Program-made: the position numbers and the translations under genes
DNA from: Rhizaria sp. SCN 62-66
Lineage: Eukaryota
Reading direction: 5' to 3'
DNA: 64,000 nt
NCBI GenBank assembly: GCA_001724265.1
Contig: MEDY01000292.1
Span: forward strand, 1-64,000
Notes under the pieces: generated by a model
Databases searched by the model: none
The model's input: only the letters and a program-made list of their open reading frames with translations
Told to the model about the DNA's origin: nothing
In this document: piece by piece, positions 1-64,000 of the stretch
How the letters are laid out: every line of letters starts with the position of its first letter
Position numbering within the stretch: the first letter of the stretch is position 1

Positions 1-1068
1 TAAACCACGTAGTTTGATAACTTCTACGAAAGTGCGCCAAAGTCGCAAAAAAAGCGCGAATTCGCGTTTTTTAGTTGACGCTACATAGGGGTTACATGAA
101 TAATTCCCTAAAATGTTTCCTACAATAATTACTAGTTTCATTCTGTTTTGTTTCGTAGAGATACAACTGACGGATATCAACAATAAAGAACAATAGATCA
201 CGAACGACGCTTGACATTGTTGTCATGAGCAGGATATTATGACGCACCAAGACTTTCATTATCGTGACTCGTAGCGGCAGAGTTGCCATTGCGCAGCGTC
301 CGCCGCCGTGCGAGCTGCGCACATCAGGTACGACAGAGTCATGATCACTTCCAAGCGACAGCTCGCTGTGGTCTTTCTCGTGATCAGCGGCCTTGACAGC
401 GGTACTTTGAGCCGCGATCAGGGTGTTGATGGCTTTCTGAGTATATTGGAGATCACAGCAATTGCAACGGTTCTGATTATGTCCGCGTCGCCGGTGACTG
501 ATCCACGAGCCCTGCAGCCCGTCGCCTTCGCCGACTCTACTAATACAACACGTTATCTTCCACGCAGGGCCCAATACCGTTACTCATTCGCCAAGCTACG
601 TGTCTTTGTAATATAGAGCTTTCAATGTATGTTAGAAATATGTTTGTTTAAATATAAGTAGTGTCTATTTTAAAACTCAAATGTGAGTAGTCTTCCTTAG
701 TCTGTAGCTCCAGCAGTCAACCTGCTCCAACTGATCTGCTCTCACAACCGACCTTTGTCTTTTCTTCATGCTCCACCCTTGCTCTTTCATCCCCAGTCTA
801 CCGTACGCTAAGCACATAAGATATTAGTGTGTGCGTTATAGCTTAAACCTTATTTTTTTGCCTCAGGCCTCTATCTCTAGTCCCTAAGCTTCAACTCAAC
901 CTTGCCATCAACACAACACACGAGTTTCTTGATTCAACCTTAGACAGTCTCCAGCGACCGCGAAAGCAGCACTCAGTATTACAGCCCTGTGCCTTAGTGA
1001 TTGCTGACATCTTTTCTAGCAGCCATTACAAAGCCACTTTGACTGTGCTCTGTTTCGCTGCGTGAACC

Positions 1069-4000
1069 ATGATCCCCCGTCCCCCCACCTCCCACCGGCC
1101 CAACAGCTCTCTCGCTCCTTCCAGCGCCGGCTCGGGCTCCGCGGATGCCCCCGTCGCCATCCCCGGCGCTTACCCGGCCTTTCCCGGTCCCCGCGCGTCC
1201 GGCTACTTTACTCCCACGTCACTTGCCCTCAGCAATGCGCCAAGTTTGAGCCACGCCGCGCCGCCGCGCCCCAGCTCCTCCGCCTACGCCTCGCTCTTCG
1301 ATGGCCCCAGCTCCAGCGCTGCGAACAACGGCAATAGTGACGCGGCCTGCGCTGTTTCTGACGCTGCGCTTGACTCCCTCTCCCCCTCTGCTTCCTATCT
1401 TCGCTCGCGCCCCCGCCCCGGCGCTTCCGCGCACGGCGGCGGCAGCAGCGGTCTGTCCTGCGCGAGTAACGGCTCGGTCGCGTCGGCAGCGTACGCCGAC
1501 TGGTTTCTGACCCCGCCGCCCGCGTCCTCCGCGGCCGCGTGCGTGGCTGCACTTGAGGCCGGCCGCCTGGACGCGCCCGCGCTGCGCACGCTCTCACTCG
1601 CGCGCCCGCTGCCCGCCACCAGCGTCGCGCGCGCACTCGCCCTCGCAGGCGTCGCCAGCTCCAGCTCCAGCGCCAGTTCCGCTGCGTCCGGGACTGCTGC
1701 GGTCGCTGCTGCGAGTGCGGGCGCCGCGGCCGGGCTGCTGGGGCTGCCCGGCTCGCTGCCGGTCGAGGTCGACGACGTCATCGCGCTCAGTCGAGCCGCC
1801 GCGTCGACCTCCGCGAGCTCTGGCTCTGGATCTGGCTCTGTCGTCAGCGTGAGGGCGAATGCGGGTGCGGGTGATGGACTGTTCAGCAGCGCATCCCGCG
1901 CGGCGCTGGCGCTGGGGCCTGCCTCCGCGTCGACGTCGACGTCGCTGTCTGCCGTGACGCTGTCTCAGCTGGCGCTATTCCTCAGCGCGCTCGACGCCGT
2001 GGCCACACAACCGCAGCTGCAGCCGCCCGCGACCGCGGCCGCCGCGCTCGCGCTCGCAACTGCGCAGCAGCAGCACAACAGGCTTAACTCTCAGAACAAT
2101 AGCATCTCGAGCAATGACGCTATTGAGGAAGGGCAGCAACAGCAGCAGCAGTTGAATGCGGCGGCGGGCGTTAGCATCAGCAGCAGCGGCCGCGCCATCT
2201 ACAAGCACACCAAGGACATCCCCGCTCCGTTGTCCTCAGGTTACCACGCTCACGGCCACGCTCACGGTCACGGTGGCCAGTCTAATAGCGCGAACAGTTC
2301 CGTCTCGGCAGCGAGCATCGAGGCCGCGGCCGCGACCGCCGCCGCCGCGGCCGCTGCCGCGCCGCAGCTGCTGCCGCTCAACCTCGCCTCGGCCTCCGCC
2401 GCCAGCGCTAGCGCCGCTGCCCACTGGAACAACAACAGCAACGGCAGCAATGGCAATGCGGTCAATGCCAGTGCGAGTTCAAGTGCGCTGTCCGCGCTGA
2501 CTGCTCCAGCCGCGGCGTCGGCGGCGTACCTAACGGTCCCCAGCGGCGGTGGCGGCGGTGGCGGCAGTGGCCACGTCGGCGGCGGCGGCCTGAGCGCGGC
2601 GGGCAGCTACCGGAGCAGCAATCCCAATAGCAACAACAACAGCAACTCGACTATCAATGACTATTACTACGGCGCCCACTCCATCCCTCCGAATGCTACT
2701 GCGAGCTCAAGTGCAAACTATGGCATGGGCAAAGCTGGCGGCACTAGTTCGCTGCTTTCGTCGACATTCGGGCCTGGCTGCACCATCAACAGCAACAACA
2801 AGGGTGGCAGCAGCAGTGGCGGCGCCGGGGTTGGCGGCAACTCTCTCGCGACCACCAGCGGCGCCTACGGGGTCATCGGTGCGCTCACGGTCACCCCAGG
2901 CCCTCCGCGGCCGTACCGGCCCGCCACGGCCAAGCCCTCGTCGCTGTACGGCGGCCTAACTTCCTCCTCGGCCTCCAACAGTGACAACGAGGACGACGAG
3001 GACGACAACGACGACGACGGCAGCCGCGACAGTGCGAGTGAGAACGAGAGCGAGCAGAAAGACAGCGAAAGCCTCCGCCACCGCCGCCGTCACCGTCATT
3101 TCAGCGCCAAGCACGCCGCCGCTGTGGTTGGGGACGGCAGTCGCGGCCACGGCGATGACGGCGAGAACGACGAGAACGACCACGAGCATGAGGACGATGT
3201 GCGTGGCAGTGACCGTGGGCGCGCGCTGCCGGCCCCCTTAGACCTGGAGGAGCTCCCGCACCCTCAGGTCAACCCCCTCAACTCGACTAAGCACCCTCTT
3301 AGAACCCCGTCTAAGGGTGGCGCGGCGTCGGTCACTCCCTCCAACAACAACGGCACTAGCGCGGCAACCTCCACGGCGACCTTGCTCCCCCAAACCCCCT
3401 CTGCCGCCGCCAACAACAACAACAACATCAGCAATATTGGCAACAGCACCAACGCTGCTGCTGCCTTTGCTGCGGCCGACTACGCCCCGTCGTCTTCGGC
3501 CTTCGCTCTGGCGCCCTTTGGCTGGCGCTGGGTTTCGGTCCTCGCGCTCCGCCGCGCCGTCCTCCCTGCCCTCCTCACCGCCTCCACCTCCAACAGCAGC
3601 GGCAGCAGCGGCCCTAGCAGCGGCAGCGGCGACGGCGCCCACAGCGGCGGCCTGTCGCCCGTCGCGGTCGCCCTTGCCTCGCTCTGCGACGCCGCCGCGG
3701 CGCGCTCGGTCACTTTCCTTCCCCTCGACACCGTCGTCGCCGCCGTCGCCGCCGCTGCGGGGCAGTGGCTCCTAGCGGCCACCGCGAGCGCCATCGTCGG
3801 CACCGAGCCCTCGCTGCCGCGCTGTTTCTACAACAACAACTCCAGCAGCAACACCAACGGTGGTGAGAACGGGAGCGCGAGCGCGAATGCGGCTGCGAGC
3901 TCGAGTGCGAGTGTAGCTGCGACGTCGCTGGCGCCGGAGCTCTGGCAGGACACCCCCTTAGAGTGGCTCGAAGTACTTACATCCTCCCCGCGTTTCGCGC

Positions 4001-7000
4001 CCTTTCTGCGGCTCGCCGTGCTGTCCTCCCCGGCTTTTGCGCAGATGCTGCTGACCGTGGGCAAGGCCGTCAAAAGTCAAGCCGCCGCGCGGGGCAGCGC
4101 GTTCAACATCACCAGCGTCGGCGCCGCCGCTGCTGCCGGCGACAGCGCCGCCGCCGCTGCAAGCGACTTTGTCAACGTCGTCACTGAGCTGCTCTCCGCC
4201 GCGGCCACCACCTCTGACGGCAAGCCGCCCGCGAAGCCCAGCGCCAGCGCCATCGTCATCGCCGGCGCCAGCGCTGGGGCTGCCGTAGGTGGGTTTGACT
4301 CGTTTCCCGCGTTCCACCAGTCTGCGCTTGCGCCCGCGCTCTTCACGCGCATTCTCCACAGGGCGCTCGTGCACGCCCACCACGCCGACAGCGCGGGCAG
4401 CGGCGGCGGCGGCGGCAAGGCCCGGGGAGGCGTGGCGAGCGCGCTGGGCTCGAGGTTCCCTACGGTGCTGATGTCGCTGTCGCATGCCCTAGCCGCGCGC
4501 CTGAGGCTGTCGCTGCACGCGCATGCGCTCTACACAGAGAAGCTGCTCTGCAGCGTCGAGGCCGTGTTCAACAAGCACGCCGCAGACACGCTCGCGCGCA
4601 CGCGCATGCAACGCTCAGCCGCGCTCACGCACAACAACAGCAACAACAGCAACAGGTACGGGTACGGGTACGGGTATGGAGACAAAGGTGACCGGTTCGG
4701 CAAAGCGCAGCACATCTCGATGGCAAACACGCTCAGCAACACCCAGTCCAGCGCGCGCGCGCAGTCCCGCCTGCAGCAGCGGGGCCAGTCCCGCGGCGGC
4801 GGCGCCCGGACGGGCTTCTCAGGCGCCCATGTGCACGGCCACCAGTTTGACCTGGCGGCGCGGCTGCCGCTGCTGGCTCGGCCCGCCACGGCCGCGGCTG
4901 CCGCGACGGCCACCACGACTGCGCGCGCGCTGTCCGCCGCCGCGACACTCCCGCCCGCGCTCGCGCTCGCGCTCGCGCAGCAGCAGGTGGCCGACCAACA
5001 GCAGCAGCAGCGGTCGCGGTCTAAGGGACGAGTTGCGGCCGCGGCCGCCGGGTACTTACACCTGGCGCGGCCCGGCACCACCGGCGGCTCCGGCTACACC
5101 AACAGCAGCGCCTTCACTGGCGGCCACGGTGACAACGGCGCGTTTACCGGCACTCGCAGCGCGCGTGGCGCGAGCCGCAGCGGCGGCGCTGCAGACGTGA
5201 ACGCGAGCGGCGTCGCGGGCGTGAGCGACGGCCGGCCGGGCACCGCGGCTCGGGCGGTGTGGGGCTCGGGCGCCGCCGCCCGCGCTGGCGCCATCGCCAT
5301 GCCTGCTGAGAATAACAACGCCGGTGCTGCGGGCAGTTCGCGGAGTGCGAGCAGCAGTCGCCCCGGCACGCGTGGGGCCGCGGCCTCGGGTTCCGGCGGC
5401 TACGCCAACGCGATCACACGGCCCGGCACTGCAGCGGCCGCGCTGCTGGCGCAGGAGCAGGAGCTCTGGTCGCCCGACTTGAACAACAACGCCAACAACA
5501 ACAACAACGGCGAGCTCGGCTCTGCGGCTGCCTCGTCGTCTTCGTCTGAGTTTTTGTCTTCGTTCGGCTTCGCGTCTGCGCCGGCCGTGCTCGAGTACGA
5601 CACGCCCTCCGCGATCCCGCTGCACCGGCTGCTGGACACGTTGCTGCCCGGCCACGCCGGCCTGACTTACTTCCACCTTGACGCTAGGGCGCCCGCAACC
5701 GGGCTGCTCTACCCGCAGACGCTGCTCGGCGACGCCAGCGCGACGGGCGGCCGCGGCGTGGGCTTCGGCGTCCCCATGATCGGCGGCGTGCGGAGTGCCG
5801 CGACGGGCCGGAGGAACAACGTGCTGAGTCTGCAGATGCCGACGCCCTACGACCTGGCCCTAACGCGCAGCGTCGCACACAGCCACCCGGGTTCTGCGAT
5901 GAGCCTCGCGGCGGCGCACGGTCACCTGGCCGCTGCCCACGGCCACCTCCTCGCCGCCCACGGTCACCTCGACAGCGCGGCACACAGCCACGCTCACAGC
6001 CGCAGCGGCAGCCACAGCTCCAGTCCCGCTCCGGGTGCGGGCGCCGGCTCCGCGGTCGCGGCGGCGCTGGCGCTGGCGCAGTCGAACTGCTACGCGACCT
6101 ACACGGCCAACGCGCTGGGGGCGCTGTTCGGAGCGCGCCCGGGGCTGGCCTACCGCCTCAAGGACGCGCTCACGCGCGCCGCCGCCGCCTCAGCCGCCGC
6201 GGCCGCCGTGTCCGCGCACCGCAGCTCGCGGCCCGCGCGCGCAGCCGCGCGCGCGGCCGCGGCGGCGCGGCTGCTGCAGCGGCGGCGCGGCGAGCCCGTC
6301 GACGGCGACGAAAGCTTCGACGGCAGCGACGGCGAGTGGGAGCTCAAGCTCAAGCGCGAGCAGGCCGCCGACGACGCCGCCGTCGCTGCGGGCGCAGTCA
6401 CCGAGGCCGATGTCGCCGCCAAGGCCATCGCCGCGGTCACCGGCACCGGCGCCCTCACAACCGGTGTGGGCTTCGGCTTCAACGCCAGCTCGAACGCCCC
6501 CGCCGCGGCGACGACCGGCTTCGGCGCCGCCGCGGGCCCGAGCGCGGTGGTCGCGGCGGCCGCGCTGAGCGTGCACGGCGTGACGTGCGCGCTGCACGAG
6601 GCCGAGCGCGCTGTGGCTCGCGACGATGCCCTGCACGCCGTACGCACGCTGCTCTACCTTTGCAGCGCCGCGCTCGACAGCAACAGCAACGGCCTCTACA
6701 CCACTGCTGGCGGCGGCGCTGCGGGTGACGAGAGCACAAGCATCGGCGTGAGCGTTAGTGAGAACGAGATCAAGTGGTCGCAGAAGCACTTTGGGCTCGG
6801 CAAGCTCGTCCGCACAATCCTCAACCCCGACGGCAGCGCCGCTGCAGCCACCGCTGATGGCAAGGGCGACGCGGGCGAGAGTGGCGCGGCCGCCAAGGGC
6901 ACGAGGAGCGCCGGCGCCGTCGCCGCCCGCAAGGCGCGCCGGGAAGCCCGCGCGCGCGCCCGCGCCGGCGGACTGCCGCTGCACGGCCTGACCACTGCGC

Positions 7001-8019
7001 AGCCCGAGCCCGCGGCCGCGGCCGGCGCCAACAGCAATGGCAGCGGGGCGGGCAGCGGCAATGGGGACGGCGAGTCCGAGTCGGACTCGGACACGTACTC
7101 GAGCGAGGACGACGAGGACGACGACGGCGCCGACTACGAAGACGCCGACGCCGACCAGGACGACGCGACTATCGAGCGCGACCCGCTGACCGGCCGCCGC
7201 CTCATGTCGCGCCGCGACCGGCTCTACCGCCTGCTGCGCTACCCCGCGGGCCTGCTCGAGACGGCGTCGGCGGCGCTGGAGGCGCACCCGCTGTCGCTGC
7301 TGGCGGACCGCCTTACACTCGGCCACGGCGTCTACACCAGCCACAGCGACGGGGACCGCGCGGTGCAGGACGCCGCGGCGGCCGCCGACGACGCCGAGGC
7401 CGCCGCGGAGGCCGCCGAGCGCCTCGGTGCCGTCGCGCGCGCGGCCGGTTGGGCTGGGGCTTATCCGTCCTACGCGGCGGGGGCGGACATGCCGCTGCCG
7501 GGCGCCGCGCTCTTCCCGCAGTTCGTCGCCGGCAGCGCCTTGAGCGCGAACGTGCTGAGTGGTGGGAGCATCGGGAACATCGGCGCTAACAGCCCGGGCG
7601 CGGTGCACTACGGCTCGCTGGGCGACGCCGAGGCGGACGCGGAGGCTGAGGCCGCTGAGACGGCCGAGGTCGAGGCGGAGGCCGAGGCGCGGGTGCGCGC
7701 GCGGGCCGGAACCGCGGCGAGCAACCGCAGCCGGCTCGCCAACGGCTCCGCTGGGCTCGGCGGCACAGGCACTGACGCCGAGACGGAGACCGAGACCGAG
7801 ACTGATGGCGCGAATGTGAACCACTTCCCGATGCCGTCCATGGCCGACGCCGACGCTGACGCCGACGCTGACGCCGAGGCTGACGCTGAGAGTGGCCGTG
7901 AGGCGGAGGCCGACGCGGGGGCCGAGCAGGAGCAGGAGAACGGCGACGGTGAGAGCGGTGGCGAAGAGGGTGACGTGCTGGCCCCGCTGCCGTCCGCGTT
8001 CGGCGCCAGCTCCGAGTAA
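1069..8019 (+). CDS. Large low-complexity hypothetical protein (2316 aa, apparently intronless)
   Basis: Uninterrupted ATG-to-TAA ORF with GC-rich, host-like codon usage, bounded by AT-rich spacers. Contains repeated RPx[ST] motifs, HGH repeats and acidic tracts. No domain recognised. Confidence 0.8.
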   Translation: MIPRPPTSHRPNSSLAPSSAGSGSADAPVAIPGAYPAFPGPRASGYFTPTSLALSNAPSLSHAAPPRPSSSAYASLFDGPSSSAANNGNSDAACAVSDAALDSLSPSASYLRSRPRPGASAHGGGSSGLSCASNGSVASAAYADWFLTPPPASSAAACVAALEAGRLDAPALRTLSLARPLPATSVARALALAGVASSSSSASSAASGTAAVAAASAGAAAGLLGLPGSLPVEVDDVIALSRAAASTSASSGSGSGSVVSVRANAGAGDGLFSSASRAALALGPASASTSTSLSAVTLSQLALFLSALDAVATQPQLQPPATAAAALALATAQQQHNRLNSQNNSISSNDAIEEGQQQQQQLNAAAGVSISSSGRAIYKHTKDIPAPLSSGYHAHGHAHGHGGQSNSANSSVSAASIEAAAATAAAAAAAAPQLLPLNLASASAASASAAAHWNNNSNGSNGNAVNASASSSALSALTAPAAASAAYLTVPSGGGGGGGSGHVGGGGLSAAGSYRSSNPNSNNNSNSTINDYYYGAHSIPPNATASSSANYGMGKAGGTSSLLSSTFGPGCTINSNNKGGSSSGGAGVGGNSLATTSGAYGVIGALTVTPGPPRPYRPATAKPSSLYGGLTSSSASNSDNEDDEDDNDDDGSRDSASENESEQKDSESLRHRRRHRHFSAKHAAAVVGDGSRGHGDDGENDENDHEHEDDVRGSDRGRALPAPLDLEELPHPQVNPLNSTKHPLRTPSKGGAASVTPSNNNGTSAATSTATLLPQTPSAAANNNNNISNIGNSTNAAAAFAAADYAPSSSAFALAPFGWRWVSVLALRRAVLPALLTASTSNSSGSSGPSSGSGDGAHSGGLSPVAVALASLCDAAAARSVTFLPLDTVVAAVAAAAGQWLLAATASAIVGTEPSLPRCFYNNNSSSNTNGGENGSASANAAASSSASVAATSLAPELWQDTPLEWLEVLTSSPRFAPFLRLAVLSSPAFAQMLLTVGKAVKSQAAARGSAFNITSVGAAAAAGDSAAAAASDFVNVVTELLSAAATTSDGKPPAKPSASAIVIAGASAGAAVGGFDSFPAFHQSALAPALFTRILHRALVHAHHADSAGSGGGGGKARGGVASALGSRFPTVLMSLSHALAARLRLSLHAHALYTEKLLCSVEAVFNKHAADTLARTRMQRSAALTHNNSNNSNRYGYGYGYGDKGDRFGKAQHISMANTLSNTQSSARAQSRLQQRGQSRGGGARTGFSGAHVHGHQFDLAARLPLLARPATAAAAATATTTARALSAAATLPPALALALAQQQVADQQQQQRSRSKGRVAAAAAGYLHLARPGTTGGSGYTNSSAFTGGHGDNGAFTGTRSARGASRSGGAADVNASGVAGVSDGRPGTAARAVWGSGAAARAGAIAMPAENNNAGAAGSSRSASSSRPGTRGAAASGSGGYANAITRPGTAAAALLAQEQELWSPDLNNNANNNNNGELGSAAASSSSSEFLSSFGFASAPAVLEYDTPSAIPLHRLLDTLLPGHAGLTYFHLDARAPATGLLYPQTLLGDASATGGRGVGFGVPMIGGVRSAATGRRNNVLSLQMPTPYDLALTRSVAHSHPGSAMSLAAAHGHLAAAHGHLLAAHGHLDSAAHSHAHSRSGSHSSSPAPGAGAGSAVAAALALAQSNCYATYTANALGALFGARPGLAYRLKDALTRAAAASAAAAAVSAHRSSRPARAAARAAAAARLLQRRRGEPVDGDESFDGSDGEWELKLKREQAADDAAVAAGAVTEADVAAKAIAAVTGTGALTTGVGFGFNASSNAPAAATTGFGAAAGPSAVVAAAALSVHGVTCALHEAERAVARDDALHAVRTLLYLCSAALDSNSNGLYTTAGGGAAGDESTSIGVSVSENEIKWSQKHFGLGKLVRTILNPDGSAAAATADGKGDAGESGAAAKGTRSAGAVAARKARREARARARAGGLPLHGLTTAQPEPAAAAGANSNGSGAGSGNGDGESESDSDTYSSEDDEDDDGADYEDADADQDDATIERDPLTGRRLMSRRDRLYRLLRYPAGLLETASAALEAHPLSLLADRLTLGHGVYTSHSDGDRAVQDAAAAADDAEAAAEAAERLGAVARAAGWAGAYPSYAAGADMPLPGAALFPQFVAGSALSANVLSGGSIGNIGANSPGAVHYGSLGDAEADAEAEAAETAEVEAEAEARVRARAGTAASNRSRLANGSAGLGGTGTDAETETETETDGANVNHFPMPSMADADADADADAEADAESGREAEADAGAEQEQENGDGESGGEEGDVLAPLPSAFGASSE

Positions 8020-8367
8020 GCGTCGTACGAGACATTGTTTATTCACAAGCATGCTCTTCATTTTAACCATTTCTGTATCTGTATAGGCTTTGGTTAAACA
8101 CAAAGCGAGATTTACAAATCGCCGTTTAGTTCACTTTACACAGCTCGTGACGCAATTATCAAACTGATTTATGAATAGCAAACACACTGGATTAAAATCA
8201 CCATAACCTGACTATAGTAGAACATACCGGTATTAAATACACACTTAGAACATTTGAAATCAACAAAACCTGACTAATGGTTATGTATTGGTTCAATAGG
8301 TAGCAGGATAGATAGACTTAAAGACTAATTATACTTGTTTTTCGTGTTAGTGGTTGCTTATGCGTTG

Positions 8368-11300
8368 TTACATGTTATTAAAGCGAATATCCGTCGCTTC
8401 ATATGGCCTGAATCGTTCGAAAACACCCACGTCATCGTGTTGCGAAAAACTGTGAGCAAATGTTGTTTTATCCCAGAGAGGGTTAGAAACAAGCGCCGCC
8501 CAGTCGACGGCAAAACTAGCGGCGCCTGCAGCGGCTGTACTAGCGACTGTATTCGCAGCCGTGAGCTGCGGCATTTTCCCCAGCTCCCCCTGCATAAGCA
8601 CTGCCCGCGCCCTGGGGTGCGCCTTGCTGCGCTGCACGGCCACCACGCGCCACGGCAGTTGCTGCGAAGCAGCCGCGGCGCTGCTGTTACTACCGCCCGC
8701 CTCTGCAGTAGCAGGGCGGGGGTACATGGCAGAGCCGGGCGCGACCGCTACGGGCGAGAGCTGCGACAGGAACACCGTCCCGGTCACCGCATTGCTGAAC
8801 GCCGCCGCGTCGGCCGCGGTCGGGCCTCGGCGCAGCGCTACGGCCACGGGCGCGGCGGCGACGGCGGCAGCGAGCGCGGCCGTGACCGCTGAGAGAGCGT
8901 GGGTCGGAATGGCAGTGCGGGGCGCAAAGGCGATGGCGAATGAGCTTGCGAATGCAGATGCCGCGGGCTTCGAATGAGTCGTACTGGTGAAGACGGTCGG
9001 AGGGACAACGGTCAGGAACGGCCGCGGTTGCGACGACGGTTGCGGATGCAACTCCGAATCGTCCCGGGCAGAGACTGGTGTCGATGCAGAGGCAGATGTT
9101 GCGGCGGTATCTTGTTTGGGTGTAAACATAGGAATTGCTAATGGCACAGCAGTCGCAATATAGTCGCGCGCAACATCAATGTCTGTTGTTGCCGCTGTTA
9201 CTGTTGTTGGGGTCGAGGTCGTGGTGATGAGAAGGGAGACTAGAGCAATGGCGGCAGATGAGAGCTCTTCTGAGAGACACCATTTGTCTTCACTGTTATC
9301 ATCTTCGTGGTCATCGTCGTCCTCGTTGTGATCATCGTCGTCAGAAACGTCGTTCATGCCGCGAGAGCTCGTGCCGCTCTCCGTTGCACCATCCTCTGCA
9401 TTCTTAGTCAGCCCTTCGATGACAGCGTGCGCGATCGGTGCAAACACTGCTAACCCCTGCTGTGACTCGCGCGGCTTAATATCAACAATGCAGCGCGCTG
9501 CAGTCAACACTAGCTGCACTACACTCGCAGAAGCAGAGTCGCTATGAGGGTTGTTCCGAGCGCCGGGCTGAAGAGCGCCGGGAGTGACTGAAAGCAGCGT
9601 CTCAGTGAGCCAGGGAACAATAATAGATGATGGCACCCGCACAGGTAACACGGGCGACACTGAGTCAGACTCGGATTCGGCTGACTCGGGCTGCTGTGAG
9701 CCAAATGGACTCGACGCGGCAGTCAACAGCGACCAGGAGAAGGCTAGCGCAGCTCCAACAGCCTCTGAACATAGTGCAGAAAGGGTATCATTGCTTACAT
9801 GACTATTTCCACTCGCAAAAAAACTGCTGGGGCGAGGAGGGTATAAAAGTGCGGCAAGTGTTGACGTTGAAATTGTCTGCGTGTTCGTGACAAGTGGACA
9901 TGCGCTGAGCAAAGAGCTGGCGATCGTCATGCTCAAATGACGTTGCCAGTCTGAAGTAACAATACTCGAGATGACAGGTTGCTGCGACTGCGGCCGAGAC
10001 TGAGACTGGGACGGAGACTGAGACTGAGGGAGAACGATCCGGGACGCGGCTGCAATCGCGCCAAATGCAGCACCAGCTACAGCACTGCGACACAGGTTAT
10101 CGTCATTGTCGCTGCTGCTGTCAGCGGTGCTCTGCTCGTACGGATATGAACTAGAGTCAAACAGAGGGTTTGTGGCCGGCGCAAGCGCCTGTAGCCGTAA
10201 CCACAACAGCAACCCAGCTCCCGCCCCGACGGTCTCGCAGTCGGCGCTGGCGCTGGCGGCCGGCCCTGTGACGCCCCGCGCAGTGGCGGCAGCGCCGCAG
10301 CCGGGGTAGAAGCGGGCAGCGGCCTGGCGAGGCGTCGCTGCGTTGGCTGCTGACGACTTGTCTCGTACGAGAGCGTTCGTGGTTGCGGTCGTGAGTGTGC
10401 TGCCGTGAAACGCGTTGAACAGCGCAGCGCCTGACCCTGTAAACGCCCACGCAGCGACTGCAGCCCAGGCGGCGGCCAGAGGGGCGACGACGCTAAGGGA
10501 ACCAACGGTCTGCTGGTTCTGTGATGCCGCAGTTGATGAAGATGTAAGGGCGCCCTTATACGCCCCAGTATCGTCAGACTTGATCTGGATTGAGCCAGAA
10601 AGCGTCCTGTTACTCACAAGTTTGCCCATACCGACACCGCTAAAGGCAGTGTTATTAGAAACGCTCGCGCTCACGCCGGTATTGTCACGAGCTGCTGGCG
10701 TGAGGAGCTGTGTGAGACGTGAAGCGAGCAGCGGGAGACATGCGCGCGCAGCGACGCCAACTTTGGAGCCAGCAGTCGCCGAACCAGTGACAGCACGAGT
10801 ATACGTAGGCAGCAAAGGATACTCCGACAAAAGTTGTTGCTGAGAGTTTGTGCTGCTGGTACCGAGGCTGCCGCTCTTTGCAGGCGTAGGCGCTACAAGC
10901 AATAACCCACCGGCTGCGGCAGTCGTCGTGCTGCTCGAAGCTGCCGCCGGCGCGGGTGTCGTGGCCTGCAGTGCTAACGCAGTGTCAAGGACGCAGTCGG
11001 CAACTGCAGCGGCAGGAGCGAGGCTCAGGCCAAGCCCTAGCAAGGCCCGCTGCGCCAAGCCCACGCCTGGGTTAAAGCAATCACTCGCATTCGTGGTTGT
11101 CGCAACAGAAGCGGCAAGCGCAAGCGCTGGCGCGACGGCAGTCGCGGTGATCGCGGTCACGTGCGACGCCGACGTCGCGGCCAGCGTGGTCAGGCCGGTC
11201 ACCGCGTCTTTGCCGGTTACGATCATGTCGCAACTGCACAGAACAACCGCCGCAGATGTCGCCAGGTCGCTCGCATTCGCTGGAGCATCACTTAAACTAG

Positions 11301-14300
11301 AGTCGGAAGCGCAAGTCGTCAAAGCAGTGGCTTCAGTAGCGGCAACTGCGGCAGCTACAGACGCAGCAGCAGAGGCAGCGGCAGCGGCAATTTGCGCACC
11401 AAAGACCTTCGAAGCAGCATATGCCACCGCGTTCGTACTGCCGCTAACGCCAGCACCGGCACTGGTCTGACCCTGCCTGACGCCGGGCGTCTTGGCCGCG
11501 GCGTGGATCTGGCTGCGCGGGGTCGCGCGCTGGCCGGCGCGCGATGGCGTGTGCATGTCGGCACGGCGCATCTGCAGCAAGTTGCTGCTCGCAGCAGCAG
11601 CAGCAGCAGCAGCAGCGCCAGCGCTCAAGGCGGGCCGCAGCGGCGAATACATCGCCAGGCGGCGCGCCTGCAACAGGCTAGTCGCAGCGGCAGTCGCAGG
11701 AACGCTGACACTCGGCGCTGTTGCTGTTGTAGTTAATTTCGTGGTGGCAGAACGAGCGCGCTTTGTCATTGGAGCAACATCCGCCTCGTCCTTGAGCAGA
11801 ACAACGTCCTCTTTGCTCGAGGTCGTATTACCATCCTTCATTAGCACAGCATCTTCTGTGGATTTAACTGAAGCCGCGTCGGTATCTTGAAGCAAAGCCG
11901 CGTCGTCACCGCTCTGGCTCTGCTGAGTCGGCAGCAGTAGCGAGTGAGTTGCCTTCGAGGCCGAGCTCTTGATGCGGATCAAGTGGCCTGCGGCACCGGC
12001 GCCGGCATCAGCGCTGGCTGCCGCGTTGAAAGCGCTGTCGAGAGACACAGCCGCGTGCGGCTTCGCTGAGATCGCACTCTGCTTCTTGCTATTGTCAGCA
12101 GAAACGCCCGGGAGTCCATCCTCAAGAACAGCAGCGCTTGCACTGGCAGAAGTAACACCAGTAGTATTGGTACGGTGTGTGTCAGAGTGCGCCTCAGCGA
12201 CTGGTGGTGCAAGCATGACATCAGGCGAGGTTTGCGCAGAAAAGTCATTTAGACTCGCACTGGGGGTACTTAGACTGACGTCTCCATACACCTCCACCGT
12301 CCGGCGCTTGACGCCGTTGCCAATAAGACTCGAATCATCACCTAGATCTTTGACGGGGGTGGTTAGGTTTCTTGGGGCAAACGCGCTCAGGCGCGCAAGC
12401 GACGCGGCGGCCGTGGGCGCAGCAGAGGCAGCCGCCAACGCAGCCTTCTGCGTCCGCTTGCCGAGCCTGAGCGTCTTGAGCGCAATCCGCCGCAGCCTCT
12501 CGGTGCGCGCGCCCGTGGCGTAGGCCAGCGCGACGAGCGCCGCGGCGGCGGGCGGCAGCCGCGCGGGCAGCGCGGGGAAACCAGACTGCGCCGCGTTGCC
12601 GCTGCCGCTGCTACTAACAACGCTAGGGCCGAACTGAGTGTGGGCGGCGTACGGCTCACAACCGAGGGCGGCACCGGTCAGGGAGACAATCGCGCCGCAG
12701 CCGAAGAGCGTGCGCGCAGTCTCCAGCGCCATCGGCACTGACTGTAAGCAGCCGGAGGATCGTGAGCCACTCGCTGACGGAGAGCAGCGCATCAGCGACT
12801 GCGGCAACGACAGGGGATCAGTCACCCAGCAGTACACCGGGGTCGGCGACGGCGCCAGCAGCGCGGCGGCCACGGCGGCGGCGGCCAGCGTGCCTGCGGC
12901 AGCGACGGCGGCGGCGTCGGAAGGCAGCCAGCAGGTGCAAGTGGGGAAGACGAGCTTGCCTTGGGACTGATGTCGAGGCACTGCACCGATAGTGTGACTC
13001 GCAGTAGAGCTTGACGTCTTAGCAGTGTGCTTGAAGGCAAACGACGGAGTCGCTGCCTTCACTGGTGTAAAGGGCTTCGTCGTCGGAGTCGACGCAGAAA
13101 CGGCACCAGCGGCAGCGGCGGCTGAGTTGTGCTTAGACTTGCCTTTGACTGGCGTCGATGCCGCTGACGCTGTTGACACCGGCGGCGATGTCGCTGCAGT
13201 CGCTCGGGTGACAGTGACAGCACAAACGCAGCGAATGCACTGGCCGTGCCAGGCGTCGTCGTCGTCGTCGTCGTCGCTGTCGCCGTCGCCGTCGCGCACA
13301 GCGCTACGACCACGACGGCCGTTGGGAACCGTAAAAACGCAGTTGTCATCATCGTCGTCCTCATCATTGTCATTATCGTCATCGACATCATCTTCGTCGT
13401 GGGGAGAGCGAGCTACACGGGGGGTGTTCTTGCCACTCCGACTGCTAGTGCGTGCAAAGACAGGGCTGGAACCAGGCGTTTTCGCGGAATCTGATCCGTC
13501 ACGCATCGCGCCAGCAGCACAGGCCGCGGCGGCAACGGCGGCTGTGACCGCAATGGAGACTGACGGCGAGAGCGCGGTGGTGACAGATAGCACGAGTCCA
13601 GTGACATCGGCCACGGTCACGCCGCTGCCGCTCACATTGCTGCCAGCATTCACCGTCACATTAGCGCTCGAGCCCGCAGTCGAGTGAGTGTAAGGAGGTG
13701 AGAGCAAGGGTAAGGGGGTGGCGACACGAGGCAGCTTGGTCAGAGCAGTGACTGTGAGCGCAGTCACAGCGGGGCAGGCGCTCACGGTCAGCGAGGAAGT
13801 CAAGCCGCTGCGACTTAACTTATGGAAGGCGCGGAGTGACGCAAGGAACAGAGCGGCCGTGGTCGCAGCGGCCGAGTAAGGACACTTGCCCACAGTCACT
13901 TTGTACGTGGCACAGCGGTCTTGGTCACGGTCACTCATACTAGCCTGGCCACTGTTATCAATCGCTCCCACTGCTGCCGCTGCCGTCGCCGTCGTGACCC
14001 TGAGCAGAGCTGCGACTAAGCCGCTGTCGGTGTTCGGACTCGCACTCGCAGCGCCTGTGGTGCTACTCGAGAGCTTCAGAGGCTGTGCTGCGGTCATTTT
14101 GAATGACGACGCCAGAACGCCGTTCATGGTGACTGTGGGCACCCACCCTTCACGGACACTTAGATCTGAGCCCTAGGTACTTAGACGGGGCAGCGTTGTC
14201 CACACACTGTCTGACATGACGCTTAAGCCAATCGTGCCGGCAGCAACACAGCCAGAGACACTGCTAGTCGCGTTTTGTCCAGCGTTGCTATCCCGAAAGC

Positions 14301-17300
14301 CGCTGTGTCGAGCGAGACACAGAGGCAGCGGCAGCGGCGGTGGCTGCGAGAGCTGACTCAGCCACTGGTGCTGCTGCTGTTGTTGCTGCGGTTGTGGTTG
14401 TTGGTTGCTGCTGGCGGAACTATCGCCCGAGCTCGACTGCCAAGAGCTGTTACCAGAGTAACTGCTGCTGGCGTTAGAGCTAAGGGCGTTGGCAACGGCT
14501 GACGTCAGCAGCAGCGGCAGCGGCAGACCCGAGGTCGCTGCCGCCACCGCAGCCGCACTCGCGGGGGTGATGCTCGGCGCAGCGCTCCCGTCTCCGTCTA
14601 AAGGGGTACTTAGACGGACATCTGGGAACAGAGGCTGGTCGCGGCCGTCCGCCCCCGCCCCCGCCGCAGCAGTCGCGGCGACCAGTTCGGCCAGTGTCAC
14701 GGGCCGCAGTCCGGTCGCCTTGCCACCCTTAGACCGGCGGCTAAGTGCCCCGCCCTGAGACTGCGGGAGCGCGATGGGGGCGCCGAGGCCCAGCGCTGCG
14801 GAGGCGAGCGTGCCGGTGACCCGGGACCAGTGCCACACTGCGGCGGCCGCGGCGGCGACGGTCACTTCGGGCTGGGACCCCTCAGGATGAACAGATGCTG
14901 CTGACACGTCATCACTGGCGCTGCCTTTGCGTTGCAGCTGTGCGGTTTGCTGCGTGGCTGTAAGCAGGGTCTTGCGCCAAAGCTGTTCGAACGCATTGAT
15001 GTCGCCGTCGTCATCGTCAGTGTAGCCCTCAGAGTCGCTGGCGCTGGCACTCGCGCTCGCGCTCGCACTCGCACTTCGCGGACCACAGTCGCACTCGCCC
15101 TCATTATCATCGTCACCGTCACCATCGTTGTCTTTGGCGATGCAACTACGACAGCTTCTTTTCGTGCTTGTGCGCTGCAATTTTGGTGCGGATGGGTTGC
15201 TACGGGCCGCGACTGAGGCTTTGCGAGGCGACATGCCCAGCGCCCGTCGGGCAGCCGCTGCGTAGTGCGCAGCGCTCTCCCTCAGCTGCTGCGCCTGCCG
15301 CAAAGTGGGCACGGCGCCGCCCTGCTGCTGCTGCAGCAGCCACGGCAAACGGCCGCCGCCGCCGCCGCCGCCGCCGCCGCTAGCGCTGGTCCCGGCGCTA
15401 AAACTGGCGCGAATGCCAGAGCTATAGACAGAGCCAGAGCCGGAGACAGAGGCAGAGGCGGAGATGGGGCGGAGACTTAATCCAGAGCTGCTGCGAATGG
15501 TGAAGCTAGAAGTGTTTGTGCTGCTAAAATTCGCGGCACTCGTGTAACCAATCGCTGTGGTCGTATTGCTGCTGAGATACGTCTGGTACTGAAACTGCGC
15601 CGACGCAGACTCAGAGCCAGAGCCGTAGGAGCCGGATTGTTTTAAAGTCAAGCCGGTGATGAGTACCGCGGCGCCCTCGGAGCACGTGGCCAGCAGGACT
15701 GGCGACGGAGAGTACATAGTGACTGTGAGCACCACACCGGTGGGAACAAGCTCACTGCCACTTAGACTCGCATCTAAAGAACTTAGACTGCTGCTTGTCG
15801 CGGCTGGTACAAGAGCAAGCTCGGCAAGTGTGAGCGTAACCGTGGTGCCAAAACGACGGGAACGAGGGTTCAACGCCTCTTCTAAGGTCTCTTGTGCAGC
15901 CACAAACGCCTCAACAGTCCGTGCACTCACACCACCCACATTAACAGCCTTAGAGCTCGAACTTGAGCCAAAGCTAAAGTCACCAGCATTGTCTTCGCTT
16001 TGTCCGCTGTGAGACGACGCGTTCTCGCCAGCGAAGGTGGCCACGGCGGCCTGCAGCCCCGCGAGCCAGGCCGCGTGGGCCGCGGCGCCCCGGCTGGCCC
16101 CGGTGACGCGGTCGCGCACCTTGGCGGTCGTGCGGCGCAGCACCAGCCCCCGCAGCGCCGAGAGCGCGGGCGCGGCCGCGGGCGGCGTGGGCGCAGAGGC
16201 GGCGGCGGCCGGGAACAGCGGCGGATGCAGCGGCAACGGGGGCGCCAGGGAGAGGGCCGCGGAGAGGCAGGCCGGCAGCGGCAGCAGCGGCGGCAGCAGC
16301 GGCGGCAGCGACGCGCTCGAGTGACCGACAGTGGTGCTGACACTAAAGCTCGCGCCCGAGCTGAGATGTGTTGAAAGGAGAGGTGTTGTAATAGGAAGGC
16401 CCAGGGACGCGCTGAGACACGTCAACGCCAGAGTATGCAGACTCTGCTTCACAGAGAAGGCCAACGGGGGCGGCTTGACTTCCGCGACCCCCGGCGTAGT
16501 TTGCGCCACGTAAGGCGGCAGCGTTGTAGCCGTGGTTGTGGCCGCATCGGCAGCGGCCAGCGAAAGCCAGACAAGGACTGAGAACACCGGCAGTGAGTTC
16601 GGGAAGCACTTGCTAGGCTGCAAAAACGACACGACAGACTGCGCCTGTGCATAGGTGCGGGCGCTACTTAGATCCTCCTTGCGGGCACTTAGGCCGGCTG
16701 CAGAGAGGAGCAGCTGCCTCACCGTGTCGGCCATCGTCGCGACGGCGTGCGAGCAGTGCTGCTCACGGTCGCTGGGCCGCAGCGGGGCCCCGCTCTCCGT
16801 CTGGGCTGTATCGCCACCCTTAGACGGGGCAAGTACTCCAGCCGCGGCTTGGACGAGAGCAGCGCGGGCTTGGGCCAGCCATCCTGACCCCGCCGCCGCA
16901 GTGGAAGCGCCAGTGCCAGTGGCAGTGGCAGAGGCAGCGACAGGGGCAGGGGAGTAGGCGAGGGCGGCCGCAGCCGCCGTTGCAACCAAAGCTGACGCTG
17001 AGACGGAAGCTGAAGCTGAAGTGGGCGAGTGCTTTACAGAGCTAGAACTCCCGTTCGCCCCCGTGCTCGAGCTCTGGCTAGGGCTGCTCGATGGCAACCA
17101 AGTGCGGATTGACGACAGATCAACCACGCCCACCGAACTGCTGCCGCCGCTGCTGGCGCCGCTCACCCCGCCGCTGCCCGTCGCCGCCACGGTTACACCG
17201 CTCGCACCGGCGGTGTTTGTCGCAGTGCTGGCCGTGACTGACCCGGGGAAGCTGTACGTGCTGGCGGGCACTGCCATCGCGGGGCGGGTAAGTACCCCCA

Positions 17301-20300
17301 GGCGCGCGTCTAAGGGGGCCGCGCGCGTGGCTAAGTGGGTGAGAAACAACACCGCGACGGAGTTGGTGTTGGGCGTCACGCCGTCAATGTAAGTGCCCGC
17401 CGTGACTAAGGGGGCGAAGTCAGTGCTTACACTGGAAGACCCCTTAGATGCTGTTTCTGGAAGTAATGCGCCATTAGACTGTTGTTTCAGCAGAAGATGC
17501 GCTAATGGATGTTGCGGCAACTGGGGAAAATCAGCTGAAAGGTCGCCGATAATGCAATTAGTGGTGACCGAAGCAGCAGCTGTCATCCCCTTATACGTAC
17601 TCACCAGAAGCTTGTCGCTACTTTTGCTCTCAGGAGGGGTCGGATGTGCCTGCGTGTACCGCTGTAAGCAGGTACTTACTTTGTCTAAGCGGAACGGGTC
17701 GTGGTTGTCCAAGGGCGGCGTGGGGTCAGACGCAGCGACCGTGAGCAGAGCGCTCGCCCCTGTCACAGTCAACCCGCTCCCGCCGCCGCCGCCGCCGCCG
17801 CCGCTCTGGCCCGCGCCCGCGCCCGCACTCGCAGTGCCGCGGCCGCCACCGTGGTAGCTGGTAGGACTCGCTTTGCTGGTAATGCTGCTGCTGTTGTTGT
17901 TACTGTTGCGGAGGCGCAGGTCAGCCTCCTCCTCGGCCGCCCGGACGACTGCAGCGGCGGCAGCAGAGGGGCCCACAGCGAAGAGCTGCGCGTTCGCGGT
18001 CTCGAGCTTAACGCCGGCGCGGATATATAGCGGCGGCTGACTGCGACCGTCATCGCCGCGGGCACTTGTGACAGTGCTCGTGACAGTGCGCGTGCCCGTG
18101 GTGGAACTGGTGGGGTGTTCGGTCGCGGCAGCGCTGCTCACGGTCACTTGCTTGGGACTGAGGCCGAGGCCGGCACGGATCACAGTGAGGAGCTCGCTCA
18201 GCGCCTGCTTACCCTCGCTAAGTGCCACCGCGCCCTTGGACGTCGACTCAGCCTCGCCGCCGCTGTCGGGTCTAAGTCCAATTACCCCCTTGGCCGCGCC
18301 CCGCAACACGAGGTCGTCCTCCCACACCGCGCCCGCCTGTTCGCACGCGCTGATGACATGTCCCAGTGCCCAGAGCCGCTGCAGACTGCCGTCGAGCCGC
18401 GCCGGCACGCTGTAGAGCCCGTCCGAGAGCAGCACGTGCGCGCCGCCGGGGCCAGAACCCGCGGGCCAGCACACCTGGTCCGAAGTCAGGCGGCTCAGGT
18501 GCTGGTTAGTCAAGCCACCCCCGCCGCTGAGGCCTTGATCTGCGCTGAGACTGAGGCTGTGGCTGCCGCTGTGGGTGTTGAGAGCGGAGACGAGGGGAGC
18601 CAGCCACGGCGGGGGCAACCACGGCAGCTGGTTGCTGCTGCCGCCGCCGCTCGAAAAGCCACTTGAAGCAACAGCGTTGATGTTGTTGTTGCCCGCTGGC
18701 GTTGCGTGTGAGTGCGCCTGGAGCTGCAGCTGCGACTGGAGCCCGGGCTGCAGCGACTGCTGCGGCGGCGGTGGCGGCGGCGGGACGAGCGGTGGGTACG
18801 CGTGGGTCACGAGTAGCGCCACGCGCGCCGTGCTGCTGGCGTCCTTCTCGCACATGTCGCGCACCCACGACCTCGCGCCCGGCCGCGCCACCGACTGCAG
18901 GGGGCCGTGGGCAGCGGCAGAGTGACTGTGGGCAGATGCTGTGGTCGAGGGAGCGTTCTTGTCGAGAGAGGGAGCGTCGGGAGAAGGACTGTGCGCAGGG
19001 CAGCTGTACCTCATCAGGGGGCGGCTTAACTTCACGCCGACCGGGGTCATCACCGTGGCCACTGCGGCAGGCGTGCGCAGCGTGACTGGAGCCAGGGGCA
19101 GCGGGGCCAGCTCGGCGCGTAAGCGGCGTAGCAGGAGGACCAGGATGCGGCTCGGCGTCAGCGCACGCATATACACCTCAGTATGTGGGCGTGGGGAGTG
19201 ACTGTCAGAATGACTGTGAGCATGAGTGGGGCCCAAGTGACTGTGCACGCGGTCGGCGGCCGCGGCCTCCCACACCGCCTGAGCGAAGGCCGCTCGCACC
19301 CAGGGAACAGTGACTGCGCTGGCAACCTGGGGGGCCAGCGGCCTGACTACAAAGACATCCGTGTCACTCTCAGTACCCGTGGGGCTCTTGTTCTCGAGAG
19401 TGACGCCGTGTGAAGCAAGGTTGTGCAGTAAGATGTAGAAAGTTCGCCAGTCAGAGTACTGCAAGGGGGTACTTACTGCGTTTAAGTACCCGCACTCAGC
19501 AGCACCAGTACAAAGCACTGAGCATGTCTCTGACGCCACCAATGTGTGGTCTTGCGCTGCTTCGTCATCGCAGTCTGTTGCTGACGCTGCTGTAGCTGTA
19601 GTTGTGGGTGTCGATGTAAGTACGTCAGACAGCAGAGGTGTAAGTGTCACCCAAGGCAGCGCGATCTGAGTCGGACTTGTCGCAATGTCGTTCGACGCAG
19701 AGGTTAAGCCGTGGTCCTCCGAAGTCAAGCCGCTTCCGAGAGCGCAGAGCGCAGCGAGAATGTCCCTCGTCTCAATGTCGCTTTTAGCGTCAGTTCCGTC
19801 CGAGTCCGAGTGACCGTGGTCGGCGAACACGGCCCGCCACACGGCCGCGGCCTGACTTTGATTCGGGCGGTGCGGCCACGGCGCCAGCAGCGTCGCCTGG
19901 GCGCACAGCGTGACGGTGCGCAGGTGGTGCCGAATGTTCCACAGGGACACCGACGCGGCTAAGGGGGTGTACAGCGGGTAAGGGCAGTCCGCGGTGGAGG
20001 AAACGCTAGAACCCGTTGCAGCGGCCGTCGACACTGAGGCAGCGGCGCATAGACTTCGACTGGTGTAAGTAGCCGGGATCGCGGAGAAAGGGCGGCGGCG
20101 CAGAAGCGATGCAAACTGGCACGCGCGGCACTTACACAGGCTAAGTGTCTCCACCTTAGACCGGTCTGAGTAAAGGCAAAGACACAAGTACGGTAGTTGC
20201 TGCTGCTGTTGTTGTTGCTGCTGAAGCGACTGCTCACAGTCACTTGATGGCCTTTGCGGGAAAGGCAATGGCATGCCTTGTGAAACGCCGTGAAAGGGGT

Positions 20301-22974
20301 TTCCACCTCCACCAGGAGTACTTAGAGTCCCAGACAGCGCAGCCTTAGACTTCAATTGCGCCGTGTGAGCGCCCAGAAGCAGCGCCTGGGGCTTAGAGCC
20401 ACGAATGAGAGGGTTATAGCTGCCACTATCATCGTCATCATCATCATCACCGTCGTCGTCGTCATGATCGTCGTCGTCGTCATCGTTGTCATTACTGCTG
20501 CTGGTGCTAAACGAGCGTTTGACTCCACCCTTCGCACCCATCGTGCTCAGAGTATGTGACAGATGCTGCTGCTGCAACAGCAGCGGCTTAGACGGCGTTC
20601 GACCATAGCGTCCGCCACTTGCACCAGCAGCAGAAACAAGCGTGAACGGCTTCGAAGTCAGCGCAGGTGCCCTGAAGATATTGTTGCTGTCGTTTGTATA
20701 GGCGCTCGCGTGAGAAAAGCGTGACTGCGTCGCTTGCTTCTTGACTGGGGTGTTAAAATGACTACTGTTGGCAGTCGCTGTCGCCGGAGGGCTACTCTTG
20801 CGCTGCAGAAACTGCTGTTGATGCTGCTGTTGTTGCTGTTGAGTCGTGTTGTTCATGCTAGCGAGACTGTGTGCACTGGTAAAGATAACACCGCTTGAGC
20901 TCGAGCTAGAGCTAGAGCTAGCGTTGTTATCACTAGTGTAGTCGTCGCTCATTTCCGCCATAATACGGGCTAAGCGGTTTTTCTTTTCATCGGAACTCAA
21001 GCCGGCACTCCCTGTCCCAGAGGATAAGCCGCCTGCGCCGGAAAGCAAGCCGCCGCGGCCAGTCGTGAATGTGACACCGCTACTCTGAGCGCCGATGCTG
21101 TTCGCGCCACTGCTATTGTTGTTGTTGCTGATGTTATAGGTAAAGTTGCGAGCAGTCGTGAACACAGCGCCTCCTGAAGTTCCAGTAATTGCAGCAGCTG
21201 CTGACGATGATGACGATGATGAGCGGAGACTTGAGGCGGACGCAAACAAGGGGTCTGGCGAAGGCGCAGTGGTGGTGACAGTGCTACTTTGATTACTCAT
21301 GTCCGTGTTTGCTGCGCTTGCAAGCTGTCGAGCACTCATGAACAAAACACCACCATTCGAGCTCGAGCTCGCACCTGCGTTCGCACTAGAGCCGCTACCG
21401 CTGCTGTCAGTGTCACCGTCATCGTCGTCAGCGTCAAAGGAAGCGAGCAAACGGGCAAGCCTGGCCTGTTTCGCTGCGTCGTCAGCAGTTGAAGAAGATA
21501 AGCCGCCGCGCCCGGAAGCTAAGCCGACACTGGAGGGCGCAGCCAGTGGCAGTCCAGTCCTTGCCGAGGTAAAACTGGCGCTGCTTGGAGTAAAGCTATC
21601 ACTGCTTGAAGCAAAGCCGCCTGTGGTGGCTGAAATTAAGCCGCCACTTTGAGCCGCCAAACTCCGAGCAGAAGCAAAGATCACACGACCTGAACTCGCA
21701 CGAGCGCTGGCGTTCACAGTCGCATTCGCGTCCACACCCGCGCTCGCATTGCTGACGCCGCGAGTGCAACTTGTGGTGCTGGTGTTAGAGTCATCATCGT
21801 CAGTGTCGAATGAGGCCATAAGACGCGCCAACCTCGCTTTCTTCGCTGCGTCCTCACTGTCGCTGGAAGCTAAGCCGCCGCGGGAGGGCATAGGCAGAGG
21901 CAAGCCGGTCCTCGCTGATGTAAAGATGCTGCTGCCGCTCAGAGCAAAACCGCCGCCTAAAGGCGAAGTCAAGCCGCCACTATGCGGAGCTAAACTGCGG
22001 GCGGAAGCGAAGACGACACCGGTGGCGGGAGCATTGGCACTCGCATTGGCATTCGCATTGGCATTCGCACTGGCGCCTGCAACAGAGCGTGCCGTAGCAG
22101 TGCTGGTGCAGTCTGTGTCGGCGTCTGTGTTTATGTGTGTGTCGTTGGTGTTGCTGTTGTTTAGCATCTGCCTTGCACTCATAAACACGACACCGCCTGC
22201 AGGAGCAGTGGGATTAGCAACGCTGCTGATGTTGCTGTTGCTGTTGTTGCTGTTGTTGCTGTTGTTGCTGTTACGACAAGTGCGACTGCTGCCGCCACTG
22301 GTCATATCGTCGTTGTCGTCGTTGTCGCTATTGTCTGATAGTTTAGCAAGGAATGCGCGCAAACGGGCTTGCTTGGCAGCCTCATCAGCACACGCACTCG
22401 CACTAACGGTGGCACTAGGCCTAACAGGAGCAGTATTGTCAGTTGTTGATGTGTCTGCGATAATGTTCGTGTCAGCGGCTGTGTTTTGCGCATGCATAGC
22501 GCGCGCTGATGAAATGAAGACGCCACCCTTGCTCGCAGCATCAGTAACAATAGCAGGAGCTGTCGCAGCGTCGTCATCTGCGAACATCGCCGCCGCCCTC
22601 TGCCGCGCCAGTGCCGTCACGGCCACGGACACGGGGCGTCCGCGGCCGGTCGTAAAGAGCGGAAAACTGCCGCTGTCAGCGGCACTAAAAGCAGGCGCAG
22701 TCGCAAGTGCTGCGGAGTCCGAGTCAGAATTCAAGGAAAAGGCTGAGGCAAAGGCTGAGGCGGGGGGCAAAGGGGGGCCATAGGGAACGGAAACTGGAGC
22801 CGCTAGGGGCAACAGCGGGTTATCAGTAAGACTTGTCGTGTCTGTAGCCGCTTGTGCCTGCGATGTTGCATGTTGGGTCTGTGCTGACGCAGGGGAGGAG
22901 GACCGGCGCCGGGCGTAGATGCTCCCGGGACGCTGTGACATCGGCCTGGACGAAAACGGCGACAGAGAAGACAT
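8368..22974 (-). CDS. BRCA2: BRCA2 homolog, ~4868 aa, read through one in-frame TAG (14173-14175)
   Basis: ORFs 14173..22974 and 8368..14142 share a frame: ...L S T TAG G S D L S V R E G W V P T V T M... BRC-like repeat FTTGRGRPVSV...AAAMFADDD plus many FxSAR motifs. Helical/OB1 motifs WVRAAFAQAVWEAAAADR, RSWVRDMCEKD..ARVALLV, LLSDGLYSVPARLD, AGVKL, LATRAAPLDARLG. OB2-like LTVTMYSPS..LATCSEGAAVLITGL. Possible OB3 strand VYCWVTD lies downstream of the TAG. Ends TAA. Confidence 0.85.
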
Positions 22975-23994
22975 ATCGAGTCATGTGAGTATTTAATAAA
23001 GAGAATAAAAGTTAAATATACCGATAAATGTGGTAATCGTATCCTAGATCTATAGACGGTCATTTGCCAGAGAATTCAGCGGTATGAAGTCATCCCTCAA
23101 AGGCGCGCTGTGAACGCAAGATTGACCATTGGTGACTGGCTCGAAATGCATCTGAGAGTGTAGACAAGTCTATCATACCTCCACGGGTACAAAAATTGAA
23201 TACCTTAATCCTTTTTTGCATGAAATTATTTTCTAAGGTTCCGCAACGCCCCTCTTTTGCATAAAGCTTCATGTCTCATGGTTTATGTCGCAAAGTAGAC
23301 TTTGACCACCTTATTTAAGGCGAATGCAGCTCTCATAAACCAATGTAACAGACTGGCATCAAGAATCCAGCGCTGCAACCTACACTGTATAACACATAAA
23401 ACTTGCTGATATGCTTGATTTTTCATCCAATCTCAATATAAGATCATGAATGACACTTTTGTCTAGCGCAACTTTTTGTGGTCAGAATTGAATATGTCCA
23501 TACAGTAAGTGTAACAAAGCTGACGACATAAAATACTCTTGCAATTGACGTCTCATGTTTTAGCGTGTTGTTTTTCAGACGTAACATGTGTAAAAATAAC
23601 TGTATCCGCTTGCTCTACTCATCCGAAGTAAGATCATTACGACTTTTCAAACTGTGGTAAGTACTTAAAATGCAGAATATCTCATCAGAACAAAAGTTAT
23701 AGCATAGATCTACTTAAAGAAATGTACGTACAGTAGTTTCCCGACTGCTGCCTAACTTTTTTCTAAATATAAAAACATCTCGAGCTAGAAAACGCAACTT
23801 TTTTACTCTTCCTCAAACACGCGCACAAGCACGCGTCGCCGAGGGATGAAGACTGTCAAAGACCTCAAGCTAGTCAAAAGTATCATCACTTGCACATGCC
23901 TCATAGTATCGTGAAACGTTACTGCGACCTGGCCTTTAAATAATATTGTTTATAAAATACTTGATTGTTTTTGTCATTCTTCATTTTAAAGAGA

Positions 23995-25524
23995 ATGTTT
24001 GCGGCAAGCAGCATTTCCCGGAGCTCCACCCCACCGGCGCCACCTCCACCAGCTGACCCCCCTGCCCCAGTCGCTGGGGCAACCTCGCCGACCCTGCCTG
24101 CGTCCTCCTCTGCCGCGCACAACATCAACATTTCCGATGACGTTACTGAGTTTGCCTACCTGCGCTGCAACTCGTGTTTCGCGGTCGAATTCCCCGGCTG
24201 CGAGGACCACGGGCTCCTCTCCTGGCCGACGACCACCCCCTCCGACAACTCCTCCTACGAGGCCCCGTCCCTGGCGCCGCTCCGCGCCAAGCTTGCCGAG
24301 CCAACGCCGCCCAAGGAGGCCGGCGGCGCCGTGGCCCCCGCGGCCGCACCTGAGGCCTGGGCGCAGCTCGGGGTCACCGCGAAGGTCCAGTGCGCTGCCA
24401 AGTGCGCCTGGTGCCGCGCCTGCGTCTACACCGCGTTCCCCTGGTCCTACCACTGCCGCTTCTGCAAGGGCCCGCCCTGCGCAGTGCGCTTCGGCCGCTT
24501 TCGGCTCGGCGCCACGACCGCGCTGCTCGCGGTCGCGAACGGGGGGCTGGACGAAGACGACGAGGAAGATGGTGGGAATGCTAAAGACGACGATGACGAC
24601 GATGACGACAAGAATAGTGGCAGCGACAGCGAGGATGACAGTGGTCCTGATGAGAGCGAGTCGGGTCCCTACGGCTTTGTCCCCTCCGAGGTTGTGAAGC
24701 TGGGGGGGCCGCACAAGCTCAACCACAGCGAGTACGAGTTCATCAAGGGGTACATCGCGCAATGCGCGCTGTGCAACTCGACGTCGCCCGTATTGCGCTC
24801 CACCAACACGGCACACTACCCGAGACACTACAGTGACAGCATCAAAAGCGGTCGCGGTGCCGCTGACAACACCCGCACGACTGAGAGCGATCGTACGAAC
24901 GCGAGTGACAGTGTGAGTGTGTGTGCGAGGGCGAAGGACAGTGTTTGCGAGTACCGCTTGGGGAGTCAAACGAAGCCGGCCGACGTGCGGGTCTACCGCA
25001 CCGACGCTAAGCGCCAGGCTAAGGGGAGAACGTCTAAGGGGCCGGAGTCTAAGGGTCCTGAGTCCTCAAAGCAGAGCTCTCTTGACGACACTCAGACCGA
25101 GACTTGTGATACTGCGACTGACACTGACACTGCAACTAAGGCTGAGGCTGAAGCTGAGGCCGCTGTCTGCGCCGCTCTGGCGCAGATTTGGCAACGCAAG
25201 CTGGAGCACTTTGGGCCGCAGTGCGCGCTGCTGGCGGGTGGCAGCGGCTGCGTGGCCGTGAGCAGAGTGGCGACGGCGACCAGCGAGGTGGGATACGTGT
25301 TTGAGAACCTTATGACCTCCGATCTGCTGTGCAGCAGGAGCGAAGTGTTAGAGGACGGAGACGTGCTGCCGGTTACGCTGGGGATCAAGATGACGCAGGA
25401 GGAGCCGCACCGGATGTTTTGCGCAACCCAGGACACCGCGCAGAGCGACTGTGGTGTCTCCCGCGGCAGTGCGAGCGGCCTCACAGCACGGCGGGTTACT
25501 AAGATGCCCGCTAAGGAGAGGTGA
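23995..25524 (+). CDS. Cys-rich (CxxC-containing) hypothetical protein, paralog A
   Basis: ATG 23995 to TGA. CxxC pairs in CNSC...C..H, CAWC, CRFC, CALC. Shares ordered motifs with the gene at 29555-31618. Confidence 0.75.
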   Translation: MFAASSISRSSTPPAPPPPADPPAPVAGATSPTLPASSSAAHNINISDDVTEFAYLRCNSCFAVEFPGCEDHGLLSWPTTTPSDNSSYEAPSLAPLRAKLAEPTPPKEAGGAVAPAAAPEAWAQLGVTAKVQCAAKCAWCRACVYTAFPWSYHCRFCKGPPCAVRFGRFRLGATTALLAVANGGLDEDDEEDGGNAKDDDDDDDDKNSGSDSEDDSGPDESESGPYGFVPSEVVKLGGPHKLNHSEYEFIKGYIAQCALCNSTSPVLRSTNTAHYPRHYSDSIKSGRGAADNTRTTESDRTNASDSVSVCARAKDSVCEYRLGSQTKPADVRVYRTDAKRQAKGRTSKGPESKGPESSKQSSLDDTQTETCDTATDTDTATKAEAEAEAAVCAALAQIWQRKLEHFGPQCALLAGGSGCVAVSRVATATSEVGYVFENLMTSDLLCSRSEVLEDGDVLPVTLGIKMTQEEPHRMFCATQDTAQSDCGVSRGSASGLTARRVTKMPAKER

Positions 25525-25805
25525 TTGTGATATATTTGTATTTGATAATAGTACTGCGTTGTTGAAGATAATTTTTATATAGCATCTTAACCTATTGCCG
25601 TAATCTGATGAGATTTAATGACATAAAAGTGAACTTTAAAGTATCCATTGATCTTACGCAGTGTGTTGAAATGACTGTGAGCAAAATGACTGTGAGCATA
25701 GAGATAATATAGACACCCTTAGAGCTAAGGCACTTCTTCAACAGGTGAAGAGTGCGGAGGCTGATGACTGACGAGTCAGGCGGTCAAAAGTGGTGTCCTT
25801 TTGAT

Positions 25806-25968
25806 CTTTTGATCGACACTCAGCAGTATATTATGTCATCATCTGCTCGCCCTCTCGGCTCTCAGGTATACAAACATGTTTAGAGGATCATTTTGTGTGA
25901 TAGAAATCTTTTCTTTTGATCGATACTCATCAGTATATCATGTCATCTGCTCGCCCTCTTGGCTCTCA
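25806..25968. repeat. Imperfect ~55-60 nt direct repeat upstream of the Crinkler-like gene
   Basis: ttttgatcgacactcagcagtatattatgtcatcatctgctcgccctctcggctctca (~25807-25864) versus ttttgatcgatactcatcagtatatcatgtcatctgctcgccctcttggctctca (~25914-25968). Confidence 0.85.
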
Positions 25969-26130
25969 ACCCCTTGCCCCTTACTTACCTCTCTTTGAAC
26001 TCTTGTGCATGTGGTCAGGTGGTCCGTCATCTTACGAGGTCACCATGTTGATTCACGCCCGCAATTACACCTATGGTTTCATTATTTCTCACATGTATCG
26101 GCTATTTAATTTCATTTTATTTATTTAGAC

Positions 26131-27865
26131 ATGGCATTACGCGCACTGACTCTTCAGGAGATCAATGACAAGATCGCTAAGGTCCAGGTCGATAAGGCTC
26201 ACCTTGTCAAGAGTCAGGAGCTCCTCTTTGCGACCTTGGCGGAGGCTGTAAGGAACAAGATTCCCACAGAGTACATCGCGAAGGAGCTCACGGCGCTCTC
26301 CGCGTCCATGACTGATGTGCAACAGAAGATCGAGAACCTTGAGAAGGATAGGCTCAAGCTTCCCGCCGCAGCTGCAGGTTCGTAATTGGGCTCCTGGCTC
26401 TTCTGATTGGTGATAAAATTTGATTATTTATCTCGAACTCACCACACTATTCTTACCTCTCTCTTTCTCTCTTGCTCGCTCTCTCGCTCTCACTGCAGCG
26501 CCACCCTACACGCCGTACGAGACCACACTGCTCACGAAGCTCCCTGAGGTCGCGACGGCGCCCGCGCCCGACTTGCGCATCTACTAGCAGACGGTCGTGC
26601 TGAGCGCTGCTACCCCGTCAGTGCAAGCCGGCGCCGTTACCGGCCTCGTCCCTTTTCACGCGGCAGTGACCACCTTCCTCACCGCTGAGGTCCCGATTGA
26701 GGCTGCTGAGGAACAGTCGCATCGCCGCAACGACTCGTGGAACGCTGTCGTGCTAGCGGTCGCCAACGAGCAAGCGAAGTCCCTTTACCGCTTGGTGCGC
26801 AACTCCCAATCTGCCTAGTCGCAGTTCGGCGCATCAACCCTCAATCCCTAGTCCCGCACCGATTTCGTCATTCTCATGGAGGGCTACGCGAGCCCCGTCG
26901 TCGCCGAGGAGAAGGCCGGTAAAGACATCGAGGGGGCGCTCAAGGACATATACGGCAAGTTTTGGTTTGGCCCGTATTTCCAAGACTGCATTGACGGCGT
27001 GTTGGGCGTGGCATTTGATGCCGAAACTCTCCAGCTTTACCAGCTCATTGGCGTACGACATTGGCTCCTCGCTTCGGCTAACCTGACGACGGACAAAGGC
27101 AAGGCCAAGGCGCTGAAGCTGGCCGTGAACGTGGGCCGCTGGCTCCGCCACGTCCGCGAGCAACAGCTTGTTGGCAAGTGGGAGTGGCGTCTCGAAAGGG
27201 GGTATAAACGCTCCATCGAGTTGTCGTTCAATGGCGCGGTCAAGCAGCTTCCCGTCAAGTCCAACCAGATCAAGTGGATGCGCCAGGTCTATCGCAGCAA
27301 TATTCCCTGCATGGAGAGTCTGAAAGGGGAAATTATTAAAATCGGGGACGACCAATGCCAGATGTCCCTCTTACCCATCGGCCTGCCGCTGGACGAGCTG
27401 CTCAGCCGCAGTAAGGTGCCCGACCCTGTGCCCGTGCTGGAGGCCATCCTCTCGTTCTTCGTGGGGCTGCACGCGATTGGCTTCGTGTATGTTGACCTGC
27501 GCCCGTCCAACGTCATTCGCGCCGACGGGCGCTATCTCGTCATCGACCTCGAGTTTGTGCGCCCCGTGAAAGAGGTGGTGCCCGTCAACTTCAAGTGCCG
27601 ACACGCACTGGAGCAGGCGGGTTTCTCGAAGACCAAAATGACGGTGTCGACGTGCATGGATTTGGTAATGCTACACGCGCTCATGGTTACCTGCGGGTGG
27701 ACCAACGAGCAGGATCCCCACTACGGTGCGCTTCTCGAGTACCTCGCGCAGGTCGGTCCCGCGACGGGGCACACGGCCAGCACGGCGCTCGACATCCTCA
27801 ACACCCCCACGAAGCAGGTGCTGCAGCCTGCGAAGAAGTCGAGGACGACGAAGATGTAGCGCTAA
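26131..27865 (+). CDS. Crinkler/RHS-type effector-like protein: coiled-coil header, PD-(D/E)xK REase, protein kinase-like domain; exons 26131-26377 and 26499-27865 (~537 aa); four in-frame TAGs
   Basis: Intron 26378-26498 (GTTCGT, pyrimidine tract, CAG) joins the exons in frame. TAGs at 26585, 26816, 26849 and 27857, then CGC TAA TAA. REase-like SRTDFVILMEG...VVAEEKA; kinase-like AVK, FVYVDLRPSNV, YLVIDLE. Confidence 0.75.
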
Positions 27866-28690
27866 TAATGGACTAACAGCAAGACAATCAAAGAGATATG
27901 CAATAAGGGCAAGTAATTCGACGAAAGGCAGGGAAGGCAGTAGCACCGACGTTATCAGATAGACAACATCATTGAACGTTTCAAAGAGGAGACACCAATC
28001 ACAATAAGAGGGACATATACACACTTACGTAAGATCTATGATAAGATAAGTTTAGTTTTAATAATGTTCGAGCTAACTGCAAAAGATGATACTAGTATCA
28101 TCCAAACAAAACGACCGCATCGCAATCGTGAGTCGACAATCAAGAAGTTCATATCGTGAAGATTGCCCTTACCATTACACCAAAACAATGGAGACATGAA
28201 ATTATTATCCAAACAAAAAAAAAAAGCCGTCTTACATTCTGACGTGTATCGATCAGTACATCAAATACGCAGAGTATGAGATTGCACCGGGACGGAGAGC
28301 AAGAGCGGCGAAAATGTTAGGGATGTAATGATACTACGTGTAGTATCTTGAAATGACCTGGTGACTACCACGAAAGCCTGCTGTTATATCATGCGACAAC
28401 GGTAGTGAATTCAAAGGTGAGTTCGAGGAATATACTAATACATATATATTGTATCAAAAACAACAACATGAAGATGGTTTTCAGTGAACCATACATACAA
28501 GTCAGCCGAACACGAACAAGTCGAACGGTTTAATAAGACATTGAAGACATCAGTTAATCGCTATTGTTACAATCGACACTCTGCATGAAATCCCCCTTTA
28601 CAAAGTAAACCATGATGAAATCACCACCATACATAGTAATAATTAATTATATTCAATATCCCGTCTTAACTGAATTCTTTAGCTCGTCGT

Positions 28691-29341
28691 TCATCCTTCG
28701 AACTTCTTGTGATATTCGGTAACCTCTGCATCGGACTGAAGGTCAGAAGCTACAATCTCGTAGTGCTCATTGCTCGTCTTGATTGATCCGTGATGAAGCG
28801 CATTCTTCTTGTGAGTCGCAGTCTTGAGCTGCTTATCATTGTACGTTGCGTTGTTAAAGAGGCGATTGCATGTCTCGGCGTATAGCGCGCGCAGTTGGTG
28901 AGGAGTTGACGCATCAGGGAGTAATTTTTTGCATGCCTTGGAGATTTCCCAATTGTGGATATTTACGCCATCATCTGTCCTTCTGATCGGAACTCTACAA
29001 TACAGCTCAGCGTTGTACCAGCAGTTGTGAGTTGAATAGAAAGAAATGTTAACCTCCTCAGCTTTGTTCATTGACTTAGCGAATGCCGATACTTGCAGAT
29101 TATAGTCGTACTCAGGCTACCGGCTGCTATCAACGCGACTGAATTCCATCTTGTTCCAGAGCTTATGTTGGCGCATTATTAGTATGTACACGTCAAATGC
29201 TGTTTGTATGCACTTCTCGATGTTAAACTTCTTTACCTCGTCCGTTTGCTTTAAGTCAACTCGAGCACGAAGCTCCCGCGCGACGAGAAAACAAGGTGGT
29301 GACGTGACTGCTGTGAAGCCGGAGCACGTGCCGGTGTTCAA
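28691..29341 (-). pseudogene. Tyrosine recombinase / protelomerase-like catalytic fragment, probably decayed and of mobile or viral origin
   Basis: ORFs 29117..29341 and 28691..29071 are in frame across a TAG at 29117-29119. Motifs TPHQLRALYAE (HxxR) and LHHGSIKTSNEHY (LGH...Y-like). No in-frame ATG at the 5' end and no clean Box I. AT-richer and lacks the host's low-complexity style. Confidence 0.55.
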
Positions 29342-29554
29342 ACGACATTGTTCATGATTATCTCGATATATTGATCGTCAAGTTGCATTTTCATATTAAA
29401 ATCTAAATTAAATTATTATTTTAACTAGGTTTCTGTAATAATACCTTCTTAATCTAAGACTGCATCTCTCTACTGACAATTGCTTCGACTAACTCTTGAC
29501 AGGAAGAAAGCAACACATCGGATTCCCGCTTTACCCCCCTTGTCACTCGGCACC

Positions 29555-31618
29555 ATGCCCCCTGCCGCCGCCCTGCACACCAAGCCGCTTTTCGCTTTTC
29601 TCGCCGGCTTCCTCACGCAGCACAACGTTGCGGACGCCTTCGACTCGCTCGACAACGTGAGCGAAGCCGCCGTCATCGTTTGTACGCAGTGCCACACGCT
29701 GCAGTTCCCGCTGTGCCGCCAGCACGGACTGCTGCACAGCCCCGCACTCTTCCGGGCAAACGCCAACACTGGCGCTAACGCGGACGTTCGCGTAACGTGT
29801 AGCGAAGCTTCAGCGTCGGTAACAGCGCGCTAGATTACTGAGACGCGGCAGCAGTGCAGACTGGGCGCGCGCTGCTATATGTGTCCAAACGTGCACACAG
29901 GCAGCATACATGCTCTCAAAGACGCAGGGCAAGAGTTGCCGCAATAGCAGCAACAGTAGAGTTAGCAGACTCAGTTCCGTTGCCGTTACTGCCATTACTG
30001 CCCAAACCCACGTCTCTCACAGGCACAGTCTCATACGCAATCAGAGTCGCAGTCGTCGTCACATCTTCTGGAACCATAGGTTTTATACCTGCGCCTGCGC
30101 CTCTCATCTCAGTTGGCCCTGTGCGCAGCCGTCACCTGGGAGGGCGACTGTGAGCAGCAGAATGACTGTGAGCAGCCGCAGCCGGGGTATCTGGTGTACT
30201 GCCGGCTGTGCCACTCCGCCGCAGTCGTCATGGTCTCTGACAAAAGCGTCGATGCGGCTAGAGAGGCGGCGGAAGCGTCAATGCCAGCAACAACGACGGA
30301 CACTTACGCGTCTCGTACTAACACTTCGGGGGGTACTTACACCGAGGAAGAGGAGACGTACCGCGAGTACGCGCTGGCGGCCCGCGCGGCCGCACGGCTA
30401 GCCGCTCTCACGGCCGCTGCCGCTGCGAAAGCAAAAACTAGCACGACTGACACCGAGGCAGAGGCAGCAGCAGTAGCTGCAGCGGAGGCAGTGCCTGCGC
30501 TTGTAGACGGGGGTGACACTTCTGCGGTTGATAAGGCTGATATAGAGGCGAAGGCTAAACCTGATACAGCGGGCGCTGATGCTGATGCTGAGGTAGATGC
30601 CGCGGCAGCGATATCAATGGAAGAGCTTATACTGTCTCTGCAGCAGCAAGCGTAGCCGCCGACTAAGGGGCTCCGGCTGCGGCGGCAGCTGCTTTCGTCA
30701 TCACTGTCAGCGGCGGACAACAGCAACAGCACGGATCATAACGTGGGTGGTGGTGGCGGCTCTGAGCAGCAGCAGCAGCAGCGGCGGCGTGCTATGCTTG
30801 TTTCTGCGTTGACGCATGTGTGGAAGCGTAAAATCGACCACTTTGGCGAGCAATGCACGATCATCAACAGCGGCAGCGCAAACGTTCACATTAAAACTAA
30901 CAGCGCTACGTGCAACACTGCTTTCAGTGATGACTGCGATTTTGCCAGTGATGGGTGTGTTACTATCAGGCCGATTAACCTCGTTCCGAGGGAGATTGAG
31001 ATTTTTTCCGACGGGAAATTTGCCTATCCTGGAGTGATGTCAAACTTTTTGACGCTGCATGACCCTGAGAACAACATCGCTCCGATCACGATCGCTGGCG
31101 TTAACGGTGATACTAACCGCAACAACTGCAATGGCAACGAGAACAGCGACTGTGACGATGCCGAGAATGCTAATAATGCAAGTGCAAGCCAGGACAAGTG
31201 TAACGACCACTCTAGTTCCGGTGGCGACGAGATGATCGGGTCCCCGAAAGACCTCGTTTTGACGAGTCCGCACGTCCGGCTGACGCACTTTGCGGTGGAC
31301 GTGCTCACGGTTACCCCGCCCGAGGTGCTCAGCGGCGAGGAGCTCATGCAGCTCGAGGCTGGGTATCCCCTTACACTTTCAAACAACGCTCAGAGCACAC
31401 CAGCAACAGCGGCAGCCGCTAAAAGCGCTGCCTCCACTGCGAAAACACCGCTAGGCTCGCCTAAAAGCAACAAAATGTGTCCCAACAGCAGTAGCAAAGC
31501 GAGCAATAACGCTGTGACGAGCACAGCGGCGTGGAAAGTTGAGAGAAAGGCGCAGGGGCTCAAGGTGTCAGTTGAGTGGGGGCGGCGGGTCACACGAATG
31601 CCCGGCCTCAAACGCTAA
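29555..31618 (+). CDS. Cys-rich hypothetical protein, paralog B (~687 aa), with six in-frame TAGs
   Basis: caccATG at 29555 and one frame to TAA at 31618, with TAG at 29831, 29945, 29957, 29963, 30077 and 30653 and no internal TAA/TGA. Colinear motifs with paralog A: CTQC..LQFPLCRQHGLL / CNSC..VEFPGCEDHGLL; FRCRYC / YHCRFC; RLRLSSQLAL / RFRLGATTAL; GYLVYCRLCHS / GYIAQCALCNS; VWKRKIDHFGEQC / IWQRKLEHFGPQC; RRVTRMP / RRVTKMP. Confidence 0.8.
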
Positions 31619-32362
31619 AACAGACAATGTAGCGTCGTCTCCGCCGTATGATCAATCGGATGTTATATAGAATTAATTTTAATGCGTATATCTCGTTTTT
31701 GCGAAGTCGTGATTTCACTGTTTATCTGATGACACGCTGACAGGTCACTGATCTCTGTAAGCGTATACCGACGTTGTAGATTGCCGCCGTGCGATATAGT
31801 GTGTGCCATGCTATAATTTAGCTGACATCAATGAATGTATAGCATTGTCGTTCTTTTACATCTCAAACATGCAAAAAGTGTCCGTATCGTTCCCCATGTC
31901 CTTCACAAAGGTGCATTTATACCGTCATACATAGAAACCTATTGATGAAAAACAAAATAAATTAAGGCCTCTATCATAGCCCGATGTCATATCTGATATT
32001 CAAGTTCACATATTAACACTAATTACTCCTTGTATCTTCCATAAGACGCAAAAATGTGTTGGTGGTGATTTGACTGTCGGCTGCGAGACAGCCATGCAGG
32101 ACTGAGCTGCGTCAACGGCTATGAACTTTGATCGGAGATATCTCGATCGAATGATCGCTAATCAGTCTGAAATCACACTCCGATATTTAAATAATTTAAA
32201 TATATTGGCTCACTCAATTATCATTTCAATATCTTTGCTCTTAGCCCACAACACCTCCAATCCCCGCGCCAGCGTTTCACGCCCCCCGCCCCCGCGTCCT
32301 TCCCCGCTTCCCCGCCCTCTCGCGCGCGCCCCCGCGTGCCCCCCGCGCCCCCGCCCCGCCGC

Positions 32363-33488
32363 ATGCCCCCGCCCGGCTCCGCCTTTCCAGGTCCGATTGC
32401 CGCGGACGCGCTGTTCCGCGACGAGGCCAAGCTGACCGTGATGGTCCGCGAGATTCCCTTCTGCCTCGCGCAACCCTACTTCGTCCTCCAGAAGATCATC
32501 GAGGACAACGACACAGAAGCCATGTACGGCTACGCCTCTTGCATCGTCTACCTCACTGGCTTCTGCGCGCGCCTGGCGCAGGAGAACGCGGCCTGGTTCC
32601 GGCTGCCCGCGCTGCTGGGTCCCTCGTCCGACACGGTTCGGCCCAGCGGTGTCGCCTACTCCTTCGCGGGTGTCAAGGGCTCCAAAGCCGCCAAGGCCGC
32701 CGCGGCCGCTCTGAAGCGTGCCAACAGCGTCACGAGAGATGACCTGAAGCGCTCGCTCAAGCAGTGCGCAACTGCCGGTGATTCTGTCACAAAATCCTCG
32801 AAAACGGCCGCTGCCGCAACTGCGACGGCGACTGCGGCCGTGACAACAACGACTCCGACCAAGCTCAAGCGCTCTCTGTCCGGCGGCTGCTCCGGATCGC
32901 CCTCGTCTGTATCACTGATGTCCAGCTCCACGCTTGCGGGCTTCGTGCAGCGCACGTCTGCGTTCGAGGCGGTCCGCTGGGTCCAGCACGCTGCGAACCT
33001 GTGGCGGCAGTTTGTGCCCCCGCGGCTGGCGATCGACGTGGCCGAGGGCGGCAAGGGCATCCACACTATCCCGGGGCTCACGGTCTCGCCCGAGATGCTG
33101 CGGCTTATCCTGCAGTGCCCAGATATGCAGCAGTGGGAGGAGCGCTTCGCCACGGCCGCCGCCAACAGGCCGTCGCGGTGGGGCGACCTGACGCTGATCA
33201 CGACGCTGCAGTGGTGTCTGGCGCGTGATCCCGCCGCGCTGCTACGCTTCTGTGTCAGCGAAGTCGTGCGCGACATGCCGGAGGGAATCAACTGGGTTGA
33301 AGAGGCGCCTGCATCGCGTGTTGGCACGCCCCGGTCAGACAAAACGGGCCCCGCGTCATTGGCCGCGTCGCGCGTCGGCACGCCTCGCGCCAACAATAAC
33401 ATCTTGAACAGTGTCAGTGGTGCCAGCAAGCGGAGTGCAAGCGAGGACCTGAGCAGCACTGTCGTTGGGGACGGCGATACTGATGCTC

Positions 33489-33579
<91 letters not shown>

Positions 33580-34322
33580 GCGGCGGCGGCGGCGGCGGTT
33601 TATTGGGCACTCCGAAGAAGCTCTCACGCACCGCGACCCCCTACCCCTTAGTCGGTATAAGGGCCTCCGTCGGCGGCGCCTTCACGCCCCTCAGCGCCCC
33701 AGACAACGCGGGGACGCTTGGAAAGACTCTCAGTACCGGAGAGGACGAGGATGACGTCGAGAAGCAGTGGCTCCCTGACTTGCGGCTAGTCCAGCACCAG
33801 CAGCAGCAGGTGAAGCAGATGCCCGCTGCGCGGCGCTTGCTGAGTGCGTTCGATCAAGAGGACTCCAAACGGGTACTTAGCCGGTCTAAGGGTGCTCCTC
33901 CTGCCGTGCCTGACTTAGACGACGTGCTTTCCGCTCAGTCGACTGATAACAACAACAGCAATAACAACATTAGCAACGACAATCATGATGGTGTCAAGAC
34001 TGCTCCCGTGTCACCTACCCGCTCAACTCGCAACAGCAACAGCAGCAGCAATGCTGGCGGTGTGACGGCGAGCCCTCGCAAGGCCGCCAGTCCCACCCGG
34101 TACCACATGCCGACTAGAAACGCCCCCCTGACTCCGAGCGAGAAGAAAGCACTCGCGCTCTCGCAAAGCCCCTTTAAGCGCCTCAACAGCACAGGCGCTA
34201 GTAACAACAACAACAGCAACAGCAGCGGCAGCAGCGGCAGCGGAAGCGGTGCCCTCAGTGACGCTGCCGAAGCGAGCGCGAGAACCGGTGTGATGTACGT
34301 GCTGCCGAGCGCGAGACTGGTC

Positions 34323-34356
<34 letters not shown>

Positions 34357-36110
34357 CTAGCGACAGCGAGACTCTGCATGACGACACCACCGGCTGCAAC
34401 AGCGACAGCGACAGCGCCACGGCGACGCGTCAGCTCAAGTCCCTCGCGAACCCCCCGGTCACCCCGCGCAGCAGCCACAGCAACACTGCGCAGCCCGCCG
34501 CGGCGACTACCGGTGGCGGCTTGCCTTCCGCGCCGGGCGGCCTAACTTCGAGCGCGAGCGGCGGCCCGCGGCCCGTGATCGGCCCCCGCGGGTGGCTCTC
34601 CGACTCTGACTGGGAGGCGCTGCTCACGGTCATGTTCGAGAGCGGCGCGCCCGCGCCCAACGCGGCCCACGGCAAGCGGCTCACGGTCACAACTGTGAGC
34701 GAGGGCCGCATCTACTGCGTGACGCACGTGGTGCTCGTTCTCAGCGAGTTCGGCACGCGGCCCATCTTGGACTGCTGCGTGTCGGCGGCCGACTGCCCGC
34801 GCGCGCGCAGGGCCGAGGCGGACCGGTTCCTGGAGCGGCTGGCACAGCTGCTGGCGCAATGGCTACTGTTCATTGCCCGGGGCTACCCAGAGACGCACTC
34901 GCACAACCGCGAGGCCGTGGTCGAGATCAGCGCGTGTCTGATGATCCTCAAGCAGAACGGCGTTAAGCTCGGCCGCCGCGTGCTCGAGGCCGTGCGCCGC
35001 ACCGTGGACCTGTTGCTGGTCGATGCGGAGACCAGGGGCAAGAGCCAGAAGCTGCGGACGGCAGGCGTGACGGAGAAGGAGAACGTGTACGTGCCGATCA
35101 TCTGCCACAACCAGAGCAAGACGGGCAAGGGCGCCATGTTCGCCACCTACCACACGCACTACTTGGTCGGCATGCTGTACCAGCTCGTCGTCGCCGACTG
35201 CTTCGGTGGGCTGGGCCGCGTCAATTACCCCAACACCGACGGGACGGAGCCCCTGGAGCCCGCCGTGGCCGCGGCCGTCGCGCAGGCCGCCGCGGGCGAC
35301 GTCACCGTCTCTCTGCTCGACAACAACGTGAACGGTAACGCCAACACAAGCGCTGCGACTGGCAAGGGCAATGGCAAGCGAGGGGGCAAGAGGGACGCTT
35401 TTGCCAGCCCCGGACCTGTCCCTACGCTGAACGACGGCAACGACAACAACGAAGACGGAGATATTGAAGGTTCGTCTTTATTCGGCGGCTTAACCTTGGC
35501 GGCCGCGCACCTCGTCGACGGCTCCGCGCTCGAGTCCGCGCTGGTGCTGCCCACGCCGCGGCCGCTGGGCCTGCCGCGCGGCCACGTGGCCGCCGAGGGC
35601 CGCTACCAACCTCAGCCCCAGGACGTGTACGCCCGGCTCTACCACTGGGGCGATATCGCCCCGCCAGGCTACTGCCCCTCGGAGCCCTACCGCGCCTACC
35701 AGCAGCTTAGTACTACTACCACAGCGACGGCGAAAAGCGGTGCTGTGGGAACACCGACGCGGAGTGCAACGCCGACTCGGGGCCGGAGCTCTGCTGCGTC
35801 CAATGGAACTGGTAGCGCAAGTGGGACGCCGATGCAGCAGACGAAGCTGCAGTTCAAGACAGCGGCCGACGCGGCGGGGGAGAACCTGGAGCTCGTTGAC
35901 GTCTGGAAGGACTTTTACGAGCTCGAGTTCAGCGGCGCTGGAGCTGCGTCTGCGGTTGTCGCTTTGACCCAGGGTACAAGTAAGGCGGCCGCCAAGAAGG
36001 CCGAGCAGGCCGCCAAGGCCGCCGCCACGAAGACGGCCGCCGCTGCCAAGACGACGCTCAAGCGCGCTCAGTCTGACGCCACGGGGCCCATGAGCCGTTA
36101 TGTCAAGTAA
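32363..36110 (+). CDS. Hypothetical protein (~1248 aa if one extra base at ~33578 is removed), with a weakly DUF3541-like C-terminal helical domain
   Basis: ORFs 32336..33754 and 33465..36110 switch frame at the end of an (AAC)29 run. Motifs IYCVTHVVLVLSEFG, NREAVVEISACLMIL and YHTHYLVGML resemble the Y..TH / E / H pattern of DUF3541-like proteins (recalled, not searched). Ends TAA. Confidence 0.6.
33491..33577 (+). repeat. Perfect (AAC)29 microsatellite (poly-Asn), followed by a (GGC)n run
   Basis: Directly visible. Confidence 0.95.
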
Positions 36111-36508
36111 TTTGTAATTTAATCACTATCTATCTTTTTAATCAATGATTATTTTTTCTTTTTGCGCCTCTTACTAGGCGCCGCTTTCTTTTTCAACATG
36201 CACGAGTCGGGACCGTGTGCGGCCATCGAGATGCGTCGTCTGTCAACTTGAAAAACAATTGGACACAACACCCCCCGTGATCAGCCGCTCTCGTGTCGAC
36301 AAAAATCAAAAATACACGCACTAACAATGTTTATTTCGTCAATCTGCACGCCTATTGAAGATTATTTCGTCTTGAAAATTGGATGTCTAATTGCGAGACC
36401 TCATTCTAGCGACTGTGACTACGATTTTTCATGTCTTGATTGCAACTTGATCTGCAGCCACTGTTCACCCGCCGTCTCCCCCGCTTCTTTGCCTTTTCAG
36501 ACACCGGA

Positions 36509-39500
36509 ATGAAACGCCGTGTTTTCGTTCCTGTTCTCCCCCAAGGTACGCCATCTTTCTCGCGACCCCGTCTTTTCACCTCCTGTCACGCCATTTGGAT
36601 CTTGCCTCACTTAGCTCCCGTTTTGTTTTTCGCCCCCCTTGACAGCCGGCGGCGCCGACCGCCCTTCGCTGCTGGCGCGCCCCGCCGCCGCGCCCGCGCT
36701 GCTTGCCAAGCCGGCCTCGACCCTCCTGCAAGTACGTCCCGCGCTCTATCTGCCTCTTGAGGCCCTCGCCCTGACCTGCACTTCAAGTACTTGATCTCGC
36801 ATTCGCTTTGTAACATTTCCGTTTCTGACTGATTCACTCATCTCTCTTTCTTGTGATAATTGAACTGTTTTCAGCAGCAGAAGCCTCGCCTGCCCGGTGT
36901 CGCCGGTCTTGCCGCCTCCGCGAGCACGACCGCGTCCGGCGACGTCCTGGCCGCCCGCTCCGCACTGGCGCTCAGCCAGACCGGCGCGCTACTCTCACAG
37001 TCGCTGTCCCAGGCCCGCAGTCTCCGCGACGACAGCGACGGCGACGGCGAGGACCGCGACCGCGACCGTGGGCAGCTGAGTGACCGTGAGCTGCAGAGCG
37101 ACGACGACGACAACGAGGGGAACCAGCGTGAGAATGTCATGTTTTCGCAGTCCAACTCACTTCTCTCGCAACAGGTACGCATACAGCAAACAAAAGCACA
37201 ATATTTTTCCACTTTTACTCCTTTCTTATATCTATCAAACTTTGATTTTTTCTTAGAGTTTATAGCTCACCGATTTTTCATGTTACAAACACTGTTACAA
37301 ACATTTTCACTTCTGTCGCTCCGCCGCCACGTCCTAACTTTAACTTATTTGACCTCGCTCTGCAAACCCGTAACCTCGACCGTGTGACCGCATGACCGTG
37401 ATCGCAGGCCCCGCCGGCCCGCCGCAAGCTCCTGGCCACCGGCGGCGGCCTCACGCCCGCGCCCGGCGGCTTCTCTTTCTCGCAATCGCTGTCGCAGTCG
37501 CTCTCGCACTCGCAGTCACAGAGCTCTCGTGCGCTGCCTTCGAGTCAGTTCACGCGCCCTCTCCACAGCGGCAGCAACGCCAACACTGGCGTTAGCGCTG
37601 GCGCCAGCGCGAGCACCGCGTCCAGCCGTAGTGCCAGCGCCAGCAGTGCGACCGCGACCGAGACTGCGACCGTGGCCGTGAGCAAGACTGCGGCTGCGGC
37701 GGCCCCCGGCGGCCCCGCCTTCCCCCCGCTGTCACAGGCGCAGTCACTTGTCCAGCTCTCGCAGACGTTGTCTCAGTCGTTGTCTCAGTCGCTGTCGCAA
37801 AACATGCACGACGATGGCGACAATAACAATAACAACAACAACAGCAATAGCAATAACGACGACGACGATGACACCAACCCCACCAACACGAATGCTGCTG
37901 ACGCTGAAGCTGATGCTGACACGAGCGCTGAGACCGCTGAGACCAGGACTGCCGCCGCGGCTGACGCGGAGGCTGAGACTAAGTCTGAGTCGGTCTCTGA
38001 GGGACGCGGCTTACTTTACGACTCGCTTCCCGGCTCTCAAACTCAAGCCGCCCTCGAGCCCGCCCTCTCACAGTCCTCTTCTGACAGCGCCAGCGCCAGC
38101 GCCAGTGCCAGCGCCGGTCCGAGTGTCGCGAGTGATAAGACTGAGTCCAAGGCCAAGAAGCCTGCTCTGTCTCTTGCCAAGTCAAGTAGCAAGACTGACG
38201 ACGCTCACACCGACTCGAGTAACGCCGACTCTAGCCCCAGCAGCTCTGTGACTGCAAAGAAGCCGAAGACGGTCACCACTGCCGCTGCCGCTGCCGCCGC
38301 CGCAGCTCTTGCTGCTGCCAACAACAACGACGACGATGACAATGCAGGCTCTAGCTCTAACGTCGCTGCCGCTGCCTCCAAGACCGAGCCCGTCACCTAC
38401 ACCCCCCTGGGCCTGGCCCTCGGCGCCGGCTCCAGCGAGAGCGGCCGCAGCAGCAAGGCCGACGCCAGCGCCGCCAAGGCGACTGCTGCGACTCCAACTG
38501 TGGCCAAGGCCGCTGCCCCCAAGCCTAAGGTAACCAAGCCCTCTAAGTCCGCTGACAACAACGACGACGATGGCGATAACGATGATGACCAGAATGACAA
38601 TGACAAGACGGGGTCCCAGTCCACGCCGGCCCCCAAGCCCCGTGGCAAGGTCGTCCCGAACCCCGCCAGCACGGCCACCGTCCCCAAGGCCAAGCCCGCC
38701 GCCAAGGCCGCTCTTAGCGCCCCGGCCGCCGCGTCTAAGGGGAGCGCCGCCGCATTTAAGGGAGGCGCGGGCTCTAAGCGCAAGTCGACTTACCGGCCAC
38801 CGCGCGGGGTGTACGACGACGCGACGCTGGTTTGGCTGCGCAACTACGTCGAGGAGGCCGCGCTGGGTGACGGAGACCTCAGCTACGAGGCGCTCTCCGA
38901 CACCGACGACGAGCACGGCAGCGGCGGTGCCGGTGAATGGTACTGGGAGGACGAAGTCGGCCTCAACGGCGACGACGACGACGATGTGGCAGCCTGGGAG
39001 GAGTTCTACGCTTCACGGTCCATCTACTACGACGGGCTGGGCGCCCCGGGCCGCCGCGCCGGGGTCAGCCAGTCGAGCGCGCCCGGGCGGTTCGTCGGCG
39101 ATGGCGGCCGTCGCGGGTCCCGCCGGCCGAGCCGCGAGGAGCGCCGCCGCGGGCTGGCCTGGAGCACCGCCGCCGAGAGCGGTTCTAGTTCAAGCAGCCG
39201 CAGTGGCGGCGGCGGCAGGGCGCAGGGCAAGCGCAAGGCTGACGCTGAGGCTGAGGCTGACAGCTCTCGTGCGAGTGCGAGCGCAAGCGCGAGCGGTAAG
39301 AAGGCTCGCGTTGCTGCTGCGACGAAGGGCAAGGGGAAGGGGAAGGGGAAGGCCAAGCGCAGTGACAACGATGGCAGCGCCAGCGACAACGACAAAGACG
39401 AGAGTGGCAATGACAATGAGGTGCAGCTGAAGCCTGTCTCTGCCGCCGCCGCCGCTGCCGCTGCCGCTGCCGCTGCTGGTGGTGGTGGCTCTGGCTCCAG

Positions 39501-40385
39501 TGCAGGTGCTGATGGTGCGAAAGCCAAGCGCGAGTCTCTGATTGTCCCTGTTGCCAATGTCAAGAAGGAGCCCGCAGCCACCACTGCTGCTGCTCAGGCT
39601 AAGGCTAAAGCTGGCACTGCAGCTGCTGCACCTGCGCTGGCGCTGGCCACTGGCGGCAAGAAGGGCAGCGCGGGGCTGCTGCTCACCAAGCCCACCAACG
39701 GCAACGCTCACAGCGCTGGCGCTGACAGCGGCAAGAAGACCAAGAACAGCGCTGCTGCTGCTGACGCCGACGAGAACGAGGGGGAGGCGGCTGGCGACAG
39801 CGAATCAAGCTCCAGCTCTAGCTCTACGAGTGCAAGCGCGAGTGCGAGTAGCAAGAAGAGCGTGGCCAAGCCTGCTGCTGGTGTTGCGAAGCCTACACTT
39901 GCTCTTGCCTCGTCTAAGGACTCTGAGCCCAAGAGCACTGCAGCGTCTAAGGGTGCTGCTACGACTGTCAAGACTGAGCCCAAGACCATTGTCACTCCCG
40001 CTAACAACAACACCGCTAACACCAATAACAACACCGACGCTCACACCGACACCAACACTGCTTGCGCCAGTGCCAGTGCCAGCGCCAGTGACGCGGTCAA
40101 GAAGATGACTGACAACGACAACGACAGCGCTGAAGTCAAGCCGCCTGGTGCCGAAGTCAAGCCGCCCCATTCCATGTCCGACACTGAGAGTAACGCCTCT
40201 CTCGCGAGCACAGCGGCTGCTGCTGACAGCACCGAGACCGTCGACAGCAGTGTCACAGCGGCGGCCAGTGACGACGACCGCGTTGGCAGCAGCAGCGGAC
40301 TGAGCCCCCACTCCATCCCTGCCGCCGCTGCCTCCTCAGCCGCCGCAGCCGCGGCCGCCGCTGCTGCGGACACTGAGGCTGAGTC

Positions 40386-40416
<31 letters not shown>

Positions 40417-40785
40417 GCCGACGGTAACGCTGATGCTGCTGCGCCTGCGGCGGTGGAGCTGCGCGTGTCGCCAGGCCTGGTCAAGGGCGTCGAGGAGGCG
40501 CTGGCGGAGATCGAGACTATTCTCTCTCAGTCGCACCCGCAGCTCTCGCGGTCGCAGTCAGAGTCTGCGGCTGCGAGAGCCCAGGAGGCTGAGGAGGCCG
40601 AGGAGACCGTGGAGACCGAGGAGACCCAGGAGGCCGAGGAGGCAGAGGAAGAGGAAGAGGAAGAGCAGGAGGTGGAGGTGGACGAGGAAACGCTTGCGCG
40701 GTGCTTCGACCTGGGCGACGACGGTGAGTACACCCTTAAGCCGGGGTACAAGTACGGCGACGACGGCGCCATCCTTCCCGTGTGA
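36509..40785 (+). CDS. SQ-rich, largely disordered hypothetical protein (~1266 aa); exons 36509-36545, 36646-36731, 36875-37174, 37408-40785
   Basis: Three introns with GTACG donors and CAG acceptors keep a single frame from ATG 36509 into ORF 37672..40785. Ends TGA. Repeated SLSQ motifs. Confidence 0.7.
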
Positions 40786-41282
40786 GCGCGCGACAGTGCG
40801 AGTGCGGCAAATCAGTGCGGCGTAAGTGCAACGCAGTGCAGTATCAGCGGCGCAAACAGCACATCAGCGGCGCAGACCTTACACACGCATCACAGTTTGA
40901 CTGCAAATGTGGCCGGCGATGTGGCCGGCGACTGTTATGTTAAATGAGTAAGTAAGTGAAGTGGCCAGGGATTGAACATTGAAGTAGTAGCGGTGCAGCT
41001 ACTTGAAATACTGACCAACAGCAGTGAAACAGGACCTTAACATTAGAATGTGATATTAACAATTGTACAACTGTGATGAACTCAAAAGTAACGCGAAAGA
41101 TGAATACGCAAGCAGACTAAGAAAATACACAAACCAATCCAGTAATACGTACGTACTCATATCGCAATGAAAGCTGTTCAAACATTCTGCAAAATATAGA
41201 TAGCGTCCGTCATACGTGTTGACTTTTTGCGATGTCATATGAGGAAAAATCAAACTGTATTGCGCGTTCATCATGGTTATGG

Positions 41283-42236
41283 TTACGCGTATATCCCCGC
41301 GCCGGCCGGTTGGTGCCAGACGACGCTCTCGCCGACACTGCGCGCGGGGTTCCGGTCCAGATGCAGGCCGCCGCCGCCCGTGACGGTGCCGCTGCCCGCG
41401 CCGCCGCGGTCGCCGCCGCGGCTGCGGTCCGCCGAGACCGCCGCCCCGCCCAGCGGCGCCGCGCCGAGGCTGCTCGCGGTCAACACGCCGAGGCCGCCCG
41501 GGGTCGGCGTCGCGGTGGCGGCGCCGTTGAACAGACTGGGTGCGCCAGCAACGCCGCCCGGGCTGCTGGACGGTGCGCCGCTGCCGCTGCCGCCGCCACC
41601 GCTGCTGCTGGTGCCGAGCCCGCTACTAGGGGCTGCGGTACCGATGCCGCCGGTGACGACTCGGTGGTTCATGAAAGAACCCGTGTTGGCCCCCGAGGGC
41701 GTGGCCAGCGCCGCGTTGGCGGCGGCCGTCGCGGCGGCGGCCGCAGCGGCCACAGCGGCGCGGCCGTCGGCGCCGGCGCCCGTGAAAGAAGTGCCCGTAA
41801 AGGCGGCGCCGGTGATGTGGGGCACGGCGAGCTCGGCGGGCGCGGGGACGGCGGCGGCGACGGACCTTGCCGAGGGGCCGTTGAGGCTGCCGCTGGGCAC
41901 GACCGCAGGCGCTGTTGTTGTCGCAGTCACCACAGCAACGGCAGGCGTGACCGAAAGAGCGGGCGTGATAGCGGGGGCAGGGGCGGCGGCGCGCGCGGGG
42001 ACGGGGACGTGGCTGGCTGGGGTCGGCGCAGGGGTGGGGGTCGGGGAAGCGGGGGCGGGAACGGCGTTCACGACGATGCCTAAGCTTGCTGCAAGGGTTG
42101 ACACGGCCACCGGAATAGCTGTGGTGCTACCATCAGGGGCGGTTGTGGCTGTGTGCGGCAGAGTGCGGACCGCAAGGCACAACGACATGAAAGATAGGAG
42201 GAGGAGAAAGAAGGCAGAGCGGGACAGCGACGGCAT
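41283..42236 (-). CDS. Secreted Ala/Thr/Pro/Gly-rich (mucin-like) protein, 317 aa
   Basis: Signal-peptide-like N-terminus MPSLSRSAFFLLLLSFMSLCLA, then a low-complexity A/T/P/G body. Ends TAA. AT-rich flanks. Confidence 0.7.
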   Translation of the reverse strand: MPSLSRSAFFLLLLSFMSLCLAVRTLPHTATTAPDGSTTAIPVAVSTLAASLGIVVNAVPAPASPTPTPAPTPASHVPVPARAAAPAPAITPALSVTPAVAVVTATTTAPAVVPSGSLNGPSARSVAAAVPAPAELAVPHITGAAFTGTSFTGAGADGRAAVAAAAAAATAAANAALATPSGANTGSFMNHRVVTGGIGTAAPSSGLGTSSSGGGGSGSGAPSSSPGGVAGAPSLFNGAATATPTPGGLGVLTASSLGAAPLGGAAVSADRSRGGDRGGAGSGTVTGGGGLHLDRNPARSVGESVVWHQPAGAGIYA

Positions 42237-42608
42237 TCTCTTCCCAGAAGCCTACGCTATGGACATGCAAAGTTGGACAATAATACAAATTGAATTTAGT
42301 TTGATGCAATGCTTTCTACTATAAAATTAAGCTTTACTTTGGTATGACGACTCTTCAAGTGAAAATCGACACCAGAAGTTTGTGCTCATATTTTCTTCTG
42401 GAAGCCGTTGTCCCCGCTACATCATGGTCATGATCAAGCTGACTCTCCTAAGTTCAACCATTGCTCAAAAATCAAACGAATTTCGAGTTGGCACATAAAA
42501 TATATAAGATTGCAGAAAACGTTCAAAAGATTGTTATTTATTGCTAGATGCTCACATAACGGCTGTTTACACCGCAGCCATCACTTTTCAAGTTGCAGTC
42601 ACCGCGTT

Positions 42609-44079
42609 TCAAGTCGCACTGCTCTCATGCTCCAGCTCCTGCTCCTGCTCCAGCTGCGGCTGCACATACTGCTTCTCCTGCCGCTCCTTCTCCCTGGCGG
42701 CCTTGACGGCGTTGAGCTCGCCCACGGTCACGCACGCCTTGCAGACCGGCATGCTCGACACGTAGCCACAGCGCCCGCACACGCCGCGCACGGGCGCGCC
42801 GCGCTTCGCCGTCGTGGACACGGAGAAGGACTCGGCCGACAGCAGCGTCTGCAGCAACGCCTGCGGGGCCACGCGCTCAAGATCCTTGACCAGCTCGCGG
42901 GAGAAGTTCCTGGTAAACGAGAACAGAAAATAACAACCAAAAAAATAGCATGAGATGCTGTCAAATTCCGTTTGAAGCAACACTAGTCTCGAAACATAAA
43001 AACGCTCGACATCACTCTTAATGTGTTAATAATATCATAAACAACGTACCTGTAAGCAAAAGGCGCGTACGTGCACTCGGTGGAGAAATAATCGAGGTTC
43101 TTGTAGTACGCGTACATCACGATCTCCTTCTGGTAGGTGAACTTGAACGGCTTGGCGCGCGGCATCGGCGAGTTCTTGCCCGCCACAATCTCCACACTGC
43201 GACCCAGGCGCGAGATGTCGCCGCGCAGCAGGTTCAGTAGCACCGTCTCAGCAATGTCGTCGCAGTTATGCCCCGTCAGCAGCAGGTCCGCCTTGAGCAA
43301 CGCCGCTCCGCGGCCCAACGCCTGGCGGCGGAAGACGCCGCAGTAGGTACAGTTGCTTTTGTGGCCCATCTGCCGCACGATGTCGTCCATCGTCCACCCG
43401 TAGAGGTCCTTGTAGCTCAGCACCGTGAGCGGCACGCCGTACTGCACCTCGTTGCGCTTCACAGTTTCAAGACTGTCGTCGCGATACCCCGTGATGCCCT
43501 CGTCGATGCTCAGCAGCAAGATGTGGATGCCGTAGCCGTACCGCGCGTTGAGCGTGCAGAGAACGTCGGCAAGCACGGTGCTGTCCTTGCCGCCTGAAGC
43601 GCCGACGGCGACGCGCATGCCGGGGCGGAAGAGCGCGTTGGCCGTGATGGTGTGGTGAACTTCGTCCTCGAAGCGCCGCAGGAAGCACTGCTTGCACACG
43701 CGGCAGCCTGTGTTTGGGGAATAAAAACACATTATATATATGTATGAAAAAATAAAACACCTATTATGTAAGTTTTGTAAAGCTCTGACGAGATTGCGTT
43801 TGTCTAGTGTGAGTAAATCAAGAAGAAGCTGTAAGCGAAGAGTCAAGACGTACCAGTCTTGGGGCGAATGAGCTGAGGCTTGGCGACACGGCAGTAGTTA
43901 CACACGGCAGATGTACGCGCCGGGGCAGGTGCTGGGTTTGCCTCCAATGACGATACAGTCTCGGTCGCAGCATGGCGCGCGGGGGCGTTGACGGGGGGAA
44001 CGGGCACGGTGGGGACGACGACAGGGAGAGTGTCCGCGAAGGACATGAAGTCGTCGAGATAACACGCGTCCTCATTCAT
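42609..44079 (-). CDS. CTU1: Cytoplasmic tRNA 2-thiolation protein 1 (CTU1/NCS6), ~394 aa; exons 44079-43854, 43707-43050, 42909-42609
   Basis: CNYC...[15 protein letters not shown]-loop [59 protein letters not shown]-terminal [14 protein letters not shown]. Two GTACGT...CAG introns keep the frame. Ends TGA. Confidence 0.95.
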
Positions 44080-44582
44080 TTTGACGCGATTATAATGGTA
44101 AACGTTAGAGTAGCTATGCTTCTTGTTATATACGTCTGTTTATTCCAAATTGACGGATGTTTAAAAGCTGTGGACAGAGTCTCGCAAACACGACCTCCGG
44201 ACCTGGTCGTGTTGACTCCGCCTGCTGCCGCGCAACCTGGTGGTTCGTGGTGAGATTGACTTTAGCATAGATTTAAGCTGGTAGATGGAGATCTTGTAGA
44301 AAATCAAACTTGTATATAAAAACCAAACTTCTTTTAAATCCAGAAAAATACATCAATTTGTCATATGAAACTATCTATACTTGATTACCCCCGCGTCAAC
44401 AAAAAGGAAAGCACAAAGAGAGTCACTCATAATCACACTCGTCACGGAACATTCATCTTTCCCTTTTCCAACGCGCTTCACTTATAAAGCAACGCCGTAT
44501 ACTAGTATTACTATAATTCTTCAATCGCACATGTCATACATGTCCTCTTGCAGCAACAAAGCCAATCCGTGCAGATCATCTC

Positions 44583-47500
44583 TTACCGGCGACTCTTGTT
44601 GTTGCCGTTGTTATTACCCTTGCCCTTGCTCTTACCAGCACCAGCACTAGCACCAGCGCCAGTGCCAGCGCCAGCGCCAGCAGCAGCAGCAACAGCCGCA
44701 CCACTGCTAGCAGTCGCGTTCGCGGTGTTTGTGCTAGTGTGGCTGTTGTGCGCGTTGACATGATTACTGTTGTTATTCGAGCTGACGTAAGCGAACTTGT
44801 CCTGCTTCTGGTACTTCTGGTCCGCGGCGGAGTGGTACGCCGCCTGCGTCTTGGCCTCCAGCACCAGCATCAGCGCGCGCGCCGCCAAGAAGGCCTCGCG
44901 GCGGCCCACAGTCACCTGCATGACATTGTCACTCCCGCCATCTCCGTTGGCGGCGGTCGCGTGCTGATAACCACCCATGTTCATGCGGCTGCTATGGCTG
45001 CCGATACTCGCAATCCCGCTGCCCGCGCTAACGTCGCTGCTTGGTGCGACAGGGACGAGGCCCGTGATGAGAGCGCGGTCAAACAGCCCGAAGCTGCTGC
45101 CTTTGGCGCTAAACAGCGAGTAGCCATAGGCCGACGGCACTGGCGTCGCCGTGGCCGCGGCCGCGGTGCTGCTGTAGTTACGGTAGGTCGTCACGGTCAC
45201 GCCGTAGAGCTCGGACTCGGGGCTGTGGCCATCCGCACCAACGAAATGACCATGGGCAGCAGCGGAGTGACCGTGGGCAGCGGAGAAGGAGCCCGGGGTG
45301 GGGGTCACAAGGAACTGGGCGTACTGTCGGCTGATGCCGCTGTCTGACGCGTGCAACGCACCGGCGCCACCGCCGTTGTTGCTGCTGTTGCTGTTGTTGA
45401 TCATGGAGAGCAGGTGCTTGTTGGGCAGCTCACGGTCGTACTTGCACAAAGACGACTCGGCGATGTTGCGGAAGCGGCGCTCGCGGGCAATGCCGGCGCT
45501 CACTCCAGAGACCACCACGCCATCGTCGTCGTCGTCCTCATCGTCCTCGTCGTCATTGTCGTCGTCATACTCGCTCGTGTGCTCACCATCAAGCTGCTGC
45601 TGACGCTGCTGATCCAAGTTGCTGTTGCTGTTGTTATGGTAAGTGCTGTTGTTGTACGTGTCATCGTCGACGGAGAAGTACTTACTCATCCCGCGGCCCT
45701 TACCCTTACCCTTGCCCTTGCCCTTAGACGCCGGCAGCCCGTGGGTGCCACGCAGCATCGCAGCCGCAGACTTGGGCATCGTGTAGGCGCCGCCGGCGAT
45801 GTACTGCGCCTCCCAGGGCTTGGCGCAGACGCCGTATCCGCCCGCGTGGCCGTAGACGGCGTTGGCCAGCGCAGGCGGGACCACAGTCACCAGGTTGCGC
45901 TCGCTCACGCCGAGCCCAGCGCTGCCACTGCCGTGCCCGCTGTTGAGGTTGTTGTTATCGGACGTGAGCGCGAAGGCAGAGAGCGGCAGCGCCGGGAGCA
46001 GTGAGTCGCTCCCGGCGGCGCTCGCGGCGGCCACGGCGGCGGCGGCGGCGGCGGCAGCGGCGGGCGCGGTCGCGGGCGCGAGCGGGTACCCCAGCAGCCG
46101 CATCGAGGCGGCGACCGCGGGCGTCGCTGACGGCACCGCGGTCACGGCCTCGGAGAGCGGGCGCGCGCGGCCCACGTCGGTGAGCGTGTTCTGCAGCACG
46201 CCGTGGCCGGTGCCGGCGGTGGCGACCGCGGCGGCGGAGAGCGGGGCGGCGGCGCCGTCGGCAGCAGCAGCGGAGACGGCAGCGGAGCCGGCGCCGGCGC
46301 GCAGGACAGCGGCCGCGGAGGAGGAAATGTAGGGGTCGACGAGCGTGGGTGTAAGTACCAGGTGCTCGGAGTCGTCTGGGTAGAAGCCGGCGGGCAGGTT
46401 GACCGCGGTCATCACGCGGGCGCCCACGGCGCTGTCGTCGCGCGGCAGGGCCGTCATCGCGGTGTCGTTGTCGCCCGCGAAAGCGTTCGCATTGCCGGTA
46501 TGCGCTCTGTCACTGCTGCTCACAGCGTTCTTGTTGTTGTTGTTGAGGTCGTCGAAGCGGCCGTAGTGCGTGGTGCTAGCAGAGCGCGCGAGCGGCGAGC
46601 GCAGCGTGGGCACGCCAGAGGCCTGTGACGAACTCACACCGCCGGCGCCGCCGGTGCTGGCTAAAGCACCGCTGAGAGTGTAACTACTGCCGCTGATGTT
46701 GCGAGACGTTGTGAGGGACTTGAGGAACGTGATGAGGCGGTCGCGCGGGGACGTGTAGGTGCCCGCGCGCACGCGCATGCGCTCCTTCAGCACTTGAAGA
46801 AGGTTCCCGGAGCCGGACATGGTGAAGTAGTACTGGATCGCGAGCTCTAGCAGGATGGGAATCATGAGAGCAAGCAGGAACCAAAGCCAGGTCTGGGGGT
46901 TGCGGAGGATCATCATGAAGTGGCCGTAGATGTCGGGGTTGAGGCGCGGGAGCGCGGCGAGCGCGGCGCAAACGAAGAAAAAGCAGATGATAGAGCCGAT
47001 GATGCAGAAGGCGTGGGTCCAGGGCACCGACTCCATCATGAAAACCTAAAACAGGAGAAACAGACACAGTGAAGAAACATTTTGGAGATAAATATAAGCT
47101 CATGTAGAAGAAAAAACACGTTTGAATTTGAGTAATTAAATTAATGCGTAAATAAAATAATCTCATTTCATTTGAGCCCACTTCAGATTGTGAAATTTAA
47201 GTTAATTGTTGACGTACGATAAAGACGGAGGGCAGCGTGGAAAGCACCATCATCTGCACGGTGGACACATACCAGTGGCTGAAGCCCTTGCCGCGGATCT
47301 CCATGCCGCCGCCCAGCACGTCGTTGCCGTCGAGCAGCAGCGGGATCATGGGCACGTAGTAGATGATCGTGGCGTGCACGAGCGACCGTAGCATCCACGT
47401 CGCGAACATCATGCCCGAGAAGTAGCGGCCCTTGCCTTCGCGGTACACAGACGGGGAGTCGTCGAGCACCACGGCGGGCAGCGGCTGGTCGAGCGTGCCC

Positions 47501-50500
47501 ATGATAAGCACGGGGCACGCAGTGTAGATGACGTTGTAGAGCTGGTACAGGATGTCGTTGAAGAGCTGCTGTCCGGAGAAGGCCGAGTAGCCACCCCAAT
47601 AGAAGGAGCAGAAGGCCAGCAGCGACGCCTTGTAGAACATGAAGATGACGAGCTTGCCGACGCGCGAATACGCCCACACACCGTGCACCAGCAGCATCGT
47701 GTGCAGCATGCGGAACGCGGGGATCGAGTAGTCGGCGCTGTTGGACGCCGCAGTGCCCTCGACGCCGGCGATGCCGACGCCGATGTGCGCGGCCGTGATC
47801 ATCTCCGTATCGTTGGCGCCGTCGCCGATGGCGAGCGTCACTGCCGACGGGAAGTGCGCCGAGACAGAGGTGACCATGCGCTTCTTCATCGCAGGCTCCG
47901 CGCGCGCGAACACCACAGACTTGCACAGCGACGCCAGGAGGAAAAACTGGGAGCGGACGCGCGCCGTGTACGCAGCGTACTCGGCCTCGGCCTCGCTCGC
48001 GCCCATCGCCATCGTCATTGCGGCGCCGCCGCCGAGGTGTGTGCTGTCGCTCACAAGGCCGCCGCTGCTGTAGCCGTACGCACTCGCACTGGAGCTCGCG
48101 TTGTTGTCACTGTTGGTGTAAGTGGTGGGAGTAATAGCAGCAGCGCTAGCGTGGGAGGAAATCGTGCTGTCGGTGGCGAAAATGACCTGGAACGCGTCGC
48201 GCGACACCAGCAACGAGACGGGCTTCGCGCCGTCAGCAGCGGGGACACTTCCCTTCTTGTTGCTGGCGGAGATGGTCACGGGCGAGTACTGCTTCGCAAG
48301 GCCCAGCTTGCGCAACACCGCCTGCGTCTTGCTGACGTCCTCGCCGTCGCCGCCGTCGCCGCCAGCAACAGAAGCAGCCGCAGCGTAAGCAGCGTCAGCG
48401 GCACCGCCGGCATAAGCGCCGAGGGACTTGGCGCCGCCAGGGTACGTGCCCGCGCCGCCCTTGGCGCGCCAGTACTGCGCCAGCCCGTAATCGACGTCGG
48501 CCGCGACGGCCTCGACCGGCGTCGCGGCGTCGCAGAGAGAGAGGAAAGTGCGTAGGAAGCGCGCGCGGGAGACGCGGGTGCGGCTTAACTTGTCGAGCCA
48601 GGCTGACGTCATCGGCGAAGACTCGCTATAAGTGTAGCCGCCGTGAGCGTGGGCGTGAGACGAAGCAGCAGCAGTATCGCCGGCGCCAGCTGAGGGGGCA
48701 CTTAGCCCTGGGTAAGCGGGGATGGCGGGCAGGAACAGCAGGGCGATCTGCGGCAGCGAGAGGTGAGGCCCGTTGATCGCGATCAAGCAGGCCTGCAGCG
48801 ACTGCAGCGTGATAGCGCCTGTGTTGGCCTCGTCGAGTGCGGAAAAAAGCGACAGGATCTGCGCGCACTGGTTCTCGCGCCCCGGGACGACCACGGCTTC
48901 CTCGTCCAGCGCCAGCTCCAGCTCCTCGCTGTTGCTGCTGCTGCTGTTGCTGCTGTCGAGACTCGCGGTGCCGTTCGCAGCGGCAGGCAGCTCGCCCGTG
49001 GTGCCAGGACTGGTCACCGGGGACGAGGCTTGGCTGCTAAGAGCACTGCTGGCGTCGCTTGCGCTATTGTGAGGCGCGAAAGCGGCGCCCGAGGCGAGCC
49101 CCTGCGTCCAGGACGTCGTGACCTCGACGAGGCGCCTGCTCGCACACACCGCGACGCCCAGCGGCAGCGCGCCCGCGGCGGCCGCGGCGGTGACGCCGCT
49201 GCGCGTGGTCTGCAGGCGCGACAGCGAAGGCGACCGCCGGCGCTGGTCGCGGCCAAGGCCGAGACGCGAGCGCGACTGCGAGCGCGATTGCGAGCGTGAC
49301 CGCGACGGGCTGTGCGTGCCGCCGGCGGCCGCGGCGGCAGCGCTCTTGGCGGGGGCGCGGCTGCTCCGGTCGCGGCCGCGGCCGCCGACGCGTTTGGCGC
49401 TGCCATCGTTGTCTGCGGCCGAGCTGGCGTCGTTGTCCTCGTCGGTGGTCGCCGCGAGCGTGATGTTCGGGATGGCATCGTCGACCTCTCCACTTTCCGC
49501 ACTGGAGGCGGCAGTGGGCACAGTGCCCATCATGCTGGGGTCGATCAGGTCGCACGCGAGCGCGATGTTCTTAGCCGTCTCCGTCTTGTCGCCCGTGATC
49601 ATCCACACCTTGACGCCGGCCACGCCCAGGTCGCGGACCGTCTCCGGCACTAGCGTCTGCAGCTTGTCTTCGAGCCCGATCACGCCGAGCAGCGAGAGAC
49701 GCGCACCGCGCTCGCACCAGCTGTAGAAGGCGTCGCGCAGCCGCGTCACGCGCGCGCCAGCCGCGTCGTGGCCCGCGCCGCCCGAGCTCGCAGCGCTCGC
49801 GACGCTGGCGACGCTCGCGGCAGGGCCGTGATGGCCGGCGACAGGCGACAGCAGGCCCAGGGGCGAGGCGGGGCCGGAGGGCTTCGGCGACGTGAGAGCG
49901 CCGGCGGCGCCGCCACCGTGGCCGTGGCCGTGGCCGTTGGCGCCCTTGTTGTTGTTCTCGGAGGCGTCCTGAGCGGCCAGGAGCGTGCGGAGCTGGAGGA
50001 TAGGCGCGGCAGCAGCGAACGCAATGTCGCCCTCGCTGATGCCAGCAGCAGCAGCAGCAGCAACAACAGCAGCAGCTGAGCTAGAGCTGAGACTAGAGCT
50101 AGAGCTAGAGCTAGAGCTAGAGCTAGAAATCGTGATCGCGTTATAGTTGTTGCTCCCTGAGAGAGTGAGCGGCAGCGCTGTCGTCTCATTCGCGCTCGCA
50201 CTCGCGCTCGCGCTCGCAGAGAGCATCGCCGCGGTCTCCATCGTGGTGAGCGCAACGGGGTTCTGCTCCAGCGTCGAAATGCAGTCGAACATGCCCGCGC
50301 GCGCGCCCGCCCACCACTGCGGATGCAGTTGCGCGTAACCCGCCAGGAGCACGCGCAGGCCGTTGGTGGTTGTCGTGCGCAGCTGCTGCTGCAGCGGGTG
50401 GTGCGGGTTGTCGTACCCGAGCAAATCACTCTTGGCACCGCTGCTGCTGCTGCTGCTGCTGCTGCCGTCTTGGGCGTTCGCGTCGCCAGTGTTAGCGTTG

Positions 50501-53500
50501 GGCGCGGTCGTGACGAGCGGCAGCATGACAGTGTCCTGGCCCTTGGTCATAAGCGTGAGCATGCCGTACGTCCGCTTCAGCGCAGAAGCTGAGGCAGGGA
50601 CGGAGACGAACGAGTTCTTGTCGAGGACGCGAAGGTACACCGACGACTCGAAGTTAAGCCGCGTGCTGGCCGGGTTCGCAAGGACCGCGGGGTGCGCGGG
50701 GGACGCCGTGTGGGGGCGGCCGAACAAAGCGCGCTTGGAGAAGCCGCCGCGGCGGCGGCTGTTCTGGTCAGGGGCAGCGCCGTCCTCACTGCTGGGGTTG
50801 TATGTGCAAATGACATCGACGCCAGGCATGTTCGCGCACAGGCCGTCGTTACTCGCGGCGCCAGCAGCGTTAGTTTCAGCAGCACTCGCTGTCTCATCGC
50901 TGCTGTTGCTGCTGTTGTTGTTGTTGCCGCTAAAGCTGGGGACCTGGCGCTGCCACAGCACGCTCACGCGCGCGCGCTTTGACGAAAAGCCGAAGGTGGC
51001 GATGTTGCTGTACCACTCGCAGTGCACGAACGACTCGTGTTCGGCGAGGCTGGGCGTGAGGAACTCGCGCACGTAGAGCAGCGTGCCGTCGCCGGCGGGG
51101 CTGTTCTCGCGCGTGAAGCCGCACGCGGCCGCGAAGCGCACCATGGCCAGCTCCTCGCTCGACTCGAACTGCCAGTCCAGCGAGTTGTCCGGCTTGCGGA
51201 ACGGCTTCGTGGTGCCCGACAGCGCCATGTGGCGCAGGTAGCGAAACACCGCGGTCGCCTCGGCGTTGCGCTGCTTGTGGCCGCAGCCGCCGTTGGCGTC
51301 CTCAGGGCGGGTCCAGTTCGCGGACCAGAGAGTCGTGAGCAGACGAGTGCGCTCGGCGTCGCCAAAGGCGCCCAGCCAGGCCGCGGACGGGCGCAGGGAC
51401 TCGTCCAGAGCGAGCCTGTGAGTTATAATCGGGAAAGATAGAAAGCAGAGAAATAAGATACGAAGTCGGAAAACTTACAGAATAGCCTCTAAGTTTCAAA
51501 AGATGGACAATTTAATTGCATCTCACGATATACAGTCTAAATATAATTATATAATGATAAATGGTCTGGAATACAGTGCAATATTTAATGAAAATCCGTA
51601 CCTGGCACTGCGGCTCTGCTCGCTGTCACCAAGCGACGAGGCGCTGCCGGTGAGGCCGCCGACGAAGCTGCCGCCGCTGGACGCAAGCTGGCGGCGGCCG
51701 GGCGTCATCTCGGTCACCGAGCCCCTGTTGCGGGCCCGCAGCGCGTCGCTCGCGCCGCTTGCCGTGCTCGCAGCCGCACTGCCACCGACGGCGCCGGTCT
51801 TGGCGGCACTGACGGCGGCCAGTGCGGGCGAGGGGGGCGCGCTGTATTCGTTGTAGGTCTCGAACCGCGGCGCGCCGGCGACGCTCGCGCTCATGTCGAT
51901 CTTGGACTTGGAGGCGTTGGCAAAGCTGGGACTGGTGAAGCTGGTGCTGGCGAAGTTGCTGCGCACAGGATCAAGGTTGCTGTTGTTGTTGTTGTTATAA
52001 AACTGCGCACCACCACCAAGGCTGTTGCTGTTGCTGTTGCTGCTGTTCGCCAACGCGAGCGCCTGCGCGTCCGCCTCGGCGCTGGCTGCCTCAGCCTCGG
52101 CCGTCTTTCCAGCCACCGTGCCCGCAGCGACCAAGTTGGCCGCCATGCTGCGCGGCAGGATCGAAAAAATGATCTCGCGGACCTGTTTGCGGTAGAGCGG
52201 CGCGAAGATGCCCTGCGCGGTGTTCCACTGTACTGAGCAGAAGGGCGACATGAAGGGCGTGTTGTACCGCGGGTGCGCGCTGGCCGTGATGAGGGACGAA
52301 TCGTCGAGCATGTCGCGGTACAGCGATGTCGACCAACGGTCCCCCGGGGGCGCGTCCGACACTGCGAAAGCCAGATCGGCGGCCACGGCAGGGGTCGAGG
52401 CCAGCACAGTGCGCGCGCCGCGGGCGCTCTTGGGCAGGCTGACCGCGCTGGTGCTAGCGAGATTAGCGTTCGAGAGAGTCGAGTGCAGAGACGACAGCGA
52501 CGACGGCGCGGGCAAAGCGGAAGCACCGGAGGCGCGGGCGTTGCTCGTGTTGGTGAAGAAGCTGGAGCCGGAGGCAGGCAGCGAGTTGTTGTTAGGGTTG
52601 TTGTTGCTCGGGCCTTGCCCGCTGACTGTGGGGGGCAGCAACGTGGGGAACTCGTGGGTCGTCGAGGATCGAAGTACCCCCTTAGACTGCGCGGCGCGAC
52701 GGCCGCCCTTGGCCCTCTTGCTGCCGCTGCCGGAGCCGAGCTGCTGCTGCTGTTGCATCTTCTTGCGAACCGACTTGGCGATCTCGGTCTCGATCGAGCC
52801 GAAAGAGACCAGGACAGCGGTGGGGGTGACCGCAGACTCGGGCGCGACGCTGGTCACGTTGCCCACGGTCACAATGCCGGCGGCGGCAGCACGGCCAGAG
52901 CCACTCTTAGAGACGACAGCAGTGAAGGTCTTGCCGTCGCCCTCGAACTCGGACTCGCACTCCGAGAGCTCGCCATCGCTGGTGTCACCGCCGGTGTTGT
53001 CACTATTGTGCTGAGCGATGACTGCGTAGCGGAACTCCATCTTGTTCTGGGTGAGCGTGCCAGTCTTGTCGCTGAACACGAAGTCGACCAGTCCCAGGTC
53101 TTCGTGCAGGGTCGAGGTATTGCACTTGACGCCGCGGCCGAGCTTGTTCGACCACAGCCGTAGGTCCCACTCCAAGAGGTACGAGTTGGAGAACTTGACG
53201 AGCTGCGCAGACACGACGAGCGAGATGGGCACCATCGATGACAGCAGAATCATCCAGCTAAAAGTCGCCGCGATGCCGATGACAAGCGCGTCGCCCTCGC
53301 CGACACGTTCGGCGCGCAGATACCAGTGCTTGCTAGCGTTGCCAAGCCAGGCGCCGGCGTAGGCGCCGCCGATGAGGCACAGCAGGATCTGCACAGCGAA
53401 CATGATCGTGATGAAGCGGTCGACGAGCCGCAGCACGCGCGAGGTCTTGACCGGCGACGCCTCGCCTTCGACAATCGAGCGGCGGATCTTGGTGTCGTCC

Positions 53501-55149
53501 GAGGTGTAGACGGTGAGCCCGATGATGAAGTCGCAGTTGCGGAGCACGGTCTCGCGCAGCAGCAGGTGCTTGTGCGAGAGAGGGATTACGGTCGGCGCAG
53601 AGCCCGGCGCGAAGGCGTCCAGAGACTCAGTCGCAGCACTAGTGTTGTTGTTGCTGTTGGGCAGCGGCAGACGCGGGGTGACGGTGAGCGTGCCGCGGAA
53701 CCTGTCGAAGTGGGCGTTGGGCGCCTCAAACCGTACGTGCAGGTCGACCAAACGGAGGCTGTCGCCGCTGCCTTCGCCGCGATCCTCGATCAGCGGCCGA
53801 AGCGCGTGGGGTGCCGACATGACCTCGAGCGTGGTCTCGCCGTTGAGGTTGGCCTTGTCCACGAAGCACTGACCGCGGGGCTCGCTCGAGCCCAGCAGCA
53901 CGAGGTCGCAGGGAATCATCTGGTTCTTGTACACTTTAACTATGGAGCCAATCTTCATGTCGCCGCTGTTGCACACCTCGAACGCCTGGTTGTCATGCAG
54001 CAGCTTGGCGCGGATCGCGTGCCGCTGCGCCGACTCCGCGCTCGCCGCCGCGCCGCCGCCGTCCGCGCCAGCGCCGCCGCCCGCGCCGCCCGCGTTCGCA
54101 GTACTTGCGCCGGTCAGCGGGGGCTCGCCGGGGAGCGTCAGCAGGGACTGCCACTGGATGCGGCGGCGCTTCGAGCTCTGCCCCTCGCACTCGAACAGAT
54201 CGCTCGGGCTCACGACGACCGTGCTGGGGTCGACGGCCACTGCGGTGCTCAGCGACGGGTGCGGCAGCGGCTCCAGCGAGAGCGGCGGCGCGGCCTGGCT
54301 CTGCGAGGGCGTCAGCGTCGGCGTCGTCGTGATCGCCAGCGACAGCGGCAGCGCGGGCGCCTGGTAGTTGTCGCCGGCGGCGTTGCTCTGAGGGTTGTTG
54401 GTCACGATCGCCAGCGAGTGCGGAGTCGCGTACGCGCCTTGAGCACCGTACGCAGCGCCGCGGGTGTGAGCGTTGTGGTTGTAGCTGTAGTTCGAATTGT
54501 TGTTGCCGCCGCCGCCGCCGCTGCCGGTGGAGAAGGGACTCGTGGCGGAGAAGGCGCCGCTGTAGCGAGCGGGCAGCGGCTCGAGACGCCAGTACTTTGT
54601 CTTGTTGCGCGCGGCATCAGCCAGGTGCCGCGAGCGGTCCTCGAGCGCGGCGCGCACGGCGCCAACAAAGATGATAAGCGCGAGCGGCGAGTAGATGGTC
54701 GGGAGCCCGTTGGTGGTGGTGACGGCGGGAATCATCTGGAAGATACCGATGATGAGGAAGTACAGATTCGCGCGGTTTGAGAACTGCAGCAGCGTGTTCT
54801 TCGGCAGGAAGTTCCACCAGGTGTACTGCGAGGTAATGACCTTGTTGTCGTGCGAGTACCGGGGAATATTGGCGAGGTACTTGACGCGGCCGCCGCGGAT
54901 CAAGGCAGCGCGGTCCGAAGGCAAGCCTCCCGCGGCAGCTGCGGCGGCGGCGGCGGCGGCGGACGCAGCGGAGGCCGAGGCGGCCGCCGCAGAGGTGGGA
55001 GGTGAGGAAATGGGCGAAGTAAAGGCGGAGGCCGGCTGGCTGCCGTGGTGGCCGTGGCTGCCGTGGCCGCCGTGGCCGCCGTAGCCCGTGTGCGGCGAGG
55101 AGGGGAGACTGCTACTCGCCCCCGCAGTCCCCGAGGCAGGAGTGCTCAT
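44583..55149 (-). CDS. P4-type ATPase (phospholipid flippase), ~3402 aa; exons 55149-51602, 51415-47218, 47045-44583
   Basis: NKVITSQYTWWNFLPKN..QF..ANLYFL; IPCDLVLL; NLNGET; PISL; FSDKTGTLTQNKMEF; EDKLQ..VPET; WMITGDKTETA; LAIGDGANDTEMI. Introns 51601-51416 and 47217-47046 (GTACG...AG) keep the frame. Ends TAA. Confidence 0.92.
50078..50126. repeat. (GAGCTA)n hexanucleotide tract encoding poly-Ser in the P4-ATPase
   Basis: Directly visible and slightly imperfect. Similar tracts at ~20896-20922 and in other exons. Confidence 0.85.
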
Positions 55150-56648
55150 TGTGGACGAGGTGGGCTTCGCGTGAGAAGCAGGTAAAGCGGGTTCGAAACC
55201 GCCGCGCTAGAAAAAGCTTGGCAAGACGCGGACGGAGAGAAGAGTCGGAAGTTGGATGGCAAAATGCCTGGGGAAAAGAGTGACAGTCCAAGTTGCGAGC
55301 GGTCAAGTCAAGACAGTCGCTCTGCTGGATTCCTATTCAGAAGCAAAGGAACAGGAGTTGCGGCAAGAAAAATATAAATTACGGGTAGAGTTAAATGTGA
55401 GCCTTTGCGTAAAGCCGAAGAATAGGAGAAATACTGTGGCTGGAGAGGGAGATGCGAAAGAAGAAAGAAGTGGGAGATCAAGGAGGGGGCGGTTGACACG
55501 AACAAGCGACATCACACGCAAAATGAATTTATGAAGCTATATGCAAATCACAGTAATGACAAAACACCTGGATCTGTTTGAGCACTTGATATCATTCCTA
55601 TTCAATGATGCTGATGCGAGAAATTCGTCTTCGAAAACGCCTCTCGTGGTCTACGTCTTTGCTAGTCGCGCCACTGCCTGGGCTGCTGGACTCGATCCAC
55701 CACAAGCGTCCTCCGTAAACACTAAAGCACAGATATATCACTGTAAAAAGTGCTTGATGTGTCTATTTTGAACTATAGCTCGGGTTCGTGAAATTTATAT
55801 ATTATATTATGGAATTGCACTAAATTATATTGATTTATATTGTATTAAGCTTCTCTTAGTGTTAGGAGTTGTGCAATTGTTACTTACTCCTCAGTGTTGA
55901 CAACAACTTCTTACGCAGCTGAACACAGATATTAACGTTAAATAACAGAAAAAAGTCTTTTGGCAACCAGTAATAAAAACACTCTGCGTTATTATGTTCG
56001 TGATTGTCTCAAATACTTAGAGATATATCCCATTGGGTTAAGCGAGCGATAACTTGAAAAACACTTGTTGCCATCAGTTGTGCAATGGTGAAGTGCGTAG
56101 TGCTACGAGGGCGAGTTGCAAGTGAAATGTAAGGTGCAAATGTTGGCGGTTTTAATCATGGTGACGTCAACATATCGTTTTATGTTGCTTGTGGCCGACT
56201 CTACACTCTAAAATTACAAGTGTCTCTTGATAATGTCATCTTAGTTCACTGGATAAATCATCAAAACCAATGCCTTTAAGTGCGAAAGCAACGTATAACA
56301 TAAGATACAATTGATATTATGCTTTACTTGAAATTAATCAGAAAGGCTGATATTAATACTGTTTTAAGATCTGGAATGTTGATGCTTGCAAGCAATCGAG
56401 CGCGACCCGACTAGACTCAGCTTTGCCCGCGCAAAGCATCGGAATTTGATAGCGAATATCTCGCGCTTTAATCGTAATAATGTAATTTCTTGACTGGTAC
56501 AGATATTTTCTAGTGTTAAAATTAACTTTCCTTTAATAATATAATCACAGTATATATTCACGTCTCGTAATCCTTGTTTGAATCCTCCCTTAGATCGCGC
56601 CTACAACACGCGCGGCGCGCTTTGGTGGGATCGTCCGTCTCTCCCCCG

Positions 56649-59633
56649 ATGTCGGCGCCACCAACCTCCAGCAAGCTCGAGCGGCTGCGGCGCAACCCAT
56701 CATACGCCGTTAACCCGCTTGTAGGCCTTAGATCCTTTGCGCGCAGGGCATCTGTGTTGCCTCAGTACGGGCCCGCTCTCCCGCCAACCTCATCACACAA
56801 CAGCAACTTCAGTTCGAACAACACCAGCAACAGCGCCACCACCTTTTCTGCTTCTGCTATGGTGGCCACTTCTAGTGTTTCTGCAGCCGCGACGCCCTCA
56901 GCAAGCTTTGGGCCTCGGTCCCGGCTGTCCAACGCGTCCGCTGAGCTAAGCGACCGCGACGACGACGACGACGACGCTGACAATGAGTCGAACAGCGACA
57001 ACATGTACGCCCGTGCGAGTGCCAATGCCAGTTATGATATTCCCATGACAGGAAGCGTTGACGCGCCGCAGCATGTGTCAAAGCGCTCTCGCCTCGCTCC
57101 AGCCGCAATCCCCGTCACCGCCAACAAAGCCAACAACAGTCACATTGCTCGCAATCGCTTTGACGTGCAGCTAGCCCCGTTCTGCGAGCGCTGCGGCCGC
57201 AACATGGCCAACAACAACGCAAACACTGAACTTAATGCTAATTCTGTTAGTATGGCCGCGAATACGAGTGCGAGGGGTGGCATCAGCAGTTTGAGCGAGG
57301 TTTGCCTCTGTTTGCCGCTGAATGCCACCGCATCGTGGTGTTACCGCGGCAACAAGAGCGGCCATGGCATTGATACTGGCAGCGTAGACAACGGTGCTGG
57401 AGCAGCTATCAGTCGCCGCAAGAGCAAGAGCAGCAATCGCGATGCTCCCGGCGGCGACGAGGCTGACGCCTTTTCCAACGCTCCAACTCTAACCAGCTAC
57501 TCGTGTGACACAACGCAGCTGGCTATGGACGACTCTGACATCAGCAAGGCGAGCGGTCAAGCAACTGAGAGTAGCAACGGGTCAGAAACCTCGACAGTTT
57601 CACTCACATGTACGTTTTTCTCGAATTATTATGTCTGAGTATTAACACCTGACACTTCAGACACTTTTATTGAACTTGTTTTGCGATATAACTGACTTAC
57701 ACATCTTTTTGTTTCAATGCATCCCGAACCGTTCCGTAGATTCCTCTTGTCTCCCGCCTCTGCCTGCCTCTGGAACGAGTGCAAGGACAACTGCGAGTGG
57801 GGGCGCGAGTGCTGTATCCGTGCCACAACTCGCCGCCGCCGTCGCCGCCCGCGCCGCCGCGCTATCCAGTATCTGCACGGCCGCGGTCGCGTGCACCGGC
57901 TTGTGGAGCAGTGCGGACGCGCAGAGCAAACTGCTGGCGCTCGCTGCTGCGCTCACGACGACCGCAGGTGAGCCGCGAGCAGCAACAGCAGGAAACACAA
58001 AACTTCCTACAATTTCCAACACAATCACAAACACAAACGCAAACAGCGTCACTAACGCCAACCTTGCTGCCGTATTTGCAAATGCTGCGACTTTGTTTCA
58101 CAACAAGCTGCTGCACTTGACATCGACTGGTGCGAATAACAACAAATGCGACTGCGAGCAGAGTAGCGGCTCTGAGCAGGGGTTGTGGAGCTCGCTTGCG
58201 TGGCTTACTCCGCTCGATGCGCAGAACGGGCGTTTACAGTCATCAAACCCGCATGTTCGTTCTGCCCCAAGGTCTAGTGCGGGTGCGAGCGCTTGTGCGA
58301 GCGTGAGTGATCGTTCTGCTGTTGATGCTGATACCGACGCTGACGCCAACGTGACCGCTGGCGCTGGTGCGTGGGCTGTAACGAGGGCGCTGACGCTCAC
58401 GCCCTCGCTCGCCACCGCTCTCTCGCTCACAAGCACAGCCACCCCGTCTGCGCACACAGCCGCCGCTGGCGGTTCCAGCAATCGCGGTCACACCGCTCCT
58501 GCGAGCGCAAGCGCGAGTACGAGCGTCGCTGCTGATGCGGCGGCGTTTCGGCTCCTGATCTCGACGCCTGCATCAGCACTGCAAGCCGCCCACAGTCACT
58601 CTGCCGCCGCAGCAAGTGCTGTTTACAGTCAGTTGGGAAATGGCAACGTGCCCGCAGCTGAAGCGAGCTTGTTTCACGCGAACTCCACTCTACTGACGGC
58701 GCAAGCGGCTCGCAGTCTATTGACGGCCACTCCGAGTGGTTCCGCTCAGTCTCTCTGTCACGCGACGGAGGCCGCGAGGCTGTTATCTTCTCTCGGTGTC
58801 AAAACAAGGCTTGTGACCGTGAGCAAGCGTTCTCTCTCTGCCAAAGCGAACACTCCTTCTTCTCATGATGGCTTAATATTTGACGCCAGGGACCATGAGC
58901 AGCAGCAACAGCAGTATTGTCGCGGTCACTGTCAGCAAAACACGTCCCCAGTGGTATTATCAGCCACGGCTGCGGGATCAACGTGGCGGCACTTGCTGTC
59001 TGCAGCTGCGGTGAGCGCGCGTGCCGAGGCTGCGGCGAACCTTGCTGCCGCGGGTCTAAGGGGGTACTTAGACCAGGACAACTCGACGCCAACGAAGACA
59101 GATAGGACTGAGACTGGCCCTAGTTCAAGCAGTTCTAGTGCCAGCGAGCAACAACAGCTGCAGCAGCCGCGGTCGTTTGTGTCGTTGCTTGCTTCTAATG
59201 CAACTAACGCACGGCTGTGGCGCTGCGTTGCTCTGCAAGGCGGCGGTAAAGTTAGCGCAAAGCACTTAAGCAACAGCCCTAACGATAATAGTGGTGCGTT
59301 GCTGTTTGTCATGGTCCCTGCGGTTGCTTTAATCCACTTATCCGGCCCTTTTTTCGGCACTGAGAGCTTCGACTCTGTGCCGAGTAAAGTTGAAACACGG
59401 CAAATCAGGTACTGGCACCGCCGTCTGTCGCCATCTGCAGCTACAAACACCACTAAAAACAACACGGCCGCGAACATGAACGCCAACGCTAATGACTCTG
59501 AGACCGACAGTGACACTGACGATGACGACGACGATAATGATGATGATGATGATGATGATGACGGAGACAGTGGCGCTGACAGTGATGACAATGATGTCGA
59601 TGCGATTGCAGACGTGCTACTCCCAACATTAGC

Positions 59634-59670
<37 letters not shown>

Positions 59671-62600
59671 GCAACGGCAACGGCAGCTCCAACAAACCTG
59701 AACACCAATACCAGCACAAACTCAAGTACCACCACCAGCACGACTCTCACTGACCCGAACGCCAAGACCAATCCGACCGTTAATGCCCCGATGCCACCGC
59801 CACCGCTGCTGCCGCCGCCGCTGCCCCCGCGCAGCTCCCCGCTCGCGGCCGCGGTGCTGCTGTTTAAGGGCCGGGCTCTGCTTACGGTCACGCAGGCGCG
59901 CTCCGTGGCGACGGCGGCGCTGCATCACAGGTACCTCGCCCTTGCCCGTCTGCCTCCCAGTACCGGCAGCAGCGTCAACGCCAACAAGTCTCGTATGCAC
60001 GCTGAACAGCAGCAAGAGCAGTGTCAGTGCGGCTGTGTAACGACGAGTAAATCCCTGTCACCCGCTTGTATTGGACCCGCCCCCTCGCCGCCGCCTCTGC
60101 TGCCCACGGCCCCATTCGCCCGCCTGCCGCCCGCGGTGCGCGGCGCGCTGGCTGCCGCGGCCGCGGGAGTCGGCCGGCTTGGCGCGCGGGCTGCCGCGGC
60201 CGCGGTGGCGGCGAACGAGGCCGTGAGCGCGGTCGAGAAGGGGCTGCGCAAGCTCGTGCTTGCGGTCACCGCGCTGAACCGCATTGCGGCCGTGCGCAAC
60301 CATAGCAGCGGCAGCAACAATATTGGCAGCGAGCATGACAAGCAAGTGACGGTGGGCGGTGCCCATAGTCTGAGTAACACTGATAGAAACAACTTCGACA
60401 CTGTCGCAACCAGTGATGTTGCTGAAGCGTCTGCCGCCGCTGCTAGTAACGCTGCATTACACGCTGCCGCCCTATCTCTGCTCTCTGCACTAGGTGCCGT
60501 CATCACAACTACGGCCGCCGCAGCCGAGGCCGCCGCAACCGCCTCCGCCGCGGCTCTGGCCGCCGCAGCCGCCACGGCCGCCGCGCGCGCGGGCCCAGGC
60601 GCCGGCCCGGCCTCCGCCGCCGCCGCCGCTGCCCACAGTCATCTCACAGGAGGAGGCGGCGGCGGCGGCGGCGGTGCTGGGGGCTGGGGCGGGTTTGAGA
60701 CCAGCGACTCCGACAACGGCGCCATTGCAACCTCAACAGCTCCAGCATCGGCCGCAGCCCACAGCGATACGTCGGATGCCGACGCTGGCTTGAGCGCGAG
60801 CGCGAGCGTCGGTGCCGGCGTCGCAGGCTGGGGCGGCAAGGGCTGGGTGGCGGGCTCGCTGGCCGTCAACAGGCTGCGGGCGCTGGGCAAGGAGGCCGCG
60901 ACATCTGTGGCGACTCTGCTGAGGCCGGCGGCCGCAGCGGCGGTCACGGCGGCGGCGGCGACTGCTGCGGCGGCGGCGAACGCTGCGGCGGAGGCGAACG
61001 CGAACGCTGTGCTTGCCCGCAAGAGCGGCAGCAAGATGAAGAGCAAGGACAAGAGCTCGGATGCTAGTGCTCATGCAAGTAGTAGTGCCGCCTCAGTTGG
61101 CGTGAGCGGAGTCCAGGTGTCGTCCTTGGTCGCAAGCGACGGCGCGATCCGCAAATGCTGCCAGTTGCTGCTGCAGCAACAGCAACAAGGTGTTCATGCT
61201 AACGCTGACGTGAGCGATCGTCTTGCCGATGGAATTGCAGGTAATGATGGCATCAGCAGTTCAGGACTACTCACGGTCACTCGTGTGCTCACAGTCACTG
61301 CTTTACGTCTTGTGCTGCAACTACTGCTGCCATCAACAGCAACAGCAACAGCAACAACGCCAGCAGCAGCAGGAGGCTCCCACTTGCATTTCGGCTCAGA
61401 AGCTCAAGCAATCAAGTTTATTAGTCATGACTTATTCTCAAGTCGTAATGCAAACATCAACAGTGGCTCCATCACGAATGCTAATGCAACTACAGCTGCT
61501 AAGAAGACGAATGTAAATCCGCATGGGAGTGTAAGTGCCCCGCAACACATCACCCTCAGTCTCCCTTCCACTTACAAGTACTACCACTAGTACTCACCTG
61601 AACAACTCCAGCAACAACAGGAGCAAACTAAGGAGACGGGCACAAACACTGGCGCTAATCCTGACACCCGCAGCCGCAGTGATCGTGCTCGCCGCGGCCG
61701 ATACGTGACGCTGTCGCTGCCTCTCACGGTTACTCTGCCGCTGGCATTGACGCCCATGGCAGTTGCGACGCTTGTCGCCGCTGCCACGGCTGCTGTGACC
61801 AACTCTAGCCTCAACAGCCTTGCAATGACAGCGACCGCCGTGGACTCACTGCCGCTGCCGTGCTCTGCGCTGCCTCTCCCTCCTCTGCCTTCTCTCATCG
61901 CAACCGCAACCAGTGTGACGACGGCACTCGCCCCGTTTGCGGGCGTTGTCGGCATCTACGCCTCGCTCACCCGCGGCAACGGCGGTCTCAGCACCCTCAT
62001 CGGCGGCAATGTAAGTGCTCCTGGTTCAGGTGGTCTAAGCACCTTCAGCAATCTCAACGGGAACACTCACCACAGTGCGGGGCTCGGGCGGCTTGTTTTC
62101 GATATGAACAAAATCATCCCTTTCATCTCCCCCTCAACCAGCGCAAGCAACGTCAATGCGAGCACTGCTAACCTTCACAATGCGGGCAGCGGCGGCCTCA
62201 ACAGGGGCGCGGCAGCGGTGGCAGCGCTCGCCGCGGCGACGGCGGCGGCAGCGGCGGCCTCAGCAGCAGCCGCAGCGGCGGCCAGGGGCCAGCAGCCACA
62301 GCCGCTGTCGCACGGCAGCAGCGACGCGTTGGCGGCTGCGGCGGCGGCGGTCACTGCGGGCGCGGTTGGCGCGAGCGTAAGCATTGGCAGTCTTGTTGCT
62401 CCAACACGAGGAGTGAATGCAGCTCCAAACAAATCTGCGTCGATCACATTGCTCAGTCAAGACAACTCTGACCAAGATGGCGACGGTGAGTATGACGACA
62501 ATCGCGTTCACCGCTCCAGCATTGACGACGATAACGATGATGCGACGACATTAAGCAAGAGCAAGAGCATCAAAATGACCGACAAGGACGACGGCAACGA

Positions 62601-64000
62601 CGACGGCGATGACTATGGCTTTGTGTCCGCGGCTGTCGCAGCCGCAGGAGCAGAGACGGAGGCTGATGTTGACGCTGAGCTTGACACTGACGACAACAGC
62701 AGTGATGTTGCTGCTCTTGTTCGCTTGTATCCGTACATTCCTCGTTACTTGCAGCCACAATTGCCTCTCACGATTGTCGATCTTCCCCCTTACATTCAGA
62801 AGACACGTCTAAGTGTCGTTAACTTGAACAGTAACGTGATGAATCAGAAGATCGGCGATGACACTTCAAACGCAAAGAGTGACGACGATAGTGACAAAGA
62901 CAACGACAGCGATGACAACAACGAGACGAACAGCGGCTCTGGTTACGACAACGATGATGACGATGATGACCATCACAATTTGTTGGAGCTTCTCCTCGGC
63001 GGCAGGTCACAAACCCAAGGCGGCCTAACTTCTGTGTTCAGCGGGCCTGTCTCGCACCGGTCCCCGCTGTCCCGCGCCCACAGTCACTTTTTAATCACAG
63101 CAGTTTCATCAGCACAACAACAGCACCAACTACAGCTACTCCAACTGCACCAGCGACATCGACAGCGGCAGCAGCAGCAGCTGCAGCAAGAGCTGTCGAC
63201 GATGCCTCACTACAACATCCGTGCCTTTCACGGCCCTTTCTCCCCCCGCTCCCTCACTGTGGTGTCGCGCAGCAGCCCCGGCCTCCGCGCCCCGCGCGCG
63301 CTTCTGTCGATGCTCTCGGCGACGCTGCCGCCCTCGCACCCGCTGCTGCTGCTGCCTACCGCCGTCCGCCACTTTCCGCCCTGCGCGCTGCGGCTCATCC
63401 TCACGCTCGCCGCGCACAGGCATCTTAAGTACTTCGGCCGCGTACAGCTCAACCTCTTTTTTCGGTCCCTCGGCCTGCCCGTCGAAAACGCGATCGCTTT
63501 TTGGCGCGACGGCCTCACCGCCAAGGCTCGGCCGAAGAGTAGCCCCAACCCCGGTGCGAGCTCTAGCAGCAACGCTAGCGCCGGCGCCGGTGCCAGTGCT
63601 GCTGGCTTCGGTGGCGGTGTGAGCATTGCGTTTGGCGGCGTCAGTGTCGCTGTCGCTAGGCGCGTCGGCCTGCTGTCGGTCGACAACGCCGCTGTCGCTC
63701 TCGGGCTGACTGACACCGAAACAACAACTACTACCACGACGACGACGACGACGACGACGACGAGTGGTGTTGGTTCTAAGTCGTCTAAGTACACTGCGGC
63801 CTCGTCTAAGTACCGCCGCAGCGGCAAGAACCTCATGTATGACAGTGATCCGAACAACGCAAACGACGACGAGGCCGGTGACCATGATGACGACGACGTT
63901 GTGATTGCCAAAACTACCGCAGACTTGATCGATAACACCAGCTCGAGTGCTTGTGCGAGTGCAAGCGACAACGGGACCGTGACTGAGTCCGGGACTGAGA
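56649..64000 (+). CDS. PRIM2: DNA primase large subunit (PRIM2/PriL), greatly expanded, 3'-truncated by the window edge; exons 56649-57609 and 57740->64000; in-frame TAG at 61588-61590
   Basis: After the TAG the frame stays open to 64000 (missed by the ORF track). At 63367-63507 it encodes RHFPPCALRLILTLAAHRHLKYFGRVQLNLFFRSLGLPVENAIAFWR, matching the p58C Fe-S domain pattern FP.CM..L...L....HL.H.GR.Q..LFLK.IGL..E.A..FWR. Weaker N-domain-like motifs lie upstream of the TAG: FVMVPAVALIHL (~59305) and VLLFKGRALL (~59854). Intron GTACGT...TAG is phase-compatible. Confidence 0.82.

Follow-up and report, generated by a model that had tools for sequence, protein, structure and literature searches.

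Does TAG encode an amino acid at this locus while TAA and TGA still end translation? The window, by which we mean the whole 64,000-nucleotide stretch of DNA analysed here, was originally predicted to hold 13 in-frame TAGs in five reading frames that lack the other two stop codons. Each TAG was found at its predicted position, and translating all five frames with TAG read through revealed no TAA or TGA. Two of the TAGs, 14173 and 29117, lie on the minus strand and the other 11 on the plus strand (Table 1). The predicted gene ends were recovered as well, with TAA at 8019, 8368, 27865, 31618, 36110, 41283 and 44583 and TGA at 25524, 40785 and 42609, so that no gene ends in TAG in this small sample of ten; the TAG at 27857 allows both readings, as a sense codon or as a stop. 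If TAG normally made up 20-25 % of gene ends, an assumed share, none in ten would have a chance of about 0.06-0.1. The ten gene models, comprising 17,188 codons, contain 12 TAGs and neither TAA nor TGA. One part of the prediction was too narrow: it named 27857 as the only possible true stop, whereas ordinary alternatives exist for three of the 13 sites (27857, 29117 and 61588). About nine of the 13 lie in real coding sequence. TAG occurs within coding sequence that selection holds open, and TAA and TGA never do.

Table 1. Coordinates of the reading frames, genes and introns discussed in the text.
Feature	Positions	Strand	Details
Giant low-complexity gene and its frame	8368-22980	-	4870 codons (4870 aa); one TAG (14173); TAA end at 8368
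TAG in the giant gene	14173-14175	-	between 2935 and 1934 open codons
TAG-free paralog of the six-TAG gene	23965-25524	+	519-aa ORF; TGA end
Kinase-like gene, exon 1	26131-26377	+	ATG at 26131; 82 codons + 1 nt; coding potential positive in frame
Kinase-like gene, intron	26378-26498	+	121 nt; GTTCGT...pyrimidine tract...CAG
Kinase-like gene, TAG-bearing frame	26417-27865	+	4 TAGs (26585, 26816, 26849, 27857)
Kinase-like gene, exon 2	26499-27865	+	same 4 TAGs; TAA TAA end from 27863
Tyrosine-recombinase-like ORF and its frame	28691-29377	-	one TAG (29117-29119); weak case, Met after TAG
Six-TAG gene, frame	29477-31618	+	6 TAGs (29831, 29945, 29957, 29963, 30077, 30653)
Six-TAG gene (Cys-rich)	29555-31618	+	687 codons; same 6 TAGs; TAA end
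PP-loop tRNA 2-thiolation gene (CTU1/TtuA-type)	42609-44139	-	introns; exons without in-frame TAG; TGA end at 42609
P4-ATPase (flippase) gene	44583-55206	-	three ORF pieces; TAA end; no in-frame TAG in 3407 codons
Second giant low-complexity frame	57646-63999	+	one TAG (61588-61590); runs past window edge
Candidate in-frame intron	61531-61590	+	60 nt; GTAAGT...CCACTAG; predicted from sequence; would excise TAG 61588 (last triplet)

The same asymmetry appears when the window is searched in all six frames for single stop codons with at least 120 open codons on either side. Three of the four TAG junctions fall in frames modelled as coding: 14173, 61588 (1314 and 803 codons) and 30653 (191 and 320 codons). 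The fourth, at 4530 on the minus strand, is antisense to the gene at 1066-8019. All 16 TAA or TGA junctions are off-frame or antisense to modelled genes, or intronic (47197).

We considered whether the standard code could account for this pattern. The genes between 26 and 31.6 kb would then be decaying duplicates tied to transposon remnants, 14173 and 61588 would be recent nonsense alleles or intronic, and TAG would dominate through the common codons CAG, AAG, GAG, TCG, TGG and TAC. TAG does make up 50-64 % of the expected nonsense input. Under the harshest null, in which every nonsense mutation is tolerated and the TAG share of that input is 0.50-0.64, the chance of seeing only TAG is 0.043 for the kinase-like family (7 alignment columns), 0.03 for the gene at 29555-31618 (6 sites) and 0.26 for the two giant genes. 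The pattern is only moderately significant in each gene alone; the product of the per-gene values, by hand arithmetic, is about 3e-4. The standard code would have to accommodate 9 + 6 + 2 independent events without a TAA, a TGA or a frameshift, for which the same arithmetic gives a joint chance of about 1e-4 to 3e-4.

The kinase-like gene has relatives at four independent metagenome loci (L001-L004) in which TAGs recur. The open frame begins at 26417, within an intron, and the exon proper begins at 26499. Removing this 121-nt GT..AG intron splices the ATG exon exactly into the TAG-bearing frame. The homologous intron in L001 is 111 nt long, and its splicing likewise restores the frame, so that two copies with unequal intron lengths arrive at the same result. 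The L001 protein is 76 % identical, and TAG 26585 occupies the identical codon in both copies, which counts against the standard code. The stretch with the TAGs scores no lower for coding potential than the remainder of exon 2, and two further family members (P0021 and P0026) have ORFs that run unbroken across positions 26585, 26816 and 26849. Across the window and L001-L004, the family has an in-frame TAG in nine independent columns of the alignment, and neither TAA nor TGA appears in frame.

Several properties of this family are those expected of decaying duplicates. Divergence by codon position is greatest at the first, intermediate at the third and lowest at the second, and the family evolves with almost no constraint on its amino acids. 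Neutrality predicts about two new stops per copy, and one to four are seen. The family is multi-copy, an integrase-like remnant and the recombinase-like ORF lie on its flanks, and in one subfamily 55 nt are duplicated close to the 3' end. Against this, every gap within the ORF body measures 3 nt (8 of 8 in pairwise comparisons across four loci, representing three distinct events), whereas the 3' flank has 6-12 gaps per locus, about sevenfold denser and mostly not multiples of three. Because body gaps stay in frame while out-of-frame gaps are frequent in the flank, we conclude that the ORF is kept open by selection, and we regard the standard code as a quite unlikely explanation. An origin of the TAGs by RIP-like C-to-T mutation was also considered and rejected, as the codons opposite them (TCG, TGG, CAG, AAG, ACG, GAC, CTG and AAC) are inconsistent in direction. 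For exon 2, AlphaFold2 gave a model whose mean pLDDT, 33, was too low for a fold search, and no long contig piece covered 26010-28880 among the contigs listed.

The gene at 29555-31618 carries six TAGs without a TAA, TGA or frameshift and is colinear from N- to C-terminus with its TAG-free paralog at 23965-25524. Conserved blocks precede the first TAG, fill the interval between the fourth and fifth, follow the fifth and the sixth, and reappear at the extreme C-terminus, where both proteins share an RRVT-MP end. Colinearity down to the final residues counts against a decaying duplicate under the standard code. A homolog search found no relative of similar length to the six-TAG protein. Upstream of this gene, the recombinase-like ORF has a ResT/TelK catalytic domain match (E=0.031) that falls below the cutoff, and translation may truly begin only after its TAG at 29117. 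This ORF is transposon-like.

Could the TAGs instead be errors of assembly or sequencing, or be edited from UAG to CAG in the mRNA? Contigs built from reads were compared with the window at a likeness of at least 90, a level at which low-complexity and paralogous contigs pile up. Contigs from two studies (X1 and X3) match with 0 differences over 13259-14567, which covers TAG 14173 in DNA, and over 29689-31226; the two are perhaps not independent, since X1 could be the sample from which the window itself came. A third set of contigs (X4) represents a strain diverged by about 1 %. The protein P0024, which is the downstream half of the gene at 8368-22980 called as a 1919-aa protein, begins just past TAG 14173 and occurs on 5 contigs. 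No evidence for error or editing was found in the contig comparison, which on the RNA side covered colinearity. Together with the recurrence of TAGs at the four metagenome loci, these matches make error or editing hardly credible.

A further alternative is that the TAGs are never translated, because they belong to untranslated regions or to in-frame introns that went unrecognised. Introns of this organism can end in TAG: the P4-ATPase gene is interrupted by two introns, both AT-rich and roughly 170 nt long (GTACGG..CACAG and GTACGT..TTTTAG), the second ending in TTTTAG at 47046. TAG 61588 is the last triplet of a 60-nt candidate with a GTAAGT start, the ORF at 29117 may begin after its TAG, and TAGs at 55207, 42980 and 42252 fall in a 5' leader or introns. 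For the other sites the evidence runs the opposite way. No GT..YAG intron candidate spans 14173 and none crosses 30653, and every candidate around 26585 uses the donor of the known intron with weaker downstream acceptors. Known introns are 111-176 nt long, AT-rich and filled with stops, while the surroundings of the TAGs are 53-68 % GC. The paralogs are protein-coding across the same positions, and a contig from polyA RNA (run X6) is colinear with the window over 29517-29940, spanning TAG 29831, with 3 differences in a comparison of colinearity only. We therefore consider this alternative very improbable for the set as a whole.

A search of 1.84 billion representatives with the 1101-aa stretch around 14173 recovered nothing but the downstream half of the query, and the upstream half of the gene had no exact-sequence match in the protein collection. 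Another RNA-side contig ends at 14191, 16 nt short of TAG 14173. Depth in X6 is near zero in intergenic bins and in one bin within the giant gene alike, so it is uninformative on transcription. In 120-nt windows, a codon-usage score trained on other genes carried too much noise to be informative at 14173, 61588 or 30653.

If TAG is a sense codon, which amino acid does it specify? One indication comes from an I-Q-A-Q-(L/V) motif in the kinase-like family, whose two glutamines are encoded as CAG and CAG in the first repeat of L001, CAG and TAG in its second repeat, and TAG and CAG in L002. TAG therefore replaces CAG at 2 of 2 conserved glutamine positions of the motif. Additionally, a run of CAA and CAG codons at 29942-29974 contains three TAGs. 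In a hand count over the exon-2 alignment, glutamine was the commonest residue opposite TAG (8 of 25 cells, 7 columns) and leucine appeared in 1 of 25, but across this fast-evolving exon the residues facing TAG vary widely, comprising N, T, S, Q, D, G, W, K and L. TAG likely means glutamine. The original prediction that TAG is sense, probably glutamine, with TAA and TGA as stops thus holds for sense use within coding sequence and the lack of TAG ends, in the window and in the four metagenome loci, while glutamine is favoured only, by the CAG replacements and the CAA/CAG run. A search for tRNA genes came up empty for the window and for L001-L004, and the window gave no Rfam match; among window ORFs scanned against Pfam, none was eRF1 and no TAG fell inside a matched conserved domain.

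The use of TAG is low and uneven, a feature that the original prediction did not mention. It accounts for 12 of 578 glutamine-type codons (2.1 %), and 10 of these belong to a pair of fast-evolving genes that sit in an AT-richer, transposon-bearing island. Four of the ten gene models contain TAG; the 9,001 codons of the six others are free of it, and these six include the P4-ATPase and the CTU1-type gene, the latter matching only generic PP-loop clusters in the protein atlas. In ciliates with reassigned UAG, 78-91 % of genes have an internal UAG (PMC11687900). The sparse and uneven use in the window counts against a long-established reassignment.

Such sparseness could also reflect a dual or leaky codon that can still terminate and that a suppressor or near-cognate tRNA decodes only some of the time or in certain contexts. 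TAG would then be tolerated where genes are dispensable and evolve fast, and avoided in all others. The number of gene ends is only ten, and TAG 27857, the second-last codon before CGC TAA TAA, could be sense or stop. Yet with six TAGs in 687 codons, full-length protein would hardly be made at all unless TAG were read through efficiently, and none of the ten genes ends in TAG. Programmed read-through involves a single leaky stop in a common stimulatory context, whereas here there are up to six TAGs per gene, and the nucleotides 3' of them vary (G, C, T and A) with no common known read-through context. An ambiguous code of the Condylostoma or karyorelict type would make TAG both a frequent sense codon and a regular terminator, and the ten gene ends, a small sample, include no such terminator. 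We consider a leaky TAG unlikely.

We favor the interpretation, with a probability of roughly 70 %, that TAG is a sense codon in this organism, with UAG read as an amino acid and UAA (preferred) and UGA as terminators. The contig would be nuclear and belong to an uncultured eukaryote of about 60 % GC, which has spliceosomal introns and makes giant proteins of low complexity; the contig is presumably unlike a ciliate macronuclear chromosome. Sequences of the organism occur in wastewater and bioreactor metagenomes. Its ribosomes would read UAG most likely as glutamine, using a tRNA with anticodon CUA that presumably derives from tRNA-Gln, together with an eRF1 blind to UAG, and UAA and UGA would stay terminators. 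Because TAG is so rare in well-conserved genes, the change may be young or decoding inefficient. More tentatively, and at somewhat less than even odds, we propose an independent, previously undescribed origin of UAG-only reassignment in a GC-rich, intron-bearing non-ciliate of wastewater reactors, caught at an early stage in which UAG is decoded as glutamine and purged from gene ends but has so far spread only to fast-evolving genes, at 2 % of glutamine-type codons.

If this is true, the very sparse and patchy TAGs may represent a reassignment caught early. That would be of particular interest, because models of code evolution such as codon capture and ambiguous intermediates can hardly be tested on codes that changed long ago. 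Codes that change UAG but retain UAA show that the translation machinery can tell the two codons apart, and a further case in an unrelated GC-rich organism would supply an independent data point. There is also a practical consequence, as gene callers that assume the standard code truncate this organism's proteins at TAG, leaving pieces in the databases (P0020, P0024, P0025 and P0027).

How does this code compare with known ones? The original prediction held that UAG as glutamine with UAA as a stop is rare and gave Iotanema spirale as an example. Rare it is, but UAG-only reassignment extends beyond Iotanema to a rhizarian and several phyllopharyngean ciliates (PMC5304391, PMC11687900). In Iotanema (Fornicata), an anaerobic gut flagellate known from its transcriptome, UAG encodes glutamine and UAA and UGA are stops (Panek et al. 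2017, PMC5304391). The window resembles it in the reassignment of UAG alone, the absence of UAG among gene ends (ten in the window) and the likely meaning, and both prefer UAA at gene ends (104 UAA and 15 UGA in Iotanema, 7 TAA and 3 TGA here). It differs in that Iotanema has 204 in-frame UAGs in 126 genes (PMC5304391), whereas TAG occurs here in 4 of 10 gene models and at 2 % of glutamine-type codons, in a GC-rich genome with introns of 110-180 nt. The meaning of UAG in Iotanema was set on 28 hyperconserved positions (PMC5304391), compared to two motif positions in our case.

Several phyllopharyngean ciliates, found by metagenome mining, also reassign UAG only and use UAA as the preferred stop, and suppressor tRNAs were found in them (2024, PMC11687900). 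The window shares the reassignment of UAG alone, the preferred stop and the source in metagenome data, and is set apart by its sparse TAGs, against an internal UAG in most genes of those ciliates, and by a contig of at least 64 kb with about 60 % GC. The rhizarian 'exLh' (Sainouroidea) likewise decouples UAG from UAA in a non-ciliate protist, with UAA and UGA as stops, but its UAG encodes leucine (PMC5304391), whereas the motif here points to glutamine, and leucine, seldom opposite TAG, would be a less likely meaning. In an oligohymenophorean ciliate, UAA and UAG encode different amino acids (McGowan et al. 2023, PMC10553269); the two codons differ in meaning as they do here, but both are sense there, and TAA is a terminator in the window. 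Genetic code 15 of crAss-like phages, with TAG as glutamine (PMC9523058), has the same codon table but belongs to phages of bacteria, in contrast to the cellular eukaryotic genes with spliceosomal introns described here. In the literature searched, with supplementary files outside its scope, no eukaryote with a reassigned UAG was described from activated sludge. UAG-only reassignment is known in few lineages, and this window would add another case.

The original prediction held that TAG is a sense codon, probably Gln, with TAA and TGA as stops, and placed 13 in-frame TAGs in five reading frames. All 13 lie at the coordinates it gave, reading through TAG leaves the five frames free of TAA and TGA, and the ten gene ends listed are indeed seven TAA, three TGA and no TAG. 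A sense TAG with TAA and TGA as terminators is the best explanation of the data, and we give it a probability of roughly 70%. We also listed, for all six frames, the single stops with 120 or more open codons on either side. Four are TAG junctions, of which three (14173, 61588 and 30653) fall in frames modelled as coding. The remaining one (4530) is off or antisense to modelled genes, or intronic, as are all 16 junctions at TAA or TGA.

GC content in the window is about 60%; coding blocks are GC-rich and spacers AT-richer. The window also has very long open frames whose products are low-complexity and rich in Ala, Ser, Thr, Asn and Asp; the giant frames consist largely of runs of these residues and Gln. 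Two cellular genes are recognisable. Because both are split, the flippase by two AT-rich introns of ~170 nt between its ORF pieces (GTACGG...CACAG and GTACGT...TTTTAG), the DNA is eukaryotic and nuclear. The flippase, with ~3400 codons over three exons, also carries very large low-complexity insertions, and its best relatives in the protein collection align to just 15-24% of the middle exon, at 47-57% identity. Five of five introns inspected (window 26378, 43049 region, 47215 and 51590; 872 in L001, a related metagenome locus) have 5' splice sites of the form GT(A/T/G)CG(T/G), a +4 C/+5 G consensus stricter than the usual GTRAGT. This DNA occurs in bioreactor, wastewater, microbial-fuel-cell and activated-sludge metagenomes from seven studies, one run being recorded as polyA RNA; DNA runs X1-X4 contain the organism, X4 as a strain diverged by about 1%. 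No tRNA gene or Rfam family was found within the 64 kb.

Features of the window and its relatives
Feature	Position	Strand	Detail
Giant frame	1066-8019		2317 codons
Giant frame	8368-22980	-	4870 codons
TAG-free Cys-rich ORF	23965-25524		paralog of six-TAG gene
Kinase-like gene, exon 1	26131-26377	+	
Kinase-like gene, exon 2	26499-27865	+	
Six-TAG gene	29555-31618	+	
Six-TAG gene, block 1	before TAG1	+	D-V-E-A...C..C...FP.C..HGLL..P
Six-TAG gene, block 2	between TAG4 and TAG5	+	C..C..C motif
Six-TAG gene, block 3	after TAG5	+	GY...C.LC.S
Six-TAG gene, block 4	after TAG6	+	W.RK..HFG.QC
Six-TAG gene, block 5	C-terminal	+	RRVT.MP...R
P4-type phospholipid flippase (P4-ATPase)	44583-55206	-	three ORFs; Pfam PhoLip_ATPase_N, E1-E2_ATPase, PhoLip_ATPase_C
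Giant frame	57646-63999	+	more than 2100 codons
PP-loop tRNA 2-thiolation gene		-	Pfam match; interrupted gene
I-Q-A-Q codons	L001 repeat 1		CAG..CAG
I-Q-A-Q codons	L001 repeat 2		CAG..TAG
I-Q-A-Q codons	L002		TAG..CAG

The kinase-like gene provides the clearest evidence for a sense TAG. The frame that holds TAGs 26585, 26816 and 26849 has its first Met only at residue 154 of the stop-to-stop frame. Upstream lies an exon that starts with an ATG and ends ...GCTGCAG|GTTCGT at 26377/26378; a pyrimidine tract and the acceptor CACTGCAG| end at 26498, and joining 26377 to 26499 removes a 121-nt phase 1 intron and leads into exactly the frame with the TAGs. In a single scan of JGI metagenome contigs, four related loci came up, L001-L004, with 74-78% protein and 83-86% DNA identity. 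L001 has a homologous exon with an ATG at 388 and a 111-nt phase 1 intron (GTGCGT...CACTACAG) that leads into the homologous frame, so that two copies with introns of unequal length fit the gene model. Codon 26585 is TAG in L001 as well. The database family members P0021 and P0026 run uninterrupted across 26585, 26816 and 26849, with N, T and Q there, and the coding potential of 26530-26890 is as high as that of the rest of exon 2. Taking the window and L001-L004 together, in-frame TAG appears in nine independent family columns (exon 2, seven; exon 1, two), and TAA and TGA are absent from these frames. TAG 27857 is the second-last codon of the gene; L001 has TCG there, followed by an identical CGC TAA TAA.

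Comparing 26501-27862 with L001-L004, and excluding the near-identical pair L002/L003, divergence was highest at codon position 1 (0.11-0.17), followed by position 3 (0.08-0.13) and position 2 (0.06-0.11). This pattern is not that of ordinary purifying selection on amino acids, and in L001 and L004 the 3' flank has diverged about as much as the ORF. All pairwise gaps in the ORF body are nevertheless 3 nt long (three in L001, two each in L002 and L003, one in L004), whereas the 3' flanks have 6-12 gaps per locus, mostly of 1, 2, 5, 8 and 19 nt and at ~7-fold higher density, so the frame has been kept open. We regard the family as fast-evolving and multi-copy, and possibly diversifying; the order of codon positions together with the strictly kept frame suggests diversifying selection.

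The arrangement of this family's genes and their neighbours looks like that of a family riding on, or caught in, a mobile element. An integrase-like (rve) core remnant lies 3' of the gene at a conserved distance in the window, L001 and L004 (the Pfam match itself, on L004, has E=1.2e-5, below cutoff), and in the window (region 26131-29377) the next ORF, on the opposite strand, is tyrosine-recombinase-like. The first exon of the family encodes a coiled-coil, and in L002 a copy of this exon sits 3' of the kinase-like ORF. One subfamily (L002 ~700-1040; P0025-P0027) carries, close to the 3' end, a tandem duplication of 55 nt that shifts the frame into a longer, altered C-terminus common to several copies. 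L004 also contains a Sushi/CCP-like Cys-rich ORF and a partial POT-family peptide transporter (1120-2163 and 3546-4424), the latter with poly-Asn and poly-Asp runs in the protein style of the window. The family profile gave only a weak match (PknG, E=0.003), to the catalytic-loop region of protein kinases, and the predicted structure gave no usable fold (pLDDT 33).

The six-TAG gene begins with an ATG, shows coding-type GC periodicity (0.66/0.50/0.77) until its first TAG and stops at a TAA, beyond which the sequence is AT-rich. Its conserved blocks are colinear with those of its TAG-free paralog. Because homology runs from the first block to the last residue through all six TAGs, with no TAA, TGA or frameshift, this frame is one coding sequence. 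A contig from a polyA library is colinear on 29517-29940, spanning the first TAG, with 3 differences. The two paralogs are divergent and share C..C..C and C.LC motifs; neither has a Pfam match or a near-length homolog in the protein collection.

TAG 14173 is the only one among 4870 codons, in surroundings of 53-68% GC, and no donor-acceptor pair of the organism's intron type was found spanning it. Contigs from two DNA runs, X1 and X3, are identical to the window at this site, X1 possibly being the window's own source, and five contigs carry a protein called from the half downstream of it. A 1101-residue query from this frame found no relatives among 1.84 billion representative proteins. GC3 is 0.62-0.66 in two of the three giant frames versus 0.82-0.85 in the flippase. 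TAG 61588 is a weaker case than 14173, being the last triplet of a candidate 60-nt in-frame intron (61531-61590, GTAAGT...CCACTAG). TAG 29117 falls within a recombinase-like ORF adjoining an integrase-like remnant, with the Met after this TAG.

As to which amino acid TAG specifies, the relatives spell the motif I-Q-A-Q-(L/V) of their exon-1 coiled-coil repeat in three ways, and three TAGs of the six-TAG gene sit inside a run of CAA/CAG codons. Residues aligned to TAG in the seven exon-2 columns are N; T; S/Q; D/G; Q/W/K; Q/K/L; and S/W, which tell us little because most of them are a single mutational step away from TAG. Our best guess is Gln, a likely meaning; Leu, the meaning in the rhizarian exLh, is possible.

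We also calculated how often TAG alone would arise if every nonsense mutation were tolerated. Since the codons CAG, AAG, GAG, TCG, TGG and TAC are frequent, TAG should make up 50-64% of nonsense mutations. The probability that all are TAG is then 0.043 for the seven kinase-like family columns, 0.03 for six sites and 0.26 for two, with a product of ~3e-4; the bias is real but not overwhelming. TAG accounts for 12 of 578 Gln-type codons over ten gene models, with 10 of the 12 in two genes, both within an AT-richer island that has transposon remnants, and none in the 9,001 codons of six other models. By comparison, 78-91% of genes have an internal UAG in ciliates with reassigned UAG (PMC11687900). 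The rare, uneven use in the window fits a sense TAG whose reassignment is young or inefficient; it also leaves a leaky or dual-meaning TAG as an alternative.

This code would add one more case to the variants already known, and its main interest lies in a non-ciliate, GC-rich host with very low, uneven TAG use. The literature searched yielded no report of a UAG-reassigned eukaryote from activated sludge. A tRNA(CUA) and an altered eRF1 are the molecular hallmarks of such codes. Hartmannula sinica and Trochilia petrani likewise have codes with UAG as Gln (PMC11687900). The combination of a sense TAG, mostly TAA and some TGA ends, and no TAG ends matches the code of Iotanema spirale, in which UAG is Gln, UAA is the principal stop (104 of 119 ends), UGA is a minor one and UAG stops are absent (PMC5304391).

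Follow-up and report, generated by a model that had tools for sequence, protein, structure and literature searches.

UAG probably read as glutamate in the nuclear code of a putative cercozoan that retains UAA and UGA as stops

UAA and UAG nearly always change meaning together. A 2025 paper on non-canonical codes in Heterolobosea reportedly includes a nuclear case in which UAG is read as Gln. Among the changes that affect UAG alone in the accessible parts of the literature, UAG is Leu in the rhizarian exLh and three TARA ciliates, Gln in Iotanema, Protocruzia, Hartmannula and Trochilia, and Ser in Scotinosphaera, while UAG as Glu is listed only where UAA is also a sense codon. The organism studied here would resemble exLh (Sainouroidea), as portrayed in the available portion of PMC5304391, in being a rhizarian whose nuclear code reassigns UAG alone and keeps UAA and UGA as stops. 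UAG is Leu in exLh, however, whereas here Leu scores lowest or near lowest, a long variable arm is missing from the relevant tRNA and L69 of eRF1 is unchanged. In the consulted sections of PMC5304391 and PMC11687900, UAG alone is likewise reassigned in Iotanema spirale, Hartmannula sinica and Trochilia petrani, and eRF1 of Iotanema carries T32G (PMC5304391) at the very site where our organism has T32S; these three species read UAG as Gln, whereas the conserved columns and the tRNA body of our organism are of the Glu type.

The ciliate Oligohymenophorea sp. PL0344 reads UAG as Glu with CUA tRNAs nearest to tRNA-Glu, as here, but according to the accessible text of PMC10553269 it reads UAA as Lys and has UGA as its sole stop, whereas our organism keeps UAA and UGA; PL0344 has ten genes for CUA tRNAs and uses UAG thousands of times, as against one gene and a rare codon here. 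A tRNA-Glu(CUA) also reads UAG as Glu in peritrich ciliates and Blastocrithidia, as far as the available parts of PMC11687900 and PMC12153298 go, but there UAA is Glu too, whereas TAA in our organism is terminal in 54 of 92 cases and internal in 0 of 16. Full-text literature searches, which spanned few subscription papers and excluded supplements, returned no case of UAG as Glu with UAA and UGA as stops, and this code appears not to have been described before.

The window analysed here, the whole 64,000-nucleotide stretch, is contig C292 of a 714-contig, 34.9 Mb assembly from an uncultured single-celled eukaryote. The sequencing runs that contain at least half of its words are labelled as bioreactor or wastewater metagenomes, or are unlabelled. 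The best named matches to its CCT-alpha protein are from Mataza, Lapot, Amorphochlora, Plasmodiophora and Paulinella. A quick tree of this one gene, inferred from 66 of 120 rows with heterolobosean and sainouroid rows absent, placed it in a long-branched clade within a 45-row group (SH-aLRT 94) that includes Mataza and Paulinella. From these CCT-alpha comparisons we tentatively assign the organism to Cercozoa, with moderate confidence. An earlier placement in Heterolobosea, taken from 18S rRNA resemblance, was dropped after the CCT-alpha tree. The only 18S rRNA gene found (G000:C706:4459-8903, L034) is 4.4 kb long, very divergent and of unusual composition (r 0.36 versus a median of 0.84). It holds several insertions resembling group I introns, one with an ORF that we take to resemble a His-Cys homing endonuclease, and the gene itself presumably resembles heterolobosean 18S rRNA genes. 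It may be foreign, from a second organism.

We examined stop codons in a sample of about 0.93 Mb, which is 2.7% of the 34.9 Mb genome and was partly targeted and thus non-random. The coding signal ended at TAA in 54 cases, at TGA in 37 and at TAG in 1 (n=92), a terminal class that may contain frames that end in introns, and ran on past TAG in 15 cases, past TGA in 1 and past TAA in none (n=16); another 15 cases were unclear (TAA 7, TGA 6, TAG 2). AT-rich control tiles gave a TAA:TGA:TAG ratio of 6514:5798:3202. Within this non-random sample of 0.93 Mb, UAG is not a terminator while UAA and UGA are. In-frame TAG is found in conserved genes, namely those for eRF1, Thg1 and four kinases, and we regard it as nearly certain that TAG is a sense codon genome-wide. 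The single internal TGA lies at position 3441 of L108 (G000:C581), in well-scoring coding sequence of a gene that adjoins a PhoPQ-related domain exon; it may be a nonsense allele or a selenocysteine codon.

TAG is rare and strongly avoided: the training set has 6628 GAR and 5901 CAR codons, compared with 32 curated TAG sites, and in the sample UAG is about 0.5% as frequent as the Glu codons. It is essentially absent from dyneins and chaperonins. Matches to domains contained TAG in 2 of 18 dyneins, 1 of 54 kinesins, 1 of 43 DEAD proteins and 0 of 18 chaperonins, and those dynein, kinesin and DEAD TAGs that were inspected turned out to be intron acceptors. Among the 142 kinase matches 11 held TAG, of which four were internal in the domain core and one was in an insert; the remaining ones were intronic or intron acceptors.

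The tract that drew attention to the window reads CCG CAA TAG CAG CAA CAG TAG AGT TAG CAG ACT CAG, followed by FRCRYC (Table 1). The first-pass annotation had noted three in-frame TAGs here, and the letters stand as it gave them; a contig from run X3 (DNA, another study) matches window positions 29689-32058 with 0 differing letters, and the focal TAGs are therefore not assembly errors. Its description as a poly-Gln tract needs qualifying: the composition is mixed, with 5 of 12 codons being CAR, and Q-E-L precedes the tract. FRCRYC does follow directly, but its likeness to the TAG-free paralog, where the counterpart is YHCRFC, is weak (E 4.4). The further TAGs cited for their Gln neighbours (26585, 26816 and 30653) are as described.

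Table 1. Coordinates of features in the window.
Feature	Position	Strand	Remarks
Focal tract	29939..29974	+	in-frame TAG at 29945, 29957, 29963; PQEQQQESEQTQ if TAG=Glu
Cys-rich protein gene, 687 aa, ATG to TAA	29555..31618	+	family unassigned in Pfam; six in-frame TAG at 29831, 29945, 29957, 29963, 30077, 30653
TAG-free paralog of the focal gene, 509 aa	23995..25524	+	common N-terminal Cys/His cluster, W..K..HFG.QC motif
Multi-copy kinase-like gene frame	26417..27865	+	in-frame TAG at 26585, 26816, 26849, 27857
4870-codon frame	8368..22980	-	single TAG interruption at 14175-14173
Long frame	57646..63999	+	coding style persists past TAG at 61588 to the window end

The open frame around the Cys-rich gene (29477-31618) contains six TAG, no TAA and no TGA, whereas neutral decay would predict about four TAA or TGA beside the six TAG (P 0.04). 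A codon model trained on the organism's own genome preferred the TAG-containing frame in 12 of 14 tiles of this ORF; of the two tiles where it did not, one contains the tract, and all six frames scored negative there. The paralog aligns in the same frame to residues 59-89 (E 1e-6) and 447-472 (E 2e-6) of the focal frame, and these two significant alignments flank all six TAGs. The claim that the stretch is coding is most likely correct. The 30 bases before the focal TAGs contain 3-8 T, versus 11-19 at four intron acceptors, which makes these TAGs unlike splice sites. A poly-A RNA contig from run X6 spans 29517-29940 gap-free with 3 other letters, the first TAG position included; it ends just 5' of the tract, so that RNA coverage is limited to the upstream part. 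Sequencing reads mapped to the window displayed no variants at TAG positions in 40 of the 579 rows.

Neither the focal protein nor the paralog could be assigned to a family by searches against Pfam and the organism's own genome, and the latter had no usable Atlas match. A piece of the focal gene (residues 541-612) recurs with 83% identity at G000:C37:1918-2130 (L103), where it adjoins a copy of the kinase-like gene, which suggests that the two genes were duplicated jointly. The kinase-like gene has only sub-threshold matches to kinases (E 0.04), and the neutral decay test yielded P 0.17. It is preceded by a short coiled-coil ORF in a unit at 26130-28010 with at least 12 further matches in the genome; many copies lie at contig ends, some are frameshifted with TAA stops, and their summed depth is high in other runs. 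This unit is probably a multi-copy mobile or effector-like family. Elsewhere in the window, an AT-rich repeat at 28690-29280 reaches very high summed depth in three runs and shows many loose ends. At 33492-33578, about 29 uninterrupted ACA units form an (ACA)n run between the overlapping frames 32195-33754 and 33453-36110, and a frameshift or length error in this run is possible. Two genes on the minus strand, for a P4-type ATPase over three frames (44583-55302) and a PP-loop (tRNA thiolase-like) protein (42728-43897), have their TAGs at or in introns.

The residue encoded by TAG was assessed from conserved alignment columns. In the otherwise intact Thg1 gene (G000:C18:31447), TAG is located at the position of human E77, the third of three conserved carboxylates according to the available part of PMC3701042. 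The column is Glu in 148 of 150 homologues, Lys in 2 and Gln in 0, with a small bias since the search query carried E at this site; E77 is Glu in all 4 PDB chains, and no homologues were returned by a word-index search. Scoring the protein against Pfam with different residues at the TAG gave 88.0 bits for E, 84.1 for Q, 83.9 for K, 82.5 for Y, 82.0 for W and 81.8 for L, so that E exceeds Q by 3.9 bits. In the eRF1 gene, the only full match to this family besides a second gene with an eRF1_1 domain, the TAG column corresponds to E107 and is Glu in 109 of 120 homologues, Asp in 10, Val in 1 and Gln in 0; the lone Val belongs to the nearest relative. In a calibration on three of the organism's own genes, 17 of 45 Glu codons lay in columns with at least 90% Glu, whereas none of the 28 Gln codons did, and by this measure two columns of about this type favour Glu roughly a hundredfold.

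Seven further domain sites hardly discriminate between Glu and Gln, and their main message is that Leu is disfavoured; it scored lowest or near lowest at 7 of 7 sites tested. The Pfam score for E minus that for Q was +0.8, 0.0, -0.1 and +0.3 bits at the four kinase sites, 0.0 at the ubiquitin-like, +0.3 at the CIMR and -0.2 at the PhoPQ site. None of the nine domain sites with TAG is clearly a Gln column, and two are Glu. A 714-aa frame at L040:1-2145 (G000:C681) is internally duplicated, encodes a ubiquitin-like domain and contains two in-frame TAGs.

We searched the genome with a pattern that combines a CUA anticodon with a T arm after it, which genes with introns or unassembled genes escape. 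There were six matches, compared to 19 for a reversed control, and one of the six is a tRNA: a single-copy gene on the minus strand (G000:C84:76008-76080), whose contig has the composition native to this genome (r 0.90). It scores 58 bits against Rfam with every stem paired. An initial tRNA search, which scored 63 of 506 candidates, did not include this gene in its result. The CUA tRNA is identical to the organism's tRNA-Glu(CUC) at 47 of 73 positions, to tRNA-Gln(CUG) at 33 and to the other tRNAs compared at 40 or fewer. In the acceptor and T stems the identity is 21/24 to its own tRNA-Glu(CUC), 7/24 and 8/24 to two tRNA-Gln, 14/24 to Asp and 16/24 to Lys. It has U11-A24, U13-G22, A46 and no base 47, all of which are tRNA-Glu determinants in E. 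coli in the accessible text of PMC9976931, and it is without C36, which is another such determinant (PMC9976931). A long variable arm is absent. Judged by its sequence, the CUA tRNA is derived from tRNA-Glu(CUC). A Gln-type CUA tRNA was not among the six matches, although an intron-free Gln-derived gene would fit the pattern, and the tRNAs of the loci examined included none with a UUA anticodon.

When metagenome contigs were scanned for CUA tRNAs like this one, four loci emerged, none from a relative of the organism. Three are on contigs with phage-like genes (L158, L159 and L160), two of them identical and within tRNA clusters. The fourth (L161) is a ciliate-like contig with the CUA tRNA at 1759-1830 beside a Sof1/DCAF13 gene at 4553-5239; as a side control, the acceptor stem of its CUA tRNA is similar, and 3 of the 5 TAG sites that could be aligned with the human protein fall on Glu.

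The release factor itself is altered. eRF1 has T32S at the UAG-reading GTS motif, where Thr is found in 120 of 120 homologues, G57S (Gly in 120 of 120) and T58K (Thr in 119 of 120), the last change being common only to the nearest relative, which is 84% identical and keeps T32 and G57. It is intact at E55, NIKS, L69, S70 and YxCxxxF. As described in the accessible portions of PMC5304391 and PMC9161772, T32 is in contact with the G of UAG; T32G accompanies the reassignment of UAG alone in Iotanema, and those of its relatives that use the standard code lack it. By analogy, T32S may act like T32G and weaken the grip on UAG.

The Gln-rich context of the focal tract was explored at 32 TAG sites outside the window, a set without the copies of the kinase-like gene, a single suspected intron and, from one batch of 15 candidates, the 7 judged by eye to be out of frame. 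The enrichment in Gln-rich tracts that the first-pass annotation anticipated is seen there: 5 of the 32 sites had at least three Gln among ten neighbours, against an expectation of 1.8% for GAG (P 2e-4) and 15.7% for CAG. At least three Asp or Glu among ten neighbours were observed at 6 of the 32, compared to rates of 7.7% for CAG (P 0.03) and 13% for GAG. The TAG/CAG ratio is equal inside and outside Gln-rich context (fold 1.0), whereas TAG/GAG is 10-fold higher inside (n=5 sites); other one-step mutants of CAG exceed their synonyms there by 2.7-3.7-fold. In a neighbour model of 23 sites, TAG was intermediate between Glu and Gln and scored lower than the GAR range (P 0.005-0.009), with bimodal contexts, and the immediate neighbours of these 23 TAGs were Gln in 4.3% of cases, versus 14-21% for CAR. 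Paralogs in the kinase-like family have CAG at four and GAG at two of the columns with TAG, and CAG stands opposite TAG in one internal repeat. Reads mapped to the window contained 197 transitions and 154 transversions. The codons around a TAG reveal its origin, the change of CAG into TAG being a transition, and not necessarily its meaning. The excess in Gln tracts could be explained by C-to-T changes from CAG or by mixed Glu/Gln charging. Mixed contexts would be expected of a rare new Glu codon fed by CAG transitions and synonymous GAG transversions, and mixed charging predicts the same.

We consider Glu the probable meaning of UAG in the nuclear code of this putative cercozoan, with UAA and UGA retained as stops, the Glu reading being based on the Thg1 and eRF1 columns and the tRNA-Glu-type CUA tRNA. 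The single CUA tRNA would be expressed, charged with Glu and pair with UAG and not UAA, while T32S, with G57S and T58K beside it, would weaken the grip of eRF1 on UAG. UAG has stayed very rare and collects in fast-evolving genes and low-complexity tracts, the focal tract included, where many TAGs probably arose from CAG by C-to-T and are tolerated as Gln-to-Glu substitutions. Counting against a pure Glu reading are that only two columns are strongly informative, the Val of the nearest eRF1 relative at one of them, the behaviour of TAG in Gln-rich context, which is that of CAG and not of GAG, the outcome of the neighbour model, the CAGs in paralogs and the missing C36.

An ambiguous reading of UAG as Glx, in which both GluRS and GlnRS would charge the Glu-derived CUA tRNA to give a mixture of Glu and Gln, we rate as unlikely. 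It would account for TAG at a near-invariant Glu position and also in Gln tracts at the CAG rate, in bimodal contexts, and for the strong avoidance of UAG, and U35 amber suppressors are charged with Gln by E. coli GlnRS (available part of PMC9976931). Yet TAG occupied a conserved Gln column at 0 of 9 domain sites, the transition bias of CAG accounts for part of the excess in Gln tracts, and the acceptor stem of the CUA tRNA is unlike that of the organism's own tRNA-Gln. Such ambiguity would represent an early, low-usage reassignment, with one tRNA, a recent T32S and UAG below 1% of Glx codons, a scenario that we find similarly doubtful; T32S is indeed absent from the nearest sampled relative. 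The reading as Gln favoured by the first-pass annotation, of the Iotanema spirale type, we judge to be more improbable still. Stop-to-Gln is the commonest change in the accessible sections of PMC11687900, and the Gln-rich contexts at 5 of 32 sites, the constant TAG/CAG ratio and the CAG opposite TAG at five paralog or repeat columns are as this reading would have them. It would, however, put Gln at Thg1 E77 (0/150) and eRF1 E107 (0/120), both strongly conserved columns that carry Glu instead, an outcome which the first-pass annotation itself had named as grounds for refutation, the only CUA tRNA found is of Glu type with none of Gln type among the six pattern matches, and Gln is scarce next to the 23 TAGs where it is frequent next to CAR.

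Least probable of all, in our estimate, is that TAG is still a stop and that the in-frame cases represent pseudogenes, nonsense alleles of particular strains or sites of leaky read-through, with the CUA tRNA a weak suppressor or pseudogene. The TAG-rich genes of the window adjoin a multi-copy family with decayed copies, neutral decay is only weakly excluded by the focal gene alone (P 0.04) and the kinase-like gene gives P 0.17, and many TAGs in domain matches are intron acceptors. A stop codon would nevertheless be expected at gene ends, where TAG accounts for 1 of 92 cases, and not within eRF1 and an otherwise intact Thg1; the CUA tRNA is fully paired, and eRF1 is changed at T32.

If the reading of UAG as Glu is true, the code table would be new, and Rhizaria would have undergone a second code change independently of the first. 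Gene callers that assume the standard code cut short eRF1, Thg1 and further genes of this organism from wastewater. We have here both the gene of the tRNA and an eRF1 with alterations, unlike for exLh and Iotanema in the available portion of PMC5304391, so that the way in which eRF1 drops UAG and keeps UAA becomes testable. Since UAG is still rare, codon capture in this genome may be at an early stage.
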